Shown piece after piece: positions 1 through 64,000 of a stretch of 64,000 nucleotides of DNA. The translations under genes were made by a program, and so were the position numbers. The notes beneath the pieces were generated by a model. The model saw nothing but the letters and a program-made list of their open reading frames with translations, was not told where the DNA came from and did no database searches. Position 1 is the first letter of the stretch. Each line of letters begins with the position of its first letter. The stretch lies in the sequence record MG752970.1; one strand, written 5' to 3'.

Positions 1-104
1 TAAGTTGTATACACTCCTAAGAACATCGCAGGAACCCGGCTATATCTATATAGCGCAGTCCAGAATGTAACGGAAACGAACACTCCGGAAAAAGTGTAAC
101 AACC

Positions 105-133
105 TAGACATTTTCCTGGAGTTAGGTTATAAT
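105..133 (+). promoter_or_regulatory. sigma70-type (early) promoter
   Basis: TAGACA(105-110)-17 nt-TATAAT(128-133). Confidence 0.65.
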
Positions 134-197
134 CTTCTTAACGCAGGAAAACAAAAACCTGCAAGCAGTAAATCAGATTAACGGTTACACTTTCAGA

Positions 198-226
198 TTG
201 TACAAAACCGGGAATCTTGATATAAT
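198..226 (+). promoter_or_regulatory. sigma70-type (early) promoter, extended -10
   Basis: TTGTAC(198-203)-17 nt-TATAAT(221-226) preceded by TG; upstream of ATG 261. Confidence 0.7.
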
Positions 227-260
227 TACCTACATCAACAAACGAAACGGAGAATTCCAA

Positions 261-893
261 ATGACTTTCAAGTTCGCAGTTGGTCAGATCGCTCAAGTTA
301 CTTCGGTTAAGGGTACCCGCACCGGTGAAATCGTAGCTCGTCGGATGGTCGGTCCCGAAGGTGAACAGAAAGCGGAATACAAGCTCAAGGGCGACAAGAA
401 CTACCTCGCTGAAAAGAGCATCTCCGTTTCGACGGCAGAACATGCAGCACCCGAAGCTTCGGCTCCGGCAACCACGAATCAAGTTGTAGAAACCCCGGCT
501 GCAGCACCGGCTCCTGCTGCAAATACCAACCCCGGTGCTAAGCGCCAACGCAAGGAGAAGACCATGAAGACCGATGCAGAAAAGACCGCCAAGGAACTGG
601 TGAACGATTTCCTGGTTGCCAACGGTGTCGCAGTCAACCCGAAGTTCGCCGACGAGTACATCGGCAACCACAAGGTGTCGCTGGACGGTTTCGAACTCAC
701 GATGCCGAAGCTGAACTTCAACGCCGTCGTGAAGCGTGTCGGCAAGGCGATCGGCAAGGAAGGTACCCAAGCTGATCTGCAGGCCGAAGACGAAACGATC
801 GTCGGCACCGAGTACAGCTGGAAGGTGAAGGGCAAGACGCTGACCCTGCACAAGGACTACAACACCGGCGCCTTCACGGTGCAAGTGCAGTAA
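261..893 (+). CDS. hypothetical early phage protein with Ala/Pro-rich linker
   Basis: ORF 198..893; start moved to ATG 261 (MTFKFAVGQ) after GGAG at 249-252 because the upstream part overlaps a promoter; GC3-rich codons. Confidence 0.8.
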   Translation: MTFKFAVGQIAQVTSVKGTRTGEIVARRMVGPEGEQKAEYKLKGDKNYLAEKSISVSTAEHAAPEASAPATTNQVVETPAAAPAPAANTNPGAKRQRKEKTMKTDAEKTAKELVNDFLVANGVAVNPKFADEYIGNHKVSLDGFELTMPKLNFNAVVKRVGKAIGKEGTQADLQAEDETIVGTEYSWKVKGKTLTLHKDYNTGAFTVQVQ

Positions 894-909
894 TTCTGAA
901 AGCGGCCGA

Positions 910-948
910 GGGTTGCTGGTTCTGACTAACGTTGGAACCAGCCCTTTT
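910..948 (+). terminator. probable intrinsic terminator
   Basis: GCTGGTTC...GAACCAGC stem followed by CCTTTT just after stop 893. Confidence 0.5.
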
Positions 949-966
949 GGCATCTAGGAGCAGGAA

Positions 967-1335
967 ATGTATTTTCCTATGGGCAAGACCGATGCTTTGG
1001 ACACAATTCGGAAGTATGAATCCGGGTTTGTCAGTGATAGCATGGTGGAAGCATGTATTGATTTCTTCATCATGCTACATCCCGATCCACAAAGCCCTTT
1101 TCCTGAAGTTCCATACCAAGAGCTGCAGGAACGCTTCAAAACCGAAATTGAAACCGCCAAGCGCATGGTTGCTCAGTATGGATCTCAGATCCAGCCTCAA
1201 ACCCTTCCTCACATGCGCGGCGAGTTTTACAGGTTCTCTAACAGCATGAAGTACCTGTACAACAGCGAGACAATCGCTGTAACCAGGAATCTGCTGAACG
1301 AGTGCTGGAATGGTATTGGCCCCTGGAGAGAATGA
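967..1335 (+). CDS. hypothetical protein
   Basis: 122-aa ORF with AGGAG upstream; stop overlaps next start (ATGA). Confidence 0.75.
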   Translation: MYFPMGKTDALDTIRKYESGFVSDSMVEACIDFFIMLHPDPQSPFPEVPYQELQERFKTEIETAKRMVAQYGSQIQPQTLPHMRGEFYRFSNSMKYLYNSETIAVTRNLLNECWNGIGPWRE

Positions 1336-1778
1336 TGAACATCCGCTGGAACTTCGAAGCACTGATGGGCGATATCGAGAAGAATATCGCAAAGCACGGT
1401 TTCATGACGATCGCGGTAGGTGGAACCCGTCGACAACCTGGTTTTCACTACACCATCGGTCTGACTGATACCTTCGGGTTTGAGATCATCATCTTTGGTT
1501 TGTCGTTCGAAATCGGTCACATCATTCTGAACGACATCTACCGACATGGCAAACCTGAGCTTGACATTCCTCTTGATACGGTCGGAAGTCATCCGGTCAT
1601 GTTCAAGGAATGCAATGATGCTCTCGCCAAGCAATACGCGGTTCAGGCATTCAACTATTATAACGAACCGCTCAAGATCGTACAGATGGTTATCAGTGAT
1701 CGGGCAGGTAAGCTTCCTGGTGATCCTGAATTCAACCATATGTACATGGACGCCGCTCAACCTCTTCTGTACCGGTGA
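1332..1778 (+). CDS. DUF4262-like protein
   Basis: IAKHGFMTIAV...FHYTIGLTDTFGFEIIIFGL resembles the DUF4262 pattern; start taken at ATG 1332 overlapping the previous stop. Confidence 0.65.
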   Translation: MMNIRWNFEALMGDIEKNIAKHGFMTIAVGGTRRQPGFHYTIGLTDTFGFEIIIFGLSFEIGHIILNDIYRHGKPELDIPLDTVGSHPVMFKECNDALAKQYAVQAFNYYNEPLKIVQMVISDRAGKLPGDPEFNHMYMDAAQPLLYR

Positions 1779-1782
1779 CAAC

Positions 1783-1995
1783 ATGACGTATCAAGAAATC
1801 AAAGGTCAGATTCTCAAGCACCTGCGGCAAGCTATGGAACCCGGTCAAACAAAAGACGATCTCATCGGTCATATCGACAGCATCGTCACTCAGCAGGGTA
1901 ACGCCGAGTTGCTAAATCGGGCTGAGTCATATAACGCTAAACGTCTCGGTGAAGAATCCATCAGGGTGATTCTGAGACTTCTGCTGGACGTATAG
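1783..1995 (+). CDS. hypothetical protein
   Basis: C-terminal part of ORF 1546..1995 from ATG 1783 (MTYQEIKG), 4 nt after previous stop. Confidence 0.6.
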   Translation: MTYQEIKGQILKHLRQAMEPGQTKDDLIGHIDSIVTQQGNAELLNRAESYNAKRLGEESIRVILRLLLDV

Positions 1996-2007
1996 GAGAT
2001 TAAAATC

Positions 2008-2220
2008 ATGAACGAGTTCGATGAATCATTTCCTGCAAACCCGCACTTCATCCTTTTCGTGACTACCATCTGCTACAAGACAGGTGGGGTTTCGACCTGT
2101 GAGCTAAAGTTCCATACCTTACAGGCCAGACAGATTGCTAAGGAAGCTATCAGGGCATCCGTCAAAGAAGGTCAAACTGCCGTAGCAGCACAGTTCTTTG
2201 CTGAGTTCGAAGGACTATAA
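2008..2220 (+). CDS. hypothetical protein
   Basis: 70-aa ORF with AGGAG RBS upstream. Confidence 0.7.
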   Translation: MNEFDESFPANPHFILFVTTICYKTGGVSTCELKFHTLQARQIAKEAIRASVKEGQTAVAAQFFAEFEGL

Positions 2221-2240
2221 TATAACATGGGGAAGTTCAA

Positions 2241-2417
2241 ATGATCAACCGACACAGGCTAAATCTCCTGGTTCAGTTACTAGAAGCTAATGAATCTGGT
2301 AACTCGTCTGAAAGTACTCGATTCAGAAATCTATTAGTTCTAGATTTAACGGATCATATTACAGAGGAGACTGCAAATCTGTTCATAGACCTGATGATCA
2401 GTCAGCTATCGATCTAG
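2241..2417 (+). CDS. small hypothetical protein (58 aa, below track cutoff)
   Basis: ATG 2241 to TAG 2415-2417, MINRHRLNLLVQLLEANE...; continues the co-oriented early cluster. Confidence 0.5.
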   Translation: MINRHRLNLLVQLLEANESGNSSESTRFRNLLVLDLTDHITEETANLFIDLMISQLSI

Positions 2418-2441
2418 ATACGAATACTGTAAGGTTCACCC

Positions 2442-2470
2442 AGGAGATGCCCAGAAGGTGTCTCCTTTTT
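2442..2470 (+). terminator. intrinsic terminator
   Basis: GGAGATGCC-CAGAA-GGTGTCTCC stem (G-U pairs) + TTTTT. Confidence 0.65.
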
Positions 2471-2595
2471 CTTTTGTAGTAGCATATGTGAAACCGACAC
2501 ATCATCTCTGGGCCTCATCTACAATGATCATAGAAAGTAACATTCTAGGATTAGGAATCCAGGGTATAATAGCTAATCGCAATTCTCATAAGTTG

Positions 2596-2601
2596 TAAAT
2601 A
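2596..2601 (+). promoter_or_regulatory. TAAATA late-promoter-like box
   Basis: 15 nt upstream of ATG 2617; the same hexamer precedes 17 transcription units in the window. Confidence 0.6.
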
Positions 2602-2616
2602 CACAGGTACAGGATA

Positions 2617-3180
2617 ATGACGTCCCAGGAACAATACGCAGAAGTGGTGCAGTGGATAGGGTTGAACGTTCGTAGATATGGTCAAAGGAACGTTCACGAT
2701 TCTTTGGTTGACCGGTATGGAAGATACCATATCGTAAAAGACGGAGTGGATTTCACAGGTACTGGTCTGCCGTTCAGTAAACCAAGTTTCCTAGAGATCA
2801 ACTCTAAGCATTTAACGTTTGAGAACTATGACTTTGAGAATTCACAGTACGGTGGAGTAGGTCAGATCAGTACTGCCTTCATGACTTTAGAATTCTGCAA
2901 AGGTGATCTGGAGAAGGTGGTTAGACAGACCGCTCCGATGAGAATCGATTTCTTGAACATTAGTGCTAAGTTTGGAGAATTTACTAATTTGGTTGCTGCT
3001 ACACAGGTGTCTGATCACGTGATCTTCAGAGTATCAAGACCTAATAGCAGTAGTTCCATATTAGAGATATCGACTATTACGAACGTGGCGATATTTAAAG
3101 GTAAGCAATCCTGCTACTTCACTGACGTATTTGATTTACAGAACATTTTAATAGATAACGGGTTTGAGGATTTGGTATGA
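2617..3180 (+). CDS. paralog family member P1 (no MKLxEI N-terminus)
   Basis: C-term DVFDLQNILIDNGFEDLV; core GLPFSKP..YDFENSQYG shared with P2-P5. Confidence 0.9.
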   Translation: MTSQEQYAEVVQWIGLNVRRYGQRNVHDSLVDRYGRYHIVKDGVDFTGTGLPFSKPSFLEINSKHLTFENYDFENSQYGGVGQISTAFMTLEFCKGDLEKVVRQTAPMRIDFLNISAKFGEFTNLVAATQVSDHVIFRVSRPNSSSSILEISTITNVAIFKGKQSCYFTDVFDLQNILIDNGFEDLV

Positions 3181-3758
3181 GGTTGAATGAAATTAAAGAT
3201 CAGACAGGATTTAAGACTATATCAGATTGGGTTAAACTGAATGCTAGTGAATCTACTGTACACGATGTTCTGGCTAATATTAAAGAATTGCGTTCCGGTT
3301 CATACTGCATCCAGATGAATCACTTGTTCCTAAATGGTAACGGTCAACCGTTCAGTAAACCAGACAATCTCATTATCAGAGCTCTTGAACATATAACATT
3401 TAGCAATTATGATTTCGAGAATTCTGATTATGGGTTTACTGGAACAATTAACGCATATTCGGTATCTCTCGAGTACGGTCCTAAGTGTGATTTGGTAAAG
3501 GTGTTCCAGCGGACTTCAAGTTTATCGTTTGACAAGATTTATGTCACTCTTAAGATGGGTGAGTTTACGAATTTAGTTCCAGCAACCGAGATGGTAGAGA
3601 ATGCGGTAATTACTGCAGCAGGTGGAGAACCTCTTCGTAAACTCTTCATAAGTACAAGAGGACAATTCGTTAATACTGGTGGTAAGAAACATGATTATAA
3701 AGATGCGTTCGATCTACAAGAGATTTTAATTAATAACGGGTTTGAGGATTTGGTATGA
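3177..3758 (+). CDS. paralog family member P2
   Basis: MRLNEI...DAFDLQEILINNGFEDLV; ATGA overlap. Confidence 0.9.
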   Translation: MRLNEIKDQTGFKTISDWVKLNASESTVHDVLANIKELRSGSYCIQMNHLFLNGNGQPFSKPDNLIIRALEHITFSNYDFENSDYGFTGTINAYSVSLEYGPKCDLVKVFQRTSSLSFDKIYVTLKMGEFTNLVPATEMVENAVITAAGGEPLRKLFISTRGQFVNTGGKKHDYKDAFDLQEILINNGFEDLV

Positions 3759-4348
3759 GGCTATCAGAAATAAAAGATAAGGACGCTGATCAGGCAATAG
3801 TTGATTGGGTCAGATCAAACCTCGATTACTATAATGCAAGTGCCATAGTTGATTCGATACCTAGAACGGGTGAGACGTTTAACCTGGCACTAGTTGATGT
3901 AATGCTTGATGGTAAAGGTCGACCTTTCAGCAAACCCGACAATCTTAAGATTACCGCTGATAGTATTACTCTTCTAGACTTTGATTTTGAGAATTCTGAT
4001 TATGGTAATGTTGGAGATATCAGTATCGATTACTTAATTCTAACATATGGAGTTCTGAAGCAAGGTCCTAAGTTTGATCTAGTAAAGGCGATTGAGAAGA
4101 CTCACAATGTGTCGCTGGATACCATTACGATAAATGTTAAACCTGGTGAGTTTAGTAATCTCATAGCCGCAACTGAGATATCAGATAGACTTAATATTAA
4201 TATCCGGCGCATTAAACCTGCCGGTCAGACGGTGAGTATTGATACAAGTAATTGGGTACTCTCTATAGGAAGTAAGAAATTTGATTACAAGGATCCTTTC
4301 GAACTGCAGGAGCTTTTGATTGACAACGGGTTTGAGGAATACGTATGA
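3755..4348 (+). CDS. paralog family member P3
   Basis: MRLSEI...DPFELQELLIDNGFEEYV; ATGA overlap. Confidence 0.9.
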   Translation: MRLSEIKDKDADQAIVDWVRSNLDYYNASAIVDSIPRTGETFNLALVDVMLDGKGRPFSKPDNLKITADSITLLDFDFENSDYGNVGDISIDYLILTYGVLKQGPKFDLVKAIEKTHNVSLDTITINVKPGEFSNLIAATEISDRLNINIRRIKPAGQTVSIDTSNWVLSIGSKKFDYKDPFELQELLIDNGFEEYV

Positions 4349-4929
4349 AGCTATCAGAAATTAAAGAAACTAATAATCCGATGTTTGCATGGATTACTAA
4401 GAACGTCAAAAGTCTGAAAATGCAGAACTTGATGCTGGACTATATTCAAGATATCAAACCCGAGGATCAACTTAAACAAGTAAGCATTCAGAATCTGACA
4501 CTAACCGGTAATGGTGAACCGTTCGAACCACCCCCATTTGACTTACACGTTGCGAATGAACTCATACTTAATAACTATGATTTCGAGAATTCTGATTATG
4601 GTAAACCGGGTACTATACAGGGCGCTCACATCATTTTAGAATATGGTCCTAAGTGCGATTTGGTAAAGGTGGTGCAGAAGATCGTGAACATGCAGTGCGT
4701 TACATTGGGAGTCATAGTTGAATCCGATGGATTTACGAATTTGATTCCTGCAACAGATATATCCTGGAGATTAAATCTATCAATCGTCGATTGGGCAACA
4801 CAGAAAAAGATAATTGAAATTCGTACTGAATCTAAAAAGATATTCATCAACGGTGAGCAGTTAGAATATTCGGATGTCTTTGATCTTCAGGACATTTTGA
4901 TTCAGAATGGATTTAAGGAGTATGTATGA
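4345..4929 (+). CDS. paralog family member P4
   Basis: MKLSEI...DVFDLQDILIQNGFKEYV. Confidence 0.9.
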   Translation: MKLSEIKETNNPMFAWITKNVKSLKMQNLMLDYIQDIKPEDQLKQVSIQNLTLTGNGEPFEPPPFDLHVANELILNNYDFENSDYGKPGTIQGAHIILEYGPKCDLVKVVQKIVNMQCVTLGVIVESDGFTNLIPATDISWRLNLSIVDWATQKKIIEIRTESKKIFINGEQLEYSDVFDLQDILIQNGFKEYV

Positions 4930-5483
4930 GGCTGAGTGAAATTCAAAGAGACGGTATTAAAGAATGGCTGAATAAGTATTTAGCCGACAATCGTATTGAT
5001 GATGTAACATCCATCGTGAAATCTATTGATGCAAATAATGGATTGTATATCAATCAATTGCTATTAGGAAGTAAAGGCAGTACTTTCGTTTCTCCTCCTT
5101 TTCAGATTCATGCAGACTATACTAAACTGTCTGATTACGATTTCGAGAATTCTACATATGCAAATATATCAACAAAAGATCTTGCTCTGGTAGGACGAAT
5201 GAATGATATAGAGAAGGTGGTAACCGGTGTAAAGAAATCTTTTAAAAGATTGGCTGACCTTCAGATTACTGCATTTTCTAATAATGCACGTAATGTAGTT
5301 TCTGCTATATCAATGGTTGACAAATTTGATATGTATGTGCAGATCATGGCTAATGATTATACTCTTTCCATTAACACATTTGATCAATCAATATATACTG
5401 ACGTAACGAATAGACAAACGTACGAAGATGTATTTGATCTACAGGACATTTTAATTAACATGGGATTTGAGGCACTGGTATGA
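4926..5483 (+). CDS. paralog family member P5
   Basis: MRLSEI...DVFDLQDILINMGFEALV. Confidence 0.9.
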   Translation: MRLSEIQRDGIKEWLNKYLADNRIDDVTSIVKSIDANNGLYINQLLLGSKGSTFVSPPFQIHADYTKLSDYDFENSTYANISTKDLALVGRMNDIEKVVTGVKKSFKRLADLQITAFSNNARNVVSAISMVDKFDMYVQIMANDYTLSINTFDQSIYTDVTNRQTYEDVFDLQDILINMGFEALV

Positions 5484-6064
5484 AGCTAACTGAAGTTTTA
5501 AGATTAACGAAGAGAGATGTTATTGATACCATGCAGGAGTATGGTATTAGTTTGGTAGGTAACAGGGCGGTTAGTGAAAGTGTTTTTGAGATCGATGCGT
5601 ATGATCAGGTCATCATGAATCCATCAGAGGCTGCGCTAGAGTTTAGGAAGAGCATTGCTAAACCTATTCCACTCGTATTTGCATATGCATCAAACATGAT
5701 ATTTAGAACCATTAAAGTAGCAGATTGGAGTTATCTAGGATCTCCTAATCAATCTTTAGACTGGTTCTTCGCAAATTGCTTGCTACCAGACTTCAATGAT
5801 ATGCCTAACTTTCCTAGTGTCGCGCTAGAAATTGTTGATGCACGATACCTCCAGCAACCTATTTCGGGTCTGTTTGATAATTCTCCAGTAGCGTCTTTAA
5901 GCTACATCCCTGACGATCGAAACAAGCACGTTAGTATCAGCAAGGGCGTTCATCAGAATAGTAACGACATTCTTATTATATGGAAGGGTGGAAGTAAGAC
6001 CGTATCGAGCACGTTTGAGCTACAGGACTGGTGCATCGATAATGGGTTTGAATTCTGGGCGTAA
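5480..6064 (+). CDS. paralog family member P6
   Basis: MKLTEV...STFELQDWCIDNGFEFWA. Confidence 0.9.
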   Translation: MKLTEVLRLTKRDVIDTMQEYGISLVGNRAVSESVFEIDAYDQVIMNPSEAALEFRKSIAKPIPLVFAYASNMIFRTIKVADWSYLGSPNQSLDWFFANCLLPDFNDMPNFPSVALEIVDARYLQQPISGLFDNSPVASLSYIPDDRNKHVSISKGVHQNSNDILIIWKGGSKTVSSTFELQDWCIDNGFEFWA

Positions 6065-6067
6065 TGC

Positions 6068-6640
6068 TTATACCAGGTTATCAAACCCATTTGTAATCAG
6101 CCAATCCTGAAGTTCGAATGTATCATCTAGAAAAGTTGTCTTTTGTTGGTATCTAACTTTAATCTTTCCAGGTGTGGATGAGGCTGTCTTATCCTTCCAG
6201 ACGGAAAGGAATGAAGTAGGACCATCCTCTAGCAAAAACTCTGTACTCTCAGAATCATTATCAAACATAGGGATAATGCTGTCCTTGAATCCTACATCTG
6301 GACTCATTGAGATCTGTATGTGTTTAAAAACCGGTATCTGAGCTATAGGCGGAATTTCGCAATTAATAAAGTACCATTCTTTTGCTTGAGTTGGTGATCC
6401 TACATCTGACCAGTTGCTAATGATTCTTCCGTTGATCTCTATAGAAAACAATCCATCAAATTCAAAAGGAAGTTTAATTGGCCCGGCTCCATACACTGAA
6501 GCGCTAACATGCAATGATTTAAAGACCACCTTATTGTTGACCACATCAAACGCGACTGGCATTCCAAACTCGATTGAGTTTTTGTCAATAAAGTCTTCAA
6601 CCTGTTTCTTTGTGAGTCCCTGTATCTCTTTAAGCTTCAT
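6068..6640 (-). CDS. paralog family member P7 (inverted)
   Basis: MKLKEI...DTFELQDWLITNGFDNLV; AGAAAGGAG RBS and TAAATA upstream on minus strand. Confidence 0.9.
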   Translation of the reverse strand: MKLKEIQGLTKKQVEDFIDKNSIEFGMPVAFDVVNNKVVFKSLHVSASVYGAGPIKLPFEFDGLFSIEINGRIISNWSDVGSPTQAKEWYFINCEIPPIAQIPVFKHIQISMSPDVGFKDSIIPMFDNDSESTEFLLEDGPTSFLSVWKDKTASSTPGKIKVRYQQKTTFLDDTFELQDWLITNGFDNLV

Positions 6641-6658
6641 TAGAATTCTCCTTTCTTA

Positions 6659-6696
6659 TATTTACGGGTTTCTACGGATAGCTTATAATGTAAATA
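6659..6696. promoter_or_regulatory. divergent pair of TAAATA boxes
   Basis: TATTTA 6659-6664 (serves P7) and TAAATA 6691-6696 (serves P8-P19). Confidence 0.6.
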
Positions 6697-6712
6697 GAAG
6701 AAAGGAATGAAC

Positions 6713-7309
6713 ATGAAGCTAAACGAAATATCTCCACTAGATGATGCTATATCCTGGGTTAATAAGCACATAGGTGCAAAAGCTCGGGTCGCCCGATCAA
6801 TGATTCAACAGCTGCGATCACTTTATATGAATTCAGAACCAGATAAAGTGATCGCAACGGACCACTTAAACCTGCAAGCTAAACAATTTCCCGATGGTTG
6901 GGTAAGTCCACCATTTAAGATTTCTGCCGAACAAGTCCATTTATATGGGTTTGACACCAAGGACTCGAGGTTTGACTGGATTCAGAGCTGCGATAGTCTA
7001 GTTATTCATGACTATGAAGAAGGTGAGGTTTCAGATATTCGTGTCGATGAAATAGCTAACATTCAGGGATTGAGTGGTTTCTCTGTTCTGGCTGATATTA
7101 ATCATTGTAAGAGAATCGTAAACATTTTCGATCTTATAGGTTCAGTGACGGTGCAGCTAAGAGTTAGTAAGAATAGAACCGATGATACCGATTTTGCCAT
7201 CTGGATCTACAACAACGATGCTAACATTCAGGGCAAGCGCGTTAACTTCAATTCCATCTTTGATCTACAAGAGATTCTGATTGATAATGGATTCGAGGAT
7301 CTAGTATGA
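6713..7309 (+). CDS. paralog family member P8
   Basis: MKLNEI (ATG 6713, AAAGGA RBS)...SIFDLQEILIDNGFEDLV. Confidence 0.9.
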   Translation: MKLNEISPLDDAISWVNKHIGAKARVARSMIQQLRSLYMNSEPDKVIATDHLNLQAKQFPDGWVSPPFKISAEQVHLYGFDTKDSRFDWIQSCDSLVIHDYEEGEVSDIRVDEIANIQGLSGFSVLADINHCKRIVNIFDLIGSVTVQLRVSKNRTDDTDFAIWIYNNDANIQGKRVNFNSIFDLQEILIDNGFEDLV

Positions 7310-7908
7310 AGCTAAACGAAATTGCAATGAGCGATGGTGAGATGATTGACTATCTCATTAAGAATCTCAAGTTTAAGGACGATTGGTACGACACGGAATG
7401 GAATGATGCGTCAGAGGTTTCAACCACACTAACTGTTAATAAGTATGGTGTCGATGTGGATGCAGCATACTGGCTAGAACCTAAGAGAGTAGTTGATATT
7501 GCATTTCCGATTGTAAACATGATTGGATGGACTGGTAAATGGAACATCATGAAGCAGTGCAAGGTTAATATGCCAGATGTATCGTCAGTGTATGTAACTG
7601 AGTTTAATGGTACTCCGGCTGATATCACCGCTTACTTTTCTCAGTTTCAGAAACTAGATGATGCCCGAGTCGTGATAAAGAAAGGAGTAAAAGGTGCGAT
7701 TAATCTGTTCAATGCTTTAACAGAATTGAATTCAAAAGATCCGATGTTTTACGTTACTCTTGAAAATGAAAAGGTGTCTATCAGTAAGAATAGAAACTCC
7801 GCCATCATAACTATATTTGATCTCGCAGAATATAAGACGTATCATGTAGATAGCATCTTTGATCTGCAAGACTGGCTGATAGATCATAATATGAAGGATC
7901 TAGTATGA
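7306..7908 (+). CDS. paralog family member P9
   Basis: MKLNEI...SIFDLQDWLIDHNMKDLV; core resembles P23. Confidence 0.9.
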   Translation: MKLNEIAMSDGEMIDYLIKNLKFKDDWYDTEWNDASEVSTTLTVNKYGVDVDAAYWLEPKRVVDIAFPIVNMIGWTGKWNIMKQCKVNMPDVSSVYVTEFNGTPADITAYFSQFQKLDDARVVIKKGVKGAINLFNALTELNSKDPMFYVTLENEKVSISKNRNSAIITIFDLAEYKTYHVDSIFDLQDWLIDHNMKDLV

Positions 7909-8483
7909 AGCTAAACGAAATAACAGACATCTACAATTGGGCAAGAACGTATAGTAAAAACGGAAGCACGAATTTGCACCTTGAGAATGGCAAAGTGTTG
8001 TTTATGGCCATGTACTTGAATGCTCCTACCTACGATAATACATTCGTACCTCCACCTATTGAGTGTCAGGTTGAAACTAACTGCAGAATTTTATTCTTTG
8101 ATGTTAGCACCATCACGTTAGACTGGCTTGATAGCTATCAAAATCTTACCATAGATGGCGATGGTGATTTCACCAACTTACTACCAGAAATTCGTAAGAG
8201 CGTTCAAAAGGTAAATCCAAATACGATAGTGATTAACACCCTTTTAACCAGCACCTTAAACATTCCAGAATTATGTAGCTTGCCGTGCAATGTTAGCGTG
8301 GCCATTTTCAGGAAAGTTGTCAATTCATCGTATGAAAATTCAGAATTCATCCTGTATACGAATAAAGGAAGCATTGAAATTATAGAAGATGTTGGTACAA
8401 GCAATGCCCGGGTTATAAAAAACTTAGATCAGTTTACTCTACAGGATTGGCTGATTGATAACGGTTACGAGAACTTCATATGA
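7905..8483 (+). CDS. paralog family member P10
   Basis: MKLNEI...DQFTLQDWLIDNGYENFI. Confidence 0.9.
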   Translation: MKLNEITDIYNWARTYSKNGSTNLHLENGKVLFMAMYLNAPTYDNTFVPPPIECQVETNCRILFFDVSTITLDWLDSYQNLTIDGDGDFTNLLPEIRKSVQKVNPNTIVINTLLTSTLNIPELCSLPCNVSVAIFRKVVNSSYENSEFILYTNKGSIEIIEDVGTSNARVIKNLDQFTLQDWLIDNGYENFI

Positions 8484-9049
8484 AACTTCGAGAGATAAAA
8501 GGATCAGTGGATCCAAGTTGGTTGAAATGGGCTAAAGCTAATACACAAAAAGCTAGATCAAATCTATTAGACATTATTGAGTACGAGGATGGAAGACCAT
8601 TCCTACATGTTGAGAACATGACGTTGAGAGGCAACAATCAGGCGTTCACTCCACCTCCCTTTCAAATCATAGTAGAAGAAACATTAGAGCTTAACAACTA
8701 TGATTTTGAGAATTCAGTGTATGGAAACATTAAAGCTAAGACTGTAGAAATGAATGGTGTAGAAGGCGATATGCTTAAGGCTGTAAAAGCCATTGAGACG
8801 ATTAAGCCTGAATACGTACTTATCTACAGTAAGCGCGGAACATTTAGCAACTTATTAGCCGCCGTCGATGGACAGAATATTGCTCAGTTAGAAATTGTTA
8901 TTACGCATGCAACACCACCATTAACACCAATTGCTTCTATATCAACGTGGGACAAAATGGTTTTGATAGGCAACAGCTACAAGGCATATTCTGACATCTT
9001 TGAGCTGCAACAGTTACTAGTGGATAATGGTCTTGAGGATATTGCATGA
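8480..9049 (+). CDS. paralog family member P11
   Basis: MKLREI...NYDFENSVYG...DIFELQQLLVDNGLEDIA. Confidence 0.9.
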   Translation: MKLREIKGSVDPSWLKWAKANTQKARSNLLDIIEYEDGRPFLHVENMTLRGNNQAFTPPPFQIIVEETLELNNYDFENSVYGNIKAKTVEMNGVEGDMLKAVKAIETIKPEYVLIYSKRGTFSNLLAAVDGQNIAQLEIVITHATPPLTPIASISTWDKMVLIGNSYKAYSDIFELQQLLVDNGLEDIA

Positions 9050-9684
9050 AGCTAAACGAGATTAAAGACAATAGTGAAATCGCAAACTGGATTAATAGGT
9101 TTGCGGGTGAAGAATCTCATACACTTGGCGCCAGCTTCTTAGATCGTGATGAGCTACTGAAGAAGATATCTCTTGACAGTGATGGTAAATATGTGCTACC
9201 GACCACGGTTAAAAACATTAAAGTAAGATGGTCCGGGAAATTTGAGGCGCCCCCGTTCATTCTGAACGGGGTGAATTGGTTGATCTTTTCTTCAAATGAT
9301 TGTGATACGGTAGATCTAGGGTTTGTAAAGAACGCTTGGGTTCTATCATTCATCGGAAATCTAGGAAACTTAAATCATTACGTAGGTGAGCTGGGTAAAC
9401 TTGAGACACCATTAGGATCGTCTCATAGGGTAAACTTCAAAGCAAATAAACCGTGCTCAGGATTAATTGAGACTCTGCACAATCTTCAGCGCACAAGAGT
9501 TCATTTTGACTACATTCCAATTCATCCGGATCTAGACTTAAAGCAACTGGGCGGTAGGGGATTCAAGCTTCTATGCGAACATAACGTATACACCTTCGGT
9601 TTTGCCGGTGAAGCTGTTAAATATGATAACCTATTCGATGTTCAGGATCGATTAGTGAATGACGGATTTGCGGAGTTTATATGA
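9046..9684 (+). CDS. paralog family member P12
   Basis: MKLNEI...NLFDVQDRLVNDGFAEFI. Confidence 0.9.
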   Translation: MKLNEIKDNSEIANWINRFAGEESHTLGASFLDRDELLKKISLDSDGKYVLPTTVKNIKVRWSGKFEAPPFILNGVNWLIFSSNDCDTVDLGFVKNAWVLSFIGNLGNLNHYVGELGKLETPLGSSHRVNFKANKPCSGLIETLHNLQRTRVHFDYIPIHPDLDLKQLGGRGFKLLCEHNVYTFGFAGEAVKYDNLFDVQDRLVNDGFAEFI

Positions 9685-10286
9685 AGCTGAATGAAATTAA
9701 AAAGGATATTATTAGAGAGTGTTATGACTGGTTTGAGTCATACGTTATATTAGGAGGTCTTTCTAGAGTTTACGAAAACTTTAAGGAAGATTTCTATGAC
9801 AATTTCTTCATGGCACCGGATGGAGTCCCAGTACTAAGGTTTGATACTAAGCAGATCAACATTGAATATTCTGGAAAGGAGTGGACTCAGCCACCGTTTA
9901 GAATCAGAGCAGCCTCCATACGTATTGCTAATTTAGATTGTCGTAATATGGATTTAAGCTTCATCGATCCTATCATAGATGACATGCAATTTAGAATGCA
10001 TAATTGTGTTGTTGGTAATTGTCAAAAGTTTATTGATGCAGAAGCCAGCGTAGAACAATTTGATATCTCAACATCGGATATCAGCAACGTTGTAGAGATG
10101 CTGCGAGTTTGCGAGAATGTTAGAATCTATTTGAATCTTGGCAAATCGAAAGTACTTGTTATTGAGAGCGTTGAAAGAAGCAAATTTTCTCTTGTAGATA
10201 GTATCGATAAGAAGCAGTATGATTTCACTGATATTTTTGACGTTCAAACATGGCTCATAGAAAATGGGTATGAGGACATCGTATGA
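9681..10286 (+). CDS. paralog family member P13
   Basis: MKLNEI...DIFDVQTWLIENGYEDIV. Confidence 0.9.
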   Translation: MKLNEIKKDIIRECYDWFESYVILGGLSRVYENFKEDFYDNFFMAPDGVPVLRFDTKQINIEYSGKEWTQPPFRIRAASIRIANLDCRNMDLSFIDPIIDDMQFRMHNCVVGNCQKFIDAEASVEQFDISTSDISNVVEMLRVCENVRIYLNLGKSKVLVIESVERSKFSLVDSIDKKQYDFTDIFDVQTWLIENGYEDIV

Positions 10287-10900
10287 AGTTAAATGAGGTG
10301 GTCGACACACGAACAAAGGTATACCAGTGGTTGGTAAAGTATGATAATTCGCACCACAAGCCAAGCAAAGAGGATCTCAAGATAGAAAGTTGGATCCTCT
10401 CAACAAATGAACTTTGGCTGCGTCCAGTAAAGAATTCAATAGACAAACGGTTCTACGCGCCGCCAGACGTTCTGTTTGACGTCAACCAAATTCACATAGT
10501 CGGTTTTGATGTATCAACCATTAAGTTGAATTGGATCCTACATACCAGAAGTTTAATTTTGGCTGGCGTTGGTGATTGGACAAAATCAATGCCGGGGATT
10601 ATCGAAAGTGTTGGAGGATCCGGTAACAAAATATTGCAGATTCAAACTAGCACTGACAGCAAAATGAATCTGCTTGATTTGTTCAATATTAATCCGACAG
10701 CATATGCGTCCGTCTCATTCTATCATAATGGATATGGTCAAGTTGGTAGCAAGCTAGCATTTTACGTAAATAGCAATAAGCATGGTGGATTTGTGGTGAC
10801 CTTTATGGATGATAATCAGGACGGGTTTGATGAAGAAGTGAACGACCAATTCGAACTACAAGACGTGCTGATACAAAATGGATACGAGAGGTTCACGTGA
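10283..10900 (+). CDS. paralog family member P14
   Basis: MKLNEV...DQFELQDVLIQNGYERFT. Confidence 0.9.
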   Translation: MKLNEVVDTRTKVYQWLVKYDNSHHKPSKEDLKIESWILSTNELWLRPVKNSIDKRFYAPPDVLFDVNQIHIVGFDVSTIKLNWILHTRSLILAGVGDWTKSMPGIIESVGGSGNKILQIQTSTDSKMNLLDLFNINPTAYASVSFYHNGYGQVGSKLAFYVNSNKHGGFVVTFMDDNQDGFDEEVNDQFELQDVLIQNGYERFT

Positions 10901-11505
10901 AACTTAAAGAAGTAGCAATTAATTTTGATGAAATGTCCAAGTGGGAAGAATGGGTTAAGCATAACCTACAAAACGTGACGGGCCAGGGAAACATTTGGAC
11001 AACCATCAAGAATTTCATTTCACATAATACTCTTGATTTGCGTTCCGCTCCTGACATTGCTAGAGCTCTAGTTGGAACCGGTCAGCCATTTATTTCTCCA
11101 CCCGGACAATTTATTAAAGGATCGATGGAGTTCATCAATTATGATTTCGCCAACACCGCATCAATAGATAATCTAGTGAGCAGCAGAATTTTTCTGTATT
11201 CACAAAATGGGTATGGTGATCTTCCGACCTTATTACGAAAATTTAAATCCGTTGAAGCTTTGCGTAAGCTTACAGCAAATATAGAATACGGCAAAATCGT
11301 GAATTTGACAGAGGCTGCTGAGGAATTTGCTGATGGAAAAATCGAAATTGTAATTGATGTAGTGCATCGATCCGGTGCTGTCATTTTTGGTATCAATCTA
11401 CAAAAGAAATTTGTAAATACAACCAATGGAAATAACTTTCAATATGCTGATTCATTTGAGCTACAAGATTGGTTGATTAGCAACGACTTTAAGGATCTTG
11501 TATGA
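10897..11505 (+). CDS. paralog family member P15
   Basis: GTG start, (M)KLKEV...DSFELQDWLISNDFKDLV; GTGA overlap. Confidence 0.9.
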   Translation: MKLKEVAINFDEMSKWEEWVKHNLQNVTGQGNIWTTIKNFISHNTLDLRSAPDIARALVGTGQPFISPPGQFIKGSMEFINYDFANTASIDNLVSSRIFLYSQNGYGDLPTLLRKFKSVEALRKLTANIEYGKIVNLTEAAEEFADGKIEIVIDVVHRSGAVIFGINLQKKFVNTTNGNNFQYADSFELQDWLISNDFKDLV

Positions 11506-12083
11506 AGCTACACGAAATACGTGGTGAAGATGAACGTGCGATTGAATGCTGGCATTGGTTGAAGGATAGGCTGATAAGTCCTGTTTTATCTTACGAAGAG
11601 TTTTTGGATCGATTCTATGTAAGTCATGATACCTATGTTTTTGATTACATCTACAAACCAATTCAGATGCGGTTCGATGGTGAATGGGAGGGATCTCCAC
11701 TCAAAATGAAAGTGGGTTCCATAAACTTTAAAGATTCGGATTGCCATAAACTTGAAATTGAATCTTTAATAGATGTAGAAACAAACTTATATCTGACTCG
11801 TTGTCCTATTGGAAATCTGAATGGATTGGCGTCAAGCATTGAGAAAATAAACTTTCTAAGTATTGCCGGAACAGAGGACGTCTCCGGAATATGTGCGTAC
11901 ATTGGAGCTCTAGACTATCATAATGAATTTGTTCTTCGAATGGAGGCTATAGATATAAATGCCGATCATCGAAAAATAGAAGTATTTGACAAGAGCTCAA
12001 CGTGGAGAGATGAATTTAACTTTGACAATGTTTTTGATCTCCAAGCTTGGATGATTGAGAAAGGATTTGATTATTTAGTATGA
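11502..12083 (+). CDS. paralog family member P16
   Basis: MKLHEI...NVFDLQAWMIEKGFDYLV. Confidence 0.9.
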   Translation: MKLHEIRGEDERAIECWHWLKDRLISPVLSYEEFLDRFYVSHDTYVFDYIYKPIQMRFDGEWEGSPLKMKVGSINFKDSDCHKLEIESLIDVETNLYLTRCPIGNLNGLASSIEKINFLSIAGTEDVSGICAYIGALDYHNEFVLRMEAIDINADHRKIEVFDKSSTWRDEFNFDNVFDLQAWMIEKGFDYLV

Positions 12084-12673
12084 AGCTGAATGAGATAAGC
12101 GGTAGAGATCAGCTCTCCTATGAATGGATGAAGTGGATCGAAAACAATTTCACGGTATCGGAAGGGCAGAAAATGCTAAATCGCATTTCCGTGACTGGTG
12201 ACTTAATGATTCCGGCAGCTTCAGAATTATACGGAAGAGGAAAACCATTTGCTCCTCCCGGCAAAGTGATCGATGGAAGATGGGTAGGATTAAATGATTA
12301 CGATTTTGTTAATTCAGATTTTTCAAAGCTGCAAGTACTAGATCAGTTAGAGCTTTTCGTGACAGACGAAGCGGACGGAATCTTGGGTGATCTCGCGCGA
12401 GTTTGTGAGAAGGTTCAATCTAATCCAGAAATAGTTAAAAGACTGCATGTAATAGCCGCACGTGATAGAATTACTAACGTATGCGAGGCAGCCGAAATTT
12501 TCCCACACTTTATTTTAAGAATTAGAGATTTCAATTCGAATAAAGATATCCTAGATCTAGATGCAGCAAGAAAGCATGTAACTGATATCAATGATGGAAC
12601 CACGCATTTTTATTCTAGCGTGTTTGAGCTACAAGAATTTTTGATTAATAACGGATTTGAGGACATAGCATGA
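12080..12673 (+). CDS. paralog family member P17
   Basis: MKLNEI...SVFELQEFLINNGFEDIA. Confidence 0.9.
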   Translation: MKLNEISGRDQLSYEWMKWIENNFTVSEGQKMLNRISVTGDLMIPAASELYGRGKPFAPPGKVIDGRWVGLNDYDFVNSDFSKLQVLDQLELFVTDEADGILGDLARVCEKVQSNPEIVKRLHVIAARDRITNVCEAAEIFPHFILRIRDFNSNKDILDLDAARKHVTDINDGTTHFYSSVFELQEFLINNGFEDIA

Positions 12674-13305
12674 AGCTAGTTGAAATAGGAAATGAAAAAT
12701 CCGACTTAGTAAACTCTCAAATAGATTGGTTGAATTCTTATAGGATTAAACCAACTATGCAATCCGTGACTAACATGAAAAACGCGGAAAAGAGAGGTGA
12801 GCCATTTGTGATTAATTCTGCATCTTTAAAACTTAATGGCCAAGATACTCCCAATTTTATTCAACCTCCTAATATACTTCTCAATGCTAGCTCTCATATA
12901 GAATTTTGGAATTTTAATTTTGAGACTATAACAAATTTTAATTTCATATATCATGCTCCGGAATTATATTTCCACGGCAAGCACGGAAGATGGGGGAATT
13001 TCTTTGATAACTTATCATCAAAAATATCCTCGATACCCGGGTTATATTACGCTTTATTCGATATAGACGTTATCAAAGAAATTCCTAAAAACCTTATCAA
13101 TGTCTTCGAGATTCCATGCACTACGAGAATTTTTGCGTTCAATGGAGGTCCAGAACCAATTGATATTTGGCATGAGCATGGTGTACAACATAATCTAGTT
13201 ACCTGGTGGAGTAATGATGGCACCCAGCATTATGAAAAACATTACTCTGATATTTTTGAACTACAAGAAATTTTAATTGACGCAGGGATTCCAAATTTAA
13301 TATGA
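12670..13305 (+). CDS. paralog family member P18
   Basis: MKLVEI...DIFELQEILIDAGIPNLI. Confidence 0.9.
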   Translation: MKLVEIGNEKSDLVNSQIDWLNSYRIKPTMQSVTNMKNAEKRGEPFVINSASLKLNGQDTPNFIQPPNILLNASSHIEFWNFNFETITNFNFIYHAPELYFHGKHGRWGNFFDNLSSKISSIPGLYYALFDIDVIKEIPKNLINVFEIPCTTRIFAFNGGPEPIDIWHEHGVQHNLVTWWSNDGTQHYEKHYSDIFELQEILIDAGIPNLI

Positions 13306-13895
13306 AGCTAGCCGAAATAGCGCATGATGAAATGCAAGATGCAGTAGAGTGGGCCAAAACCTATGCCAGTGACCTGTTGATGAGCAGATCAGACTTCTTA
13401 CAGAATGTCGATGGTCGTATAGTGTTTGAAGATGAATACTATACAATGGACATTTCTCCAAGTGATAATTGGGTCAATCCGCCATTTGATATCAAAATTA
13501 GATCTCTGTCAATTAACATGGATCATAAATTTGATATTCAGAAAATGAATTTCGATTTCATTAAACAGTGCGACAATATTCAACTGCAAAATAAAAAGGG
13601 AATTGACAATATAGGAGATCTAAAAGCATTCATCGATAAATTCAATCATGTGCATTTATTCAGTTGCAATGCTTATACACCAAGTACGATGATCACAAAT
13701 GTTGTAGCGGCTATGGACGCATCAATGGGTGTTGACGTAATGTTCACCGACCTCCAAAATATTTCCATACATAAACCAGGCAGGTTGGACGTCTTCACCA
13801 TCAGAAGCACCGGCGCGCACATCATGGAAACATTTACCGATTTATTCGATCTACAAGATTACCTTGTTAATCACGGTCTGGAAAGCGTCGTGTAA
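13302..13895 (+). CDS. paralog family member P19
   Basis: MKLAEI...DLFDLQDYLVNHGLESVV. Confidence 0.9.
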   Translation: MKLAEIAHDEMQDAVEWAKTYASDLLMSRSDFLQNVDGRIVFEDEYYTMDISPSDNWVNPPFDIKIRSLSINMDHKFDIQKMNFDFIKQCDNIQLQNKKGIDNIGDLKAFIDKFNHVHLFSCNAYTPSTMITNVVAAMDASMGVDVMFTDLQNISIHKPGRLDVFTIRSTGAHIMETFTDLFDLQDYLVNHGLESVV

Positions 13896-13897
13896 GA

Positions 13898-14485
13898 TCA
13901 CGTGAGCCTTTCGTATCCATTAGTGACCAACCAATCTTGTAGATCGAATGCGTCATTCACCAACAAAGGCTCATCATCACCAAATTCAATTTTGATTTTG
14001 GAACCAATTCGTTTTGAAATTATTAGAGTAGGTCCGTTTCCAGTTGAAAGAGAAAACCCAAATCTACCCATATTCGCAAACATGCTAGTAATGTTGTCGC
14101 TATAATCACTATCAAAACTGATCCAAAGCCGCTTATAGTTTAGTGGAGTGTCCTTTAGAGGTGGCAAATTACAATTACGGAAGAACACCACATTGTTAGG
14201 AAGGTCAACGTCGCACCAACTTCTAATTGTACGCCTTCTAATACATAGGTCGGTGAACCCTTCTATTTTACATTTAAGAGCAAAATCCTCATACTCATCC
14301 GACGGTCTGACGTAAACATAACCCTTATTATCAAATTCAACTTTAGGCCCATTGGGTGTTTGTATTATGCAATAGTTGGGTTTTATTCTATACGATTTTC
14401 CGGTTTCATAATCATATGCCGTACGATAAAATTCTTGCTCGACCCATTGAGGAAGAGATTCGAGAAATTCGTAATCCATAATCAT
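13898..14485 (-). CDS. paralog family member P20 (inverted, no MKLxEI)
   Basis: C-term DAFDLQDWLVTNGYERLT. Confidence 0.88.
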   Translation of the reverse strand: MIMDYEFLESLPQWVEQEFYRTAYDYETGKSYRIKPNYCIIQTPNGPKVEFDNKGYVYVRPSDEYEDFALKCKIEGFTDLCIRRRTIRSWCDVDLPNNVVFFRNCNLPPLKDTPLNYKRLWISFDSDYSDNITSMFANMGRFGFSLSTGNGPTLIISKRIGSKIKIEFGDDEPLLVNDAFDLQDWLVTNGYERLT

Positions 14486-15069
14486 ACTAATGCCTCAAAC
14501 CCGTTTTCTATTAACCAGTCCTGTAGTTCGAACACATCTTTCAGGGTGGCACCTCTGACGTCCCCGGATGCCCAAATATCTCCATCGCGATCTTTTGTGA
14601 TTGTTGTAGATCTGTTAGAATTAATAATTCTAATAGTAATATGCAAATCTTTTCTGTCAAATATCGGAACAATATTTTCTCTGTGATCCGGATTTATTTT
14701 AATCCACCACTTACATGATGATGATGGCAAATCCTTTAATGGTGGGGTTTTGCATTTGTCAATGTATGCGGTTTTGTATGGAATGGGGACATCATTCCAT
14801 CGCTCTATAGTTCTATTAGAAACCTGTAACTCGGAAATGCCCCGGGTTATAAAAGGAACATGCAAACGCGGATATTCATCTGGGTTGTCATTTATCAGAC
14901 GAATGTAATTATCAGAAAATTGTATGACAAGTGGTTGGGCCGGTTCATCAATGATTCCATAGTGTGGCGTGTAATAATCCAAGCTGAGAGTCATTGGATT
15001 CATTTTTCTGGTTTCAAACGTATTCTTAACCCAGTTGTCAATCTCTAATCTTTTTGCTGAACTTATCAT
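14482..15069 (-). CDS. paralog family member P21 (inverted, no MKLxEI)
   Basis: C-term DVFELQDWLIENGFEALV; ATGA overlap. Confidence 0.88.
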   Translation of the reverse strand: MISSAKRLEIDNWVKNTFETRKMNPMTLSLDYYTPHYGIIDEPAQPLVIQFSDNYIRLINDNPDEYPRLHVPFITRGISELQVSNRTIERWNDVPIPYKTAYIDKCKTPPLKDLPSSSCKWWIKINPDHRENIVPIFDRKDLHITIRIINSNRSTTITKDRDGDIWASGDVRGATLKDVFELQDWLIENGFEALV

Positions 15070-15695
15070 GCTAACCTACTGAAATCGTTATCCATCAACC
15101 ATGACTGTAACTCAAACACATCGTTAAGTCTGATTTCTGTTGTCAAATATCCGGTTTGAACTCTTATGGGTTCGTTATACCATCTATAAACCAACAGAAA
15201 ATCTGAAGTTGTATGGTTGGTGAGCGTAAACGATGCCTGCCGTCCATCAGATTTGCATGTGTTTTCAAACATGTTGATGATGCTGCCATTAAATCCCAAA
15301 CTTGTCTCTACCCGAATGTCAGGAAATTCTGGCATATTATCCAAGTTTGGGATGATGCAATCTATTAAGCTTATTCTTTCTATTCCAGTGGGGAGATGAT
15401 CCCACTCTGTAATAGTTCTTTTGTTTACCTGAAATTTTGATACGCCACTTGATATAAATGGAAATTTTAATTCTTCAAATTCATCTCGTTTATCTGATTT
15501 TTCGATCACACGCAGACACTTTCTATCAATTCCAAACCATACATGCGTGTCACATATCATGTGATTTGGAATTTCTAGACCTAAAATTCGATTTGTCTTC
15601 TGCTCAATTCTAGCAACTCGAAGATTGTTTTCAATGAATCCACTCCACAATCCTCTTCGGTATTGATCAACATCTAATATCATGCTAAATTCCAA
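15066..15695 (-). CDS. paralog family member P22 (inverted, no MKLxEI)
   Basis: C-term DVFELQSWLMDNDFSRLA; start either TTG 15695 or ATG 15683. Confidence 0.85.
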   Translation of the reverse strand: MEFSMILDVDQYRRGLWSGFIENNLRVARIEQKTNRILGLEIPNHMICDTHVWFGIDRKCLRVIEKSDKRDEFEELKFPFISSGVSKFQVNKRTITEWDHLPTGIERISLIDCIIPNLDNMPEFPDIRVETSLGFNGSIINMFENTCKSDGRQASFTLTNHTTSDFLLVYRWYNEPIRVQTGYLTTEIRLNDVFELQSWLMDNDFSRLA

Positions 15696-15771
15696 ATTTA
15701 GTATTGGCCGTTATCATATCGTAAAATTTTTAGGTCTCGTAACAATAATTGTACACCCAAGGCCTTCTAAG

Positions 15772-15780
15772 TGTTATAAT
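15772..15780 (+). promoter_or_regulatory. extended -10 sigma70-type promoter
   Basis: TGtTATAAT upstream of ORF 15864; TTGTAC present ~20 nt upstream. Confidence 0.5.
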
Positions 15781-15863
15781 GCACATAGTCGCGGACAATA
15801 ATACAAATAAGTTTTTGTTTCCAGCGGGGATATACCGTTCCGTTATATTGGAGGATATGGAAT

Positions 15864-16133
15864 ATGCTTAAGGAAATGAGCGATCATTCGTTCAGAAAAG
15901 CTGTAGATAGGGATTTGAAAAACATGGGATTTAAGCCTGGGTGCGAATACATGGTAGCTTTAGTCATGGGCTGCCCTGGACAGAGGGTCATTCTTCCATG
16001 GAATAATTGTGATTGTCCTGAACATGCAAAGACAATGTGCAGGATGTTGGAACTAACAACAGACAATCCACAGTGGTTCTTTGTGGTTCTTAGAAATGAC
16101 GGTCGCATCATTTATCGGACCGAACAGAAGTAA
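15864..16133 (+). CDS. small Cys-containing hypothetical protein
   Basis: 89-aa ORF, GGAGG RBS, CDCPEH motif. Confidence 0.7.
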   Translation: MLKEMSDHSFRKAVDRDLKNMGFKPGCEYMVALVMGCPGQRVILPWNNCDCPEHAKTMCRMLELTTDNPQWFFVVLRNDGRIIYRTEQK

Positions 16134-16193
16134 AAGTTTCCATTAGGATTGGGTTTGATTTAGAATTTATCAAGTCAAACCCAAGTGAATATC

Positions 16194-16427
16194 ATGAACA
16201 CGCGAGAACTTTTCAAGAAGTTGGTTGCTGAAGCTAAAGGTACACGCGAGGAAGCAACTACCGTTCTAGGAACGCATGGGAGTCATCGCAGGGAATGGTT
16301 CGAGAAAAATAAGAATCGTGAAGGTAAGTATGCGTATCTGACAGATCAGGAAATTGACATGATGTCAGAAAGAGAGCTTCATGACACAATGATCAAGTTC
16401 ATCGCGGACTGCTTCCAGCAACGATAA
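16194..16427 (+). CDS. small hypothetical protein
   Basis: ORF 16185..16427, likely ATG 16194 (MNTRELFK). Confidence 0.65.
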   Translation: MNTRELFKKLVAEAKGTREEATTVLGTHGSHRREWFEKNKNREGKYAYLTDQEIDMMSERELHDTMIKFIADCFQQR

Positions 16428-16447
16428 CCAATCGCAGTTCCAAAAAT

Positions 16448-16475
16448 AAAAGGATGCCACACGGCATCCTTTTTG
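16448..16475. terminator. intrinsic terminator (likely bidirectional)
   Basis: AAAAGGATGCC-ACAC-GGCATCCTTTTT. Confidence 0.75.
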
Positions 16476-16513
16476 CTATTTGTGGATCGATAAAGTTGAA
16501 AGAAGCCTTTCTG

Positions 16514-16519
16514 TAAATA
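16514..16519 (+). promoter_or_regulatory. TAAATA late-promoter-like box
   Basis: 16 nt upstream of ATG 16536, followed by AGAAAGGAG RBS. Confidence 0.6.
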
Positions 16520-16535
16520 AAGAAAGGAGATCGTT

Positions 16536-17132
16536 ATGAAGCTTTTTGAGATAAACGAGCAGAGTCCTCTTGACTGGACCATGGACAATTTAAAACTGAT
16601 GGGTGATTTCGGGGATAAGAAAGGTTATGGTCGAAAAGAAGTAGATACGAATGCGACATTTTATTCTGCTGGCAAATTCAAAGGTGGAGCTGATTTATCA
16701 GATTTTTGGGTAGAACCCAAGAAGGTTATCACATCCCCGCCATACTACATAACTAAGTGCGTAGGGTGGGTTGGAAAATGGAAAATCGTCAAAAATTCAG
16801 ACATGAAAATTTTAAATCCTACAGAAGTTTATGTGTGGGATTTTGATGGAACGGTTGATGAAATAAAATTGTACCTATCCAAGTTCAAGGCCGAAAATGT
16901 ATACTTGCAATTTAAAGCTGGTTTCACAAAAGAATTGTTTAATGTCTTGATGGCCGCCAAGGGCGCCGCCACAAATGGCTATGAAATTGAATCTGGTCCT
17001 TTATCAATCTACTATTACCCACACAATGACAAAATCAGTGTCATGATAGATGGTGTAGTTAAAGCTACTGTAGATGATGAATTTGAACTTCAAGATTGGT
17101 TGGTTAATAATGGATATGACAATTTGCTATGA
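16536..17132 (+). CDS. paralog family member P23
   Basis: MKLFEI...DEFELQDWLVNNGYDNLL. Confidence 0.9.
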   Translation: MKLFEINEQSPLDWTMDNLKLMGDFGDKKGYGRKEVDTNATFYSAGKFKGGADLSDFWVEPKKVITSPPYYITKCVGWVGKWKIVKNSDMKILNPTEVYVWDFDGTVDEIKLYLSKFKAENVYLQFKAGFTKELFNVLMAAKGAATNGYEIESGPLSIYYYPHNDKISVMIDGVVKATVDDEFELQDWLVNNGYDNLL

Positions 17133-17743
17133 AGCTACACGAAATTAATTTTGATGAGCAGGCCGTTCAACTTAAGAAAAATGTTTTAGAATGGCTCATC
17201 AAGTACGACAGAAGACATACATGGTTACCAGATGACCATATTTCTATTCGAAATGGTATAGCACAAATAGAAGAACTTGAATTATATCCAACCGTCAATA
17301 ATGGTGAATTTGTTCCTCCACCTGTAAACTTCTGGTGTGATAGAATAGACATCAATAATTTTGATATGAGCACCGTGAGTTTGGATTGGATTAAATCGTT
17401 ACTACACATCAGATTTTACGATCATTATAGTGGGAAGTTGCACGAAAAGATAGATGATATTCTCGCGCTCAATCGCAAATTTGGTCCTCAAGTAACTATC
17501 ACAGTATCTGACGGTGATAGATTTGAGCTTTTTAAAATTTTCGAAATACAAGAATGTGAATTCAGAATCGATGGCGAACAAAAGGTTTTCGATCTATCGT
17601 ATACATGCTATAGAGGAACAAAGCGTGTTATTGAAATCTATCTACCAAAAGAAAACGATTGGGCTGAATATTTCTGCACGAATATGGATGCCTTCGATTT
17701 ACAAAATCTTTTGATAGAACATGGATTTGAAAATCTTGCTTGA
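17129..17743 (+). CDS. paralog family member P24
   Basis: MKLHEI...DAFDLQNLLIEHGFENLA. Confidence 0.9.
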   Translation: MKLHEINFDEQAVQLKKNVLEWLIKYDRRHTWLPDDHISIRNGIAQIEELELYPTVNNGEFVPPPVNFWCDRIDINNFDMSTVSLDWIKSLLHIRFYDHYSGKLHEKIDDILALNRKFGPQVTITVSDGDRFELFKIFEIQECEFRIDGEQKVFDLSYTCYRGTKRVIEIYLPKENDWAEYFCTNMDAFDLQNLLIEHGFENLA

Positions 17744-17761
17744 GTGTGCTTTAGAAAGATT

Positions 17762-18415
17762 ATGAAATTAAGTGAAATACAAGTTAAGATAACGCCGGAC
17801 ATATCAAATTGGGTGCAAAATAATATGCCACTCAATGATGAGTCATATGAGGCCATTCATAGCATTGGTGAAAATTTGGCATCCAGTGGTAGAGCAATTG
17901 CAACCTTTGCCAATGCTGGTACCATCTATTTGACACCCCAAAATAGCCAATCAGTAGAGTGGACCAATCCTCCATTTAAAATGCGGTTTGATTCTCCATG
18001 TAGGGGTGTAGATATTGATGGCTACAATTTAAATGGAATATCATTTGATTGGTTTGAAGGTGGACATTGTTTAAGCTTGCATTGCCGCAGCGATCCAATT
18101 GGCGATGCTCTCACAAAACTTCATACAATTAAAAATGTGGACAGCTTTTATGCGTCATTTAACATCCACACGCTGAAAGGTGGATTGCTGGAAGCCGCAG
18201 ATTCTGGGATTCCTGAAATTGAGCTGTGGGCTGGAAATGAAAATGCAACAGCGCTGTTTACGATAAAGGTTATTCAAGGGAATTTCATGCTTAAGAATGT
18301 TCGAAAACGCGATGAACATGGGAAATTGGTGGGTGCACCTCTTCAGTTTCGTTGCAATGATGTTTTCAGCATGCAAGAAGCTCTCATAGAATGTGGATAC
18401 GGAGATTTTATATGA
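17762..18415 (+). CDS. paralog family member P25
   Basis: MKLSEI (start refined to 17762)...DVFSMQEALIECGYGDFI. Confidence 0.88.
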   Translation: MKLSEIQVKITPDISNWVQNNMPLNDESYEAIHSIGENLASSGRAIATFANAGTIYLTPQNSQSVEWTNPPFKMRFDSPCRGVDIDGYNLNGISFDWFEGGHCLSLHCRSDPIGDALTKLHTIKNVDSFYASFNIHTLKGGLLEAADSGIPEIELWAGNENATALFTIKVIQGNFMLKNVRKRDEHGKLVGAPLQFRCNDVFSMQEALIECGYGDFI

Positions 18416-19056
18416 AGCTTGCAGAAATTTTAGATGATTTTCCCGACTGGGCGAAGACGCCCGAATATAGATCCGCTGTTAAATGGCTGGATACATATGC
18501 TGAGGGAGTGAATGAAGATGCTGGAGAAGTCATAACTCTGGAAGATGGGGTATTTAAAACCGATGTTCTTAGGATAGATAATACCGGATATTCTAATAGA
18601 CTAGAATATCCACCATTCAAAGTGAATGCACAGAAAATAGTAATAGAGTCTTTTGATCTATCTGACATTGAAAATTTTGATTGGATACAGCGTTGCGATG
18701 ACCTTGTAATGGATGGCGACGAAACTCTAACATTGGGTAAACTTGTTCCATCTATAATCCAGTTATGCAAGAGAATGCCAGAGTTGTCTTTAATTTTGTC
18801 TTTTAATGCCAATGACAAAATACAAGGTGGAATTTCACAAATTATTGATCTACCCAATCCACTTTCAATTTATGTCGTTCACCCATCTATGGGATTTTCT
18901 ATTGACTTCGAATATTTTAAAACCAAGTATGACAAGTCTGGAACATTGCAAATTCTTAAACCTACTAATTCAGATGTGGTTGCTGAATACAAAATATCCA
19001 GTGTATTTGAATTTCAGGATGCAATGATTAATCACGGTCTGGAAAAATATCTATGA
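18412..19056 (+). CDS. paralog family member P26
   Basis: MKLAEI (start refined to 18412, ATGA overlap)...SVFEFQDAMINHGLEKYL. Confidence 0.9.
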   Translation: MKLAEILDDFPDWAKTPEYRSAVKWLDTYAEGVNEDAGEVITLEDGVFKTDVLRIDNTGYSNRLEYPPFKVNAQKIVIESFDLSDIENFDWIQRCDDLVMDGDETLTLGKLVPSIIQLCKRMPELSLILSFNANDKIQGGISQIIDLPNPLSIYVVHPSMGFSIDFEYFKTKYDKSGTLQILKPTNSDVVAEYKISSVFEFQDAMINHGLEKYL

Positions 19057-19106
19057 AGCTAGAAGCAATTTACCAGGCATTCCCATTCTCGGAGTTCCCA
19101 ATATGA
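19053..19106 (+). pseudogene. 17-codon mini-ORF / collapsed paralog cassette
   Basis: MKLEAIYQAFPFSEFPI*, ATGA overlap with P26 stop and with P27 start. Confidence 0.5.
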
Positions 19107-19720
19107 AAATGAATGAAATTTTAGATGGCTACGAAGATTCAGATACCATGTTTGATTATTTGGTGAAGTTTGATGCCGAATGGATTACACACGATAAACA
19201 TGTCAAGTTTAAATCCTTGCACAAAAAGCCTCCAGGTAAAATGATACCATCAATAGAAAATGGAGTTGCTGATTTTGAAAATGGGAAACTCAACATACTC
19301 GCAAGAAATGCTGGTGCATTTAGGCTTCCATTTAGAGCGAAAAATGTCAAAGAGTTTGAATGTCGCGCGGGCATAGAAAGTTGGGCGGATGCGCTAGGTG
19401 CGACTAATAGAATTAAACTTTCTGAATCAAATATCATTCCTCCAGATCTTGGAGCTATTCCCGATGTGAGTGTCATTCAGGTAAACGTCCCAACTCATAC
19501 CACATGCAATGGATCAATTTCGCACTGGTTTGATGGACATTTAAAAAGTGCGTCGTTTGGAATTGAATCCAAAATTGCAATTTTGCGACTTGAGGACTGG
19601 GATCAAATTAGAATTGATTATGTGGATCCTGAAATTGGATCCTGGAGAGTAGCGATAGCAAATGATGCGTTTGAGCTACAAGATTGGTTAATAGAACACG
19701 GTTACGAGAGTATAGCATGA
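19103..19720 (+). CDS. paralog family member P27
   Basis: MKMNEI...DAFELQDWLIEHGYESIA. Confidence 0.9.
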   Translation: MKMNEILDGYEDSDTMFDYLVKFDAEWITHDKHVKFKSLHKKPPGKMIPSIENGVADFENGKLNILARNAGAFRLPFRAKNVKEFECRAGIESWADALGATNRIKLSESNIIPPDLGAIPDVSVIQVNVPTHTTCNGSISHWFDGHLKSASFGIESKIAILRLEDWDQIRIDYVDPEIGSWRVAIANDAFELQDWLIEHGYESIA

Positions 19721-20328
19721 AATTAAATGATATCGCCAGAATGCAGCTGCAAAACAACGTAGCAGGATGGATTAATGCGCAAAACCGTTCGCAATTGAAA
19801 TCGCTAGATTCATACGTAAACTCTCTTAATGGTAAAACGCTTGATTTAATTAACACCAGTAAGAAACTACATCTTGAGGGTAAAGATAAAAATTCGAATT
19901 TTATATACCCAATTGGCTTCGATGTTCATGTTAATTTTCTGTTCATCCACCATTACGATTTAAGCAATGTAAATTTTTCATGGCTAACACTGTGCGAAGA
20001 TTTGGATTTTAATTACTGTCAGATAGGAAATTTGTTAAATCATCCCGAAAAATTTAACATTTCCGGTCTTGAATGTGTATCGTTAAATACGCATATCAAT
20101 GACGTAGATTCTATTATTGGAATTTTTCAAACAGATCTGCAGCTCTCATTTAATTTTCAAGATGCATTTGAGGATGGAGATTCTCTGTATATTACAAGAG
20201 ATGGTGCAGGGAATATGCACATACGTAAATTTAAACCATATGCAAGAAACACCGTTTTAGCAGAACCTAAAAATGAGTTCGACTTACAAGACTGGCTTGT
20301 CAGTAATAATTTTGAGAATTTAGCATGA
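19717..20328 (+). CDS. paralog family member P28
   Basis: MKLNDI (start refined to 19717)...NEFDLQDWLVSNNFENLA. Confidence 0.9.
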   Translation: MKLNDIARMQLQNNVAGWINAQNRSQLKSLDSYVNSLNGKTLDLINTSKKLHLEGKDKNSNFIYPIGFDVHVNFLFIHHYDLSNVNFSWLTLCEDLDFNYCQIGNLLNHPEKFNISGLECVSLNTHINDVDSIIGIFQTDLQLSFNFQDAFEDGDSLYITRDGAGNMHIRKFKPYARNTVLAEPKNEFDLQDWLVSNNFENLA

Positions 20329-20900
20329 AGCTTTCAGAAATTTCTATTAATCATCTATCAAATGAAGCTGTCAATGAATTTTTATACGCAAATGACATAG
20401 TAGTACATGGACCTCCTGGCATGCCGGATTATGAGATTGTAAGTGGTGAAGTTGAATTTTATTCTCAAGACGTTGTCGTCCGAAAGATTGATGAAAAATT
20501 TGGTGTGTTTAAATTTCCATTCAAATATTCGAAAATAAGTTTTCTGCAAATATCGGGGCGTACTATTGAGAGCTGGAATGATTTTCCAGATTCTGCCATC
20601 TCATACGTGTTCTTCGATGATTGTAAAATTCCATCTCTAGGCACTATACCACATTATGCGTCAATAAGACTGGGCGTAAGATACGACTTTTCGGATAACA
20701 TTATTCCGCTTTTTGAATACGGTAGTGACATTTATTTTTCGTTATACGATCCAACGAATGAATACGAGATTTGTATAATTACCAAAAAAGGAACAGGACC
20801 TATCGAAATAGACAGACACACCGATCATTCTAAGAAATTCACCGATGTATTTGATTTTCAATCTTGGTTGGTTGACAATGGATATGAGAGACTCACCTGA
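20325..20900 (+). CDS. paralog family member P29
   Basis: MKLSEI...DVFDFQSWLVDNGYERLT. Confidence 0.9.
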   Translation: MKLSEISINHLSNEAVNEFLYANDIVVHGPPGMPDYEIVSGEVEFYSQDVVVRKIDEKFGVFKFPFKYSKISFLQISGRTIESWNDFPDSAISYVFFDDCKIPSLGTIPHYASIRLGVRYDFSDNIIPLFEYGSDIYFSLYDPTNEYEICIITKKGTGPIEIDRHTDHSKKFTDVFDFQSWLVDNGYERLT

Positions 20901-20943
20901 GGTCCCCAGAGATGATAGACCCGTGTGATGAAGTACCCAGCAT

Positions 20944-20949
20944 TAAATA
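20944..20949 (+). promoter_or_regulatory. TAAATA late-promoter-like box
   Basis: in the intergenic gap 40 nt upstream of P30. Confidence 0.5.
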
Positions 20950-20989
20950 ATCAAAAATACATCTGAGCACTTCTAGGTGCTTTCTAGCT

Positions 20990-21595
20990 ATGAAATTACG
21001 TGAAATTGCTTCTTACGACATCATGCCGATGTTTAACTATCTAAAACAGCATGATGCCATCTTATCAGATAGGACCGGAGGTGGATCAAAACGTGTCAGT
21101 CAAATGTCTGACATTTCATTTGATAAAGATGGTACTCCTAATTTTGCGGGATATCAACTATCATTGCAAGGAAACGATGGTCAACTAGATCTTCCCAAAG
21201 GGCCACCCGAATTTAGAAATCTAATTTATTTGGAACTTACTAGCTTCACCATATTATCATGGGATGAATTGCCAACAGGACTGGAAAGTTTGTACATGGG
21301 CATGGGACATCTCCCAAATCCTGCAAATATTCCATCCTCAATTAAGTATCTTTCAACCACTGACACTGGATTCGCTGGGTCGTTGCTTCCACTATTTGAT
21401 GGAAGAATTGATGAGGTGTACATTTCATTTGTTGGAGATGATGGATTTGTAGAGCTTACGTATAAGCATGGAAGCATTACTGCTGGATTTACTCCTGACT
21501 CTGATGCACTTGCAAGACCTATAATAGAGAAACTAGACAGCGTATTTGAATTTCAAGATTGGATGATATCACATAATCTAGAACACATGATCTGA
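20990..21595 (+). CDS. paralog family member P30 (clearest LRR-like core)
   Basis: MKLREI...LPTGLESLYM..LPNPANIPSSIKYL...SVFEFQDWMISHNLEHMI. Confidence 0.9.
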   Translation: MKLREIASYDIMPMFNYLKQHDAILSDRTGGGSKRVSQMSDISFDKDGTPNFAGYQLSLQGNDGQLDLPKGPPEFRNLIYLELTSFTILSWDELPTGLESLYMGMGHLPNPANIPSSIKYLSTTDTGFAGSLLPLFDGRIDEVYISFVGDDGFVELTYKHGSITAGFTPDSDALARPIIEKLDSVFEFQDWMISHNLEHMI

Positions 21596-21609
21596 TTCCG
21601 GACAAAATT

Positions 21610-21634
21610 AAAGGGAGCAAAAAGCTCCCTTTTT
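21610..21634. terminator. bidirectional intrinsic terminator
   Basis: AAAGGGAGC-AAAAA-GCTCCCTTTTT between convergent genes. Confidence 0.75.
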
Positions 21635-21649
21635 ATTTCGCAAAATTGA

Positions 21650-21817
21650 TCAGGCAAATTCGAGATACGTCTGATATGCCCATTCCGTCTCCATGCTCTC
21701 GTATCTTTCATCACTCACCACTCGATCCAGGGGAAGGCCGCGAAGATATGCCCAAACTTCAAATTCGATTTTGCTTGGTTTTTCCTTACGAGGAATTTCA
21801 AAGATAATGGTTGCCAT
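21650..21817 (-). CDS. small hypothetical early protein
   Basis: MATIIFEIPRK..., GGAGG RBS, own sigma70 promoter. Confidence 0.7.
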   Translation of the reverse strand: MATIIFEIPRKEKPSKIEFEVWAYLRGLPLDRVVSDERYESMETEWAYQTYLEFA

Positions 21818-21842
21818 GTCAACCTCCAATTTCGATATTGTT

Positions 21843-21871
21843 ATTCTAACATGAAATCGGGAAAAGTACAA
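21843..21871 (-). promoter_or_regulatory. sigma70-type promoter
   Basis: minus strand TTGTAC-17 nt-TAGAAT. Confidence 0.7.
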
Positions 21872-22144
21872 TTACCTTTCTATTTTCTTAGCTTTTTGAT
21901 ATTCTTTTAGGCGGCGTTTGAGCTCAAATTTAACTGTTCTAGCCATTTCTCCATGCCAACCACCAGCATTGATCAGAAATCTGGAAACGATATCGTCAAC
22001 ATCATCGAGAAAATACTTGTCACCAATATTTCTGACATGAAGCAATGCCATGAGATATTCTCCAGCATGTGGATCAACCCGCTTCCAATCCAGTACCACC
22101 AAAGCTGCCAGTTCCTGGATAGAATACTTAGTAAGATCGATCAT
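21872..22144 (-). CDS. small hypothetical early protein
   Basis: MIDLTKYSIQEL..., GGAG RBS; start refined from 22201, which lies in a promoter. Confidence 0.7.
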   Translation of the reverse strand: MIDLTKYSIQELAALVVLDWKRVDPHAGEYLMALLHVRNIGDKYFLDDVDDIVSRFLINAGGWHGEMARTVKFELKRRLKEYQKAKKIER

Positions 22145-22171
22145 TTCGCGTCTCCAGATGGTCTTAGGTTT

Positions 22172-22201
22172 ATTATAAACTAATAACCTGGAAAAGTACA
22201 A
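22172..22201 (-). promoter_or_regulatory. sigma70-type promoter
   Basis: minus strand TTGTAC-18 nt-TATAAT; spacer starts TTTTCC as in the 21843 and 105 promoters. Confidence 0.7.
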
Positions 22202-22217
22202 TATTTACGCATACATG

Positions 22218-22223
22218 TAAATA
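22218..22223 (+). promoter_or_regulatory. TAAATA late-promoter-like box
   Basis: 23 nt upstream of P31 ATG 22247. Confidence 0.55.
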
Positions 22224-22246
22224 TGACATCGATAGGGAATATTCAC

Positions 22247-22879
22247 ATGAAGTTACGAGAAATTACTGAAAGGTCCATGCCCAATGAATGGAGGGATTGG
22301 TTATTACAAACTAATCAAAAATGGATGATGGGTTATGAAGGATCCCAGCAAGAGTGGATCCGAGACTATATGACTGGGGATACGTTCAACCTTGAATCGT
22401 TTGGAGGATTGACAATCTACGGACCAGCGAAATCTGATGAAAATTGGAATGACATGACGCGGCTTGAATTTGTACCACCCCCATTTAAACTTGGTAATCT
22501 CAGCAGCTTAACGGTTTTCAACCGCGATTTCTCAAATACGGGCATGTCATGGCTACCTGGAAAGTGTGAGAAACTGGAATTCGATAGATGCAAATTTCCT
22601 AAAGGATTTTTATCCACAGATTTAAATAAGGTGGGAGATCTGGAGCGTTTAGTTATTTCCGATTGCATTTTTCAAGATGGAGCGGCAGACATATTTGATC
22701 AAAACTATTCAGTGCAGCTCCATAATTATAGAGGATCATCTTCAAATCATCTCATCATCAATGGTCAGAATGGTGTAGGACGCGTCCTAATTAAGTTAGA
22801 GAGCCAACCATTCAACTTCAAGGACATTTTCGAACTTCAAGAATACTTGATGGATCACAGATTTCCGGATTTAGCATGA
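22247..22879 (+). CDS. paralog family member P31
   Basis: MKLREI...KLGNLSSLTVFNRDF..LPGKCEKLEFDRCKF..LERLVISDC (LRR-like)...DIFELQEYLMDHRFPDLA. Confidence 0.9.
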   Translation: MKLREITERSMPNEWRDWLLQTNQKWMMGYEGSQQEWIRDYMTGDTFNLESFGGLTIYGPAKSDENWNDMTRLEFVPPPFKLGNLSSLTVFNRDFSNTGMSWLPGKCEKLEFDRCKFPKGFLSTDLNKVGDLERLVISDCIFQDGAADIFDQNYSVQLHNYRGSSSNHLIINGQNGVGRVLIKLESQPFNFKDIFELQEYLMDHRFPDLA

Positions 22880-23457
22880 AACTACAAGAAATTACAAACA
22901 ACAATTCACCCGTTGGTGCCTGGATGGCCGCATGTGCTGATCGGGGATACACCACAACCATTGATAATAGACATCGCTTAGAAAATGGTGTCTTGCATAT
23001 TGACGGCAATTTACAAATTCGAAGTCATGGAAATCTTCCATTTCCACAAATGCCATTCAAACTTGGTGATGTAAAAATTCTGTTACTAAGAAATTTAGAT
23101 TTGACAGATAGTGATTTCAGTTGGCAACCCCAAAGCTGTGATCTTATAACTTTTGATTACTGTAAACTTCCAGAAATTAAGAACGAGTTATTTGGAAATG
23201 TTGGTGAGCTTGGAATTGATTCTCTCGAATCAGATATTCCTAGAATTTCCCATGATATGTACACAGAAGAATTTCCATTTATATATCGGCTGTACAAGCG
23301 CGTTGATGCCGGGATCCCAGAATTTTCTCTTACGGTTGAAGGAAGTTGGATACAGGTAACAGATGGAAATAATGAAATTAAATTTGATGATCTGTTTACT
23401 TTTCAAGATTATCTAACAAATCACCCAAACGAAAAATTGCAATCTTTAATGATATGA
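22876..23457 (+). CDS. paralog family member P32
   Basis: MKLQEI...DLFTFQDYLTNHPNEKL; core similar to P31. Confidence 0.9.
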   Translation: MKLQEITNNNSPVGAWMAACADRGYTTTIDNRHRLENGVLHIDGNLQIRSHGNLPFPQMPFKLGDVKILLLRNLDLTDSDFSWQPQSCDLITFDYCKLPEIKNELFGNVGELGIDSLESDIPRISHDMYTEEFPFIYRLYKRVDAGIPEFSLTVEGSWIQVTDGNNEIKFDDLFTFQDYLTNHPNEKLQSLMI

Positions 23458-24056
23458 AACTACAAGAAATAGCTGAAAAATCCACAGGTGAAATAATTGC
23501 TGACTGGATAGCATCCATGGAAGAACATGGCATCCATGTCGCACTTGGCAACGGCCCAAAATTTAATAGTGATGGAAACTTAGATGTTAATTATGTTTCA
23601 TTATCTGCTAGAAACAATCCGGTTTTATTAGATTCTTATTTTCCATTCAAACTCAATGTTGGGGTTATAGTAATTGACGGGTTGGATCTTACACAAACAA
23701 AATTTGAATTCATGAGTGAATATACGGATTCTGAAACCGTAAAACTGATACATTGCAAATGGCCACAAGAAATCACCGGTGACTGGCTATCCGTTCTGCT
23801 GCCCGCTGATGTAGAAATACATACATCAATGAACAACATTCCCAATCTTAAACATGACGTATGGGATGGAACCTTAATTTTCAGCATTAATCTGTATCAA
23901 GGTCATCATAAAATTTACACATTGGAATATACAGATGACGATGAGTTTATTTTTAGAGATTATGCAACTACCCGAAAAGTCTTCAACGACATATTCGATT
24001 TACAAGAATTCCTAGTATCATACAATGATGAGCGTTTACTACCATTAGTATCATGA
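23454..24056 (+). CDS. paralog family member P33
   Basis: MKLQEI...DIFDLQEFLVSYNDERL. Confidence 0.9.
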   Translation: MKLQEIAEKSTGEIIADWIASMEEHGIHVALGNGPKFNSDGNLDVNYVSLSARNNPVLLDSYFPFKLNVGVIVIDGLDLTQTKFEFMSEYTDSETVKLIHCKWPQEITGDWLSVLLPADVEIHTSMNNIPNLKHDVWDGTLIFSINLYQGHHKIYTLEYTDDDEFIFRDYATTRKVFNDIFDLQEFLVSYNDERLLPLVS

Positions 24057-25225
24057 ACTTTAAATCTTTCTTAAACATCAACAAGCTTTTTGAGGCCTAT
24101 GATTATCATGCAGACGACGATGCAGATAATGCCGATAAGTGGCTTGCGAAATGGACATATGAAGGCATTGACAAATACCCTAGCAATGAAATTCTAGACG
24201 AACTTAAAGAAAAATATCCATTTGATGGAGGCGTTGTTTATCGGGGATTAAATTTCCATGACAAGGAACAATACGACAAGTTCATGGACAGCACAAATGG
24301 TGGAACGATCCTACATACTGGATCAATTACAAGTTGGACCGAAAATGAGAAAACAACTTATCCATTTGCGGTTACGCGACCCACTTACTTTTTAAATCGA
24401 GAATTAATGCAGGCAGAAGATAAGAAAAATCGTGAACGTGATTTCATGATTGGACACGCAGGCTTAGTACTAGAAACTATTGTCAAACCTGGAAAAGGAA
24501 TTGACGTCAATAAATCCAAGTATGGAAAAGAAAGTGAAATTATTCTGGTGCCAGGTACTTACGAAATTAAAATTCACAAGCAGTATATTCCTTTCGTAAG
24601 ATCAATCAATGATGAGAACTTTAAGAAAAAGTTCATGTCAATTAATACGATAAGTGACAGAGAAGATGATCATCAGGCAAAAATGTTTGAACACATCATG
24701 TTCCATTACAAGGAATTTGATGATGAAATGAAACATCATTTGTTTGGATTGCTAATCAAGAACGTCACGAAGATCCACTATGGAGTTGAAGTTACTGAAG
24801 CAGCTGATTGGAATGGTAGCAAGTGGCCACAGATTGAAGTGTATTGGAATGTTCCACCAACATTCTTCATTTACTACAGCATGCTTCTTCCTGAGGATGC
24901 CAAAATAATCGACGATCAGCTTGATAAGATAATTGAATCTATCGAGCGCGATTTTGATGAGAAAACCAAGGGTATTGATTTCACTCACAAGTTTGAACTC
25001 GATATCAACAACTCAATTGCACTGGCAGTTAAGATGGAGCATCTAGAAAACAAACTTACTTTTATGAAGAAGATGCGACAGAACGTTGGCAAGAGATATA
25101 ACGAACTCAACTCGTATGAGGCTGTCAAGAAGATTAATGCCATCAAGGATCCCCAAAAACAACTTGATGCAATCAGAAAATTAGCAAAGGATCTTGAACA
25201 AGCTCTTAATCAAGGTAAATTCTAG
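24053..25225 (+). CDS. putative ADP-ribosyltransferase (R-S-E clade) with helical C-terminus
   Basis: VYRG...SITSWT...ESEIIL motifs in order; ATGA overlap with P33; N-term MNFKSFL..LFE. Confidence 0.6.
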   Translation: MNFKSFLNINKLFEAYDYHADDDADNADKWLAKWTYEGIDKYPSNEILDELKEKYPFDGGVVYRGLNFHDKEQYDKFMDSTNGGTILHTGSITSWTENEKTTYPFAVTRPTYFLNRELMQAEDKKNRERDFMIGHAGLVLETIVKPGKGIDVNKSKYGKESEIILVPGTYEIKIHKQYIPFVRSINDENFKKKFMSINTISDREDDHQAKMFEHIMFHYKEFDDEMKHHLFGLLIKNVTKIHYGVEVTEAADWNGSKWPQIEVYWNVPPTFFIYYSMLLPEDAKIIDDQLDKIIESIERDFDEKTKGIDFTHKFELDINNSIALAVKMEHLENKLTFMKKMRQNVGKRYNELNSYEAVKKINAIKDPQKQLDAIRKLAKDLEQALNQGKF

Positions 25226-25227
25226 AC

Positions 25228-25265
25228 GTGAAATAAAAGGCAGCCTAGGCTGCCTTTTATTTCAC
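25228..25265. terminator. perfect 38-bp palindrome, bidirectional terminator
   Basis: GTGAAATAAAAGGCAGCCTAGGCTGCCTTTTATTTCAC between convergent genes. Confidence 0.8.
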
Positions 25266-25276
25266 CTGAGTTTCTT

Positions 25277-25651
25277 TTACACTCGATACGCCGTGATGAA
25301 CTCAAGTAGAGGATCGAGTTCTGTCTTATCGATTCCCTTTTCGAGGAGCGTCTTCTTGGCATCGTTCTGATCGCCAACGCACAGCTCGTAAAGCTCTTCG
25401 TCAGTCAGAGAGTTCAACATTGCTTCCGATTTCGTAAGACGCTCAGACCCAAATTTTTCAAGAATCGAATCACCCAACTTCCAGTAATAATCCACATACG
25501 CCTTTTCAGCGGATGCTCCCAGTCCCGGGCTTTCACCGATTCTGCTGAAAGCCCCAACAGATTGTGCAATCCGAATAGAGCAATCAAGGATTTTTGGAAA
25601 TGCAGCTTGCGCGCGCAATTCCGTAATGGTGGTGATTTGATTATGAGACAT
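25277..25651 (-). CDS. hypothetical early protein
   Basis: MSHNQITT..., AAGGAG RBS; start refined from 25693. Confidence 0.7.
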   Translation of the reverse strand: MSHNQITTITELRAQAAFPKILDCSIRIAQSVGAFSRIGESPGLGASAEKAYVDYYWKLGDSILEKFGSERLTKSEAMLNSLTDEELYELCVGDQNDAKKTLLEKGIDKTELDPLLEFITAYRV

Positions 25652-25681
25652 GATTATCTCCTTCGGGTCATATGTGATTTC

Positions 25682-25710
25682 ATTATAGCACATGACCCAA
25701 AGTTTGTAAA
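25682..25710 (-). promoter_or_regulatory. sigma70-type promoter, extended -10
   Basis: minus strand TTTACA-17 nt-TATAAT with TG at -14. Confidence 0.7.
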
Positions 25711-25721
25711 CTGCCTTTTAT

Positions 25722-25997
25722 TCACATACTTTCTTGATATTTCTTCAAAAACTCCAGGGTTTTTTCAAGAGACGCAATTTCTTCTGTGACTGCACGCAGT
25801 CTATCATCCACTACTTCTTTGGGTGGTGTCGTCCATTCCCAGTCGTATCCTCTATAGTGATCCGACCAGTTATTCCTGTCCATGTCTTCCGCTACAATAT
25901 CACCAATGTCAGAGTCGGATGCATCCCAACAAACATAGGCATATTCCCAGCTACTGACGTGACTTGACCAATGAGACCTATATCGATACCACTTCAT
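25722..25997 (-). CDS. hypothetical protein (Trp/Tyr-rich N-term, coiled C-term)
   Basis: 91-aa ORF, ATGA overlap with upstream ORF. Confidence 0.7.
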   Translation of the reverse strand: MKWYRYRSHWSSHVSSWEYAYVCWDASDSDIGDIVAEDMDRNNWSDHYRGYDWEWTTPPKEVVDDRLRAVTEEIASLEKTLEFLKKYQESM

Positions 25998-26314
25998 AAT
26001 TCCTCCAAAAGATCAAGTTCGTAGTCATAGAAAAATACTGGAGAAGAGGATCCATCCCGAAGAACCCAAATTCTTTCAACGGGTTCCACGAATTCTACAG
26101 TACCTCTAGATCCTTTACTAAATCCTGATTTGTTATTCACCAGGACTCGGTCTCCTCGCTTGAGATTAGTTTTTAGAGCCTTCTTTGGTCGCAGCACTTC
26201 GTAATCTGCAACATATTCGGTATAATACTCGGCGTACGAAGAAATCTTTTTAGGTTTGGGTTTAGCAAACAGTTTACTAAACATATCCAATAGAACGTTC
26301 ATGACAATCTCCAT
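25994..26314 (-). CDS. hypothetical protein with KOW/SH3-like motif
   Basis: LKRGDRVLVNNKSGFSKGSRGTVEFV. Confidence 0.6.
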   Translation of the reverse strand: MEIVMNVLLDMFSKLFAKPKPKKISSYAEYYTEYVADYEVLRPKKALKTNLKRGDRVLVNNKSGFSKGSRGTVEFVEPVERIWVLRDGSSSPVFFYDYELDLLEEL

Positions 26315-26365
26315 GAGAATTCCTTTTTATTTTATCATCTAATATTCCAAAGATAGAACAAATAA

Positions 26366-26385
26366 AAGGGCTCCTAGGAGCCCTT
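26366..26385. terminator. palindromic terminator
   Basis: AAGGGCTCCTAGGAGCCCTT, identical core to 28709-28730. Confidence 0.7.
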
Positions 26386-26404
26386 AGATTGAATCAGGTG
26401 GGAT

Positions 26405-26707
26405 TCAGTCGAGATTAATTTTCTCAAATCCCATTGGCTTCACCAGATAGAACTTGGTGTCCACCTTGATAATGTCTCCTACTGCCATCGACCGGAGTTT
26501 CGGGTTATCTTGATATCGCTGGAATGCCGCATCACACGCAACCAAGGGGTCAGAAGCACCATGATCAAACGAAGCAGCACGAGTGTAGAAATCGGTGTCC
26601 CAAGCAGATCGAACAGCTTCGGCATCCGCATTCATGATGATCTTGAAATGACTTTCGTAAACTTGGGCTCCTGCGTTCCAGTCATACTGATAGTAAGTAA
26701 CCTTCAT
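26405..26707 (-). CDS. YodL-like domain protein (tentative)
   Basis: RSMAVGDIIKVDTKFYLVKPMGFEKI resembles the YodL-like pattern; GGAG RBS before MKVTYY. Confidence 0.5.
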   Translation of the reverse strand: MKVTYYQYDWNAGAQVYESHFKIIMNADAEAVRSAWDTDFYTRAASFDHGASDPLVACDAAFQRYQDNPKLRSMAVGDIIKVDTKFYLVKPMGFEKINLD

Positions 26708-26738
26708 GATTTCTCCGGGGTGGTGAAGATTCAATATC

Positions 26739-26767
26739 ATTATAACACAGTTCGGACGAACATCCAA
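26739..26767 (-). promoter_or_regulatory. sigma70-type promoter, extended -10
   Basis: minus strand TTGGAT-17 nt-TATAAT with TG. Confidence 0.6.
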
Positions 26768-26802
26768 ACATGGTTACAATTTTAATAGATGCGCGTTGGA
26801 AA

Positions 26803-26808
26803 TAAATA
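26803..26808 (+). promoter_or_regulatory. TAAATA late-promoter-like box
   Basis: ATAAATA 20 nt upstream of P34. Confidence 0.6.
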
Positions 26809-26828
26809 CTGCATCGATAAGGAATCTT

Positions 26829-27419
26829 ATGAAACTTTCAGAAATTTACGATTACGGCGACTTCGAGGAATGGATGTATCAAGGAAATATTTTAGATCCA
26901 TGGACCGGAAAGAAAATTACAGCCGAAAATGCGGAAGAAGATATAGCCGATCAGCTTGCGCATAACAATGACGGATCAGTAAGTATAATGTGTTATACCG
27001 GAGACTGCAACTTTGTGTTTAATGTTGGTCATGTGTTAACTCCTCCAGTACCGATAGATTATGTAGATGTAATAGGATATGGTTATGGAACATATAAAAA
27101 CATTGGAACGTGTTGGCCAAAAGAAACTCCAACTCAGATAGAATTCCATAACATACCTGATATACAGGTAGACGATTTAGTCAATCGTTTAAAGGATGTT
27201 GCAGACTTAAGAATAAAATTTAGTGGATGCAAATTTATTGGATCATTGGCAAATTTCATGGAACTTCATATAACCGATCCAGACAATTTCTTCCTTGTAG
27301 GAGACACACCAAATATTGACAAGCTAATAGAGTTGTTTCATAGAGGATTTGATGAGCGTATGAATGCTTTCGAATTCCAAGATCTTCTAATCGAAAACGG
27401 ATTTGATGATCTTGTGTAA
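26829..27419 (+). CDS. paralog family member P34 (solo)
   Basis: MKLSEI (start refined)...NAFEFQDLLIENGFDDLV. Confidence 0.9.
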   Translation: MKLSEIYDYGDFEEWMYQGNILDPWTGKKITAENAEEDIADQLAHNNDGSVSIMCYTGDCNFVFNVGHVLTPPVPIDYVDVIGYGYGTYKNIGTCWPKETPTQIEFHNIPDIQVDDLVNRLKDVADLRIKFSGCKFIGSLANFMELHITDPDNFFLVGDTPNIDKLIELFHRGFDERMNAFEFQDLLIENGFDDLV

Positions 27420-27482
27420 CTAAACTAACTCCTAAAATGGCATTGACTTATAATGATGAAAGATAACACATGGAGAACCCAT

Positions 27483-27731
27483 ATGAATAATTCATCTGAG
27501 TACAGTGCCATAGAAATAAATCACATTCCTTTTGACGACCATCCGTGGCCCAATCAGAAGGTGTTAAACAAACCGTTTTGCATGTATTGTTTCAACGATG
27601 ATCCAGCAAAGTATAGTACTGAATACGTGAAAGTTTTGGATCATCCTCCTACATGGGAGCTATGGATGTGTTGCCATCCATGCCGAGATAAAGGACAGCC
27701 ATGCGAAACGTTCTTCCCGGAGGAAACATGA
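27483..27731 (+). CDS. small zinc-finger-like protein
   Basis: CMYC...CHPC pairs; GGAG RBS before MNNSSEY; TATAAT at 27449. Confidence 0.6.
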   Translation: MNNSSEYSAIEINHIPFDDHPWPNQKVLNKPFCMYCFNDDPAKYSTEYVKVLDHPPTWELWMCCHPCRDKGQPCETFFPEET

Positions 27732-27889
27732 CAGTGCTTGCGTATGTGTCAAATTTGGAACACGAAAACAGGCAAATGCGAGACCTATTGATTGAGGTTG
27801 CTCTTGATATTCGGTCTGGTCAATTTGCACCAAACGACATCTCAAAGAAAATACTTGACGAGCTTCTAAAAATTAGAGGCGAAAAATAA
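27728..27889 (+). CDS. small hypothetical protein
   Basis: MTVLAYVSNLEHEN..., ATGA overlap. Confidence 0.55.
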   Translation: MTVLAYVSNLEHENRQMRDLLIEVALDIRSGQFAPNDISKKILDELLKIRGEK

Positions 27890-27903
27890 GTGCTAGCAAA
27901 TCA

Positions 27904-27909
27904 TAAATA
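27904..27909 (+). promoter_or_regulatory. TAAATA late-promoter-like box
   Basis: ATAAATA 22 nt upstream of P35. Confidence 0.6.
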
Positions 27910-27931
27910 ATCCATAACGTGGGATTACATT

Positions 27932-28702
27932 ATGAAGCTATATGAGATAAGCAAAGCACCCAATAAAGCAGCAGTTGTAGAATGGCTACAATCCTGTAGA
28001 CCCGATGATATTGTACGATCTAAAGCCGATCCACATAATCCCAGATGGAAAATAGATCCTGACAAAATCAAATACAACCCTATCACTGGTATAGTAGATG
28101 TTAAGGAAAATCTAGCACTCAGTTTTTCTCATGGTGGCCAAACTGCACCAGAACAATTGCCAATTTACGGCAAGCGTGACTATTCAAAATTAAAGACCCA
28201 TAGCTGGGAAGAGCTTGAATATGAACCGGGGTGGAATGAAGTTACTCACCAGGTTGAAATTCAAACATCGGCTCCTTGGACCGCAGATTGGAAACACGGA
28301 GAGTTTGATCCTCCTTTTATTTTTGGGCATATGGATGGTCAGCTTCATATCTCTGGAGCGGACAAATTTAACTATCCAAAATTACCCAAAACCATAAAGG
28401 ATGGAACAAGTGGATTGGTGTTCTATGAATGTAAAAATGTAGACCCAGTTGCCGCGATAGAGAGATGCAACACTGATTTTTTCATTATAGTGGAATCGAC
28501 TATTGTTCCAGGAAAATTGACAGATTTTCTATCGTATGTTAAAAGACCAGCGGGAAGATGCGGCATCGAGAGAGTTTTAAATTTCTCTAGCGAACAGAAC
28601 AATGTTCTTGAGAAATCACTGGAAGCTTTTAGGAATGGTGAAATCGATGAGTTCGATTTCCAAGATCGGCTAACAAATGTAGGTCTTGCTGAATATCTTT
28701 AA
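27932..28702 (+). CDS. paralog family member P35 (longer, solo)
   Basis: MKLYEI...PPFIFGHMDG...DEFDFQDRLTNVGLAEYL. Confidence 0.85.
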   Translation: MKLYEISKAPNKAAVVEWLQSCRPDDIVRSKADPHNPRWKIDPDKIKYNPITGIVDVKENLALSFSHGGQTAPEQLPIYGKRDYSKLKTHSWEELEYEPGWNEVTHQVEIQTSAPWTADWKHGEFDPPFIFGHMDGQLHISGADKFNYPKLPKTIKDGTSGLVFYECKNVDPVAAIERCNTDFFIIVESTIVPGKLTDFLSYVKRPAGRCGIERVLNFSSEQNNVLEKSLEAFRNGEIDEFDFQDRLTNVGLAEYL

Positions 28703-28708
28703 ACAACG

Positions 28709-28730
28709 AAAGGGCTCCTAGGAGCCCTTT
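28709..28730. terminator. palindromic bidirectional terminator
   Basis: AAAGGGCTCCTAGGAGCCCTTT between convergent genes. Confidence 0.75.
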
Positions 28731-28748
28731 ATTGTGTCTTGAAAAAGG

Positions 28749-29081
28749 TTAGTGAATGTATGTTCCAGCAGGAACTTCAGCGTTCTCGCCTGGAAGATAT
28801 GAAGCGGCTTCTTCGATTTGTTTGATCAATGCCATCTTTTGTTGGCGCTCACGATTCAATTCTTGATACGCGATAGCTGCATCCGTTTTGGACTGATGCA
28901 GCTCACCTTCGAGCTGTCGAACCATACCCTGCAGAACCTTCTGATTTGCCAGCAGCTCATCCACCTTTTGAATCAATTCCTTAGAATCAGTCAGAGACAG
29001 CTCCAGCTTTTTGGAATTGTCGTTGGAAGCTGCATGTTCTTGAATAGCTTCATACGCAAAATCGATCATCGCGATCTCCAT
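28749..29081 (-). CDS. coiled-coil hypothetical protein
   Basis: heptad-rich 110 aa; candidate TTGTTC-18-TAGAAT promoter at 29097-29126 (minus). Confidence 0.7.
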   Translation of the reverse strand: MEIAMIDFAYEAIQEHAASNDNSKKLELSLTDSKELIQKVDELLANQKVLQGMVRQLEGELHQSKTDAAIAYQELNRERQQKMALIKQIEEAASYLPGENAEVPAGTYIH

Positions 29082-29127
29082 GGTTAGCGTAGAAGCATTC
29101 TACTACACGAAACTTCCTAAGAACAAC

Positions 29128-29907
29128 TTACATGTGAACTGGTTTATTAGCAGTTGCCACCATGATTACATCTGCAGCATGTCCTGATTTGAAGATAAGT
29201 CTGTACTTTCCAGGATATGCAACTCCATCTCTACCAACTACAACAGAGTCAGCATGAGAAACATTTTCTCTGAATGCTTTCTTGCATTGCTCAATGATGA
29301 TCTTCATGATGCGTTCCTTGTCACCATTCTGACCAAACGCAGTTCCGATGATCATAGCAATCGGACCTTTAATATCTGAATCACCAATGATGCTCTTGTG
29401 TAGTGTGTAGTTCGTTTTAACCTCAATTCTGCCAGGTGCAACTTCTGATAAAGCCGAATTAGCACTTTGAATTCCGCCCTTGTACAGAACCTTTTTATCT
29501 GGGGCAGCTCCAAGCTTGTTATGTTGCTTTGCAATCGCCGCAAACGTTAGAGCTAGATTACGAAGATCAGTTTCTGGTGCTTGACCTACTGGCATTTTTC
29601 CAAATAAATGACTGTAGTCAATCGAAGTTTCCAGCTCAGATTCCGGATTTGCTGGTTGCTCAGGTTGTGCTTGTTGTTGAAACTGCGGATCAACCTGAGG
29701 AAGTTGCTGTGGCTGTTGAGCTTGTTGCTGAGCTGGCTGTTGTGCAGGAGCAGTCTGTTGAACTTGCTGTGTTTGCTGTACAGGGGCCTGCTGGACAGGT
29801 TGCTGGGGCGCTTGGACCTGGGTTTGTTGTGGGGCTGCAGCCGGCTTAGTGTATGCCTGCTTTAGTACAGATTTCCCATCTTCTTGTAGAATGTCATCGA
29901 CTTTCAT
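29128..29907 (-). CDS. Gln/Pro/Ala-rich late protein, possible internal virion protein
   Basis: MKVDDILQE N-term, QAP-rich linker, TAAATA box at 29936-29941. Confidence 0.75.
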   Translation of the reverse strand: MKVDDILQEDGKSVLKQAYTKPAAAPQQTQVQAPQQPVQQAPVQQTQQVQQTAPAQQPAQQQAQQPQQLPQVDPQFQQQAQPEQPANPESELETSIDYSHLFGKMPVGQAPETDLRNLALTFAAIAKQHNKLGAAPDKKVLYKGGIQSANSALSEVAPGRIEVKTNYTLHKSIIGDSDIKGPIAMIIGTAFGQNGDKERIMKIIIEQCKKAFRENVSHADSVVVGRDGVAYPGKYRLIFKSGHAADVIMVATANKPVHM

Positions 29908-29948
29908 GGTTTATTCCTTAAGTTTTTCCATGAATTATTTATCGAGTT

Positions 29949-30632
29949 TTACTTAATACCGATGACCATATAACGATCATACACGTTAGGAAACTCCATA
30001 GTTCCTTGAAATTCAACAGATGATAGATTTAGCTTGTCTGCCAAATTTTCCACCGATGAGCAAACATTTATGTGATCTTCAGGACCCGTGTAATTATTGC
30101 TCTGCGCAATGACAATCGAACCAGGTGCTACGGCATCCAGCCAGGAATAGTCTTTAAAATGTTCACATGATGTATTGATCACAATGTCCGATTTAGCCGT
30201 TGTTTCCATTGCATAAGGATGGAAAACATCTAGATCCAAGAACTCAAATTTATGCACATTGCATAGCGCACGATTTATGTGCTCAGCAAATCTCTTACAT
30301 CTAGCGTCTTTATCTATCACAGTGTAGTGGCTTATGTAGTTGTCTACGGCCAATTCAGCACAGATAGATGGCAATGTACCTAACCATCCACCTAAAATCG
30401 TGATGCGGTATTTCTTATCCCATCCGAAATTATCATTACCAAATATAAAATTTTCCAGTTTGTTTGCAAGCCATATCTTGCTGGCAAGTTGACCCCTACT
30501 TAAGGCGTCACGTATTTCATCAAATGCGATTTCTGGATTTGGCTGATAGAAATAGTCCATGATGTCAGTAATTCTATTGACACTTAATGAACTCCAGCAC
30601 AGCACCTCATTTACATTCGTATTTTCTATCAT
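29949..30632 (-). CDS. class I SAM-dependent methyltransferase-like protein
   Basis: ITILGGWLG glycine loop, VIDKD, DIVINTSCEH. Confidence 0.6.
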   Translation of the reverse strand: MIENTNVNEVLCWSSLSVNRITDIMDYFYQPNPEIAFDEIRDALSRGQLASKIWLANKLENFIFGNDNFGWDKKYRITILGGWLGTLPSICAELAVDNYISHYTVIDKDARCKRFAEHINRALCNVHKFEFLDLDVFHPYAMETTAKSDIVINTSCEHFKDYSWLDAVAPGSIVIAQSNNYTGPEDHINVCSSVENLADKLNLSSVEFQGTMEFPNVYDRYMVIGIK

Positions 30633-31330
30633 ACTAATACATCCGGATATTGTTTAATAAATTGCTTTTTAAGCCAATTGAAATCGTTAATCTTGACCAT
30701 TTTCTTGAGATCATTTCGGTATAGGCCCCCATATTCAGCTCCAAATTCGGCTCCTTCTAAAACATATTTGCCAAATTCTTCAGTACCTCCGATATTTCTC
30801 CAAATTGTTAATCGCTCTTCTGTTTCAGAATCAACAGACCCAGAGATAACTCGTGAGGAGAGCTTTGCACATTCTCTGAATGCAGCTCTCCATGCTCTAA
30901 ATGGATCAGAATTAAATCGGTTGATTGACGCAACTTGATCATGGAAATGATTTAATCCTTGAACCGATGTCGTATAATCCGGAAGCGTTTTATCAAGCTT
31001 TAACACCAAGCTTTTTGTCATAAGCTTTACACCACCATTTCCATACTCAAGTCCATTAACGGAGTTGCGACTTTTCCACACGTGAATCCATTTGTTATAA
31101 TGAGGAGGAATTGGGTCGTCAAAATTAAAGGTGTCAAGCACTTCGTTATCGCCATCAACCACGTAAAAGAATTCGGTATGAGCGGTATCTGCTACCGCTT
31201 CATGCGCATTTTGAATTCCCTTTACCCCTTTAACTCGCATTGCCCATGGACAAATTTCGGTTAATTTTCTGAAATTTGCATCCGCGTTTGGTTCATCATA
31301 GGAAAGTTGAATTACATCTACCAGGCTCAT
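30629..31330 (-). CDS. GT-A-like glycosyltransferase (paralog of 32735..33688)
   Basis: DVIQLSYDEP...RVKGVKGI.NAH...VVDGD (DxD), GNGGVKL, AWRAAFRE. Confidence 0.65.
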   Translation of the reverse strand: MSLVDVIQLSYDEPNADANFRKLTEICPWAMRVKGVKGIQNAHEAVADTAHTEFFYVVDGDNEVLDTFNFDDPIPPHYNKWIHVWKSRNSVNGLEYGNGGVKLMTKSLVLKLDKTLPDYTTSVQGLNHFHDQVASINRFNSDPFRAWRAAFRECAKLSSRVISGSVDSETEERLTIWRNIGGTEEFGKYVLEGAEFGAEYGGLYRNDLKKMVKINDFNWLKKQFIKQYPDVLV

Positions 31331-32760
31331 CTGAATTCTAACTCACACTGTCTAATAAAATCTGAAAGTTCTGGAAACACTTCAGCCACATTCAAACCTC
31401 TGTTCTTCTCGTATTGTTGATAATAGAGAACAAAGTTTTGACGGTTCAAAATCACATTTGAATTTTCTGTCATCATGAATTCGCAGAGCCGCTGGACCTG
31501 ATCTATCTCTTCCAAATAAAAGCGCCCGGCTTTATGATGAGAATTTGTTCTATTACGGTCAGTAACATACTTGGTCCACTCTGCCGCATATTTATGCTTG
31601 AGATCATCTGTAAGATTGTTTATGTTAAGGAACTCTGGCCATCTAACATATGCAATCATCATAGGCGTTCTATTATGTGAATCCTCTTCATTGTATGTGC
31701 ACCGTAGATTGTAGATAAAATCTAAGAAATCCATAAATGATGGGGCCGACAACAGATTCGTGGTGACCATGAAACTTAATCTAACCGCACTTGGTGTATT
31801 CTCAAGAACATATTTGCAATTTTCTTGGAATTGTCCGTAGTCCATCCCAAATCTAATAAACTCTGCTTGCTCGCCGGATGCTTCGCAACTGGTATAAATT
31901 TGGAATTCTTTTATTTTACCTTGCAGCTTATTAGCGTAATCTACAAGCTTCTGAATTAACTTCTGAGGCACGCATAAGTTGGTATTAATCGCTATCGTTA
32001 GATCATCTCTGGGGTGCTCTAGAACATACTCAAGCACCTTCCATGTATGCTTGGACAGTAGCGGCTCGCCACCCGTAATTCTGAAAGTGTCAAGAGTTGG
32101 ATACAGTTCTGGCCACCAATTCCAAAATGCCTCCACATATGGATTGTAATCATCCTTATGAATTGGAATTCGTTTCGTTTGACGTGAATAATTTAGGTCA
32201 TACATTGTATAATTGTTCATTAGTTTGTATGGACCATGATGTTCAATTTCTTCCATCCAACGAGACGAAACTTCTGGAGAACAATACGTACATTTCAGGT
32301 TGCACGTTGAATCAAATGCCACCTCCATATAAGTTGGATTGATGTTTTCACCCAACTTAGATTTTAATACCACATCCAGATTTGGCCATGCCCAATTGTC
32401 TGCCGACTTGTAAGTACGATCACTTATGAAGTCCTTTCCTAAATCCTCAATGTTCCAACAATATCCACACTCACGTGGTCTTTCACCATTTAGCATCTGC
32501 TCACGCGCTTCTATTTTAGTAGCGGTGTTATGTATTCCAGTTGGATTTAATAAATCTTCGTCTGTTATTTTATGAGGAGATGGGTGGTGACATGAATGAG
32601 TATATCCATTGTATAGTGTAATAGTAGACTGCAGCCACTTGGCTAAACACATTGAGGGAGAAACCTCATTAAGAGATTTCCCTATTTCTTTTAGACGTAT
32701 AACCCGTTTCTGATTGTAATTAACGGGATCTAGCTTACCTTCGTCCATTGATGACCTCAA
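31327..32760 (-). CDS. radical SAM protein with Cys-rich N-terminal (SPASM/twitch-like) region
   Basis: CNLKCTYC (CxxxCxxC), ITGGEPLL, INTNL; extra CHH and CGYC motifs. Confidence 0.85.
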   Translation of the reverse strand: MRSSMDEGKLDPVNYNQKRVIRLKEIGKSLNEVSPSMCLAKWLQSTITLYNGYTHSCHHPSPHKITDEDLLNPTGIHNTATKIEAREQMLNGERPRECGYCWNIEDLGKDFISDRTYKSADNWAWPNLDVVLKSKLGENINPTYMEVAFDSTCNLKCTYCSPEVSSRWMEEIEHHGPYKLMNNYTMYDLNYSRQTKRIPIHKDDYNPYVEAFWNWWPELYPTLDTFRITGGEPLLSKHTWKVLEYVLEHPRDDLTIAINTNLCVPQKLIQKLVDYANKLQGKIKEFQIYTSCEASGEQAEFIRFGMDYGQFQENCKYVLENTPSAVRLSFMVTTNLLSAPSFMDFLDFIYNLRCTYNEEDSHNRTPMMIAYVRWPEFLNINNLTDDLKHKYAAEWTKYVTDRNRTNSHHKAGRFYLEEIDQVQRLCEFMMTENSNVILNRQNFVLYYQQYEKNRGLNVAEVFPELSDFIRQCELEFR

Positions 32761-33688
32761 TTTCTGTCACTAGAGGATTCAGTGATCTAACTGGGGTATC
32801 AATAATCCTCTTAAACATTTCGCTCTGATGAGCATCAAAATATGGCACCCAAATTCCGGTTTTTAATTGGATTTCATCACCATATTCTACAATAAGGTCA
32901 TACAGATCTTCACTGTATCCATCTTTAGTCAGTTCATTAAATTTCTTTGTTTTCCAAAATTTAGTAAACCAATCATACGAACTAATATTTGCAAGGTCGA
33001 ATTCACCAGAGAGCGTCATCACCATACCCATACGCGCACCAAGAATTGACCATAATCCATTCTCAACATCGGCTCCTATCATAAGCCATGTTAGAAGGCG
33101 TTTGAAATTTTTGGCATGCAGTCGTTCTTCCAATTGTTGTGGATCTACAAGATTTCCATCATGTAGAGTCATCTTAACCCCTTCACGAAATGCCGCTCTA
33201 AATGCCTGATATGGAGAACCGTTGGTTTTGGTAGTTGAGTAAACATTATTCATTTGAACATATTTGCTATCCCAACAAAAATCTAGCTTATACTTTGACT
33301 CTTCATTCTCAACGTCCTTATGCTCGTGTGTGCGCATATTGTTGACGAAATCTTTAGTCCATAATTTTAGACCACCATTACCATAGATAAGACCATTCAC
33401 GTAATTTACTGATGCCCAACTAAATGTGCAATCAGATAAATGATCTGGGATGTCCATTTCAATATCGGTGAACTCATCATGCACGATAGTATCTCCATCG
33501 ACAGTGATGAATCTATCCGTCTGAGAAAGTTCTGCACACTTCTTATGTGCAGCGTCAAATCCCTTTACGCCATGAACGCGCTGCGCCCATGGAAATTTAG
33601 TAAGAAGATTTGCCCAATTTTTTTCGCGTTCAGGTTCATCGAAGCTGATGTAGAACACGTCGTATTCGGTAATATGTGTTTTAGCCAT
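32735..33688 (-). CDS. GT-A-like glycosyltransferase
   Basis: DVFYISFDEP...RVHGVKGFDAAH...TVDGD, GNGGLKLW, AFRAAFRE. Confidence 0.65.
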   Translation of the reverse strand: MAKTHITEYDVFYISFDEPEREKNWANLLTKFPWAQRVHGVKGFDAAHKKCAELSQTDRFITVDGDTIVHDEFTDIEMDIPDHLSDCTFSWASVNYVNGLIYGNGGLKLWTKDFVNNMRTHEHKDVENEESKYKLDFCWDSKYVQMNNVYSTTKTNGSPYQAFRAAFREGVKMTLHDGNLVDPQQLEERLHAKNFKRLLTWLMIGADVENGLWSILGARMGMVMTLSGEFDLANISSYDWFTKFWKTKKFNELTKDGYSEDLYDLIVEYGDEIQLKTGIWVPYFDAHQSEMFKRIIDTPVRSLNPLVTEIEVINGRR

Positions 33689-34235
33689 TGTCTATTTCTA
33701 AGCTGTAGCTGTCGAAAAATTTTCGAGTAAGGATTGAGAAATTGGATTTGTCAAAGTTGAAATCATCTTCAAGTGATTCATCTTGAACAAGTTTTTGTGC
33801 GTCGAGCACGTATGTATGAATTAACTTATTCGGTTCCTCATATTCTGTAACAAACACCATAAGTTGCGATGAATGCTTGTCGAGAAACGTATCCATGATA
33901 GACATGGCATAGTCCTTAACATCGGGATCCAATTTAAATGTGATCTTATTTCCAGTTATTTTAATTTCCAACTGAGCATCATCAACTTTCTTATCAACCT
34001 TTAGAAAAGTTACATTATGATTCCACTTGGTTTTTGCCTTCTTAACAATTCTATATTCACCTGGATTTGCCTGGAAAATTACGTACTCATGATCAAACAC
34101 GTGGGGTGTGTGAATGAATGTATTTCCTAATTCTTCGGTAAGTTCTATGTATGCTAGAGTGGGATCAGAAGGTTTAACAGGAGTAATACGAGAGAATGAA
34201 TTTCTTTCGGTATTTATAATGCCATAGTATCTCAT
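33681..34235 (-). CDS. hypothetical protein in glycosylation block
   Basis: 184-aa ORF overlapping both neighbours. Confidence 0.8.
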   Translation of the reverse strand: MRYYGIINTERNSFSRITPVKPSDPTLAYIELTEELGNTFIHTPHVFDHEYVIFQANPGEYRIVKKAKTKWNHNVTFLKVDKKVDDAQLEIKITGNKITFKLDPDVKDYAMSIMDTFLDKHSSQLMVFVTEYEEPNKLIHTYVLDAQKLVQDESLEDDFNFDKSNFSILTRKFFDSYSLEIDNG

Positions 34236-35080
34236 CTCTTCACCTTTCTTTCAAGCGTTTTGATGATGTCATCGGTTAGAAATGATTTGTCGTGATAGTG
34301 AACCGGATAATTTTGCTTAAAGTTACCAATGTAGAGTTCACAATCATTGTTGAAGAAAACTGGAACATGCTCAACCCATTCTTCAGGAATAACAGTCTCT
34401 TCAGAATTCCAATTCTGAAGTTCGGTTTTCATGTGCACAAATTTCGGATGAAAGATTGATTTCTTTATTGATTCTATTTCCATTACTTTTGATGCAACAC
34501 CGAAAATAACATCAGTGCTTAATTCAGCTGGACGAGTTTTGGCATTAAGAAACATCTCAGACATAAGCTTCCAGTTCTTAAACCACATCTCAATATATTT
34601 GAAGAAATTGAAAGTCCATTCCGTCTTCTTAAAATAGAAGAAAGCGGAATATGAATTGTGAAGAAGATTGTCAGTGAAAACTTTTCGATAATAATCGTTG
34701 GTTACCAATTCGTGTCTGAAGTTTACAACATCCTTACACATCACCGCATCTTGACGACTTAGCTCATCCCACCATTTAGTGATATCAACCGTGAATAACA
34801 TGTCAGCATCCAATTTTATTGTCTCATCGTATGGCGACATGTAGATGCTCTTCCATTCATTGTGCAGCTTCCAGGTTCTCCCGTCTGCATCGTCTCCCCA
34901 TGGAATTTCGATTATCTTATCAAATGCCCATGCATATTCTTCAGGAACCTTATATCCTTCCGTGATCCCAATTGAAAGTTTGTCGTATTTTGATTGAGAT
35001 GCTTTTAGACTCAGAGCCAACGCATATGCCATTCGGACATATTGATCTCCCTGCGCAAACGTAAAGAATCCTCTACTCAT
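34232..35080 (-). CDS. glycosyltransferase-like (GT8/mannosyltransferase-type DxD)
   Basis: SPYDETIKLDADMLF; C-terminal HYH; paralog of 35077..35946. Confidence 0.65.
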   Translation of the reverse strand: MSRGFFTFAQGDQYVRMAYALALSLKASQSKYDKLSIGITEGYKVPEEYAWAFDKIIEIPWGDDADGRTWKLHNEWKSIYMSPYDETIKLDADMLFTVDITKWWDELSRQDAVMCKDVVNFRHELVTNDYYRKVFTDNLLHNSYSAFFYFKKTEWTFNFFKYIEMWFKNWKLMSEMFLNAKTRPAELSTDVIFGVASKVMEIESIKKSIFHPKFVHMKTELQNWNSEETVIPEEWVEHVPVFFNNDCELYIGNFKQNYPVHYHDKSFLTDDIIKTLERKVKR

Positions 35081-35946
35081 GCGTATAGCTCCATGATTTT
35101 TTCATATTGCTGAGAAATTGAAAATTTATTCATGACATGTACATTTGTGTTTCTCAACCTTACCAAATTTGGTCCTTGATTTTGCTGAGAATAAAACATC
35201 ATCTTCACTGAATCCTTTTCAACTTCAAGCAGTGAATCCCTGTCGATTGCTGTTACTATCGTCGGAGTAGGAAGAGATTTTACTGAATTTGATTCCATAA
35301 AATTAGACAGAATATGAATAGCAATTGAAAATGCAAAATCATTTCTGTACATTGATTTCGAAAATCCGTAAATGAGCTTGTAGTACCACCAATTTTGACG
35401 GATATAATTCACTAAATCAAATAGAATTCTTGTCTGATCTGTCTTCTTAAAATAGATCAGCGTTGCCCAGTACATTCTAATACCCGTTTGATTCAATCGA
35501 AGATCACTACCGGTTAACCGGCAGAAGTCCAATGAGCACGCAGATTTATTAATCAGCAAATCCTCATTTGTACCCCAAGCACTGTTTAGAGAATCATTTT
35601 GAATCAAATAGTCTGAATCCACCACAATCGTTTCGTCAAATGGTGACAAATTGTATGCATCAAATCGGTTTAGATTGTTAAAGTTGGCGACATGCGTTAT
35701 GTCTGTTCCATCTCTATAGACACGTGAATTCTCTAATGGTTTATTTTCGGTCAGAATGATATGATCAAAAGATTTTTCAATCTGATTTCTAATATCAGGT
35801 TGCTCATTTAAACTCGCTTCATCTGTCACCAAAGCAGCAGAAATGCCACCCATGAAATGCTTTGCCATAACTGCAGAGCACGTAGCAATTTTGGTATATG
35901 CTAACTTGCCATTGTTGTGGGCGAAATACAGCAGACCTTTACTCAT
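35077..35946 (-). CDS. glycosyltransferase-like (GT8/mannosyltransferase-type DxD)
   Basis: SPFDETIVVDSDYLI, RNDFAFSIA, HVMNK. Confidence 0.65.
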   Translation of the reverse strand: MSKGLLYFAHNNGKLAYTKIATCSAVMAKHFMGGISAALVTDEASLNEQPDIRNQIEKSFDHIILTENKPLENSRVYRDGTDITHVANFNNLNRFDAYNLSPFDETIVVDSDYLIQNDSLNSAWGTNEDLLINKSACSLDFCRLTGSDLRLNQTGIRMYWATLIYFKKTDQTRILFDLVNYIRQNWWYYKLIYGFSKSMYRNDFAFSIAIHILSNFMESNSVKSLPTPTIVTAIDRDSLLEVEKDSVKMMFYSQQNQGPNLVRLRNTNVHVMNKFSISQQYEKIMELYA

Positions 35947-36310
35947 TGTCTATTAGCTTCAGTGTTTGTCTTGCTCGACGAATTTTTGAATACTCTACGA
36001 AATACGCATTCATAGAGTCATGGTATTTGGTGGTAATTGTCTTAAGAAATTCTTTTGGATCATCTATAAGAATAGGATTTTCATTTAGATCTATTAGATA
36101 GAAAGATGCCTTCTTACTTCTAACATGAAAATCCGTAAACATAATCAGTTCAGGTGTGATGTCGAAAGATCCCCCATTTATAGCAATGGTTAAATTTTCT
36201 TTCAGCTTATGATGAGCCGCATCTTTCTGATTTTTGGAATGAAATTTGAACTTGGAAAAGTCGAGGGCCGCCTGCAACTTCTCATCAACGAGAACGGTTT
36301 TGTCGGTCAT
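35939..36310 (-). CDS. hypothetical protein, first gene of glycosylation operon
   Basis: 123-aa ORF; GGAG RBS; TAAATA box 36372-36377. Confidence 0.8.
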   Translation of the reverse strand: MTDKTVLVDEKLQAALDFSKFKFHSKNQKDAAHHKLKENLTIAINGGSFDITPELIMFTDFHVRSKKASFYLIDLNENPILIDDPKEFLKTITTKYHDSMNAYFVEYSKIRRARQTLKLIDNE

Positions 36311-36383
36311 TAGATTGTAAACTCCGAAGGGAATTGGTTGCTAGACGAATGCTAGCAACCATGAACTTACTTATTTACGATAT

Positions 36384-37553
36384 TTACATCGAGCCAGCTT
36401 GCGTGGCCGTTGGATATGGAATCTCTGGATTATTCATGTAAATCGGTGCTACCTTAACCAAAGTTGCTTGAGATTTCAAAGTACCTTCAACTGATCCACC
36501 ATATGCAGATCCTGAGTTATCAGTGAATGTCACCAAGAATCTAATCTGGGTTCCACTTCCTTCAGATCTAACATCAACGGTGAATGCCATTGCCGCACTC
36601 GTCCACGAGTAGATTCTCTGATATGATGTCGTTAGATCATAGTATCCAACTGGAGAACCCGTAACTCCCGCGGAGTTAGATGTTGCGTGGCGTTGGAATA
36701 GCAATGTTCCGATGCTTGACAGTTGATTTGCCCATACTACATCATGCGAGTCAACAGGATTGGACAAAGAGAAATTGAATTTAATTTGTCCCTGTGTGTT
36801 CCAATAGGCACGTGCAGAATTAATATCCGGATACGTGAACAGTATTTCCTGGGTTATAGTACCTGTCCAGGCAGTTGTTCTTACTCGTGTAGTAGTAGAA
36901 TCTGAGAATGACTCACGAGTGCTGGTGTTTATGTTGTTGCAGTTTGTTACCACCAAGTTTGCCATTGCAGCGAGCGCGGTATATTTGTTACTTAGTGCCC
37001 ATAGACCAACGAAACCTGGATTTTCAGATTGATATAAGAAATCTAGATTTAATAGCTGAGTGTCAAACGTTGTTCCCTGATGTCCACAAATATTCTGCAG
37101 CGCGTTTGTCATGATAGCCCAATCAGATGCTACAGCATGGCGTCCAACAACTTGCGGTATAGCAACCTGGTTATAACCACGCGAATCGCTTCCATACGGA
37201 TACGGAGTCGTGTAGATGGAATTAATTATGGTAGCAAACTGATTATATTCGCTAGCATCAGCCCAATATACCTGACCTCCCAATGGAACCCATTTAGTAC
37301 CATCGTACAGATAAAGTTGCTTCGTGTTGTAATTGTAGTAAACCTGACCAGCAGTAGGATTTGCTGGTGGATTATAATCCGCAAAGTGTTCCATTAGGTG
37401 CAACAAGTTCTCTTGTAGCTGTTGACCCCAATTGAATCTACCTCTTCCGGTGATTACCAGAGTGGTAGTGGTTATGTCTTGCGAATTTGGTTGAACTTGA
37501 AATGGTGATTTTACAGCACTGTTAGTCCAGTGCATTAAATAGGTGCCTGCCAT
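36384..37553 (-). CDS. virion structural protein (tail/baseplate associated)
   Basis: GQQLQENLLHLMEHFA and GQVYYNYNTKQLYLYDGTKW motifs typical of phage tail proteins; AAGGAG RBS before MAGTYL. Confidence 0.65.
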   Translation of the reverse strand: MAGTYLMHWTNSAVKSPFQVQPNSQDITTTTLVITGRGRFNWGQQLQENLLHLMEHFADYNPPANPTAGQVYYNYNTKQLYLYDGTKWVPLGGQVYWADASEYNQFATIINSIYTTPYPYGSDSRGYNQVAIPQVVGRHAVASDWAIMTNALQNICGHQGTTFDTQLLNLDFLYQSENPGFVGLWALSNKYTALAAMANLVVTNCNNINTSTRESFSDSTTTRVRTTAWTGTITQEILFTYPDINSARAYWNTQGQIKFNFSLSNPVDSHDVVWANQLSSIGTLLFQRHATSNSAGVTGSPVGYYDLTTSYQRIYSWTSAAMAFTVDVRSEGSGTQIRFLVTFTDNSGSAYGGSVEGTLKSQATLVKVAPIYMNNPEIPYPTATQAGSM

Positions 37554-37584
37554 ATTTTCTCCTTCGCGCCGGCTCACAATAGGC

Positions 37585-37617
37585 AAAGGCTCCCTGCCGG
37601 TGAAAGTGGGAGCCTTT
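37585..37617 (-). terminator. intrinsic terminator
   Basis: AAAGGCTCCC...GGGAGCCTTT after tail tube gene. Confidence 0.6.
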
Positions 37618-37630
37618 TAGGTCTAAAATA

Positions 37631-38212
37631 TTAGTTTGCTACGTTACCGCCAAGAGCAGTACCAAGAGCATTCTTGTTATTAACTTCGCGTGCGTGGTCG
37701 AAACGGATAGTCAGTTGAATTGTAACTGCACCGGAATCTTGATAGTCCAGATCTCCGCGGTCAACGGCTTGCAGCCAGCAACCTTCGAGGATCCATTCTT
37801 CTAGAACGGTTTCATTACCATCAAGCATTTCCAATCTTGCACCAAACTTATAAGCTGACGCAGTTGGAGCGGTGTTCATCCATGGACCATCAGCTCCGAT
37901 CAGTTTTTGTTGGCGTTCTTGCTGTTCACCAATAACGGCGGCAGCCAAACCAGTAACATCATCTTCAACTGAAACGTTTAGAGGATCCCACGTATACTTA
38001 CCAGCAACATAAGCGGTAGTTGTATAACGGTGGATAGGAACTTCTTCAAATGACAGATTTGGTCTTGAAGTTGTAACGACCTGCATCGACAAGTCTGCAG
38101 TATTAGCTCCCGAAGCCATGTTCAGGAACGTGAGTCTCCACTTATTGCGATGCTTTGGGTGTAGATAACCTGTACCTACACCAGGAATTCCCATTTGACT
38201 GAGCGTGGACAT
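37631..38212 (-). CDS. gp19: tail tube protein (T4 gp19-like)
   Basis: PKHRNKWRL..RPNLSFEEV..YVAGKYTWDPL..EDD..W.LEGCW..LDY..IRFDHA; next to sheath. Confidence 0.85.
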   Translation of the reverse strand: MSTLSQMGIPGVGTGYLHPKHRNKWRLTFLNMASGANTADLSMQVVTTSRPNLSFEEVPIHRYTTTAYVAGKYTWDPLNVSVEDDVTGLAAAVIGEQQERQQKLIGADGPWMNTAPTASAYKFGARLEMLDGNETVLEEWILEGCWLQAVDRGDLDYQDSGAVTIQLTIRFDHAREVNNKNALGTALGGNVAN

Positions 38213-38281
38213 GTTTAAGAGTCTCCATAAAAGCTTTTACGATAATCTATTTATCGTTTATATGGAGCAAAACTATTGGGA

Positions 38282-39076
38282 TTACATTACCTCTTTCTTC
38301 AATATTTCTTCCACAGCTTCATAGAGTTTAGGAAGATTAAAGCTACCAATTTCATCCGCGCTGTAATACAAGCTCAGGAATGAAGACAAATCTACACGTA
38401 GATATGGTCTTTCGGCCGATATCATGAGCTCACAGTTACCCGGAATATGCTGAAGCGATCCAAAATTCTCAAAATCGTATTTCTCAAATTCCAAAGTCTT
38501 CATAAATTTGTATGCTTCGTATAGGAACTGATCAACGTCCGACTCATCTATTCCAGCATTCTTACAATCCCGCAGAAATTCATTTTTATCAAACTTTAGA
38601 GGTTCGATATCGTTCATTAACTTGATGCATCTATCCCAAGCAACAATACGCTTATCATTTCTGTCGAATACCATCTTATTAAATCTACCCACAGGGTTGA
38701 TCTCATACATATCCCTGTTCTTGGGTGAAGCTATAAGCCATGAATCTTCAGGAAGAAAAATCATGTTTAATCTTCCATACATTCCTATTTTTCCTGCTCC
38801 CTTTTGCGCAAATAAGCAGTTATTTCTGAAATGTTTAACACCAAATTCGTGCTCAGCAAATAGATTAAAGAAATTAGTTTCAGCGAATGTTGACGTTCTG
38901 GGTTTTCGATCTTTACGAATTACTTCGAAACTGGATACGGTGCTGTAATCATTTACACCGCGAAACCACGGCATGCCATTTGTTTTCTGAAGAAATGGTT
39001 TGAATTGACGAATTCGATCGAACAATTTCTTCTTTGCATCTTCTGGTACATCTTCGTAAAGATCTTTAAATTTCAT
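38282..39076 (-). CDS. hypothetical late protein, possible ART-like fold
   Basis: MKFKDLYE N-term; WFRG..RKDRKP..LFA..YG..IF; TAAATA box 39105-39110. Confidence 0.7.
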   Translation of the reverse strand: MKFKDLYEDVPEDAKKKLFDRIRQFKPFLQKTNGMPWFRGVNDYSTVSSFEVIRKDRKPRTSTFAETNFFNLFAEHEFGVKHFRNNCLFAQKGAGKIGMYGRLNMIFLPEDSWLIASPKNRDMYEINPVGRFNKMVFDRNDKRIVAWDRCIKLMNDIEPLKFDKNEFLRDCKNAGIDESDVDQFLYEAYKFMKTLEFEKYDFENFGSLQHIPGNCELMISAERPYLRVDLSSFLSLYYSADEIGSFNLPKLYEAVEEILKKEVM

Positions 39077-39111
39077 TATCACGTTTCCATTATTATGATG
39101 TGATTATTTAT

Positions 39112-40089
39112 TCACTTTACAATTGCATTGCAAAACCACTTACAAAATTGTTTTAATCCATCATCAAGATTTGTATATTGAATCTCACCAATTCGTTCTT
39201 CTGTTTTTGATACATCACAATGCGTCTTCCACACATCACCAGTCTGCGGAGGAAGATCCACTATTGTCGCCTGCTTCTGTACGTGATTTTCTATTATTCC
39301 AACAAAGTCCCGCAAATTCTCAGATACTGGGTTACCAATGTTATAAACGTTGCAGGCTTCTGGATCTGTGAGCTGCTTATCAATCAACCTACACACCATC
39401 TCAATAGCATCATCAATGAATGTAAATGATCTGTATTGATTTCCTCTATTAAAAAGTTTTATAATTTTGTCATTTAAGCATGCATTGGTGAACAACCATG
39501 GTGCCATGTCGGGTCGACCATATGGGCCATACACGGTAAAGAATCTAAAACCTATGCAATTCATGTCATACATCTTAGAGTATGAATGCGCCATCAACTC
39601 ATTGGCTTTCTTGGTGGCAGCATAGTAGCTAACGGGCTGATCTGTTGCTGCATCTTCTCTGTCATATCCTTCGAATGTATGTCCGTACACACTCGAGCTA
39701 CTAGCATAGAAAAAATTCTTAACTCCGTAGATGTGACAACATTCTAGAACGTTAGCAAATCCCACCAAATTAGATTCTGTTGTTTTTTCTGGTGAAATAA
39801 TTGATTTACGAATACCAGATTCTGCTGCCAAATGAATCACCATATCTGGTTTGATTTCTTTGAATGCATCCATCAATGCATTCATATCGGCAATGTTCAA
39901 CGTAAATAGAGCAAATGGATTCTTCCAGGCAGCACTTGTCAAATTTACCATTTGCTTTCTTAAATCGGTGACCTCAGAAGTATTTTCTCCTCTGTCTATT
40001 CCATAAACCTGGAATTTTTGGCTCATCAGCAGACGTCTTACTAATTGTGATCCTATAAATCCATAACAACCGGTGACTAGAACTCTCAT
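39112..40089 (-). CDS. NAD-dependent NDP-sugar epimerase (UDP-glucuronate 4-epimerase/WcaG-like extended SDR)
   Basis: VTGCYGFIG, HLAA, SSSSVYG, YAATKKANE (YxxxK), RFFTVYGPYGRPDMA. Confidence 0.9.
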   Translation of the reverse strand: MRVLVTGCYGFIGSQLVRRLLMSQKFQVYGIDRGENTSEVTDLRKQMVNLTSAAWKNPFALFTLNIADMNALMDAFKEIKPDMVIHLAAESGIRKSIISPEKTTESNLVGFANVLECCHIYGVKNFFYASSSSVYGHTFEGYDREDAATDQPVSYYAATKKANELMAHSYSKMYDMNCIGFRFFTVYGPYGRPDMAPWLFTNACLNDKIIKLFNRGNQYRSFTFIDDAIEMVCRLIDKQLTDPEACNVYNIGNPVSENLRDFVGIIENHVQKQATIVDLPPQTGDVWKTHCDVSKTEERIGEIQYTNLDDGLKQFCKWFCNAIVK

Positions 40090-40130
40090 ATGTTCTCCAT
40101 TTTGTCGATTACATATTTACCAGGCATGAA

Positions 40131-40154
40131 AAAGGGCAGCCTAGGCTGCCCTTT
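40131..40154. terminator. palindromic terminator
   Basis: AAAGGGCAGCCTAGGCTGCCCTTT after sheath gene. Confidence 0.75.
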
Positions 40155-40173
40155 GTTACCATAAAGATTACTC

Positions 40174-41745
40174 TTAGTGGATTTGATCTGCTGTATTTAC
40201 AACAGTGATTGGGATGTAGATGAATTCTGCCGCCTTAGTTGGCTTCAGTGCAACATCAATCCACAATTGGTTGTTGTCAATACGGACTGGAGTGTTGTTT
40301 GACTCATTACAGATTGTAGCGAAGTCATATAGTCCACGCTTAACCATAATATCAGCGAGGAAGCTATCAACCGTAGTTTTCAGATCAGCACGCGTAATTG
40401 GGTCATTTGGACGGAATACGAATGGCATTGCAGCCTTACGTAAAGCACGCTTGATGTACATCAAGAGACGCGAAACGTTAATGCGATCCATTGCTGAATC
40501 GGCAACCGCAGAAGTCTTCTGACCCCATACCAATAGACCACGAGTTGGGAATGCAACGATCGGGTTAATATTGGTAAAGTCTTGATACAGATCGTCTCGT
40601 TGACCTTGATTCAATGCAACCGATTGGAATGCGGTGGCAGTTCCAAGAGTTCCAGTAACATATCCAACGTCATCCACGTGGGTAACAACACCATTTCTGA
40701 CACCAGCTGGAGCGAACCATACTTCGGAAATATTGTCAGAATACGCAATTGTCTTCAACGCAACAGACGATGATGGAAGAACTATTGACTTACCATCAAG
40801 ATTTGATGTTAAAGCGTTACCATACCAATAACCAATTGATGTTGATTTTTGGCGAGCGGTTGTATTTGACCATGCCTTAACATCAGCTGAAGACATATTC
40901 ATTGGTGTATCACCAATAACGAATGCCTCATCAAGAACTTCTTGTGATAGTGAAACCATATCTACAGCGAGTTCTGGATATCCAGGGCATACGATCAAAT
41001 TGTATTCATAAACCTCTGAACGAACATCCTGTTGGCTATTGACAACTGCCTTCAAAGCTGTAACTACTGATGCACGTTTCGCTGCTTGGTCTACACCAAG
41101 TGGTTCTGGACCTGTGGTTACCGTCATCACAATAGTGAATGCGGAACCAGATGCAAATGGTGTTGAACCTGCAGTAATAGTGAAGTTGATTTTATTGCTA
41201 GTGAAAGCCGTACCAACAACCCCAGCTCCAATTGAACCGGATACTGAGCCAGTTACTGAGAAAGCCGTTGCGCTTGAGAATGATACCGTGATTGTTTCTG
41301 AAACCGTTGAAGATCCACCGGTGATTGAACCAATCGTTCCATTGCCAGTACCGGTAAAATTAGGTGTTGCTGGGGTGACGGTAACGGTTGGGACGTCTGC
41401 TAGATCCACATCAGCACGAACAACATATGCGCGATTACCTACACGCAGAAACTCATTAAGAGTTGCAACGCCATATTCATTACGGCAGTCGCCATGTAGT
41501 TGGTTACCAGAACTATCAGTACGGAATGCTGGGAGGCCGTACAATTCTAGTGATTGACGGATTGATGTGACTGTGCGAATTACAGCGCTTTCAGCGGTGC
41601 CTAAAGCGGTGGTGATTCCATCGGTCTGCTTTTTGTTTGCCTGCGTTGCCACGAAGATCAACGGAAGCGTTGGAGCAGCCGCCGGAACGTAAAAACTTTG
41701 ATCGTCGATCGTTACGCTAGTTCCTGGTGATACTAGTGATGCCAT
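40174..41745 (-). CDS. gp18: tail sheath protein (T4 gp18-like)
   Basis: LVSPGTSVT..D.S, WFAPAG..RG, QRDDLY..INPI..WGQKT..DRINVSRL, KPTKAAEFIYI. Confidence 0.95.
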   Translation of the reverse strand: MASLVSPGTSVTIDDQSFYVPAAAPTLPLIFVATQANKKQTDGITTALGTAESAVIRTVTSIRQSLELYGLPAFRTDSSGNQLHGDCRNEYGVATLNEFLRVGNRAYVVRADVDLADVPTVTVTPATPNFTGTGNGTIGSITGGSSTVSETITVSFSSATAFSVTGSVSGSIGAGVVGTAFTSNKINFTITAGSTPFASGSAFTIVMTVTTGPEPLGVDQAAKRASVVTALKAVVNSQQDVRSEVYEYNLIVCPGYPELAVDMVSLSQEVLDEAFVIGDTPMNMSSADVKAWSNTTARQKSTSIGYWYGNALTSNLDGKSIVLPSSSVALKTIAYSDNISEVWFAPAGVRNGVVTHVDDVGYVTGTLGTATAFQSVALNQGQRDDLYQDFTNINPIVAFPTRGLLVWGQKTSAVADSAMDRINVSRLLMYIKRALRKAAMPFVFRPNDPITRADLKTTVDSFLADIMVKRGLYDFATICNESNNTPVRIDNNQLWIDVALKPTKAAEFIYIPITVVNTADQIH

Positions 41746-41848
41746 CGTTTGACTCCTTTAATAACTTCTATGGGTTTTGACCCCTGTTCGATGAAGTATT
41801 TATTAGAAGTTAGGACCCAGAGTTTAAAACTAAGGATCCTAAGAAGCA

Positions 41849-43036
41849 TCAACCTATTAGAGATATTGTTAAAGATTCCGTAATTGACGCTCCAGCCGCA
41901 TCAACAGGGTTTTGTGAAACCCGAATAGTTTCGGGCATAATAGGGTCAAATCCGAATACATCTAAATCAGAATCATAAGCTCTATGATCGAATCCGCCAG
42001 GAAGAATAGAAATAGCAACACTAACCGAATCAGTAAAACTGATATAATCGGTGATGCTTACATGTTCTTTGATCCAAGTCTTTGAGAATGCTGCGTATGT
42101 TTCGCGCTGATCGACACGAATATCTATTGTAGTGTTGAGTGCAGGAGCATTATAGAATTCAAATACCCAATAATCTCTTCCTGCTTCATCAAAAACTCTA
42201 CGAACTACCCCTATAGAAGACAGATATAGATCGAATGGATCCCCATTCACCGCTGTAAGAGAATCAGCCGATCCATCATATCCAGTTGGAACTACGCTTC
42301 CGTCGCTTCCTATAAAACCCGCATATGTCTGAGATCCATCAGCAAGAATTTCACCATCATACGTGAATGGAACTCCAGCTCCAGTAAATCCACTATAGGT
42401 CTGTGATCCATCTGATGCAATGGATCCATCATATAGAAGATCTTGTGGAGTGGATAACTCAAATTTTGAATCATATGGATCTATGTCATAATAGGATCCA
42501 TCGCCCGTTCTAATAGGTATTAGTTTATAATCCTGCCACACCCCATTCAGAGCGATAAACACTCTGTCAAGCATGAATGTGTCAAAACAAATCTTAGAAC
42601 CGGATAGAGGAAAGTGTCCTGGATAAAACTGAACAATCGTTTTATCAGCACTCAATGAATAATCGATTCCCTGCGTTTGTTCAGCACCATCAACCAGAAT
42701 AAGCATTCCGATATTATGTGGAACTTTATACGCACCAGGCATTCCTGGAATTTCATCAGAAACACCCGTTTTTGTACACTGGTAGATCGATGAAGATCTT
42801 CTAGGCAAAACAGCAGGAGGAATTCTGTATGTAGTTCTGACGCCATCGGACACGGCGTTAACATCCCACATGGATGACAACTGGGTGTCTATTTCATGCT
42901 TTTCTGTAATACCTACACCAACATTCTCGTTTGAAGTATATTCTACTTCAACTTCTAAAACTTTGGTGTGGTACGGCTTAATGTCATTGACGTACGAAAT
43001 GAGACTTCGTACGTCTATTGAGTCTTGATTGAACAT
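41849..43036 (-). CDS. virion structural protein with Asp/Gly-rich YDG repeats
   Basis: YVNDIKPYHTK motif; repeated YDGxxxxDGSQTYxGFxG; in tail operon. Confidence 0.7.
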   Translation of the reverse strand: MFNQDSIDVRSLISYVNDIKPYHTKVLEVEVEYTSNENVGVGITEKHEIDTQLSSMWDVNAVSDGVRTTYRIPPAVLPRRSSSIYQCTKTGVSDEIPGMPGAYKVPHNIGMLILVDGAEQTQGIDYSLSADKTIVQFYPGHFPLSGSKICFDTFMLDRVFIALNGVWQDYKLIPIRTGDGSYYDIDPYDSKFELSTPQDLLYDGSIASDGSQTYSGFTGAGVPFTYDGEILADGSQTYAGFIGSDGSVVPTGYDGSADSLTAVNGDPFDLYLSSIGVVRRVFDEAGRDYWVFEFYNAPALNTTIDIRVDQRETYAAFSKTWIKEHVSITDYISFTDSVSVAISILPGGFDHRAYDSDLDVFGFDPIMPETIRVSQNPVDAAGASITESLTISLIG

Positions 43037-43047
43037 GCAAACAGTCC

Positions 43048-46000
43048 TTACGCGATTGAACTATTTAACGTTCTGATGGAGTACGCTGCAATGAAAGAAG
43101 TCTTAAAAATATCTGTCATCTCATAATTGCTTGTTAGCATATCTTCTAGAACGTTAAACATAATCTCGTTTATCTGTCTTCCTTTGGCCTCATTGTAGAT
43201 TCTCGTCATTGTTTCTCTAGTCGTTGCAGCATCAACAAAATAGCTGTCGATATTTGTCAAGTCTAGAAACTCAATATAATCAGTATGACCAGTGTTTTCT
43301 ACTACCAACTGTGTATTCATGATAGTGTACTTAATGGTTTCTATTGCCTGATCCTTATCTAGAAGAGCCTGATCATCCTCAAATCCAAATCTAGAATTAG
43401 TTGAATGCTTCAAGTCATAGGTTCTTCTTTCGAGAGAAGGAACCGAATTTCCAAATGCATCTGAACCAACTATAGTGTCAGTCAACTTATCCCACAGTTT
43501 CTTTGGAATTTTCGTAAGTTGCGCGCGGCGCATCAGTGACCATTCAGCATGCTTATTCTTTAGATCCATTTCATTCGGATTATCGCGTAGAATGAAATTG
43601 TTAGTAAAGCGTAGCTTGTAGAAATTGTCACGTGTCACAAATCTATTTAGACCGATAGTCACGAATGCTTTATAGCGATGTGGTAATGGTCCTTGTGCCG
43701 TAAAGCTTGCAAATATTGCGAACGGATTCGTATTATTCCGAAGCTGTTGAGCAACATTTTTAATAGAGAGTGTCTTGTTACCTTCAGCAACTGTCTTATC
43801 GGAAACCCAGAAATAATAAAGCGTCTTGGTCACACGACCATTTTCATCTCTAATTTCTCTAACAGTATACTGATAATCTTCTTTGTACTGGATAGTCTTT
43901 GAAGGATCATCAAAATCTGGTAGTAAATCAGGGTTGAAAGCTAAGTCATCTGACGTTGGAACATACTTACGAACTATCACGCGAACCTTGTCCCCAAGGT
44001 TAACATTCTTGGTGATAGTAACCGCATTGTTAATTATCTTCCAATCTGATACGTTCACGATTGATCCATTCACATACACGTTAATGCGCTGCTTCAGTTG
44101 ATCAGCGGTGTACGTAAAATGTGTAGCGTAGAATCCAGATGATTTATCGAATTTGACTTCGCGAACATCATCTTTCAATACACTCCAATCTCCCCACTTG
44201 TATGAATACTTCTTAATCTGAGTTCCATCTGAAGTAATGAGAGGATTACTAATTTCTGACTTTATCAGATTTACTATGAACGGACCGGCATTTACTACAG
44301 TTCCAACCCCGTAAACAGGTTCCCACTTGTTTTTAGGAGCAAGTAAATCCGCCGCAATATCAGCCGCGGTTGGTTGTTTCCACGCTGCCCAATATGTTGA
44401 TAGGCCATCACCTATAGCATTAAGCTCATCAACTGCTGCACCGTTCAGAACAAATGGATCAATGATAGTAACAGGAACCTGAGTTCTAATTATCACGTCA
44501 TGGTTTGCATTACCAAAATCCGCAGCAACAGCAGCTATACGTTGTGCTGACGTGGTATAGCCTGTTTGAGTCCAGTCGTACATCGTGTTGCCAACAATCA
44601 TTACTCCCAACTCATAGAAATTCATAGCCACTTGAGCACCCTGTAGATTAGGAGTATCCACAACCTTAACCGATTGAGACAAACTCGTCAGCATACTAGT
44701 AGCCCTAATGTATAAATCTGATCCAACGGTCTCACTTGTGAAGACGATAGGACCAATAGTGTTTCCTAGAGAATTTGCTGTGGTAGATCCAACCACATGA
44801 AGGTTAGACAGGAACGTTCCTGACATCATATCTGGTGAGAAATAATCAGATGATGATCCAATAATGTATCCTTCACTTCCGGTAATCTGAGCAGTACCAA
44901 ATGGCTGGTCATAAGAGTTCATTCCAGCAAATTGGCTACCAGTTGTTAAACCAAACGTTGACCAGCGATTTTCTGACAAGATAGCAACCGCTTCACCAAG
45001 ATCGTGATTTGTCAGCTTGATGCGTGCCTCACCAGATGCAGTGAAACTTCTTGGAGCTGACTCAGGAAAATCGGCATATTTCCAAGCAATAGGAGTGGAA
45101 GTCCAGGAACGTTCACGGAAGTAAACATCTTTGAGAGACGCTCTTCCTGTCACTCCAGTTTGCGCTTCATAGTCAGCGGGAGATACAGTACTTTCTGTCC
45201 ATTGGTACACATCAATGGAAGCCCAGTCTGCGATCGATCCCCATGTTGCTATACGTGCATCAATATTTGGGTAAATCTTTCTATCAAAATACGGAATGTA
45301 TCCCAAGTTATCCGTTTTCCACCACACTTTACCAACTTGATCTGAATCCCATGATCTCAATGGATCATAAGATTTGTTGGATACAATCTTCGTAGAATAA
45401 TTGTAGCGAGCAGGATCAGTGGCGCCTGTCACATCTATGTTTCCGGCGGCCGAGAATGTATGTGCTCCTCTTGCTGGATCCCACAACTGAATATCCGAAA
45501 CTATAACTTTATCTTGATAATCAATAAGCTTAGCTGGATTGAATTCAGGGCGAGCTGGACCCCAGCAGCGGGCAATAACATTTTGACCGGCCATTGAATC
45601 TCTGAATCGCACTGTTGAAGCGTTAACGTAATCGTAATCGGTTCCGGTAATTAACAGATTCTTGTTTAAATCCGATTTTAGATATATTTCTAAATGATCA
45701 GTGAAAATTTCGTTTCCATCTTCATCACGCAGATCGTAAAGAATACCAGGAACGATATTGTCAAACTCAACGTATCCTAGAACTTCTGCTTCGAAATAGT
45801 AACGAGAATCCTTGATATCATCAAGTGAGAACCATCTGTCATCATCCGTCTTGGTGATTCCAATAAATCCTGGATTTAGCGTATCGCCATCATCCAAGAA
45901 TTGCAACTTCATTGCCTTCTCATTGGCGTCATCCACACTGATTTTAATTTCTGGGAATTCCAAAATTCTGGCATCACCGTAATCCGCAACCTTGTAAGCC

Positions 46001-49000
46001 CAGAATTCATCTAGTTTAGCGTCAATGAATCTAGCAGAGTTCAAAAACGCTGTAAGTGAGAAGTTAGATCCCTTATTTGAAACCAAACCCTTCCAGTATC
46101 CAAATTGTGATTTTAATGGAATATCTAAATCATCCATGTAGGATTTTCTAGAAAATCCTAGCAATCCCGTGGCAGCATTTTGTGATTCTGATCCATAGTA
46201 CATGTTATCAAAATCATAAAAGTTTTGTAGACCCTTAACAGATTGCTCGATGTTCTTCTTAACCTCATTGCCCTGGATATAGTAACCACCAAATGACAAT
46301 CTTCCCGTAAATTCAGACTGACGAGTGATGTCCATGTAAAGGCGTGGAATACGCAGTCCCAAGAATCCATCATACAGTAGATGCGATGCGGTTATATCGC
46401 CAGAGTAATCATCAAAGATGACAACGTGCTCATACTTGTCAAGCAACAAGTGCATGCCTGCCATAGGAACATCAGAGATAAACTTCGTTTGTTTATCTTC
46501 ACGAAGAATACGCATACGCTCTGGACGAATAGAACGTCCTAGAATATCATACACATACTGCGACGCGCTTCCATCAATAAATGATTTGTGTGTGAATCCA
46601 CTAACGACACCAGATGGAGTATTAAACCAAACCTTCTGTGCAAATGGATTCATTAGCAAGGCGTCACCTGGCTTTGCTCCAGTGTATAGAGCATTCAGGA
46701 ATTTTTCAATGTAGAATTGCCAGTCAACATAACGTCCCGTTGCTGGGTCAATACGTGAATCTTCAAATGAAGAGAATTGCCATCCATCTTCTTCAAGTTT
46801 TGCAACATAACCAAAGATGAAGTTCACCAAATTCTGGATTCCACGAACAACGAATGGCGTAGGAATTTCCTTAACGTCCAGAGTATTGGTGAATTTTTTG
46901 TACTCATCTGTTACGTTGACTCCATCGAAGGCCTTGAATGTGGTGTATGGACCTGATGTGTCAAGCTCGTAGTACTTAATAGATGGATGTTTAGGATTAA
47001 ATGTCTGAATCTTAAAAATCCAATCTTGACCTTGATGATCTGGTGCCGATAAACCATTTTGCATTTTCATTGCGCCAGTGCGACCAACCTGTACGCGAAT
47101 AGCATCCAACCATGAATCAGCAACGTACTTGTTATTCTTGATTACAAATGTATGATCTGCGCGGATCAAATCAAACGTGTCACTACGCATGGTGAGTGCT
47201 TCAGTATCCAGCAATCCACCAACTCTATATCCCAATTTTGCAGTCCAATTTCTCAATAAAGAATTGTTCTTACTAATTGTAGTATCTACTGAGTTATAGC
47301 GATTAAGGTTGACATACCACTGACATAGACCAAGCATTGGTTTTGTAGTTGGAACAGTCATGTTGGTTGCAGTACCAACTACGCTGATTTTAGTTCCAAC
47401 CAACATATCGTACGCGCCATCATAAAATCTAAATGATATTGCGTTTGAACCTTCAACGTAAATTCCAGAGTTGCCCATCATGTAAGCGACAATGGTGTTA
47501 TTCTTTCTCAACGCAAATACACCAGAGAATGATGTTGCAGTTGGGTAAACGTACAATAGTTGCAGTTCAAAGAATGCTGATGAATCAAACATGTTCTCTA
47601 TCACTTGAACATGTTGATCTCCCGAGAAGAATGGATCACGCTTGATCAATTCACCATGGAGAACCATGTTTACATGCGAATCCTTTCTGTGATATGTTCT
47701 ATCAACGTCATATCCGTTAGTAGACATTACGGTTGGGTTATGACCCCATGTCTTTTCAACAAAGTTTATTGGATCTAGAAGGAATGATACAATTACGTTA
47801 TCGTAATTGAATTCTATTGATTTTCTCCAAATTAACTCAATAGGACCATTTTCACCGAATGTGTATCTGTCAGACGCACCAGATGGAATGCTATTAAGCA
47901 ATGCCTCACTCGATAGCGATGAAGTAGGTGATACATATGGTGGCAACAATTCATCAGTTTGAGTATTCACTGAGAATGGTTTTGTCCAGGCACCAGTTGG
48001 AGCTGGATGGCCAGGTGTAGTGTTGTGACGAATGTCATACCACATCTGATCAGTCCACATGCGACCGGTCCCTTGCTTTTGAGATGCTTCCAAAGTGAGC
48101 AAGAGTTTAGCAACACCAGTTCGAGCAGATGTAAACGTGATCTTGACTCTATCTTCAGATACGTGATCAACTCCATCTGGCCATATTTGATATCCATCTT
48201 CATCAAATACCCGAACTATAGGCTCATATCCGTAGTTGTGAGTTATATCCCATACAACCGATGGAACTTCCTGAATGTATAATCCAGTTGAGTAATTCAA
48301 GCCTGGCGATGGCTTCGATACGCCCGAATATAGATCATTCCACCATGAAGGCTGAGTTGTGTAACCTTGAAGTTTCCATGGCTCAAGGTTAGGTCTAGGA
48401 GTTCCGTAATATTGCTCATAAATGTCATACCAGCGGGCAGTTCCCTGGGCTACACCCGGAATGGTAGCGTTGTGATAATTCCACGTAAATGCATCAGATG
48501 GCAGAAAATCCGTACCATACGCGTCTTGATTATACTTGCTCGCAAATTGTGCGAACTGATTTTCCAACAATGTGTTAAACTGCGTTGGCATCAATGCCTG
48601 ATATTGTGCAGCATTCCACTTAAGAAGGCTCGTACCAAATGTCGTGAAAAATCCAACTTGACGATACAGTCTTTGTTCTAGACTTAGAAGTAAAGAAGCG
48701 AAAATATTACTAATACTAATTTTCTTCCATGCCATTTCTTCTGGGCGTGAGTTCCATGCAGCGCCATCATATTGATAGAGCGTATCAGTAGATCTAGAAT
48801 ACCAGAAATCTCCAGGTTTAGCACCAGATGGAGCAACAGATTGGTCGCTTATGACATCAAAGCTCTTTAATATTCTAGCTACAGGATCATACCAGAATTG
48901 ATTTTTGTATGGACGAATTGGAAGATCTTGACCAATAGTTCCTTGTGTTTTTGTTCCATCGCTTCTTAAACGCTTCTCAGCCGCGATGTTTGCCATCAAA

Positions 49001-50670
49001 TCCGGTCTATCATTTGGAACTTTAGTAACGTGTCCGTCATGATGCTTGATTACGTTATAACCAAGCTTCATATCAAATTCAATTGACGGCACCGTAGGCA
49101 TCATCATACCAAATCTAGGAAGCGATGATGGCCATCCAATTATTCCAGATGTTGTGTCAATGAAAACATTGTAATCATTTCTCTGTGCAACCGCTTCTCT
49201 GAATTTCAGTTGCAGTGTATCGTATGCAGGATCAAGCGTATTTGACAGCACACCAGAGAATTCTATTCCTGTATCTACTATATAGTCGGCAATATTTTGG
49301 GTTACGAATTCATTGACGGCATTAATTAACTGCTCATACTGATATTCTGCAAACTTCATGAGAGTAACAGGAGTAATGTCTTCTTGGCTCATAAGACCAA
49401 TAAAGATACCCAAGTTGCCTTTGAAATCTTTGATTGTTCCACCCATTCCGTAATATGGAGTGAGTGTTCTAAAATTGTTAGATCCGTATGGATTGCCTGT
49501 TAAATGTGGCTGAGCCTTAATAATCGTTATGAAGTGAGCGTATAAATCTCCATACGAAATTTGCTTACGCACCTCATGTTCAGTGTTATAAAAGATTGGA
49601 TCTGGGGTCTTCCACGTTCCTGTTGAATCTGCATCAGTACCAGTTGGAGCCGCATTAACAAGATTTCCCTGCGAATCTGAGTTAAAGAACTCCGGAACGA
49701 AATACGTTATTGGACCGGTGTCTGATCCTGTTTTCCAAATGGTGTGTAGTGAATTATCACCGAGCGTCTTGTACATGTACAGACGATTCTCATCGTCTGA
49801 GATACCGATTTTGAACATGTAATCGCTGAACGTGTTAATTACCGCTCTGAATTGCAAATCAGCATCAACCGGAGCAGATGAGTCTTCGCTGTAATAAATG
49901 ATAGGTGACACTTTTCCAGAATATGTTCCATCCATGCGATAGATGTTGAACATTGGTTTCTGGTTAAACTCGGTTTTTGTTTGAGAGTATGTAGTAACCC
50001 CGGTTCCATTCAAAATAACAGGAATTCCATTGGCGTCAAAACGCGCATTCAATTCCAAATCGGCAGCATACTCAATAATAGGACGAGTAGCCTGAATGGT
50101 AGAGTTAATGCTGTATCCCAATGTAGAGACATCATCTTCGTGGACCCAATAATTGGTAGCCGTCCAATCATTTACTTGGAATCCAGGTTTCATTACGTAA
50201 TATTCTGGTTTCTTATTTGGATTCCATGGCATAACGCCTGATTGGGTTACAAGATGTCCGTACCAACGGTATTTTGTGAAGTTGCAAAACTTATCCAGGT
50301 CGATAGGTGGAACAAAATTATACGATGCCGTCTTTCCCCATCTTGCGTAATCGTAGATATCTACACCGATCATTTGCAGCTTTCTGAGTATCTCAGCAAA
50401 CGTGGTCACAACCTGAGTATTACCATATTCCAAATAGAAGACAGGTTGAAGAGCATTCAGCGTGCGATCATTGTCAGCATGCTCAATATAGTAGCTGCTT
50501 CCGATCTTATCGCCTACCCATCCAATTACGTGACTCGACTCATCCTTGGTGAGGAATCTATTGAATAGGTTGTTCATCAGAGATGTCATAGTCTTAGTGC
50601 GGAATCTCTCTGGTAGCTTCTCACTAAGGTCTAGGAACGAATTGTTGTAATCACTCAGATTGTTTGTCAT
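43048..50670 (-). CDS. giant (2540 aa) virion structural / baseplate-associated protein
   Basis: uninterrupted ORF between baseplate wedge and sheath genes; TAAATA box 50710-50715. Confidence 0.75.
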   Translation of the reverse strand: MTNNLSDYNNSFLDLSEKLPERFRTKTMTSLMNNLFNRFLTKDESSHVIGWVGDKIGSSYYIEHADNDRTLNALQPVFYLEYGNTQVVTTFAEILRKLQMIGVDIYDYARWGKTASYNFVPPIDLDKFCNFTKYRWYGHLVTQSGVMPWNPNKKPEYYVMKPGFQVNDWTATNYWVHEDDVSTLGYSINSTIQATRPIIEYAADLELNARFDANGIPVILNGTGVTTYSQTKTEFNQKPMFNIYRMDGTYSGKVSPIIYYSEDSSAPVDADLQFRAVINTFSDYMFKIGISDDENRLYMYKTLGDNSLHTIWKTGSDTGPITYFVPEFFNSDSQGNLVNAAPTGTDADSTGTWKTPDPIFYNTEHEVRKQISYGDLYAHFITIIKAQPHLTGNPYGSNNFRTLTPYYGMGGTIKDFKGNLGIFIGLMSQEDITPVTLMKFAEYQYEQLINAVNEFVTQNIADYIVDTGIEFSGVLSNTLDPAYDTLQLKFREAVAQRNDYNVFIDTTSGIIGWPSSLPRFGMMMPTVPSIEFDMKLGYNVIKHHDGHVTKVPNDRPDLMANIAAEKRLRSDGTKTQGTIGQDLPIRPYKNQFWYDPVARILKSFDVISDQSVAPSGAKPGDFWYSRSTDTLYQYDGAAWNSRPEEMAWKKISISNIFASLLLSLEQRLYRQVGFFTTFGTSLLKWNAAQYQALMPTQFNTLLENQFAQFASKYNQDAYGTDFLPSDAFTWNYHNATIPGVAQGTARWYDIYEQYYGTPRPNLEPWKLQGYTTQPSWWNDLYSGVSKPSPGLNYSTGLYIQEVPSVVWDITHNYGYEPIVRVFDEDGYQIWPDGVDHVSEDRVKITFTSARTGVAKLLLTLEASQKQGTGRMWTDQMWYDIRHNTTPGHPAPTGAWTKPFSVNTQTDELLPPYVSPTSSLSSEALLNSIPSGASDRYTFGENGPIELIWRKSIEFNYDNVIVSFLLDPINFVEKTWGHNPTVMSTNGYDVDRTYHRKDSHVNMVLHGELIKRDPFFSGDQHVQVIENMFDSSAFFELQLLYVYPTATSFSGVFALRKNNTIVAYMMGNSGIYVEGSNAISFRFYDGAYDMLVGTKISVVGTATNMTVPTTKPMLGLCQWYVNLNRYNSVDTTISKNNSLLRNWTAKLGYRVGGLLDTEALTMRSDTFDLIRADHTFVIKNNKYVADSWLDAIRVQVGRTGAMKMQNGLSAPDHQGQDWIFKIQTFNPKHPSIKYYELDTSGPYTTFKAFDGVNVTDEYKKFTNTLDVKEIPTPFVVRGIQNLVNFIFGYVAKLEEDGWQFSSFEDSRIDPATGRYVDWQFYIEKFLNALYTGAKPGDALLMNPFAQKVWFNTPSGVVSGFTHKSFIDGSASQYVYDILGRSIRPERMRILREDKQTKFISDVPMAGMHLLLDKYEHVVIFDDYSGDITASHLLYDGFLGLRIPRLYMDITRQSEFTGRLSFGGYYIQGNEVKKNIEQSVKGLQNFYDFDNMYYGSESQNAATGLLGFSRKSYMDDLDIPLKSQFGYWKGLVSNKGSNFSLTAFLNSARFIDAKLDEFWAYKVADYGDARILEFPEIKISVDDANEKAMKLQFLDDGDTLNPGFIGITKTDDDRWFSLDDIKDSRYYFEAEVLGYVEFDNIVPGILYDLRDEDGNEIFTDHLEIYLKSDLNKNLLITGTDYDYVNASTVRFRDSMAGQNVIARCWGPARPEFNPAKLIDYQDKVIVSDIQLWDPARGAHTFSAAGNIDVTGATDPARYNYSTKIVSNKSYDPLRSWDSDQVGKVWWKTDNLGYIPYFDRKIYPNIDARIATWGSIADWASIDVYQWTESTVSPADYEAQTGVTGRASLKDVYFRERSWTSTPIAWKYADFPESAPRSFTASGEARIKLTNHDLGEAVAILSENRWSTFGLTTGSQFAGMNSYDQPFGTAQITGSEGYIIGSSSDYFSPDMMSGTFLSNLHVVGSTTANSLGNTIGPIVFTSETVGSDLYIRATSMLTSLSQSVKVVDTPNLQGAQVAMNFYELGVMIVGNTMYDWTQTGYTTSAQRIAAVAADFGNANHDVIIRTQVPVTIIDPFVLNGAAVDELNAIGDGLSTYWAAWKQPTAADIAADLLAPKNKWEPVYGVGTVVNAGPFIVNLIKSEISNPLITSDGTQIKKYSYKWGDWSVLKDDVREVKFDKSSGFYATHFTYTADQLKQRINVYVNGSIVNVSDWKIINNAVTITKNVNLGDKVRVIVRKYVPTSDDLAFNPDLLPDFDDPSKTIQYKEDYQYTVREIRDENGRVTKTLYYFWVSDKTVAEGNKTLSIKNVAQQLRNNTNPFAIFASFTAQGPLPHRYKAFVTIGLNRFVTRDNFYKLRFTNNFILRDNPNEMDLKNKHAEWSLMRRAQLTKIPKKLWDKLTDTIVGSDAFGNSVPSLERRTYDLKHSTNSRFGFEDDQALLDKDQAIETIKYTIMNTQLVVENTGHTDYIEFLDLTNIDSYFVDAATTRETMTRIYNEAKGRQINEIMFNVLEDMLTSNYEMTDIFKTSFIAAYSIRTLNSSIA

Positions 50671-50723
50671 GAAGAATCTCTTGAAACCAAATATTGGATT
50701 TGATGAGATTATTTATGGCGAAA

Positions 50724-50750
50724 CGGGAAGGTGAAAAATCACACTTCCCG
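50724..50750 (-). terminator. hairpin, probable terminator
   Basis: CGGGAAG...CTTCCCG after wedge gene. Confidence 0.5.
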
Positions 50751-50775
50751 GTTAGTTTTGATGAAAAACGAAAGC

Positions 50776-53700
50776 TTAGATGCTTTGTCTAATAATTGAT
50801 GGACTTAGAGAGTCTACAATCTCAATGTCAGTCAGTTGCGCACAAGACTTGAGAATCTCATCATCTCCTGAATCAACGGTAAACAGTGATCCAAATGTGG
50901 TTGATGAGAATTGTGGAACAATAACAACCGACAAAATTTCAGTTGGTAGTTTCTGGTGAATCAACGATAGAAGTTCTGTCGCGTAGAAAGTTGCACCAAA
51001 TTCCCAGTTTTCAACTTTGAAGTACTCGTTGATTACATCAAGCACTTCGATTTTGATCTGATCATCTGCCAATGTTGCCGTTGTTGATTTAACGATCTTA
51101 AACTTGCCACGCAGTTGCGGATCTGATTTATCACCAAATAGCAATTTAAATTTACCAGAATGCATGACAACAGTGTCAGAGATCATTTTAGTCGTCAACA
51201 AATCTCTGTAAGTGTTTCTCAATTCCAGTGGAGTTTCTGGCTGAGGAATATCCGTCGTTATGTTTGCTACGTAATCGCTTACGCTCTTGTTATAACCTTG
51301 CGTAATAACAAAGATGTCAATAATGTTGGATGTAGATGGATCAATTAGATTCGTATATGGTGCATAGTGCGTCCATAGGAAATCTAATCCATATCTTCCC
51401 AATCTACGAGAATACAGGCCATCGTTAGACTCCAAATTTTTACCAGAGAAGCGAGATACAACAGAAGGAATAGGATCAACAATCGTATGAGTGTAATCTC
51501 CATTCACCTTAAAATACACGTAGTCAAAATTTGGTCCAATTACATTTGCAAAATTAGAAAACTGAATATTGCTGTCTGGCAGCTTGTTTCCATCAAGCGT
51601 TGCACTGTATTGGTCAGTAGGAAGAACTTGTAAAGCGTTCGTGTTGACAACACCGTTGTCATATTGAATTGCTCCAACTACGTCGTATACTTGATCCTTC
51701 GCAATAGCGAATGTTCTATCTCTGTTTAAATTCGATTTCAAAATGAATAGACTATCAGCAACCACTTTCTTGGTATCAGAGTCAATGAGAGTCTGAGAAT
51801 CATTGTACCAGAATTTTGTTGTTTGCGATTCAGCCACCAATTGAAGATCTCTGTACGTAACCGTCCAGCTTAGAATATCGCCCAATGTATTCGTGTTTCT
51901 TTCAACATAGAACATCCAAGAACTGTCTGCTGTAGAAGATGCCGTCGTCAGATCAAATCTGCTAGAAGTGTCCAGGTTAGTCCCAGAGATGACTTCAAAT
52001 TTTCCATTGAGGTTATACATAGATGTAACCAGAGAGGAACTGGAGGCTATTCTGATGACGAATGAATCACCTGGGTAAAACAGAGTGCTTCCTTGATAGA
52101 TCGTAAATGAGAACGAATTATCCGAAGCAGTAAATACCGAGTTATTGGTAGCCTGACCGTGATCACCGGTAACATTTCCTATCACATTGAAAGTTGATAC
52201 TCCCTCTGTAGACGTGCTCACGCAGGAAATCGTCAAAGTTTCAGCAACGATGTTAGAATACGAATTAAACACAATGTTGCCGGTTCCAATCATAGAGGCA
52301 AGACGATTAAATCTAATTCCAAATTTTGGTTCATCTGCTACAGTTTGGAGTCCTGATGGCAAACCACCATCAATCTCCACGCCATTTACGCATCTTGGGA
52401 GATCAGATTGATAAATCTTGGTGTCAGTATCACTTGCCACTTCACCATGAATAACGCCGTTAATGCTTACAAACTCTGTTGGTTCACCGTACCAATGACG
52501 ATCTAATTTTCCCTGAATTAATGTCTTCTCTTGATTGCCAACATTAAAATCTTCAATGAAGGATGTTCTGCTTCCGTAAACCACATCCTTAGTTGGATGT
52601 ATCATGCTAAATGTTATCGTATCACCAGCAACGAAGGCAATTGATCCTGATCCAATCAGAAAATTAACTTGTGGCGATACGAAAGAAATTCCGGCCGTGG
52701 CAGTACCAAGCATTCCTGAGGTGGAACCATTTACCGTAAACTGAGTAGAACTAATAGCTGTCAGCGTAATTGTTTGTTCGATGGTGTTAACGCTTGGTGT
52801 AATGTTGGTAATTGCACCATTACCAACAGAAGCAAAAACTGGGGCAGTATTAGTGAAATTAGTTACACCGATATACGAGAACATATTGACAACGCCAGGA
52901 ACTGCTAGCAATGGTTCTATAACGGAATCAATAAGAACACGCGAAGACAATGTGGTAGTGACTGAATTTACCTTCATGTCGTAGTACAATGCTAAATCAT
53001 TTCCAAAGTGTTTGATGTTCTGGTAAGCACCAGACGCATCGTTCCATTCAATGTATTTTGGCTGTCCAGCAAATGTTCGGTTGACTGCCTTCAATTTTAA
53101 AATGCTTGGATCACGAAGCATGTACGTGTTATAGTCCTCTCCGTTTACCATTCTATTTTGTGAATAGTATGTGGATGGTGCTACACGTCTAATGTGCTCG
53201 ATGTCTTCAGATTGAGATGAGTTTTGAATTGCTGACACCGCCGAGAACGTCATCGTTGCGGACTCATCGATACCAAAGCGAGTGTTATACGTCACGTTCA
53301 TTGGAACGCTGTTAATTCTATTCTTCTGAATTACAATGTTCTTGTTAATGGACTGACGAACCCACAGATTAAATTGTCCAACAGGAATATCAGAGAAATT
53401 ACCATCACCAAAACGTACCAAGATTTTATCGTTTTCTTGGGTCTTGATTTCAAACTTCTTACGATTCATATTCGTTGAGAAGTACAGGTTCTGTCCGTTA
53501 ATGGTATCAGCCTTAGACCATTTCTCCAGAATTTCCCCACTAGAATCCACTTTATTCAACCACACGTCGGTGTTGTTGATATTTTGCAGCGTTACTTGAT
53601 ACGAATTGTTTGGTAGTGATTGTGAAAAATTGATCTCGATTTTCGACAGAGTTCCTTGTTTGGTATACATCAAGAACCCTGTCATGTCTGATCCATCCCC

Positions 53701-54420
53701 TTGACCATCATCGGCATACAAAATTGTCATCTGCTGATTAATGTCTGGAGCACGCTCAAATGGTCCACTTCCATCTAGATCCGATGGAACAATTTCCATC
53801 TGCAAATTATCCGTATTGGTCTGAATTGAGTAGCTGAAAACACCGTTTGGTAGTGAACCAATTTTGTTGTTCAGTGTGTACAGTTGGAACGCAACATCGT
53901 CAACGTTGAATGCTTTTGTTGGCTGACCAACCGGACGAACAAGCAAACGATTCATCACTAGGAAGAATTGTTCCTTCCACAGAGAATTATTAGGATCGTT
54001 CCATGTAATCAATCTTCCTGCAAGATTATTGCCGATAGAGTCGATAACCGTTTCAGTTGTACTGATAGTCTTGATCTTTACCAATCCTCTGGCTGGCAGG
54101 TTTCTAGTTGCATTGTATGAAATAAGATCGACCATTTTAAGAATGGACTGCTTTCGCTCAGCAACCGAAATGGCCATTTCATGCGTAGCCATATCGATTC
54201 TATACGACAGTTCTTCAGCAACGTACGCAAACAATTCAATGATTGCAACCAATTCTGAGGTTTCAATATAGTCATTGAATGTTTCAGGATACGCGATGCG
54301 CATATAATCCAGCAATGATTGCTTTACAGATTCGTAATCAAAACTAGAAAAATTGATGTTCTTAAATGCGCTGTAGATGGTGTCCCATGATTCAGCGTAG
54401 TAGATGGTTTTTACTGACAT
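50776..54420 (-). CDS. gp6: baseplate wedge protein (T4 gp6-like, extended)
   Basis: DYESVKQSL..FND..SE..IELFAY..YRID..A.R..I..ISY; EDIEHIR..AP..QNRMV..EDY; TAAATA box 54455-54460. Confidence 0.8.
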   Translation of the reverse strand: MSVKTIYYAESWDTIYSAFKNINFSSFDYESVKQSLLDYMRIAYPETFNDYIETSELVAIIELFAYVAEELSYRIDMATHEMAISVAERKQSILKMVDLISYNATRNLPARGLVKIKTISTTETVIDSIGNNLAGRLITWNDPNNSLWKEQFFLVMNRLLVRPVGQPTKAFNVDDVAFQLYTLNNKIGSLPNGVFSYSIQTNTDNLQMEIVPSDLDGSGPFERAPDINQQMTILYADDGQGDGSDMTGFLMYTKQGTLSKIEINFSQSLPNNSYQVTLQNINNTDVWLNKVDSSGEILEKWSKADTINGQNLYFSTNMNRKKFEIKTQENDKILVRFGDGNFSDIPVGQFNLWVRQSINKNIVIQKNRINSVPMNVTYNTRFGIDESATMTFSAVSAIQNSSQSEDIEHIRRVAPSTYYSQNRMVNGEDYNTYMLRDPSILKLKAVNRTFAGQPKYIEWNDASGAYQNIKHFGNDLALYYDMKVNSVTTTLSSRVLIDSVIEPLLAVPGVVNMFSYIGVTNFTNTAPVFASVGNGAITNITPSVNTIEQTITLTAISSTQFTVNGSTSGMLGTATAGISFVSPQVNFLIGSGSIAFVAGDTITFSMIHPTKDVVYGSRTSFIEDFNVGNQEKTLIQGKLDRHWYGEPTEFVSINGVIHGEVASDTDTKIYQSDLPRCVNGVEIDGGLPSGLQTVADEPKFGIRFNRLASMIGTGNIVFNSYSNIVAETLTISCVSTSTEGVSTFNVIGNVTGDHGQATNNSVFTASDNSFSFTIYQGSTLFYPGDSFVIRIASSSSLVTSMYNLNGKFEVISGTNLDTSSRFDLTTASSTADSSWMFYVERNTNTLGDILSWTVTYRDLQLVAESQTTKFWYNDSQTLIDSDTKKVVADSLFILKSNLNRDRTFAIAKDQVYDVVGAIQYDNGVVNTNALQVLPTDQYSATLDGNKLPDSNIQFSNFANVIGPNFDYVYFKVNGDYTHTIVDPIPSVVSRFSGKNLESNDGLYSRRLGRYGLDFLWTHYAPYTNLIDPSTSNIIDIFVITQGYNKSVSDYVANITTDIPQPETPLELRNTYRDLLTTKMISDTVVMHSGKFKLLFGDKSDPQLRGKFKIVKSTTATLADDQIKIEVLDVINEYFKVENWEFGATFYATELLSLIHQKLPTEILSVVIVPQFSSTTFGSLFTVDSGDDEILKSCAQLTDIEIVDSLSPSIIRQSI

Positions 54421-54491
54421 GAAGTCCTCAGTGGATATTCTTTTTCAATACGAGTATTTATTGACTAAAAGATTCGTCCCCGGGACATGAA

Positions 54492-54518
54492 AAAGCCGAG
54501 ACCTGATATCTCGGCTTT
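54492..54518. terminator. intrinsic terminator
   Basis: AAAGCCGAGA-CCTGATA-TCTCGGCTTT. Confidence 0.65.
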
Positions 54519-54585
54519 ACTATTACTGAGCGATAATAGATATCTGCGTTGCGCAGCTACATCAATATTTATACACTGTTCCGAT

Positions 54586-54963
54586 TCATTTATTTGCAAA
54601 TTCGAGATGTAAGGTGTCAACAATGTCAAATTCTATATATCGCAGTGTTGCCACGGCTACTATTGCATTATTGTCTATAAGTGGCACAACTGACAGATCC
54701 AAGAGCTGCACACGAGGATCATAGTCGAATACCATTCTCAGATCCTTTTCGATAATAGCGTGAACTTGAGCATCGTTCTGATCGAATACCATGATAGGTA
54801 TTCTTGTACCAAAAGCCGGCATCATGCAACGCTCACCAACTATTGTGTAGATATGATTAAGTAAATCCTCTTTAACACATTCCATATCACGAATTATAAA
54901 CGTTCCTTTATCTTCGTAATTGCGAGATGAGAATCCACGGTAAATGTTCTGCTTTTTGGCCAT
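54586..54963 (-). CDS. gp25: baseplate wedge subunit gp25/GPW-like
   Basis: YRGFS..DLLNHIYTIVGERCMMPAFGT..YDPRV; start refined to MAKKQ. Confidence 0.9.
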   Translation of the reverse strand: MAKKQNIYRGFSSRNYEDKGTFIIRDMECVKEDLLNHIYTIVGERCMMPAFGTRIPIMVFDQNDAQVHAIIEKDLRMVFDYDPRVQLLDLSVVPLIDNNAIVAVATLRYIEFDIVDTLHLEFANK

Positions 54964-56090
54964 TATGCTTTCCAATTAGAATTTCTTTTTGTGGCTGAAG
55001 CCGGTCTCTGCCAAGGCTCTTTATTTGGGATGACGGATGGACCCGCAGCACCACTTGCCATATCCGCCTGAGAATCATCAGAGTTAAGATGAATCTGACT
55101 TCCAGTATTTAAGATACAACCACCTGCATTATTCGCTATAGATCCAGTGGCTGTTTGATAGATAGATCCACCCGCTAGATTCATGATGTTGTTTCCAGCA
55201 TCCAGAGTTATACAACACTCCGATTTAATGTTGATACCTTCCTTCCCTTGAATGTTCACGTATCTATCTGCGGCTATGTTGACATCCACGCCAGATCGCA
55301 TTGAGATGGATTGGGCTCCGAAGAAATGAATATGGCCGTCTTGATCCATTTCAAACCATGCGTTACCAGCTGCGGTTGAAATGTAAATTCTCTCATTGGT
55401 ATCATCCAAGATTGCCTGCATACCACCAGCGGTTCTCAGTCTTATTCTACAATTGTCGGGCGAATCAGACAGTACAATCATGTTATGACCTGGTGTGGTG
55501 AGAGCAACCGTCTGACTCTCAAGCTCACCACTTACTGGGTTTTTTGCATACCCATCGGTACCGTCTTTATCCGTTTTTGCCTGGGCTATCGCTCGTTCCT
55601 TTCCTCTAGTTTCATATTGAGTACCGGAACCAAGTCCTGCCTTCTGCAGATTTCTCTTAAGTGGCTGATATTCCTCAAAAGAATCCGTCCACGGTCCTGG
55701 CTGTCCAGAATCATCCGTATTTCTTCCAGCTGGTAGTGATCTGTTGGTTTGAGTTGGGAACAAACAACCAGTCCACACTCTCAAATTTGGATCACCATTG
55801 ATGAATATGACAATAACCTCCGCACCAATTTTCGGAATTGCCCACAACCCATAACCATTTGGCCCATAGCTTATCTCACTTTCAGGTCCAGATGGATAGT
55901 TCGAAATAACACCACCGAAGGGCGTGCAATATCTAGCCCATGGCAGGTCCTCAATAGCGGTATCCTCAAAATCAATTGTAGGACAAAATATTTTCAATCT
56001 TCCATTTTGTAATGGATCACTTACAGATTTAACAAAACCAATAGTTGGCTTTGAAAAATCGCGATCTCCTAATAGATTACTATGCACCAT
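54963..56090 (-). CDS. baseplate spike, gp5/VgrG-like (OB-fold + beta-helix)
   Basis: DPLQNGRLKI..LPWA..P.IGAEVIV.F.NGDP..W.G; T.GH..LSD..RIRL..G..MDQDG; C-term PNKEPW. Confidence 0.8.
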   Translation of the reverse strand: MVHSNLLGDRDFSKPTIGFVKSVSDPLQNGRLKIFCPTIDFEDTAIEDLPWARYCTPFGGVISNYPSGPESEISYGPNGYGLWAIPKIGAEVIVIFINGDPNLRVWTGCLFPTQTNRSLPAGRNTDDSGQPGPWTDSFEEYQPLKRNLQKAGLGSGTQYETRGKERAIAQAKTDKDGTDGYAKNPVSGELESQTVALTTPGHNMIVLSDSPDNCRIRLRTAGGMQAILDDTNERIYISTAAGNAWFEMDQDGHIHFFGAQSISMRSGVDVNIAADRYVNIQGKEGINIKSECCITLDAGNNIMNLAGGSIYQTATGSIANNAGGCILNTGSQIHLNSDDSQADMASGAAGPSVIPNKEPWQRPASATKRNSNWKA

Positions 56091-58293
56091 TTTTTGCCAC
56101 CTGTGATCCTGAACTTACGTCCATTGCGGTAAGGTATAGCTTCTGAATGAAGCTTCCACCGCTGAATATGTTTTCAATTTTGGTTCCCATATACCAACCA
56201 GTGTACCAGAATGGTACATCATATTTAGGGTTTTCTGGTGTTGAATCTTTCGATTTTGAATAGATGTTAATTTTCACCAGCAATGGGAAATTCAATTTGT
56301 AATCTTTAATTGTCTTAGACCCCGCGGCCCCTTCGAAAACTTTACGAGCCTCATCATTTATTTGCTTCATTTTTTGCTCGTATGCAGCGTTGTCGTGAGG
56401 ATAGATCGTTGGAATAATGCTGTCCATTAGATCTGGGTTACCTCTAATTGTCACACTAGTGTCAATGGAACTGAGAGCGGCAAACTGTGAAAGTGCTTGC
56501 ATGAATATTTGGGTTTCAGACATTTTTGTGTCACTCTGTACAGCCGTATTCCCTTTCTGGTTATCAGTTGACAACGTACTTGTATAAACTGGTGAATACG
56601 TGTTTATGTCATTTACTGCAGGATTCTTTTGATCAGAATCTGCTGGTGCTTTTCCATTTACAGGATCCGTTGCTGCAGCCGGTTTTTGTCCATCACTCGT
56701 CGATCTATTGATGTTTCTATTAAGCATCAATGCACCATGGATTAACTTCATATCGAAATGTATGATGTCACTATTCTTTCCAGAGAAAATATAATCATAC
56801 ACGTATCCGATTTCATCATACTTATCTTTTGTAATTTCCTTAGTACCAATGATTGTCTTTCCATTGTTGTCAGATGAAATTTTTGGAACAAAAAGATCGT
56901 TGATGTCTACGTGATATGTAACGGTCTCACTGTCACTCGTGACATTAGAAACTATTCTAAAAAATTCCATGTCATTGAAAGTGATCTTGCTTCCATCAAT
57001 CTTTGCTTTATCCGCAACTCTTTTAGCAATGTTTGGACAACGCTTTAGCATTTCCTTAATTGTCTGGTAAATGGTCATGTGAACAGACATATTGAAATAT
57101 GTCTTACCATTTTTTGTCGGTGCTGGCGGATCCGCATGTTCTGCGGCTTTTGCGTCCTGATTGGTAGATGGAGTAGCAGATTGCTGTCCAACATTTGCTT
57201 GTTGTGTATCTCTTTGCGCCTTAAGCTTTTCAACCTGATCCGTAATTGCAGTTATGTTTTTAGCCAGTTCAGCATTATTAGTCTGCAGTGTTTGAATTTG
57301 CGAGTCCACGTCTGGTGATTTATTCAATGCCTGAAGCTTTGTGATCTTCGCATTGTTACTCTCCATTTGAGACTGATATTGCGCTTTCTGCGTGTTTAAT
57401 CTGGTAATTTGATGATCTGTCTGCTGCGCGGAAATACTTTGAATACCCGACTGCTTCACAACCTCAACATTTGGATTCTTTCCTTTAGGAAATTTTTGTT
57501 CATCGTAATTATCATTTGTAGCAGAATCAATAACGTAATTGTCCCAGGATGTGGGAGTGTTAAAGTGATACCGAACTTTTCTTCCGCCAGAAGCTTTAAC
57601 CTTGCTGTACTCTTCTTCAAGTTCGTCGTTAAGCTTCTTTTCAAATGCCTTTACCATATCGGTAAGTTTATTTCCAGTGATAGCAAGAGCCCGATTACGC
57701 TTCACGTATCTTGTCTCAAATGTATCGTTTACAGGACCACCTCCTATACACACAAATGAAATGCTGTAGATACCACCGCTTTCATCCAATGTGGCGGTAA
57801 GATCAATCATCTGCATGTAAACATCACGGGTGTGAACACTTTGATCAGTGTTTCCATCTGGAGTTTGACCAACAAAGAAAATTTTCAGTCCAAAGACGGC
57901 ACCATTAGCTGATGTTTTTAACGTATCATTGAAGATCGATTGAAGATCATTCATGAAATTCACGCCACCAGGTTCTCTAACAACCATTCTAATAGGAGCA
58001 GCGATAATGAGTGCACCATCGGACGGATTACCACCGTAATTTGTGGTGTAGTTAACAGAATCTATGGTGTAAACTGAATCAATCATGGTGTTTAGCACCA
58101 CTGTAACCACATCAGTTGGTTTCGGACCTGTACGTATCAATGACCCAGAACCGCGGTTGTAAAAGCTGTCAAATCCACTATTTGCGGACGAATCGGTGAG
58201 AGTGCTAAGTGTCTCAGTATTGTTAGCAGCGTAAAGCAGAAAATGATATGAACAAGATTCAAACTTGTCCAATGGGTTGATTGGAAATGACAT
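56080..58293 (-). CDS. probable baseplate hub/tail protein with coiled-coil insert
   Basis: position between LysM and gp5-like genes; YDYIFSGKN, TIRGNPDL, IENIFSGG.F.Q.L. Confidence 0.55.
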   Translation of the reverse strand: MSFPINPLDKFESCSYHFLLYAANNTETLSTLTDSSANSGFDSFYNRGSGSLIRTGPKPTDVVTVVLNTMIDSVYTIDSVNYTTNYGGNPSDGALIIAAPIRMVVREPGGVNFMNDLQSIFNDTLKTSANGAVFGLKIFFVGQTPDGNTDQSVHTRDVYMQMIDLTATLDESGGIYSISFVCIGGGPVNDTFETRYVKRNRALAITGNKLTDMVKAFEKKLNDELEEEYSKVKASGGRKVRYHFNTPTSWDNYVIDSATNDNYDEQKFPKGKNPNVEVVKQSGIQSISAQQTDHQITRLNTQKAQYQSQMESNNAKITKLQALNKSPDVDSQIQTLQTNNAELAKNITAITDQVEKLKAQRDTQQANVGQQSATPSTNQDAKAAEHADPPAPTKNGKTYFNMSVHMTIYQTIKEMLKRCPNIAKRVADKAKIDGSKITFNDMEFFRIVSNVTSDSETVTYHVDINDLFVPKISSDNNGKTIIGTKEITKDKYDEIGYVYDYIFSGKNSDIIHFDMKLIHGALMLNRNINRSTSDGQKPAAATDPVNGKAPADSDQKNPAVNDINTYSPVYTSTLSTDNQKGNTAVQSDTKMSETQIFMQALSQFAALSSIDTSVTIRGNPDLMDSIIPTIYPHDNAAYEQKMKQINDEARKVFEGAAGSKTIKDYKLNFPLLVKINIYSKSKDSTPENPKYDVPFWYTGWYMGTKIENIFSGGSFIQKLYLTAMDVSSGSQVAKNGA

Positions 58294-58664
58294 TAAACTT
58301 TAACAGGCGATATAAGTTGCTTTTGTGTTCTTTTGGATGTTACTCCACCATTTGGATTCTTCAGGAATTCCTTGAACACTCTATCTCTTGTTGGAATTAA
58401 GAGCTGTATTCCTTCAACAAATTCTTCTTGCACATCCAAAATATTGTTGTACTGTAAAATTACCCACATTAAATTTGGATTACCGTAAAATGCTTGAGCT
58501 AAAATCCAAGGTTGCTTTTCATCTGCCTTGGTTAGCGTATAAACTAAATCGGTTGAATCATCTTTCCAAACATTTTTTTCCCAGTATTCAATTCCATAAG
58601 TACCAACTTCAGTAACCCCACCACTAACGTAACGAGTGTACTTGCTATCTAGACTAGTGGTCAT
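58293..58664 (-). CDS. LysM-domain baseplate protein (gp53-like)
   Basis: LAQAFYGNPNLMWVILQYNNI..GIQLLIP. Confidence 0.75.
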   Translation of the reverse strand: MTTSLDSKYTRYVSGGVTEVGTYGIEYWEKNVWKDDSTDLVYTLTKADEKQPWILAQAFYGNPNLMWVILQYNNILDVQEEFVEGIQLLIPTRDRVFKEFLKNPNGGVTSKRTQKQLISPVKV

Positions 58665-58671
58665 AATTTTC

Positions 58672-59745
58672 TCACATCACTGAATTTAAGAATTTGTTAT
58701 TAGCATCTGCAAGATCAGATTCAAATGTAGATTCCGGCTTTTTAATCTCATCTCTGTTGTAACCTTCATTGCTATAAGGAGCTGGTTTTGCCGTATCTGC
58801 TGCAGCTGTGGCAGGCGTTGAAGCTGCCGTATCTGTTACTGCAGGATACGCTTGCGGATTATATGCACCGCCTAGATCACCTTTTTTGAATGATGCCAAA
58901 TCAAATGCTGATAGTTCTTCTGGAGAATATGCTTCAATCAAATTGATAGATACACCAAATATCATCGGCACCGGTTCGCCATTCGATGTTTGAATATAAT
59001 CGACATCATCTGGATAGGACCAGTTATAGTTCTGAAGAACAACTGGGATGTTGTTCAAATGTTTATTTCCATATGCGAATAGAGTTAGAACATCTGGCGG
59101 AGCTCCGAGAGCTCCTTTATCATTCGCAGCAGTTCCTCGTCCATAGTAAGGCATCACCCATGATCTAATGATGTTGATGAAGCGCAAAGTTTCATCAGCT
59201 TCTTTAATCGTACGAGAAATGAACTTACCATTCAAATCAAATGTTCTAACACCAGTCGTTTTATACACAGGGATACCACCTGGATGGTGAACGGGTGTGA
59301 TTGGATCATATGATGCGCCTCTCGATTCGTTGATGGTTGGCATAACTTTGAACACAACGAAATCATTAGAGTTTCTGCGAGACACTAATTTAACCTTGAA
59401 CTGGGCTCCATTGTTCTGTTTGATGGACATATCAGCAATGCCAGCTGTACCATCGCTTGTCTTTGAGGCTAATAGTTCCGCTATAGCATCTCCTTGATTC
59501 TCAAATCCAGGTATGCTCGCCAAACTTGGTATTGTGTTTACATCCAAATTGATTCCATAAGTGTCAGCGGCGGCTCTTACATTTGCCTCTGCATCACTCA
59601 TTCCGAGCCCTTCATACTGAGCCTTCAACAGGTCTTGCTGTGATGGCGATGAAAAATCTGACACACTAGATATGCCAGGATCGGAGAATGCGGTAGAACT
59701 AAGTCCACCAGAATCTAGTTCAGCAAATTCCGAAATATCACTCAT
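58672..59745 (-). CDS. tail tube initiator-like baseplate protein (gp48/gp54-like)
   Basis: P.INESRGASY..H..Y..PPDVL.L.AYG..NIPVV..NYNWSYPDDVDY; start refined to MSDISEF. Confidence 0.6.
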   Translation of the reverse strand: MSDISEFAELDSGGLSSTAFSDPGISSVSDFSSPSQQDLLKAQYEGLGMSDAEANVRAAADTYGINLDVNTIPSLASIPGFENQGDAIAELLASKTSDGTAGIADMSIKQNNGAQFKVKLVSRRNSNDFVVFKVMPTINESRGASYDPITPVHHPGGIPVYKTTGVRTFDLNGKFISRTIKEADETLRFINIIRSWVMPYYGRGTAANDKGALGAPPDVLTLFAYGNKHLNNIPVVLQNYNWSYPDDVDYIQTSNGEPVPMIFGVSINLIEAYSPEELSAFDLASFKKGDLGGAYNPQAYPAVTDTAASTPATAAADTAKPAPYSNEGYNRDEIKKPESTFESDLADANNKFLNSVM

Positions 59746-60349
59746 CTTCCTGCTCCTTTGTACCCATAGCTTTCTTAATTTCGTCAAACATTTTCTTAGC
59801 AAGTGGTTCGTCAAGATCAACTAATTTTTGAAACTCTGGGAACATCCCGTGTTCCACTGCAGATCTGGCAAGAGTTGCACTCACTCCGCTGTTTTCATCA
59901 TCACCTTCTCTATCTACAACCAGTGTCTTATGCTTTAATGCCTTTCCATCATTGTCTTTGAAGTACTTGTCCAGCAACTTTTCATAGTCATCGCCTCGAT
60001 CATCGCCAGTGATGATCCACATTGGTTCAAATCCTGCTTTTCTTACTTCAAAGAAAGCATCGAGGGCATTCTTACCAACCACAAATCTAACACCATTACA
60101 ATGACCACTGGACTTCATAAAATAAATACGTCTATCTGCAGTCAAGGGATTCGTCTCTTTATCTTTCGAAGTATTCGTACCTTCCACTATAGCTACCACT
60201 ATCCCGTCAAGCTTCTCGTCTTTAAAAAGACGCTTCGCTTTATCGATCAGATAGTAATGACCGAGCGTTGGCGGATTCATGCGGCCAATGACTACCACTG
60301 CTTTTTTAGATTGCATTGGTACATCAGGTTTTTCAGTATCATTCTGCAT
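59738..60349 (-). CDS. HIGH-motif nucleotidyltransferase (cytidylyltransferase-like)
   Basis: GRMNPPTLGH, NPL..R, GDDR, VSATLAR; TAAATA box 60409-60414. Confidence 0.8.
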   Translation of the reverse strand: MQNDTEKPDVPMQSKKAVVVIGRMNPPTLGHYYLIDKAKRLFKDEKLDGIVVAIVEGTNTSKDKETNPLTADRRIYFMKSSGHCNGVRFVVGKNALDAFFEVRKAGFEPMWIITGDDRGDDYEKLLDKYFKDNDGKALKHKTLVVDREGDDENSGVSATLARSAVEHGMFPEFQKLVDLDEPLAKKMFDEIKKAMGTKEQEDE

Positions 60350-60520
60350 GGTGGGATTTCAAAGCTTCACGTTTGTTGTTTCGGGTGATACAATAACATC
60401 AATAAACTTATTTATGTGGTTTATGTTTCGTGAAATTCTACGAAATTGAAGTATCAAGAAATACAAGCAGTTGATGTACATCCTTGACTACTACTATTAC
60501 ACACAAGGAGCGATTAATAG

Positions 60521-61264
60521 ATGGCTGAACAAGACAACGGTATCGATAATTCATTAGACTATGCTCAACTAGAACGTGAGCTAAATATCGAAAATGATGA
60601 TGCCGAAAAACGCGCAAAACGTAAGTACTATCTAACAAATGCAGACCTTCTTCCTGAAGTCATTAAAAGTAAAAATCTAGGGAAGATGACCGAAAGACTA
60701 GCAGCAATGCTAATGATGCTAGTTAACAAATATTCACTACGCCCCAACTTCGTAGGATACAGCTACAGAAATGACATGTGTTCGACGGCAATCGTCAACC
60801 TGGTTCAAAATGCCTTAAAGTTTGATCCAGAAAAGTCATCAAATCCATTTGCTTTCTATACTACGGCAATTCATCGTTCATTCCTACAATACATGGAATA
60901 CGAAAAGAAGCATCGCTACATACGCGATTCACTTCTAGTCGATCAGGGTTTCGATCCGTCATTCAACTTTGATGAATCATTTGGTGCTAATAAATCATCA
61001 GAACCAAAAGAATCAGAAGAAGATGCTGAACGTCGTCGTGAATTCGTAGAGAAAGAACGCGCGAAGATTTCTGAGAAATCAGCAAAGGGTCGCAAAAAGA
61101 AGGCTGAGACTTCTGATCTACTCGTTGAAGCTCAAGAAGAAGCTAAGAAGATGAGCGCCAATGACGCAGAATCATTCCTAAGCGAAATGGAACAGCTACT
61201 AGACATGCCTGAATCAAATTCAGATATCATCGAAGCTGATAGCATGGATTCTGATAAGGGCTAA
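60521..61264 (+). CDS. gp55: late transcription sigma factor (T4 gp55-like)
   Basis: YLTNADLL, NFVGYSYRNDM, FDPEKSSNPFAFYT..RSFLQY..EKK; gp55-gp47-gp46 order. Confidence 0.88.
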   Translation: MAEQDNGIDNSLDYAQLERELNIENDDAEKRAKRKYYLTNADLLPEVIKSKNLGKMTERLAAMLMMLVNKYSLRPNFVGYSYRNDMCSTAIVNLVQNALKFDPEKSSNPFAFYTTAIHRSFLQYMEYEKKHRYIRDSLLVDQGFDPSFNFDESFGANKSSEPKESEEDAERRREFVEKERAKISEKSAKGRKKKAETSDLLVEAQEEAKKMSANDAESFLSEMEQLLDMPESNSDIIEADSMDSDKG

Positions 61265-61265
61265 A

Positions 61266-62333
61266 ATGAAGTTAAAGCCATTAGATATTGATCTTCATAA
61301 GATCAAGAAGTGTGCGTACTTCACTGATATCCATTTCGGAAAGAAACAAAATGATGTTGGGCATAATCAAGACTGTCTGGATTTTATAGACTGGTTTATT
61401 GACAATGTTAAGAAAGATCCAGAGATCAACACCATAGCATTTCTTGGTGATTGGTTTGAGAACCGCAATGCCATCAATGTTCAAACATTTGACATGGCGT
61501 ATCAAGGTGCTCGCAAGCTTAACAGTCTAGGAATTCCGGTTATCTTCGTGGAAGGCAACCATGATCTCTATTTCCGATCCAATAGAGCGGTATCATCTGT
61601 CAGAAGCTACCAGGAATTCGATAACTTCGTTCTCGTAAATGAACCTAAAATCATAGATCGTACGTTGTTCTCACCGTATTTGTTTGGCGATGAATACGAA
61701 GAAATGAAGAAGACGTTGAAGACGATTGACATTGTTGCAGGTCATTTTGAATTCAAAAACTTCATCATTACTGGGTACAACACACGAATGAAGCATGGTG
61801 CTGATCATACGGAGTTCACCGGACCCAAGCATATATTCTCAGGCCACTTTCACAAGCGTCAGGCCCATGACCATGTGTGCTACATAGGATCAGCGTTCCC
61901 ATATGATTTTAGCGATGCAAATGATTTCGAACGTGGGATGATGATATGCGATCACCAAACGTTCGACGTTGATTTTAAGGACTGGGTTGAATGTCCAAAG
62001 TACGTCAAGATCAAGTACAGCAAAATTGGAAAACAATGGAACCCTGGTTCCAAAGCAACCGTCAGATGCGTTCTAGATAAGGCTTTATCATTCAGTGATA
62101 AGCAGCTCATTCGAGAGCAGATGATTGAAAAGTTTTCTCTTAGAGGTTTTTCTTTTGAAGAACAAACTACCGACAAGGAAGACGATGATAAGGATCTAGA
62201 AGGAATCAAGATTCAATCAATCGATACTATCGTTGCCGAACTTCTAAATCAAATTGAAGACACGCCATCAATAGATAAATCAACATTGATTGAAATTTTC
62301 CAAGGATTAAAAACCGATGAATCTAAAGCTTGA
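61266..62333 (+). CDS. gp47: recombination endonuclease (gp47/Mre11/SbcD)
   Basis: FTDIHFG, LGDWF, GNHD, GHF, SGHFH metallophosphoesterase motifs. Confidence 0.93.
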   Translation: MKLKPLDIDLHKIKKCAYFTDIHFGKKQNDVGHNQDCLDFIDWFIDNVKKDPEINTIAFLGDWFENRNAINVQTFDMAYQGARKLNSLGIPVIFVEGNHDLYFRSNRAVSSVRSYQEFDNFVLVNEPKIIDRTLFSPYLFGDEYEEMKKTLKTIDIVAGHFEFKNFIITGYNTRMKHGADHTEFTGPKHIFSGHFHKRQAHDHVCYIGSAFPYDFSDANDFERGMMICDHQTFDVDFKDWVECPKYVKIKYSKIGKQWNPGSKATVRCVLDKALSFSDKQLIREQMIEKFSLRGFSFEEQTTDKEDDDKDLEGIKIQSIDTIVAELLNQIEDTPSIDKSTLIEIFQGLKTDESKA

Positions 62334-64000
62334 TAAAATACGGCTTCGAAACTTTATGAGTTTCGGAAACAACACCATGGAGATAGATCTTGATCAACCA
62401 GGATCTATCCATGTTGTTGGCGTAAATCTCGACAATGCAAATCAGGCAAATGGCATTGGTAAAACAACCATGCTGAATGCTATTTCGTATGCATTCTATG
62501 ACAAGCCAATCAGCAAAATCTCTAAGGACAAACTAATCAACATTCGGAATGGTAAGTCGTCAGAAATGATGGTGCAACTTACTTTCGAAAAGGGTGGTAA
62601 GTCATATGAGATTACTAGATACCGTGGATCAAAGGTTGACGTTAAGTTCATGTGCGATGGTCAAGACCTTGCACCAAACTCTACCGATAATGTGAATCAA
62701 AAAATTCTAGATGTGATTGGGATAAGCTACGAATTATTTTCAAAGATTGTCGTCTTCTCAAAAGAGTCAGTTGACTTTTTGGATATGCCAGTAGGATCAC
62801 AGCGCGATCTCATCGAAGAACTTTTCAACATCACCATTCTGTCATCTAAAGCCGAAATACTGAAGAAACAGATCGTATCTACTCAGAAGCAAATTGACAT
62901 CCTGAACGTTGAAGTAAAAGCAATCAATGATGCCAACGCATTGCGCGAGAAACAAATAGCCGATGCGGAGAAACGAGTGCTTCAATGGGAAGACAACAAA
63001 GTATCTAAAATTTCTCAGCTAGAGAAAGATAAAAGTGCTTTCAATGGAATTGATTTTGAAGGTCAGATAGAAGCAGTAACATTGCTGACCACACTTCAAC
63101 AATTACTGAGAGATCAAACATCTGCATTGGCATCAGGACAAAGAGATTTCGAAAGACTGCAAAAGAAAGCGAACGATCTAGAATCGGAAAATCGTCATCT
63201 TATTTCCAATACATGCCCGTACTGTAATCAAACTTTCAGTTCTGCAGACAAGGATAAAAAGATCGTTGACAATCAAGCACTCATTGATCAAATTTGTCTT
63301 GAAGCTACCGATATTGCAATGAAAAATGCATCCATCAGTGGTGACATCGCAGGGATTGAAGAGCAGCTAAATGAGGTCAAAACTTTCTGTCAGTATTCAA
63401 GCGTCAAGGAAATCACGACTCTTAAGTCGCATTTTGATTCGATCGATAGTCAAATAACACAACTGAATTCTACCGACAATCCACATCTTGAGGCTTATGC
63501 GGCACTTCTCGATAGTCCAATTCAAGAAAATAAGACGGAAGATCTTGATAAGGCAGTTAAACAGTTAGAGCACATGAAGTTTCTTCTGAAGCTGCTCACA
63601 GACAAGAAGTCATTCATACGTAAAGCTATTATCAGTCGCACTCTTCCGTTCATGAACAAGCGACTTCAAGATCACGTTAAGGCACTTGAGCTACCGCATG
63701 ACGTGGCTTTCGATTCTGACATGACGTGTATCGTACATAAGAATGGTATTTCTTTGGATTATGGAAACATGTCTGCTGGAGAAAAGCAAAGAGCAAACCT
63801 AGCTCTAGCATTTACTTTCAGAGATGTACTTCAGAACCTGCATACTCCTATTAATGCCATGTTTATGGATGAGGTTGATGGTGGTTCACTCGACACCAAT
63901 GGTATGGACTGTGTTCTTAGATTGATCAAGCAGAAATCAAGAGATGATGGACTTACCATTTGGGTTATCTCTCATCGACAGGAAGTGGTTAATAGATTGG
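62317..64000 (+). CDS. gp46: recombination ATPase (gp46/Rad50/SbcC), runs off the window end
   Basis: manual translation from ATG 62317: RNFMSFG, NGIGKT Walker A, CPYC zinc hook, MSAGE signature, FMDE Walker B, VISH; no stop before 64000. Confidence 0.93.
   Translation, partial: MNLKLDKIRLRNFMSFGNNTMEIDLDQPGSIHVVGVNLDNANQANGIGKTTMLNAISYAFYDKPISKISKDKLINIRNGKSSEMMVQLTFEKGGKSYEITRYRGSKVDVKFMCDGQDLAPNSTDNVNQKILDVIGISYELFSKIVVFSKESVDFLDMPVGSQRDLIEELFNITILSSKAEILKKQIVSTQKQIDILNVEVKAINDANALREKQIADAEKRVLQWEDNKVSKISQLEKDKSAFNGIDFEGQIEAVTLLTTLQQLLRDQTSALASGQRDFERLQKKANDLESENRHLISNTCPYCNQTFSSADKDKKIVDNQALIDQICLEATDIAMKNASISGDIAGIEEQLNEVKTFCQYSSVKEITTLKSHFDSIDSQITQLNSTDNPHLEAYAALLDSPIQENKTEDLDKAVKQLEHMKFLLKLLTDKKSFIRKAIISRTLPFMNKRLQDHVKALELPHDVAFDSDMTCIVHKNGISLDYGNMSAGEKQRANLALAFTFRDVLQNLHTPINAMFMDEVDGGSLDTNGMDCVLRLIKQKSRDDGLTIWVISHRQEVVNRL

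Follow-up and report, generated by a model that had tools for sequence, protein, structure and literature searches.

What is a jumbo phage doing with dozens of related small genes in its genome? The window that we analysed, 64,000 nucleotides of Ralstonia phage RsoM2USA (record MG752970.1, positions 186001-250000), holds the main block of this family at 2617-28702 (Table 1). An initial annotation had described the block as a library of 35 paralogs. All 35 ORFs are present and intact, and exactly 31 of them have the M[KR][LM]x[ED][IV] start that was claimed. The count is correct for the region, but the family extends beyond it. Genome-wide, the full-length copies number 48, of which 12 immediately precede the window and a further one, ORF185, lies in another part of the genome. 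To these are added six clade-B relatives, which are longer than the clade-A proteins and have visible leucine-rich-repeat (LRR)-type repeats, one truncated copy, and about eight mini-ORFs of 75-80 aa that bear the C-terminal motif only. The window members are 185-217 aa long, with one of 256 aa. Chance resemblance is excluded, because a degenerate DNA pattern for the C-terminal motif had five matches in the window against 0.00 expected, and because every ORF matched the family profile along its entire length (1e-20 to 1e-52, with a profile that includes the ORFs themselves). The proteins are acidic (pI 4.2-6.0) and soluble, with no visible signal peptide or membrane segment. As first supposed, there is no named match for the family in Pfam, PHROGs, NCBIfam, PDB or BFVD. 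It is a lineage-specific multigene family of RsoM2USA that is uncatalogued and without a database name.

Table 1. Family members, the associated gene and regulatory elements, in window positions
Feature	Position	Strand	Length (aa)	Remarks
P1	2617..3180	+	187	no MKLxEI leader; subgroup 1
P2	3177..3758	+	193	subgroup 1
P3	3755..4348	+	197	subgroup 1
P4	4345..4929	+	194	subgroup 1; sequence used for AlphaFold2 model
P5	4926..5483	+	185	subgroup 1
P6	5480..6064	+	194	subgroup 2
P7	6068..6640	-	190	subgroup 2
P8	6713..7309	+	198	from MKL start; longest ORF from 6707; subgroup 3
P9	7306..7908	+	200	
P10	7905..8483	+	192	
P11	8480..9049	+	189	subgroup 1
P12	9046..9684	+	212	
P13	9681..10286	+	201	
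P14	10283..10900	+	205	
P15	10897..11505	+	202	GTG start; subgroup 1
P16	11502..12083	+	193	
P17	12080..12673	+	197	subgroup 1
P18	12670..13305	+	211	ortholog at another array position in metagenomic relative
P19	13302..13895	+	197	subgroup 3
P20	13898..14485	-	195	no MKLxEI leader; subgroup 2
P21	14482..15069	-	195	no leader; subgroup 2
P22	15066..15695	-	209 or 205	TTG 15695 or ATG 15683; no leader; subgroup 2
P23	16536..17132	+	198	
P24	17129..17743	+	204	
P25	17762..18415	+	217	from MKL start; longest ORF from GTG 17744; no ortholog in relative L004
P26	18412..19056	+	214	from MKL start; longest ORF from 18391; subgroup 3
P27	19103..19720	+	205	
P28	19717..20328	+	203	from MKL start; longest ORF from TTG 19684; subgroup 3
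P29	20325..20900	+	191	subgroup 2
P30	20990..21595	+	201	subgroup 2; missing at corresponding position in L004
P31	22247..22879	+	210	from MKL start; longest ORF from 22223
P32	22876..23457	+	193	short extension beyond C-terminal motif
P33	23454..24056	+	200	short extension beyond C-terminal motif
Non-family ORF	24053..25225	+	390	ATGA overlap with P33, translationally coupled
P34	26829..27419	+	196	from MKL start; longest ORF from TTG 26796
P35	27932..28702	+	256	~50-aa insertion in N-terminal half
GTAAATA, late-promoter-like	2595..2601	+		16 nt before P1 start codon
GTAAATA, late-promoter-like	6659..6665	-		upstream of P7
GTAAATA, late-promoter-like	6690..6696	+		upstream of P8; heads 12-gene block
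GTAAATA, late-promoter-like	16513..16519	+		upstream of P23; heads 8-gene block
GTAAATA, late-promoter-like	22217..22223	+		upstream of P31; block of P31-P33 and 390-aa ORF
ATAAATA, late-promoter-like	26802..26808	+		upstream of P34
ATAAATA, late-promoter-like	27903..27909	+		upstream of P35
Terminator-like hairpin	2442..2466	+		directly upstream of first array
Bidirectional terminator-like hairpin	16448..16473	.		before P23 block
Bidirectional terminator-like hairpin	21610..21632	.		after P30
Bidirectional terminator-like hairpin	28709..28730	.		after P35, end of family region

Both ends of the proteins had been described as constant tags. At the C terminus, the proposed consensus (D/S)xF(E/D)LQxxLxxNG(F/Y)Exx fits only eight members when read strictly, but read loosely it holds, and all 35 have F-x-[LFVM]-Q among their final 24 residues. 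F179 and Q182 are invariant across the family alignment, where the helix consensus is F-x-L-Q-D-W-L-I-x-N-G-F-E. At the conserved positions the choice among synonymous codons is free, with five to six codons in use for Leu, for instance, and the conservation therefore lies at the protein level. To call this end a mere tag overstates the case, as it forms a helix packed tightly into the fold (pLDDT 97-98 in the AlphaFold2 model of P4), which caps the structure and may also serve to dock the proteins on a shared partner. The N-terminal leader, of which residues 1-3 are disordered in the model, is missing from four of the 35 members (starts at 2617 and, on the minus strand, 14485, 15069 and 15683/15695). 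In the form M[KR]..[LI]xE, it is found in 59% of the 59 ORFs with the C-terminal motif versus 3% of 386 other ORFs, and also in all 22 distant clade-B ORFs from IMG/VR.

The middles had been reported as impossible to align, which is true of pairwise comparisons only. BLASTP of the middles alone connects 66 of 595 pairs at E<=1e-3, whereas one profile covers every member end to end in a collinear alignment, and profile and structure give a single fold. The AlphaFold2 model of P4, for which the paralog alignment was the only input (pLDDT 92.6, pTM 0.86), predicts a short flexible leader, a small helical cap, an LRR-like beta/alpha solenoid with its first five strands spaced every 21-26 residues, and the packed C-terminal helix. 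The PDB contained no significant structural match to this model. In BFVD, Foldseek found 32 unnamed proteins of one accession series (TM 0.44-0.86), which are probably the phage's own paralogs, and nothing significant beyond them. Between orthologs, identity is lowest in the strands (0.55), higher in the helices (0.65) and highest in the C-terminal helix (0.88), and variable positions alternate (52/54 and 95/97). The sheet surface of the solenoid is the most variable part.

Judging from sequence profiles and the model, the centre of the clade-A proteins looks LRR-like, short of established LRR membership. Profile positions 65-138 are matched by two genuine LRR proteins (DUF285/LRR_5/LRR_4), by one in seven stretches and by the other in four, and clade A aligns with clade B (hhalign 99.1%, E=7e-19), two proteins of which exceed the Pfam LRR_4 cut-off. 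A Pfam scan of clade A matched no LRR model and nothing else. The family resembles LRR binders such as internalins, Toll-like receptor ectodomains and lamprey variable lymphocyte receptors in its capped repeat solenoid with a variable sheet face, and their direct echoes are weak (Internalin H profile score E=0.015; TLR4 Foldseek matches at TMq 0.31-0.37). It differs from them in its long strands, in the beta-meander and helix at its end, in the lack of a secretion signal, and in a diversity that is germline paralogy as opposed to somatic assembly.

The arrays are translationally coupled and bounded by terminators, with 4-nt ATGA overlaps at 24 of the 30 same-strand junctions. An [A/G]TAAATA element lies upstream of seven of the eight family gene blocks, the exception being the minus-strand trio at 13898-15695, which is also without the leader. 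The T4 late-promoter consensus has ATAAATA as its final 7 nt (PMC1524935). This word is 12.6-fold enriched in non-coding DNA, and 41 oriented sites lie 15-60 nt upstream of ORFs, compared to a median of two for control words. The element also precedes the sheath ORF359, ORF361, the wedge ORF362, the hub ORF375, the portal ORF378, the neck ORF401 and the ORF90-89-88 operon, and is absent upstream of replication genes. As this promoter-like element is common to the arrays and the structural genes, the arrays are probably expressed late and not early. The array directly adjoins the genes for tail and baseplate, which occupy 29-64 kb.

The initial annotation had further proposed that the proteins are packaged in the virion. 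The clade-B member ORF89 (E=1.7e-20) is among the virion proteins reported by LC-MS/MS, an assignment based partly on molecular mass (PMC8504454). No clade-A member was detected in the same published proteomics, which covered only about ten abundant gel bands (PMC8504454). RsoM2USA encodes a Peptidase_S77 gp21-type protease (ORF379, 85 bits), and within the N-terminal leader lies L/I-x-E, the cleavage motif of T4-type prohead proteases. In T4, gp21 cleaves behind this motif, and ten leader residues are enough to direct a protein to the head (PMC9026906). In clade A, however, L-x-E is a motif of just three residues, and cleavage there would leave a leader of only 5 residues. ORF89, the leader and the protease speak for packaging, and clade-A proteins are possibly carried in the phage particle.

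Our preferred reading, held tentatively, is that the family is a late-expressed, packaged and injected repertoire of germline-encoded binders or inhibitors that turn a variable sheet face on host proteins. The arrays would be transcribed from T4-type late promoters alongside the virion genes. The leader may have the role that the capsid-targeting and processing leader has in T4 internal proteins, a proposal that rests on the agreement of its L-x-E with the site cut by gp21-type prohead proteases. Low-copy loading into the prohead and delivery with the DNA would follow, and each member would bind a different host protein through its sheet surface. Host defence or takeover factors are the most plausible targets, an anti-defence role being pure conjecture. 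Several points count against this reading: no clade-A member appeared among the gel bands, the proteins are acidic where T4 internal proteins are basic, the L-x-E motif is short, and four members have no leader, three of which (the minus-strand trio) also lack the promoter motif. Overall, the diversified arsenal of virion-delivered binders that was first proposed is partly supported, and the family looks like a built-in library of host-directed binding proteins in a giant phage.

Among known systems, T4 IPI, IPII and IPIII are likewise small, diverse and fast-evolving, with a short conserved N-terminal leader and an L/I-x-E gp21-type site. T-even internal proteins are described as diverse defence proteins in which only the capsid-targeting sequence (CTS) is conserved (PMC3012670), whereas in the RsoM2USA family a single LRR-like fold is common to all copies, as is the invariant helix at the C terminus. 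The two have no sequence or fold similarity (nothing in the PDB). They also differ in charge, as the T4 proteins are described as basic (PMC9026906) and those of RsoM2USA are acidic. The family has about 50 copies versus about three, and its packaging and cleavage are putative. Jumbo-phage virions hold paralog families too, some cut after Glu by a gp21-like protease and some with LRR/beta-helix structure (PMC9026906; bioRxiv 10.64898/2026.04.21.720040). Those of chimalliviruses include the phiKZ/Goslar PF12699 inner-body proteins and the DUF7941 fibre family with LRR modules. However, RsoM2USA belongs to a different lineage, grouping with XacN1 and distant from Rak2-like phages, and its family matches neither PF12699 nor DUF7941, is far larger and consists of small single-domain proteins.

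A credible, if doubtful, alternative is that the proteins stay unpackaged as late intracellular adaptors. Their variable LRR-like body would bind diverse host or phage proteins while the C-terminal helix docks on one partner (a protease, chaperone or assembly factor, for example), by a logic like that of F-box/LRR or poxvirus ankyrin-PRANC proteins. This helix is the most conserved element, and its presence alone on the mini-ORFs and on the longer clade-B proteins suggests an autonomous module. It is kept in lineage-specific versions across distant phage contigs, and the acidic, soluble character of the proteins is also consistent with adaptors. Poxvirus ankyrin-PRANC and giant-virus ankyrin/FNIP/LRR/F-box families similarly consist of tandem paralogs with variable repeats and a constant terminal module, and show lineage-specific expansion and turnover in big viral genomes, but they have no homology to the family (nothing in Pfam) and the bacterial host has no ubiquitin system. 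Adaptors would also leave the deeply conserved flexible leader and the reported virion location of ORF89 unexplained. Late promoters fit virion cargo better than takeover functions, and no F-box, PRANC or other adaptor domain was matched.

We consider it unlikely that the proteins are external host-recognition modules, that is, small LRR-type adhesins whose constant terminus anchors them to the capsid, the baseplate or fibres. Carrying several kinds together would account for a broad host range over three Ralstonia species, and the range of RsoM2USA is reported to be wide (PMC8504454). The late-type motif, the position beside the tail and baseplate module, and ORF89 in virions would fit such a role, and phage Goslar has LRR/beta-helix modules on a paralogous fibre-forming family (bioRxiv 10.64898/2026.04.21.720040). 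However, the proteins are small, acidic and probably monomeric, no fibre, trimerisation or carbohydrate-binding domain was found, and neither PDB nor BFVD gave a structural match to receptor-binding proteins. To our knowledge, some fifty different tips on one particle would be without precedent.

The array is syntenic in a metagenomic relative, and the set of copies is not the same from one relative to the next. Identity between positional orthologs is 46-75%, compared to a median of 89% for neighbouring genes, and copies were inserted, lost or moved. With a median dN of 0.244 versus 0.069 for the neighbours and a dN/dS of about 0.10-0.27, the family changes its amino acids about 3.5 times faster than its neighbours, under overall purifying selection. 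The term "hypervariable", applied initially, is too strong in view of these ratios and of the age of the paralogs, which are 15-37% identical and share no DNA repeats past the gene junctions. The sole DNA repeat in the region is a 65-96-nt junction (C-terminal motif, ATGA, N-terminal motif) found in 23 copies at 60-81% identity. Copies could plausibly be gained and lost through this repeat, and the turnover between relatives would agree with a neutral or selfish expansion by unequal recombination in which single copies have no specific role. Such an origin is very improbable, given that all ORFs are intact with coupling overlaps preserved, that selection is purifying, and that most of these old copies keep one-to-one positional orthologs although synonymous sites are already saturated. 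Targeted hypermutation, through diversity-generating-retroelement-type variable genes or recent gene-conversion cassettes, fits the constant ends and variable middles only superficially and is effectively refuted by the lack of template/variable-type near-identical DNA repeats in 2400-28900, by old divergence spread over the full length, by orthologs that are stable between relatives, and by the lack of a reverse-transcriptase match in Pfam scans of the neighbours tested.

The 390-aa ORF coupled to P33 is an associated gene and not a family member. It has a disordered N-terminal leader, and R64, S94, E160 and E162 are invariant among its 31 homologs.

The window from 2617 to 14000 was 100% identical to the genome of Ralstonia phage RsoM2USA (MG752970.1), a soil myovirus of 343,806 bp, with window position 1 at position 186001 of the record. 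Its record annotates every gene as a hypothetical protein, and the words paralog, gene family and duplication are absent from the text of its published description (PMC8504454). All 35 members of the family proposed in the initial annotation (P1-P35) were recovered in the window, and exactly 31 of them start with the claimed leader, M[KR][LM]x[ED][IV]. The claimed C-terminal consensus was too narrow as worded: F-x-[LFVM]-Q occurs within the last 24 residues of every member, but the strict form fits only eight. Aligned, the members share the invariant residues M1, F179 and Q182. All 35 are acidic, with isoelectric points of 4.2-6.0 and net charges of -3 to -22. Neighboring genes overlap by four nucleotides (ATGA) at 24 of the 30 same-strand junctions, which indicates translational coupling. 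Since conserved residues are encoded by many synonymous codons, selection acts on the protein.

We scanned the rest of the RsoM2USA record piecewise, with the pieces left unjoined, and found further members of two kinds: small proteins of the P1-P35 type (clade A) and longer relatives (clade B). These are listed in the table together with the terminators of the arrays. The C-terminal motif was carried by at least 58 of the 486 ORFs, covering roughly 35 kb. This uncatalogued family, which no annotation or paper mentions, thus takes up about 10% of the 344-kb genome. The mini-ORFs (RsoM2USA_285 and 288-293) comprise essentially the last strands and the C-terminal helix of the family (F-D-L-Q-D-W-[IV]), which suggests that the C-terminal module can function alone.

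Family members of RsoM2USA found by scanning the record, and terminators bounding the arrays (window coordinates)
Feature	Number and size	Location	Strand	Remarks
Full-length copies	12	ORF265 and ORFs 274-284, just upstream of the window	minus	Short extension after the tag in each
Full-length copy	1	ORF185		Record scan
Truncated copy	1	ORF267		Record scan
Mini-ORFs	Seven or eight, 75-80 aa	ORF285 and ORFs 288-293; record 183205-185708 (L001 13589-16092), immediately before the window		
Clade B proteins	Six, 214-288 aa	ORFs 61, 82, 88, 89, 90, 240		LRR-type repeats plainly visible; related C-terminus and leader
Strong hairpin terminator		2442-2466		Bounds array
Strong hairpin terminator		16448-16473		Bounds array
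Strong hairpin terminator		21610-21632		Bounds array
Strong hairpin terminator		28709-28730		Bounds array

The middle parts of the proteins had been described as often impossible to align. This held for pairwise comparison, where middle-only BLASTP (E≤1e-3) linked 66 of 595 pairs into components of 23, 8, 2, 1 and 1, but a single profile spanned every member end to end. AlphaFold2, supplied with an alignment of the 35 paralogs only, predicted a single confident domain (pLDDT 92.6, pTM 0.86). Its N-terminal extremity is disordered and is followed by three helices, then by five strands and two helices, and finally by a short beta-meander and a C-terminal helix. The first five strands are spaced 21-26 residues apart, and the C-terminal tag forms the last helix (178-187, pLDDT 97-98). 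The initial annotation had recognized no named family with this C-terminal tag, and none emerged here: Pfam, PHROGs, NCBIfam and a PDB sequence profile gave no significant match for the 35 members, and neither Pfam nor PHROGs linked any of them to PF12699, the phiKZ-type inner-body and head paralogs. A Foldseek search of the model against the PDB returned nothing at E≤0.001 (best E 0.09), its matches including TLR4 ectodomains only weakly (TMq 0.31-0.37, E about 1). Its BFVD matches were confined to 32 proteins, all unnamed and from a single accession series (TM 0.44-0.86), which are probably RsoM2USA's own paralogs.

The center of the family looks LRR-like. Two bona fide LRR proteins in the database (P0084 and P0086, with DUF285/LRR_5/LRR_4 domains) matched the central profile positions 65-138 in seven and four stretches, the metagenomic clade B relatives P0109 and P0113 reached 31 and 29.5 bits against LRR_4, above its gathering score of 27, and the best PDB sequence profile match was Internalin H (E=0.015). 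A Salmonella effector N-terminal domain also gave a weak, non-significant profile match. Clades A and B aligned over their full length in hhalign (99.1%, E=7e-19). None of the 35 clade A proteins matched a Pfam LRR model at E≤1, and RsoM2USA clade B ORFs 61, 88, 89, 90 and 240 remained below the LRR_4 gathering score. LRR membership of clade A is therefore not established.

When 1.84 billion representative proteins were searched with the family profile, only 97 matched at E≤0.001, of which 26 were RsoM2USA's own proteins. Among the matches listed, 26 were orthologs from close relatives (45-99% best-match identity) and the rest were distant. The closer orthologs include P0009 and P0018, at 83-88% identity. 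The foreign members that we looked up all came from metagenome assemblies and none was named. Metagenomic relatives are represented in ENA ERZ23872309, ERZ23579032 and ERZ23327992 and in Logan SRR10763725. Searches by tblastn of 50,697 phage records with four members (one of clade A, one of clade B, ORF88 and a metagenomic clade B protein) matched only RsoM2USA. Clade B was found in at least 15 IMG/VR contigs, often in tandem, with contig sizes including 342,591, 359,550 and 360,227 bp. These relatives in uncultivated phages of 340-360 kb indicate that the feature is not a one-off. The largest of these three contigs (L016, JGI Ga0116227_10000010) carries at least 23 tandem clade B paralogs with lineage-specific termini (1-13643 and 18237-19471), adjoining NAD kinase and Thg1-like genes on a huge-phage contig that otherwise looks unrelated. 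Within any one phage lineage, the N- and C-termini seem to change together. A DNA pattern derived from the clade A C-terminal tag had a single IMG/VR match, inside an unrelated enzyme gene. Family ORFs were absent from all 52 loci that it matched in JGI metagenomes and all 36 in GTDB genomes, so these are chance matches.

We next considered when the arrays are expressed. Sigma-70-like sites occurred at chance frequency and were hence uninformative. Seven of the eight family gene blocks are preceded, at a distance of 16-50 nt, by the element [A/G]TAAATA. GTAAATA alone was not over-represented in the whole window (15 versus 10.5 expected), and the weight of the element comes only from the position of its sites and the genome-wide statistics of ATAAATA. 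The latter is 12.6-fold enriched in non-coding DNA. In the right orientation and 15-60 nt ahead of an ORF it occurs 41 times, compared with a median of 2 among 126 words of matched composition. Genome-wide, [A/G]TAAATA has 63 oriented sites upstream of ORFs and precedes most structural operons (in the window, for example, at 41797(-), 50710(-) and 54455(-)). Sites lie ahead of the sheath, baseplate wedge, hub, portal and neck genes, ORF361, ORF132, whose product was confirmed by mass spectrometry, and the ORF90-89-88 operon, and not ahead of replication genes. It is identical to the final seven bases of the T4 late-promoter consensus, in which the first T shows poor conservation among T4-like phages (PMC1524935). 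Neither promoters nor a phage sigma factor are reported in the published description of RsoM2USA. From this motif, we infer that the arrays may be transcribed late.

The initial annotation had proposed that the proteins are packaged into the virion and injected, with fixed tags handling packaging and ejection. In T4, the prohead protease gp21 cuts after Glu in L/I-x-E, the 10 N-terminal residues of IPIII are enough to direct a protein to the head, and T4-like phages load diverse proteins by such leaders (PMC9026906). The T-even internal proteins are a diverse set of defense proteins in which only the targeting sequence is conserved (PMC3012670). An L-x-E lies at residues 3-5 of the family leader M-[KR]-[LM]-x-[ED]-[IV] in 31 of the 35 members, a match at the motif level only. 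The wider form M[KR]..[LI]xE was found in 59% of ORFs with the C-terminal motif versus 3% of other ORFs, and in all 22 distant clade B ORFs. RsoM2USA also encodes a gp21-type protease, ORF379 (Peptidase_S77, 85.4 bits, cut-off 27). Moreover, when virion gel bands were analyzed by LC-MS/MS, one of the proteins assigned to them was ORF89, a clade B member (E=1.7e-20; PMC8504454), which is indirect evidence for clade A.

Against packaging, no clade A member is among the approximately 10 virion bands (PMC8504454), four of the 35 members lack the leader, and the family is acidic, unlike the internal proteins of T4, for which a basic character is described. Neither PDB, Pfam nor PHROGs matched the family to IPI, IPII, IPIII or any other internal protein. 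The members could instead be adaptors that are never packaged and dock on a common partner by their C-terminal helix, an explanation that leaves the widespread leader and the virion-associated ORF89 to be accounted for. They could also be external host-recognition modules, in whose favor ORF89 in the virion would speak.

The family, its fold, its expansion and its turnover were observed directly. We tentatively favor packaging, at somewhat less than an even chance for the whole chain of steps: late transcription of the arrays would yield a repertoire of small LRR-like binders, the N-terminal leader would load them into the virion, and after delivery they would act on host proteins. A more specific version, which we consider rather unlikely, is a repertoire of about 50 germline-encoded, LRR-like binders that a universal leader brings to the prohead and that are delivered with the DNA as a ready-made inhibitor cocktail against alternative host defense or takeover targets, the invariant C-terminal helix being a shared docking or ejection module. 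If so, the phage would possess a viral equivalent of the receptor repertoires of innate immunity, and the wider clade B would show the strategy to be common among uncultivated huge phages. Virion-delivered binders would extend the T4 internal-protein principle of a constant leader and a variable payload from about three proteins to dozens on one scaffold. They would also provide a defined, compact and naturally diversified binder scaffold and a concrete handle on the orphan genes of jumbo phages. Since the phage infects an important plant pathogen and is being considered for biocontrol, the function of these genes bears on the understanding of phage-host interactions.

A neutral expansion of the family was weighed by comparison with relatives. 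The region from 9000 to 27400 of the window has syntenic counterparts on three metagenomic contigs (L004, L005 and L010). Non-family neighbors were mostly 77-94% identical to those of the relative (median 89%), apart from one 91-aa protein at only 44-46%, while positional orthologs of the family shared 46-75%. The relative has five copies with only about 30% identity to any copy in the window, lacks those starting at 17762 and 20990, and holds the copy starting at 12670 at a different place in the array. Copies are thus added, missing and moved, as expected if relatives do not carry an invariant set. Synonymous sites were saturated, the median dN was 0.244 for the family versus 0.069 for neighbors, and dN/dS was 0.10-0.27. 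There was accordingly no evidence for gene-wide positive selection, with dS saturated and dN/dS below 0.3. Together, the identities, substitution rates and copy changes indicate a family that selection maintains, that evolves at about 3.5 times the rate of its neighbors and that is turning over, which argues against neutrality. The paralogs, described as hypervariable in the initial annotation, are not so in the strict sense. Across 34 ortholog pairs, strands were least conserved (0.55), helices more so (0.65) and the C-terminal helix most (0.88). Variable positions alternate at 52/54 and 95/97, and the overall pattern is that of a variable sheet surface.

Targeted hypermutation was rejected: the only DNA-level repeats are gene junctions (C-tag, ATGA, N-tag; 65-96 nt, 23 copies) at 60-81% identity, which speaks against a DGR or recent duplication, the repeat analysis of the region gave no sign of recent duplication, conversion tracts or template/variable pairs, and no reverse transcriptase was matched by Pfam in the neighbors tested. 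Among the 23 junctions (window 3129-22892), identical stretches reach about 27 nt, as between 7295-7323 and 7894-7922. They could be recombination points at which whole genes are gained, lost or moved, in keeping with the turnover in relatives.

One non-family gene within the arrays, a 390-aa ORF (24053-25225, +), is translationally coupled to P33 and 92.8% identical to its counterpart in the relative. None of its 33 homologs is named, and 31 sequences share R64, S94, E160 and E162 without exception. The spacing of these residues is like that of the R-S-ExE triad in ADP-ribosyltransferases, to which the packaged T4 Alt belongs, and the ORF is an unconfirmed candidate for this activity. Foldseek against the PDB and a PDB profile found nothing, and there was only one weak DRAT match. 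Its residues 1-17 are disordered and contain L-x-E.

The same kind of leader (M-K-x..-[LI]-x-E) was seen in other non-family ORFs, at window 29128-29907 (-) and 38282-39076 (-) and at record 57328-57867, 165794-166216 and 166817-167473, some with the late-promoter element. Two of these flank ORF257, another virion protein found by mass spectrometry, and the ORF at 29128-29907 has a long Gln/Pro-rich low-complexity stretch. Judging from the leader, they may be further cargo. Lastly, the translation of the annotated minus-strand ORF RsoM2USA_295 (window 138-953) resembles low-complexity noise, and an overlapping plus-strand ORF at 198-893 looks like a genuine protein. The GC content here is 49% versus 37-40% in the arrays, and the strand of RsoM2USA_295 may be mis-annotated.

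Follow-up and report, generated by a model that had tools for sequence, protein, structure and literature searches.

Why do most proteins encoded by a large tandem gene array in a jumbo phage begin with the same six residues? The window, by which is meant the whole stretch of 64,000 nucleotides analysed here, corresponds to positions 186001-250000 of the record for the Ralstonia jumbo phage RsoM2USA (MG752970.1), and a preliminary description of it likened the recurrent start MKLxEI to a capsid-targeting or prohead-protease propeptide. The explanation that is tentatively preferred here is that MKLxEI is an exposed N-terminal tag, a short form of the T4-type capsid-targeting or propeptide signal, and that the leucine-rich-repeat-like (LRR-like) family that carries it is packaged in the head.

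Gene family and array layout

The LRR-like family comprises 62-63 genes of ~200 aa each in the whole genome, which amounts to more than one eighth of the genes of RsoM2USA and ~9% of its DNA. Its proteins have a hypervariable LRR-like middle between constant termini, are acidic (median pI 4.9) and share a pairwise identity of only 13-30%. The members tested match no Pfam, PHROG or PADLOC-type family, and a fold search against PDB and AFDB clusters returned no structural match for the family (TM 0.39 or less). When the family profile is searched, true LRR proteins (carriers of LRR_4, LRR_5 and LRR_EndoS) match only weakly and in several stretches (E 5e-6 to 6e-4), and the ORF88-90 subfamily has L-x-S-L-x-G-x-P repeats. 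In comparison with leucine-rich-repeat proteins, the terminal motifs are specific to the RsoM2USA-type family.

Thirty-five family genes lie in the window, spanning 2617-28702, and most junctions between array neighbours are ATGA overlaps. The first block (2617-13895, + strand) consists of 19 tandem genes encoding proteins of ~190-210 aa, with 6068-6640 as its sole gene on the - strand; every gene except the first (2617) starts with MKLxEI or MRLxEI. It is followed on the - strand by three family genes without the tag (13898-14485, 14482-15069 and 15066-15695), in which the conserved Trp helix and the C-terminal motif are present. The second block (16536-21595, +) has eight genes, each of which bears the tag once its true start is used (16536, 17129, 17762, 18412, 19103, 19717, 20325 and 20990). 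Three tagged genes (22247, 22876 and 23454) form the third block (22247-24056, +), the latter two with altered C-terminal ends. Two solitary genes complete the set, one at 26829-27419 (+) with the tag MKLSEI and ATAAATA upstream at 26802-26808, and a longer one at 27932-28702 (+, 256 aa) with the tag MKLYEI and ATAAATA upstream at 27903-27909.

Conservation of the short tag

Over-extended ORF calls are reset to the MKL start for six genes (6713, 17762, 18412, 19717, 22247 and 26829), and the family gene at 10897 has a GTG start. After this correction, an exact M-[KR]-[LM]-x-[ED]-[IV] start is found in 31 of the 35 window genes, far beyond chance, which bears out the earlier statement that most paralogs carry M-K-L-x-E-I. 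The tag is absent from the remaining four, namely 2617 and the three - strand genes between 13898 and 15695. Genome-wide, it stands at residue 1 in ~42 family copies, with Ile or Val after the Glu in nearly all of them.

Such uniformity could arise from constraints on the nucleic acid or on translation. Recombination between tandem copies would homogenize the gene junction as a cassette boundary, or the junction would be under selection for an A-rich start free of structure and for translational coupling. The ATGA overlap of most junctions fits this proposal, as does a GAGGA in the ..FED.. codons of the C-terminal motif, 7-9 nt before the next ATG, which doubles as a Shine-Dalgarno sequence for the gene that follows; lysine as second codon also generally favours initiation. 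The codons of the tag itself (for example MRLNEI, codons 1-6 at 3177-3194, +) tell against it. Synonymous codons alternate freely at L3, x4, E5 and I6, with five Leu codons in use at L3, GAA/GAG at E5 and ATA/ATT at I6, and the tag is conserved at the protein level, not at the DNA level. Moreover, the tag is kept where there is no upstream paralog (6068-6640 on the - strand, 6713, 16536, 26829 and 27932), the C-terminal motif is kept in the last genes of arrays, and both motifs are kept in distant metagenomic homologs, the tag in a metagenomic relative's orthologs of only 29-72% identity. Because of the synonymous codon variation, this explanation is largely refuted and is regarded as very improbable.

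A structural role is the next possibility to be weighed, and it is judged rather unlikely. MKLxEI would be the start of the family's first helix, capping the LRR-like domain with no part in targeting, and its likeness to T4 propeptides would reflect the general make-up of amphipathic N-terminal helices. AlphaFold models of two copies point in different directions. In the short-linker copy 7905-8480 (mean pLDDT 93, pTM 0.88), the tag lies inside a confident helix (pLDDT ~89); residues 3-16 form one helix (pLDDT ~88), and L3 and I6 are on the same helix face as the conserved Trp, which favours a cap. In the long-linker copy 12670-13302 (overall mean pLDDT 88), by contrast, residues 1-10 have a mean pLDDT of only 59 while the remaining block means are at least 83. 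Depending on the copy, 12 to 31 residues separate the tag from the Trp helix, a variation of up to 19 residues that likewise speaks against a cap. Tagless members keep the remaining fold, and stably so, since the metagenomic relative's orthologs of the tagless genes are also tagless and retain the fold motifs. Given the variable linker, the poor packing in one of the two models and the stable sub-lineage in which the fold persists without the tag, MKLxEI has the character of an exposed add-on and not of a part of the fold core. A cap would also leave unexplained that paralogs swap the tag for a T4-CTS-like tag of unrelated length (see below) and that the same tags occur on unrelated proteins: three non-family proteins start with M-[KR]-[LIV]-x-E-[ILVM] where 0.22 are expected (p=0.0015), and all three are TAAATA-led.

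The C-terminal motif

The opposite end of the family proteins carries the fixed motif FELQDWLIxNG (for example ..AFDLQEILINNGFEDLV and then the stop, 3704-3758, +), which is as strongly conserved as the N-terminal tag. Counted through its Gly/Asn, the motif leaves exactly 5 residues to the C-terminus in most members, and seven mini-proteins of 75-80 aa encoded just upstream of the window carry it on its own. This equal conservation is left unexplained by the targeting model, and it lends weight to the structural cap by suggesting family-wide structural constraints.

It may also be read as a sign that the family consists of adaptors, whose two termini would serve as handles for docking to a shared partner distinct from the prohead core. 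The variable LRR-like face would then bind host proteins, and the C-terminal helix-loop-helix would mainly recruit one phage or host machine; alternatively, the handles would join the paralogs to one another. Adaptors of this type would resemble the F-box-LRR or poxvirus ankyrin-PRANC families. The locked position of the motif, its occurrence alone on the mini-proteins and the hypervariable middle are all in keeping with docking, whereas no partner is known and the sharing of the N-terminal tag with unrelated virion proteins would go unexplained. Docking is considered distinctly unlikely. A homodimer prediction for the family scored 0.00, which is evidence neither for nor against it.

The long tag and its exchange with the short tag

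A genome scan identifies 15 N-termini that match M-x(0-3)-[FY]-[KQ]-x-[FYW], against nine matches at ~100,000 internal positions. One of the 15 is a CCA-adding enzyme, which is counted as a chance match. The long tag is found on ~14 proteins of at least five unrelated kinds, most of which continue with L-x-E, and a stricter pattern with terminal L-x-E occurs at 10 N-termini versus five internal sites. The residue after the Glu is mostly small or polar in the long tags (S, A, G, T or D), with Met in two.

Among the carriers, ORF89 starts with MKTFKQFLSE, ORF132 starts with MKTFKQFL..LME/A (here and below, the slash follows the Glu), and ORF438 reads MLTFKQY..LTE/G from its second Met. ORF89 is itself a member of the LRR-like family (jackhmmer E 3.9e-4) with the C-terminal motif VFKCQEELIDMGYEKLAEM, and the neighbours ORF88, ORF89 and ORF90 bear the tags MKLHEI, MKTFKQFLSE and MSFKTFLES, respectively. 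Within the ORF274-284 array, MKLxEI occurs alongside MRFKKWLSE and MSFKQWLKE, while ORF403, ORF404 and ORF405 carry MTFKAFLQE, MTTFKEYLTE and MKLEDLFE, respectively. The PA5oct ortholog of ORF438 starts with MNIAEI, and homology begins right after the tag. Long and short tags are interchangeable between paralogs.

Two non-family genes of the window belong here. ORF337 (24053-25225, +, 390 aa) starts with MNFKSFLN...KLFE/A and falls in the long-tag class; its KwaB-like match is weak and below cut-off. ORF357 (38282-39076, -, 264 aa) starts with MKFKDLYE, a near variant of the long tag, and is part of a second tag-bearing paralog family (phrog_11975) together with ORF255 (N-terminus MNQTFKQFLTE), ORF403, ORF404 and ORF405.

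Virion proteins and the prohead protease

Published mass spectrometry (MS) identified ten RsoM2USA virion proteins from bands (PMC8504454). Three of the ten, ORF89, ORF132 and ORF438, are long-tag carriers (PMC8504454), where ~0.3 would be expected by chance (Poisson p ~0.004, or ~0.04 without ORF438). No MKLxEI paralog is among the reported bands, of which only ten were analysed (PMC8504454), which counts against the targeting model and favours the structural cap; the study attributed its ~21 kDa band to ORF356 (PMC8504454). In PA5oct, such N-termini are MS-positive in three of seven proteins checked versus a background of 20%, which is not significant, and the MNIAEI ortholog of ORF438 is not detected in the PA5oct MS data.

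RsoM2USA encodes a prohead protease of the T4-type Peptidase_S77 family (PF03420; E 4.8e-24, 85 bits versus a cut-off of 27). Its full-length frame has a GTG start at 259073 and is colinear with T4 gp21; read from this GTG, the protease contains ..QQILIEEL.., which parallels ..PQLLIETW.. of T4 gp21. The T4 prohead protease prefers I/L-x-E (PMC12991175). The L-x-E site of MKLxEI lies in an accessible segment in one AlphaFold model (pLDDT 59) and is helical in the other. The Ile after its Glu appears atypical for S77 protease sites; the T4 sites read (gp23, gp24 and the CTS) have Ala or Ser at this position.

Comparison with known head-targeting systems

The T4 capsid-targeting sequence (CTS) is MKTYQEFIAE (bioRxiv 10.1101/2021.01.19.427310). 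The RsoM2USA tag resembles it in being a sequence of ~10 residues with a terminal (I/L)-x-E that stands at position 1 of unrelated or hypervariable proteins in a phage with an S77 protease, and the long tag MKTFKQFLSE agrees with it at M1, K2, T3, aromatic 4, F7, aliphatic 8 and E10. MKLxEI, in contrast, keeps only M, K and L-x-E, is about half as long and has Ile after the Glu; it is without the aromatic residues of the CTS, which counts against the targeting model. To our knowledge, a tag of 5-6 residues is also shorter than any targeting sequence so far tested.

T4 head proteins also include some with very short N-terminal propeptides, which gp21 removes. T4 gp24 loses its first 10 residues, MAKINELLRE (PMC9958956). 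This segment and the start of gp67, MEGLIEAI, resemble MKLNEI, and gp23, which loses 65 residues, is cut after ..FLTE/A, the FL-x-E of the RsoM2USA long tags. However, gp23, gp24 and gp67 are shell and core components, whereas the RsoM2USA carriers form a large accessory family, and the putative RsoM2USA cleavage site is, unlike those of T4 head proteins, only 5 residues from the N-terminus. The array proteins (acidic, LRR-like, ~22 kDa, ~60 copies) also differ from the T4 internal proteins, which are few, small and basic. In the giant phages SPN3US and phiKZ, families of paralogous head proteins that are packaged or ejected have reportedly expanded, and the prohead protease cuts these proteins after a Glu motif. 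The phiKZ-like phages rely on another protease lineage with the motif S/A/G-x-E, long propeptides and unrelated proteins. Packaging in phiKZ-like phages rests on proteomics.

Proposed model and its implications

In the tentatively preferred targeting model, the long form M-x-(T)-F-K-x-[FYW]-L-x-E would mark ~14 late proteins, including ORF89, ORF132 and ORF438, and the short form would mark most of the acidic LRR-like family, transcribed from late-type TAAATA units. The tag would form an amphipathic helix that carries the protein into the prohead scaffolding core, and the gp21-like S77 protease may then remove it by cutting behind the Glu, as had been proposed for Glu5. The proteins would remain inside the head and reach the host cell together with the DNA, forming a diverse collection of binders. 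Targeting by the short tag, its cleavage and the binding partners are the parts of this model that we infer.

The textbook example of phage proteins that accompany the DNA into the cell and disarm host defences comes from the internal proteins of T4, of which there are only a handful. The more far-reaching claim, that ~45-55 divergent LRR-like binders are loaded into the capsid through a minimal T4-type signal of 5-6 residues and injected with the DNA against host defences, is doubtful. If true, RsoM2USA would far exceed every known phage in its repertoire of internal proteins and would show by natural example that M-K-L-x-E-I suffices for head targeting. A jumbo phage of unusually wide host range would then spend ~9% of its DNA on tagged, rapidly diversifying, particle-borne binders, which would link head-assembly signals to host-range breadth, and cargo could be loaded into jumbo-phage heads by means of a very short packaging tag of natural origin. 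Most genes of T4-related giant phages are unannotated, and an N-terminal MxTFKxFLxE or MKLxEI behind TAAATA would predict packaged proteins among them. Even without the short tag, the long tag, present as it is on MS-verified virion proteins, can serve as a rule for annotating this group of phages.

Early L-x-E and the TAAATA motif

The preliminary description also regarded an early L-x-E in three unrelated proteins as an echo of the tag. Their N-termini are as it gave them (24053, MNFKSFLNINKLFE; 29907, MKVDDILQE; 39076, MKFKDLYE), and each lies in or behind a TAAATA-led unit. The early L-x-E does not hold up as a meaningful echo, since its occurrence within 14 residues in 4 of the 41 non-family window genes is the base rate; the corresponding genome-wide figure is 10.6% of 424 non-family proteins versus 6.4% of same-size internal windows. 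Taken singly, ORF337 (24053) does bear the long tag and ORF357 (39076), a paralog of three carriers, a near variant of it, while ORF346 (29128-29907, -, 259 aa), with TAAATA at 29936-29941, belongs to no tag class, and its early L-x-E is indistinguishable from chance.

The suggested genome-wide scan for the motif behind TAAATA yields a modest enrichment of [LI]xE within 14 residues, which is found in 25.6% of TAAATA-led genes versus 13.2% of others (Fisher p=0.01, genome-wide). TAAATA is the most enriched upstream word in the genome and stands ahead of array heads and also of genes for the sheath, baseplate and portal. In the window, this promoter-like motif is found at the array head at 16514-16519 (+), with further copies at 2596-2601, 6691-6696, 22218-22223, 26803-26808 and 27904-27909 on the + strand and at 6659-6664, 29936-29941 and 39105-39110 on the - strand.

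The tandem family

The window is 99.9% identical to Ralstonia phage RsoM2USA (MG752970.1), a jumbo myovirus with a 343.8-kb genome, head genes resembling those of T4 and RaK2, and a wide host range that takes in three Ralstonia species (PMC8504454). Record coordinates are obtained by adding 186000 to those of the window. Independent gene calling on RsoM2USA returns 486 genes, which equals the annotated number. Positions 2617-28702 of the window hold 35 tandem genes of one family of paralogs, each of ~190-210 aa with an LRR-like core, and successive genes are joined by an ATGA overlap in most of the array. With over-extended ORF calls trimmed back to MKL, the exact N-terminus M-[KR]-[LM]-x-[ED]-[IV] is shared by 31 of the 35 genes, which bears out the preliminary description's reading of MKLxEI (the short tag) as the start of most paralogs. 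Several features favour the MKL start: the longer annotated starts run into or directly border a promoter-like motif, the shorter reading recovers the usual ATGA overlap, and GenBank has the MKL start for three such genes. Pairwise identity within the family is 13-30%, and conservation is limited to two short blocks, the first six residues and a C-terminal ..F-[ED]-L-Q-D-W-L-I-x-N-G-F-E-x-L-V. In most members precisely 5 residues separate the end of the C-terminal motif (taken through its Gly/Asn) from the stop.

A family HMM matches 57 places in the RsoM2USA genome, and 62 of the 486 called genes, or 63 counting ORF89, are family members (~13% of genes). An exhaustive HMM search of 1.8 billion representative proteins recovers 96 relatives, more than half of them from outside RsoM2USA and nearly all with the MKLxEI start and the same C-terminal motif; a word-indexed protein search gives 4 matches only. 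A syntenic array is present on one soil contig of 15.6 kb; the orthologs there are only 29-72% identical but keep both motifs. By tblastn against 50,697 phage records the family is found essentially in RsoM2USA alone and not in XacN1. Similarity confined to the LRR extends to huge uncultured phages as well as to some Vibrio phages; the Vibrio phage protein has neither terminal motif. Just before the window, at record positions 183205-185708, lie seven or eight mini-proteins, each 75-80 aa long, that end in ..LFDLQDWIVTN.. and are without the LRR-like body; since they have the C-terminal motif without that body, the motif acts as a separate module.

Placement of the tag on the fold

The AlphaFold model of the protein encoded at 7905-8480 (pLDDT 93, pTM 0.88) opens with a helix (residues 3-16), continues into a beta-rich core and closes with a helix-loop-helix at the C-terminus. 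Foldseek searches of PDB and AFDB clusters and a search of the ESM Atlas find no convincing structural neighbour for the family. The family profile makes weak, repeated matches to true LRR proteins, and the ORF88-90 subfamily has plain L-x-S-L-x-G-x-P repeats.

In the same model the tag passes directly into the helix carrying a conserved Trp, and the main rival to a targeting role is that MKLxEI is purely a structural helix start. This is the less likely reading, and we conclude that the tag is an add-on at a free N-terminus rather than core structure, as three lines of evidence indicate. The distance from Met1 to the Trp varies from 12 to 31 residues across the family. For a long-linker copy (12670-13302) the model gives residues 1-10 a pLDDT of 59, against other block means of at least 83 and an overall mean of 88. 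Four tagless copies in the window keep the Trp helix and everything downstream; three of the tagless copies are on the minus strand, and their orthologs in the soil-contig relative are tagless too. The codons for L3, E5 and I6 of the tag vary synonymously, so selection acts on the peptide and not on a DNA cassette or RNA element.

Tags on virion proteins

LC-MS/MS of ten bands from the RsoM2USA virion identified ORFs 38, 86, 89, 132, 257, 356, 359, 361, 383 and 438 (PMC8504454), numbers that correspond to the GenBank locus tags. ORF89 begins with MKTFKQFLSE, ORF132 with MKTFKQFLNTLME followed by A, and ORF438, when read from its second Met, with MLTFKQYAQPILTE followed by G; the second Met is more probably the true start, as the annotated one has TAAATA just 6 nt upstream. 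This long tag, M-x-(T)-F-K-x-[FYW] and mostly continuing L-x-E, is present on 3 of the 10 virion proteins as against ~3% of all genes, an excess for which our own Poisson estimate gives p ~0.004, or ~0.04 without ORF438. ORF89 is a divergent family member (jackhmmer E 3.9e-4, together with the C-terminal motif) flanked by the family members ORF88 (MKLHEI) and ORF90 (MSFKTFLES); as it is also among the MS bands, the family has one member detected in the virion.

When ORF132 and ORF438 are compared with their homologs in other phages, the alignments begin no earlier than residue 11-14, just past the tag. The ORF438 ortholog in phage PA5oct starts with MNIAEI, and the ORF132 ortholog in Atu_ph07 with MQYTDLIE followed by A. 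These orthologs, together with the N-termini of adjacent paralogs, indicate that long and short tags replace each other, and this exchange is the best reason to assign MKLxEI the function of the long tag.

The preliminary description had taken MKLxEI for a capsid-targeting, prohead-protease propeptide. A targeting tag is a serious possibility, somewhat short of probable. Against it stand the absence of any MKLxEI protein from the ten virion bands, the Ile or Val that follows the tag Glu in place of a small residue, the acidity of the family proteins (median pI 4.9) and the conserved C-terminal motif, which a targeting tag leaves unexplained. A proxy comparison in PA5oct gives it no significant support: of 7 tag-like N-termini, 3 belong to MS-annotated virion proteins, against a 20% background. 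Among the virion proteins annotated for PA5oct from ESI-MS/MS is one of 81 aa (record 152875-153120) that starts with MRLDEIQSK, a single case of a short-tag protein seen in the particles of a second jumbo phage with an S77 protease.

Tag classes across the genome

Long tags of RsoM2USA such as MKTFKQFLSE, MQTFKQFLSE and MTTFKEYLTE strongly resemble MKTYQEFIAE, the capsid targeting sequence of T4 (bioRxiv 10.1101/2021.01.19.427310). The short tag is without the aromatic residues present in the T4 sequence, a further point against a targeting role. In a genome scan, M-x(0-3)-[FY]-[KQ]-x-[FYW] matches 15 N-termini against 9 of ~100,000 internal positions, and a stricter pattern ending in L-x-E matches 10 N-termini against 5 internal sites. 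A CCA-adding enzyme among the 15 is a chance match. The preliminary description had also proposed a genome-wide scan for the short tag and its enrichment behind TAAATA. M-[KR]-[LIV]-x-E-[ILVM] starts three non-family proteins where 0.22 are expected, and all three are TAAATA-led.

An echo of the tag had further been suggested in the early L-x-E of three unrelated proteins with gene starts at 24053, 29907 and 39076. L-x-E occurs within 14 residues of the start in 10.6% of 424 non-family proteins, compared with 6.4% of same-size internal windows, and in 4 of the 41 non-family proteins of the window. As early L-x-E is this common, the three cases are no excess and the echo fails in that form. The protein at 24053 (MNFKSFLN..KLFE followed by A) is in the long-tag class, and that at 39076 (MKFKDLYE) is a paralog of the tag carriers ORF255, ORF403, ORF404 and ORF405 (phrog_11975/12810); the protein at 29907 fits neither tag class. 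Pfam and PHROG scans reach no family for the paralogs of the array, nor for the three echo proteins except phrog_11975 for 39076, and sub-threshold matches in these scans are to KwaB and SSB.

The five members of this second family lie at window 38282-39076 (minus strand), record 165072-165797 and record 271358-274009. All have long or short tags, the N-termini of the other four being MNQTFKQFLTE (ORF255), MTFKAFLQE (ORF403), MTTFKEYLTE (ORF404) and MKLEDLFE (ORF405), and F/Y-R-G and K-R-N-x-S are conserved. The second family has no sequence match in Pfam or PDB, and a likeness by eye to ADP-ribosyltransferases, from the F/Y-R-G, is without support in Pfam or PDB profile searches.

The ORF254-257 operon (record 164332-166771) has three tag-bearing genes, and its first gene, ORF257, encodes an MS-detected virion protein. 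ORF254 starts with MTTFKEYLLE and is P-loop kinase-like (AAA_33/Zeta_toxin, E ~1e-6), making it a candidate packaged enzyme.

Prohead protease and a putative late promoter

ORF379 belongs to Peptidase_S77. This prohead protease gene (record 259073-259705) is annotated ~35 codons too short, its frame extending upstream to a GTG at 259073. The extended frame is colinear with T4 gp21 from the N-terminal L-L-I-E region, and the two N-termini are parallel. T4 gp21 prefers I/L-x-E (PMC12991175) and cuts off short N-terminal peptides such as the first 10 residues of gp24, MAKINELLRE (PMC9958956). Cleavage of the short tag exactly after Glu5 is less likely than targeting, and rather doubtful.

The top enriched word upstream of genes is (A/G/T)TAAATA (14-fold for ATAAATA), found 15-35 nt upstream of 96 starts. 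Genes led by TAAATA include those for tail sheath, baseplate, portal and neck and the MS-verified ORF356, and the array heads and all operons that contain long-tag genes have the motif upstream as well. By analogy with T4's TATAAATA, TAAATA is a putative late promoter.

Other features of the window

The first part of the window (1-2000) has a G+C content of 49%, compared with 37-43% elsewhere in the window, and none of its ORFs (138-953 and 1227-1784, both on the minus strand, and others) matches Pfam; the stretch may have been acquired recently. A sugar-modification cluster lies among tail genes, behind TAAATA motifs, at 29949-40089 on the minus strand. It contains a radical-SAM match that is weak and below the cut-off (31327-32745, minus strand) and an NAD-dependent epimerase/dehydratase (39112-40089, minus strand; E 1e-52).

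Follow-up and report, generated by a model that had tools for sequence, protein, structure and literature searches.

Four-nucleotide ATGA stop/start overlaps are well known to couple translation in polycistronic phage and bacterial operons, and the gene cassettes of integrons, another familiar arrangement of single-gene units, are recognized by an attC-type imperfect inverted repeat at each boundary and by an adjacent tyrosine-recombinase integrase. In T-even phages, the products of the internal-protein loci carry a capsid-targeting sequence that is conserved (Repoila et al. 1994, as cited in PMC3012670), and tandem gene families evolve by birth-and-death or by segmental amplification, as in the “genomic accordions” (for T4, see PMC9391042), whose copy number changes by recombination between short repeats. 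Of the known systems, the one closest to the array presented here is found in T4-type phages and is termed PeSL-mediated modular shuffling (Arbiol et al. 2010, PMC2839356; Comeau et al. 2014, PMC4122927); the array has the same logic without being a member: in both, a repeated motif of ~65-100 nt is found at the gene boundaries of a variable region, the motif holds the signals by which the downstream gene is expressed, and related phages differ by motif-bounded insertion, deletion or replacement of whole genes.

The anatomy of the two nevertheless differs, as the array motif is coding sequence without promoter or terminator. A PeSL is intergenic, combines an early promoter of the sigma-70 type with a terminator stem-loop, and flanks unrelated orphan genes, whereas the array motif codes for two proteins, also provides a ribosome-binding site as well as a stop/start overlap, and separates units that are paralogs; mini-circles have been demonstrated for PeSLs. 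Large paralog arrays of jumbo phages are mostly unannotated, and the present one makes it tractable to study how a rapidly diversifying phage gene family stays expressed while its genes come and go. The whole account favored here, to which a probability of roughly 0.6 is given, is that of a translationally coupled paralog array, in which the ribosome-binding sites reside in the tail codons of preceding genes and whole genes would be turned over via junction-guided recombination.

The array and its gene family

The window (the whole stretch of 64,000 nt analyzed) corresponds to bases 186001-250000 of the record (MG752970.1) of the Ralstonia jumbo phage RsoM2USA, where all of its genes are annotated as “hypothetical”; a text search of the RsoM2USA genome paper returned no mention of the family or the array, and megablast and tblastn searches of the phage collection found no record besides RsoM2USA that matches the array, whose initial 6.4 kb agree with RsoM2USA at 100% identity. 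Window positions 2617-24056 hold 33 tandem paralogs of 185-218 aa (~200 aa), all of which are matched along their full length by one profile (33/33), and two further genes bearing the family's terminal tags lie beyond this main array (26829-27419 and 27932-28702), which brings the family total to at least 35. The tags are the conserved parts of the family, i.e., a six-residue N-terminal peptide and the last 16 residues (two of them invariant). The features referred to throughout are as follows (window coordinates, strand):

2617-6064, +: paralogs 1-6, with five ATGA overlaps
3122-3197, +: paralog 1/2 junction flagged in the earlier note (paralog 1 C-terminal tag, ATGA at 3177-3180, paralog 2 N-terminal tag)
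3155-3182 and 3733-3760, +: 28-nt exact direct repeat, the pair enclosing paralog 2
6068-6640, -: paralog 7, convergent with paralog 6, with its own AAAGGAG-type ribosome-binding site
6713-13895, +: paralogs 8-19, 12 genes with 11 overlaps, one of them the GTGA at 10897
7296-7322 and 7895-7921, +: 27-nt exact direct repeat, the pair enclosing paralog 9
7306-7908, +: paralog 9, not in relative A, with the 27-nt exact repeats on both sides
13898-15683, -: paralogs 20-22, with two ATGA overlaps; an extra family gene sits between the orthologs of 22 and 21 in relatives A and B
16536-19056, +: paralogs 23-26, with an 18-nt spacer between 24 and 25
17762-18415, +: paralog 25 slot, found in three states among relatives
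19053-19106, +: tags-only ORF of 17 codons, with an ATGA overlap with both paralog 26 and paralog 27
19103-20900, +: paralogs 27-29, with two ATGA overlaps
20990-21595, +: paralog 30, free-standing, with a terminator-like hairpin downstream at 21610-21632
22247-24056, +: paralogs 31-33, with two overlaps among them and a third into a non-family gene
24053-25225, +: 390-aa non-family gene, overlapping the last paralog at 24053 (the 25th overlap)
26829-27419, +: divergent family member with both terminal tags (profile E = 8e-11)
27932-28702, +: 256-aa protein matching the profile mainly at both tags (core match of 34 positions only; whole-protein E = 1.4e-6)
61266-62333 and 62317-64000 (second gene cut by the window end), +: Mre11-like and Rad50-like nuclease pair (Pfam Metallophos; SMC_N/AAA_23)

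The array is laid out in long polycistronic blocks of presumably coupled paralogs, each of which has a short N-terminal peptide, a fast-evolving core and a C-terminal helix. Pairwise identity within the family is 12-42%, and, with even the best pair at 42%, no recent duplication seems to have been caught; for the same reason, the array is best read as old and diversified, not as a fresh amplification. With the genomic accordions it shares paralogs in tandem and copy numbers that differ from one relative to another; it is set apart from them by the absence of near-identical recent duplicates. The last pair in the list bears out the remark in the earlier note that gp46/gp47, the Mre11/Rad50-type genes, are in the window.

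Stop/start overlaps and the ribosome-binding site in tail codons

An independent gene listing, covering the 45 nt upstream of all starts, arrived at the same number of 4-nt paralog-to-paralog overlaps as had been noted earlier (24, of which 23 are ATGA and one, at 10897, is GTGA). Such overlaps are seen in 24/27 same-strand family neighbor pairs versus 5/30 non-family pairs of the same window (Fisher p = 3e-8), and the reading of the family genes as translationally coupled through them seems solid. Resemblance of the array to ordinary ATGA-coupled operons extends to the 4-nt overlap itself, the location of the Shine-Dalgarno sequence inside the upstream gene and the same-strand chains; what differs is the larger scale and greater regularity (24 overlaps in a single paralog family), as well as the codons of a conserved C-terminal peptide doubling as the ribosome-binding site and switching when no gene follows.

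The latter point, already proposed in the earlier note, held up well. A GGAG/GAGG/AGGA core is present 4-16 nt upstream of the start at 15/24 junctions, whereas a null model keeping the same amino acids and resampling synonymous codons gives 4.8 ± 1.7 (with 0/2000 trials reaching 15). The conserved tail Glu is encoded by GAG in 13/13 cases where an overlapping gene lies downstream, as opposed to GAA in 6/7 and GAG in 1/7 where none does (GAG:GAA of 13:0 vs 1:6; Fisher p = 1.8e-4), the family background share of GAG being 35% and the N-terminal Glu showing GAA over GAG at 23:6. The tail Lys, where present, is AAG in 3/3 cases, and one of the metagenomic relatives introduced below (relative A) partly repeats the Glu pattern, with a GAG:GAA ratio of 14:3 in the presence of an overlapping downstream gene and 3:3 in its absence. 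The overlap by itself forces both an A-ending last sense codon and TGA as the stop; genes having no follower end in varied final codons, and in relative A they mostly have TAA stops, while the first genes of the blocks are preceded by an ordinary AAAGGAG-type site. It is well supported, judging by these codon counts, that each gene has its Shine-Dalgarno sequence encoded by the final codons of the preceding one, where selection on synonymous codons keeps it, the selected tail features being GAG or AAG, a last codon that ends in A, and TGA as the stop. The array provides an unusually clean natural control for studies of synonymous-codon selection, since one and the same conserved residue is GAG with a follower and GAA without.

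Signals of the PeSL kind did not emerge: promoter-like sites numbered 68 vs 71.7 expected, and terminator-like sites at the overlap junctions numbered 0. Membership among the PeSL systems was rejected, the overlap junctions having no intergenic DNA and no promoter or terminator signal. An integron-type site-specific cassette system, to which the single-gene units of the array bear a superficial likeness only, is extremely improbable, given that no local inverted repeat or hairpin site was found at any junction, that 24 junctions are without intergenic DNA, that the units are all paralogs of one family, and that no integrase match was obtained among the selected window proteins scanned against Pfam; integron membership was likewise rejected, as the junctions are devoid of attC-type inverted repeats.

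Whole-gene turnover and DNA similarity at the junctions

Searching 1.84 billion representative proteins with the family profile gave 88 hits, and after the removal of the phage's own proteins, a few long repeat proteins and fragments, ~50 metagenomic family members of ~200 aa with the same tags remained. Three relatives were considered: A (contigs L004 of 15.6 kb and L012 of 13.7 kb; family genes of ~60% aa identity), A2 (L027 and L028; ~87% nt identity to A) and B (L003 and L021-L026; 82-88% nt identity to RsoM2USA), the lineages of which are composites, as they are known only as short metagenomic contigs from several samples. Public samples in which relatives occur are ERZ23579032, ERZ23872309, ERZ23327992, ERZ23578823 and SRR33780682. 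Between RsoM2USA and A, the protein identity is 89.5% for neighboring non-family genes and 58.7% for family cores, so the family evolves fast. Word-indexed searches for orthologs of paralog 2 or paralog 9 found none, viral contigs contained no match to a degenerate DNA pattern designed on the C-terminal tag, and the use of conserved neighbor proteins as anchors recovered no relatives from either viral contigs or JGI metagenome contigs.

RsoM2USA and these relatives are collinear in gene order and differ in gene content. RsoM2USA and relative A differ by at least 10 whole genes that were gained, lost, moved or replaced; relative A is without paralogs 9, 25 and 30, has six additional family genes, and carries the paralog 18 ortholog relocated to a position between the orthologs of 26 and 27; relative B has additional genes after paralog 5 and before paralog 21. 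Occupied and empty sites at each indel align as far as the junction, and no chimeric genes were found, as both core halves match the same RsoM2USA gene in 34/34 of the relatives' genes. Breakpoints of indels between relatives were thus mapped where the earlier note had expected them, i.e., at the junctions, with about a dozen boundaries mapped and none detected inside cores. Descriptively, the whole gene is the unit of array change, with boundaries at start codons or tags, although such clean boundaries could be a matter of survivorship, because only intact, coupled arrays get to be seen.

Resolution is highest for the slot flanked by paralogs 24 and 26, which is occupied by paralog 25 in RsoM2USA and B, by an unrelated family member in A2, and is empty in A. 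The flanks of this slot are 87-89% identical between A and A2, with the similarity dropping and resuming at two start codons, and its two boundaries have in common only the start codon and a few bases. In relative B, the core of paralog 30 has a four-fold-site identity of 0.41 vs ~0.72 in five other genes, with flanks that are 86-88% identical; we read this as an allele replacement, probably by a much older allele, rather than as fast point mutation. Its right boundary is where the C-terminal tag begins and identity resumes; its left boundary lies in the intergenic spacer, not in a tag.

Two tag-only remnants tell a somewhat different story. One occupies the paralog 30 slot of relative A and has undergone a frame change, and the other, between paralogs 26 and 27 of the window, is in frame, consists of the tags only and has ATGA at both ends; the site of the latter holds a full-length family gene in relative A. 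We read both as putative family genes whose core went by one internal deletion each, and the kept frame and double ATGA of the window remnant suggest selection to keep the translational relay. The remnants count against a strictly junction-by-junction exchange, because in them the cores were lost while both junctions stayed.

These observations bear on the strongest form of the recombination idea, in which the 75-nt junction would be a dedicated cassette boundary and the array a designed diversity generator, with the general recombination of the phage routinely adding, deleting and swapping cores there. The three states of the paralog 25 slot, with ends at start codons, the paralog 30 allele replaced up to its C-terminal tag, the number of whole-gene differences from relative A and the Mre11/Rad50-type pair in the window would all be in keeping with it. 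It seems improbable nonetheless, as the paralog 30 replacement has its left end in a spacer, the remnants are core-only deletions, the cores are all homologous members of one family instead of unrelated cargo, the nearest paralogs are old (42% identity or less), and the homology available at junctions, dealt with next, is weak and mostly a consequence of coding sequence.

Over 75 nt, the 24 junctions have a mean pairwise identity of 57.3%, their longest exact matches have a median of 8 nt, and resampling of codons with the peptides kept already yields 55.6%; the junction identity is nearly all accounted for because the terminal peptides are conserved and codon usage is biased. Among paralogs, the chance of the same codon being used for the same amino acid is 0.46-0.48 in tags (expected 0.41-0.44) and 0.41 in cores (expected 0.40), so the synonymous-site comparison of junctions with cores gave only a small excess at this level, and a strong DNA-level homology island was rejected. 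Between orthologs (RsoM2USA vs its closest metagenomic relative), the synonymous identity at identical residues is 0.849 for the tags against 0.741 for the cores (p = 0.0014), the difference being significant only once partial genes are added (full-length genes only, p = 0.19). The ~75-nt homology island claimed in the earlier note hence did not survive in its strong form, whereas a nucleotide-level excess beyond the null, if small, is real.

A repeat family of 65 nt (≥60% identity) marks 23 gene ends, and a few exact repeats of 17-28 nt exist at junctions. The 28-nt identity of 3155-3182 with 3733-3760, pointed out in the earlier note, is exact and is limited to these two copies in the window. 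It and the 27-nt repeat, i.e., the two longest exact runs, are longer than the null leads one to expect (P = 0.011 for even one), with each pair flanking a single gene (paralogs 2 and 9, respectively). Exact repeats at both junctions of lineage-specific or moved genes measure 27, 19, 18, 11, 10 and 7 nt, compared with a median of 8 nt for shared genes (one-sided p = 0.0075; two genomes pooled, 6 vs 24 genes).

Much of the above could also be explained by constraint only, with the junction conserved for its peptides and for coupling, indels arising by illegitimate or microhomology events anywhere, selection leaving the whole-gene products, and no role for the junction as a recombination substrate. 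Such an explanation is rather unlikely. It is consistent with the closeness of the junction identity to the codon-resampling null, the small same-codon excess among paralogs, the 8-nt median match, and the C-terminal tag being a confidently modeled helix inside the fold (pLDDT 97-98); the best-resolved indel, the paralog 25 slot, has little beyond the start codon in common at its ends, and the tag-only remnants show that deletions inside genes do occur. Constraint by itself, however, leaves aside the 28- and 27-nt repeats found beyond the null around single genes, the longer repeats flanking lineage-specific genes, the higher synonymous identity of tags than of cores between orthologs, and the count of 0/34 chimeric genes, with all mapped boundaries at junctions.

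The favored account is that of junction-guided turnover in a coupled array. The recurring 75-nt junction would be mainly a by-product of conserved terminal peptides and translation signals, and its typical match (~8 nt exact, 57% identity) is a poor substrate for ordinary homologous recombination. The array evolves as whole genes are gained, lost, relocated and replaced, the ends lying at start codons or tags; junction matches, usually of 5-10 nt and occasionally of 17-28 nt, would guide unequal or ectopic recombination, and selection would retain only the products in which frame and coupling are intact. The resulting array might be regarded as the coding-sequence counterpart of PeSL-mediated modular shuffling in T4-type phages. 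The suggestion that recombination swaps whole cores thus fared well as far as whole-gene changes with junction boundaries and the 34/34 non-chimeric genes are concerned, and less well with regard to the remnants, which lose their cores and keep their junctions; recombination at the junctions as the cause of the gene differences is what we infer from these patterns, and the “recombinase-free” character proposed in the earlier note is of the same putative kind. If junctions do guide recombination, regulatory-motif-mediated shuffling would extend to motifs lying wholly inside coding sequence.

The predicted protein and its putative role

The N-terminal tag might have a meaning of its own, compatible with any of the DNA-level models: it could be a sorting/processing signal for capsid targeting and prohead-protease cleavage in the style of the T4 internal proteins, and the family would then consist of packaged, injected host-interaction proteins, with the tag conserved for what it does in the protein. 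Leu-x-Glu is found at residues 3-5 in 27/33 members (alignment count), the motif being only a few residues long and too short for specificity, and the modeled N-terminus is flexible (pLDDT 59 for residues 1-10). A T4-type prohead core scaffold/protease gene is listed in the RsoM2USA genome paper, and family cores (59% aa identity) change faster than neighboring genes (89.5%), as arms-race proteins would. The T-even internal proteins are portrayed in PMC3012670 as diverse, with only the targeting sequence conserved; a short conserved N-terminal peptide on fast-diverging small proteins and loci polymorphic among related phages are features that they have in common with the array. Compared with these internal proteins, the array differs in showing no detected homology to them, in its conserved C-terminal helix and one common fold, and in a far higher copy number (~35). 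No match to T4 internal proteins or to any named family was seen in sequence or fold, the family members were not reported among the most abundant virion bands, to which the published RsoM2USA mass spectrometry is confined, and the motif is short; the sorting-signal reading is accordingly doubtful, and packaged, processed host-interaction proteins, as hinted at by the N-terminal Leu-x-Glu, the rapid divergence and the prohead protease gene, are a testable lead and nothing more.

In a broader view, which is tentative and for now rather unlikely, the array might be a self-renewing repertoire whose genes are swapped, lost and gained among co-circulating jumbo phages by junction recombination, the products being fast-changing and possibly virion-delivered host-interaction proteins. 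As the junction comprises the protein termini, the ribosome-binding site and the stop/start overlap all at once, each exchange would then be in frame and coupled. With ~50 metagenomic members, no named relative and a confident predicted fold that is without a solved match, the family may represent a new class of host-interaction proteins in phages.

That fold was predicted by AlphaFold from a 90-sequence family alignment (pLDDT 92.6, pTM 0.86) and consists of N-terminal helices, a beta-rich core and the C-terminal helix within the fold. Neither Pfam nor PHROGs has a family for the paralogs, and Foldseek returned no significant match in the PDB. The core may be leucine-rich-repeat-like: internalins and ANP32A are among the sub-threshold matches (E = 0.04-0.5), the structural match to TLR4 is weak (TM 0.31-0.37), and the weak profile hits include long repeat proteins, at least one of which is plant-LRR-like, by eye only.

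The matches in BFVD were ~35 unnamed proteins under one accession prefix, and these may be this phage's own paralogs. As a side observation, the weak similarity signals obtained all pointed toward leucine-rich repeats.

Block ends and convergent pairs

Strong terminator-like hairpins were found at the ends of the blocks, i.e., the same-strand paralog runs joined by 4-nt stop/start overlaps, and none was found within a block, a placement which supports the blocks being long polycistronic units.

Terminator-like hairpins and convergent paralog pairs (window coordinates)
2442-2466, terminator-like hairpin immediately 5' of paralog 1
16448-16473, terminator-like hairpin, called on both strands
21610-21632, terminator-like hairpin, called on both strands
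25228-25265, perfect palindrome (19+19 nt), terminator-like
6013-6112, tail-to-tail paralogs 6 and 7, C-terminal tags on opposite strands
13844-13949, tail-to-tail paralogs 19 and 20, C-terminal tags on opposite strands

At both convergent pairs, the opposed C-terminal tags form imperfect inverted repeats of ~40 nt (71-72% complementary), which could fold into hairpins at the transcript ends.

Start codons and the codons beside them

For several paralogs, the start codon indicated in GenBank is not the one that creates the 4-nt overlap and yields the N-terminus conserved in the family.

Starts at odds with GenBank (window coordinates)
6713
10897, paralog 15 (GTG; GenBank start at 10933), fits the conserved N-terminus and the overlap
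18412, paralog 26 (GenBank start at 18391), fits the conserved N-terminus and the overlap
22247

The codons next to the paralog start show a second, weaker nucleotide-level preference: where codon 2 encodes Lys, AAG is used 18 times versus 8 for AAA (background AAG 41%; p = 0.004), and CTA is the most frequent codon for Leu at position 3.

Non-family genes, an indel and a possibly divergent core

The non-family genes in or beside the array (15864-16427 and 24053-25225) share 81-94% protein identity with relative A, a related metagenomic lineage, and the paralogs around them share 44-75%; the latter gene, which encodes 390 aa and is the one that the last paralog overlaps, matches the Pfam entry KwaB-like weakly, below the threshold (E = 0.0013). 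A small non-family gene of RsoM2USA is absent from relative A (contig L012).

The indel and its flanks (window coordinates)
21872-22144, minus strand, small non-family gene
~21840-21872 and 22166-22202, imperfect direct repeat flanking the indel

Because this imperfect repeat of ~30 nt, with a 13-nt exact match at its end, lies at both edges of a non-family gene indel, indels bounded by short repeats evidently occur beyond the paralog junctions too.

The 256-aa protein encoded at 27932-28702 matches the family profile mainly in the N- and C-terminal tags, its sole core match being a 34-position stretch, and may be a case in which the family tags flank a core that is unrelated or has diverged greatly.
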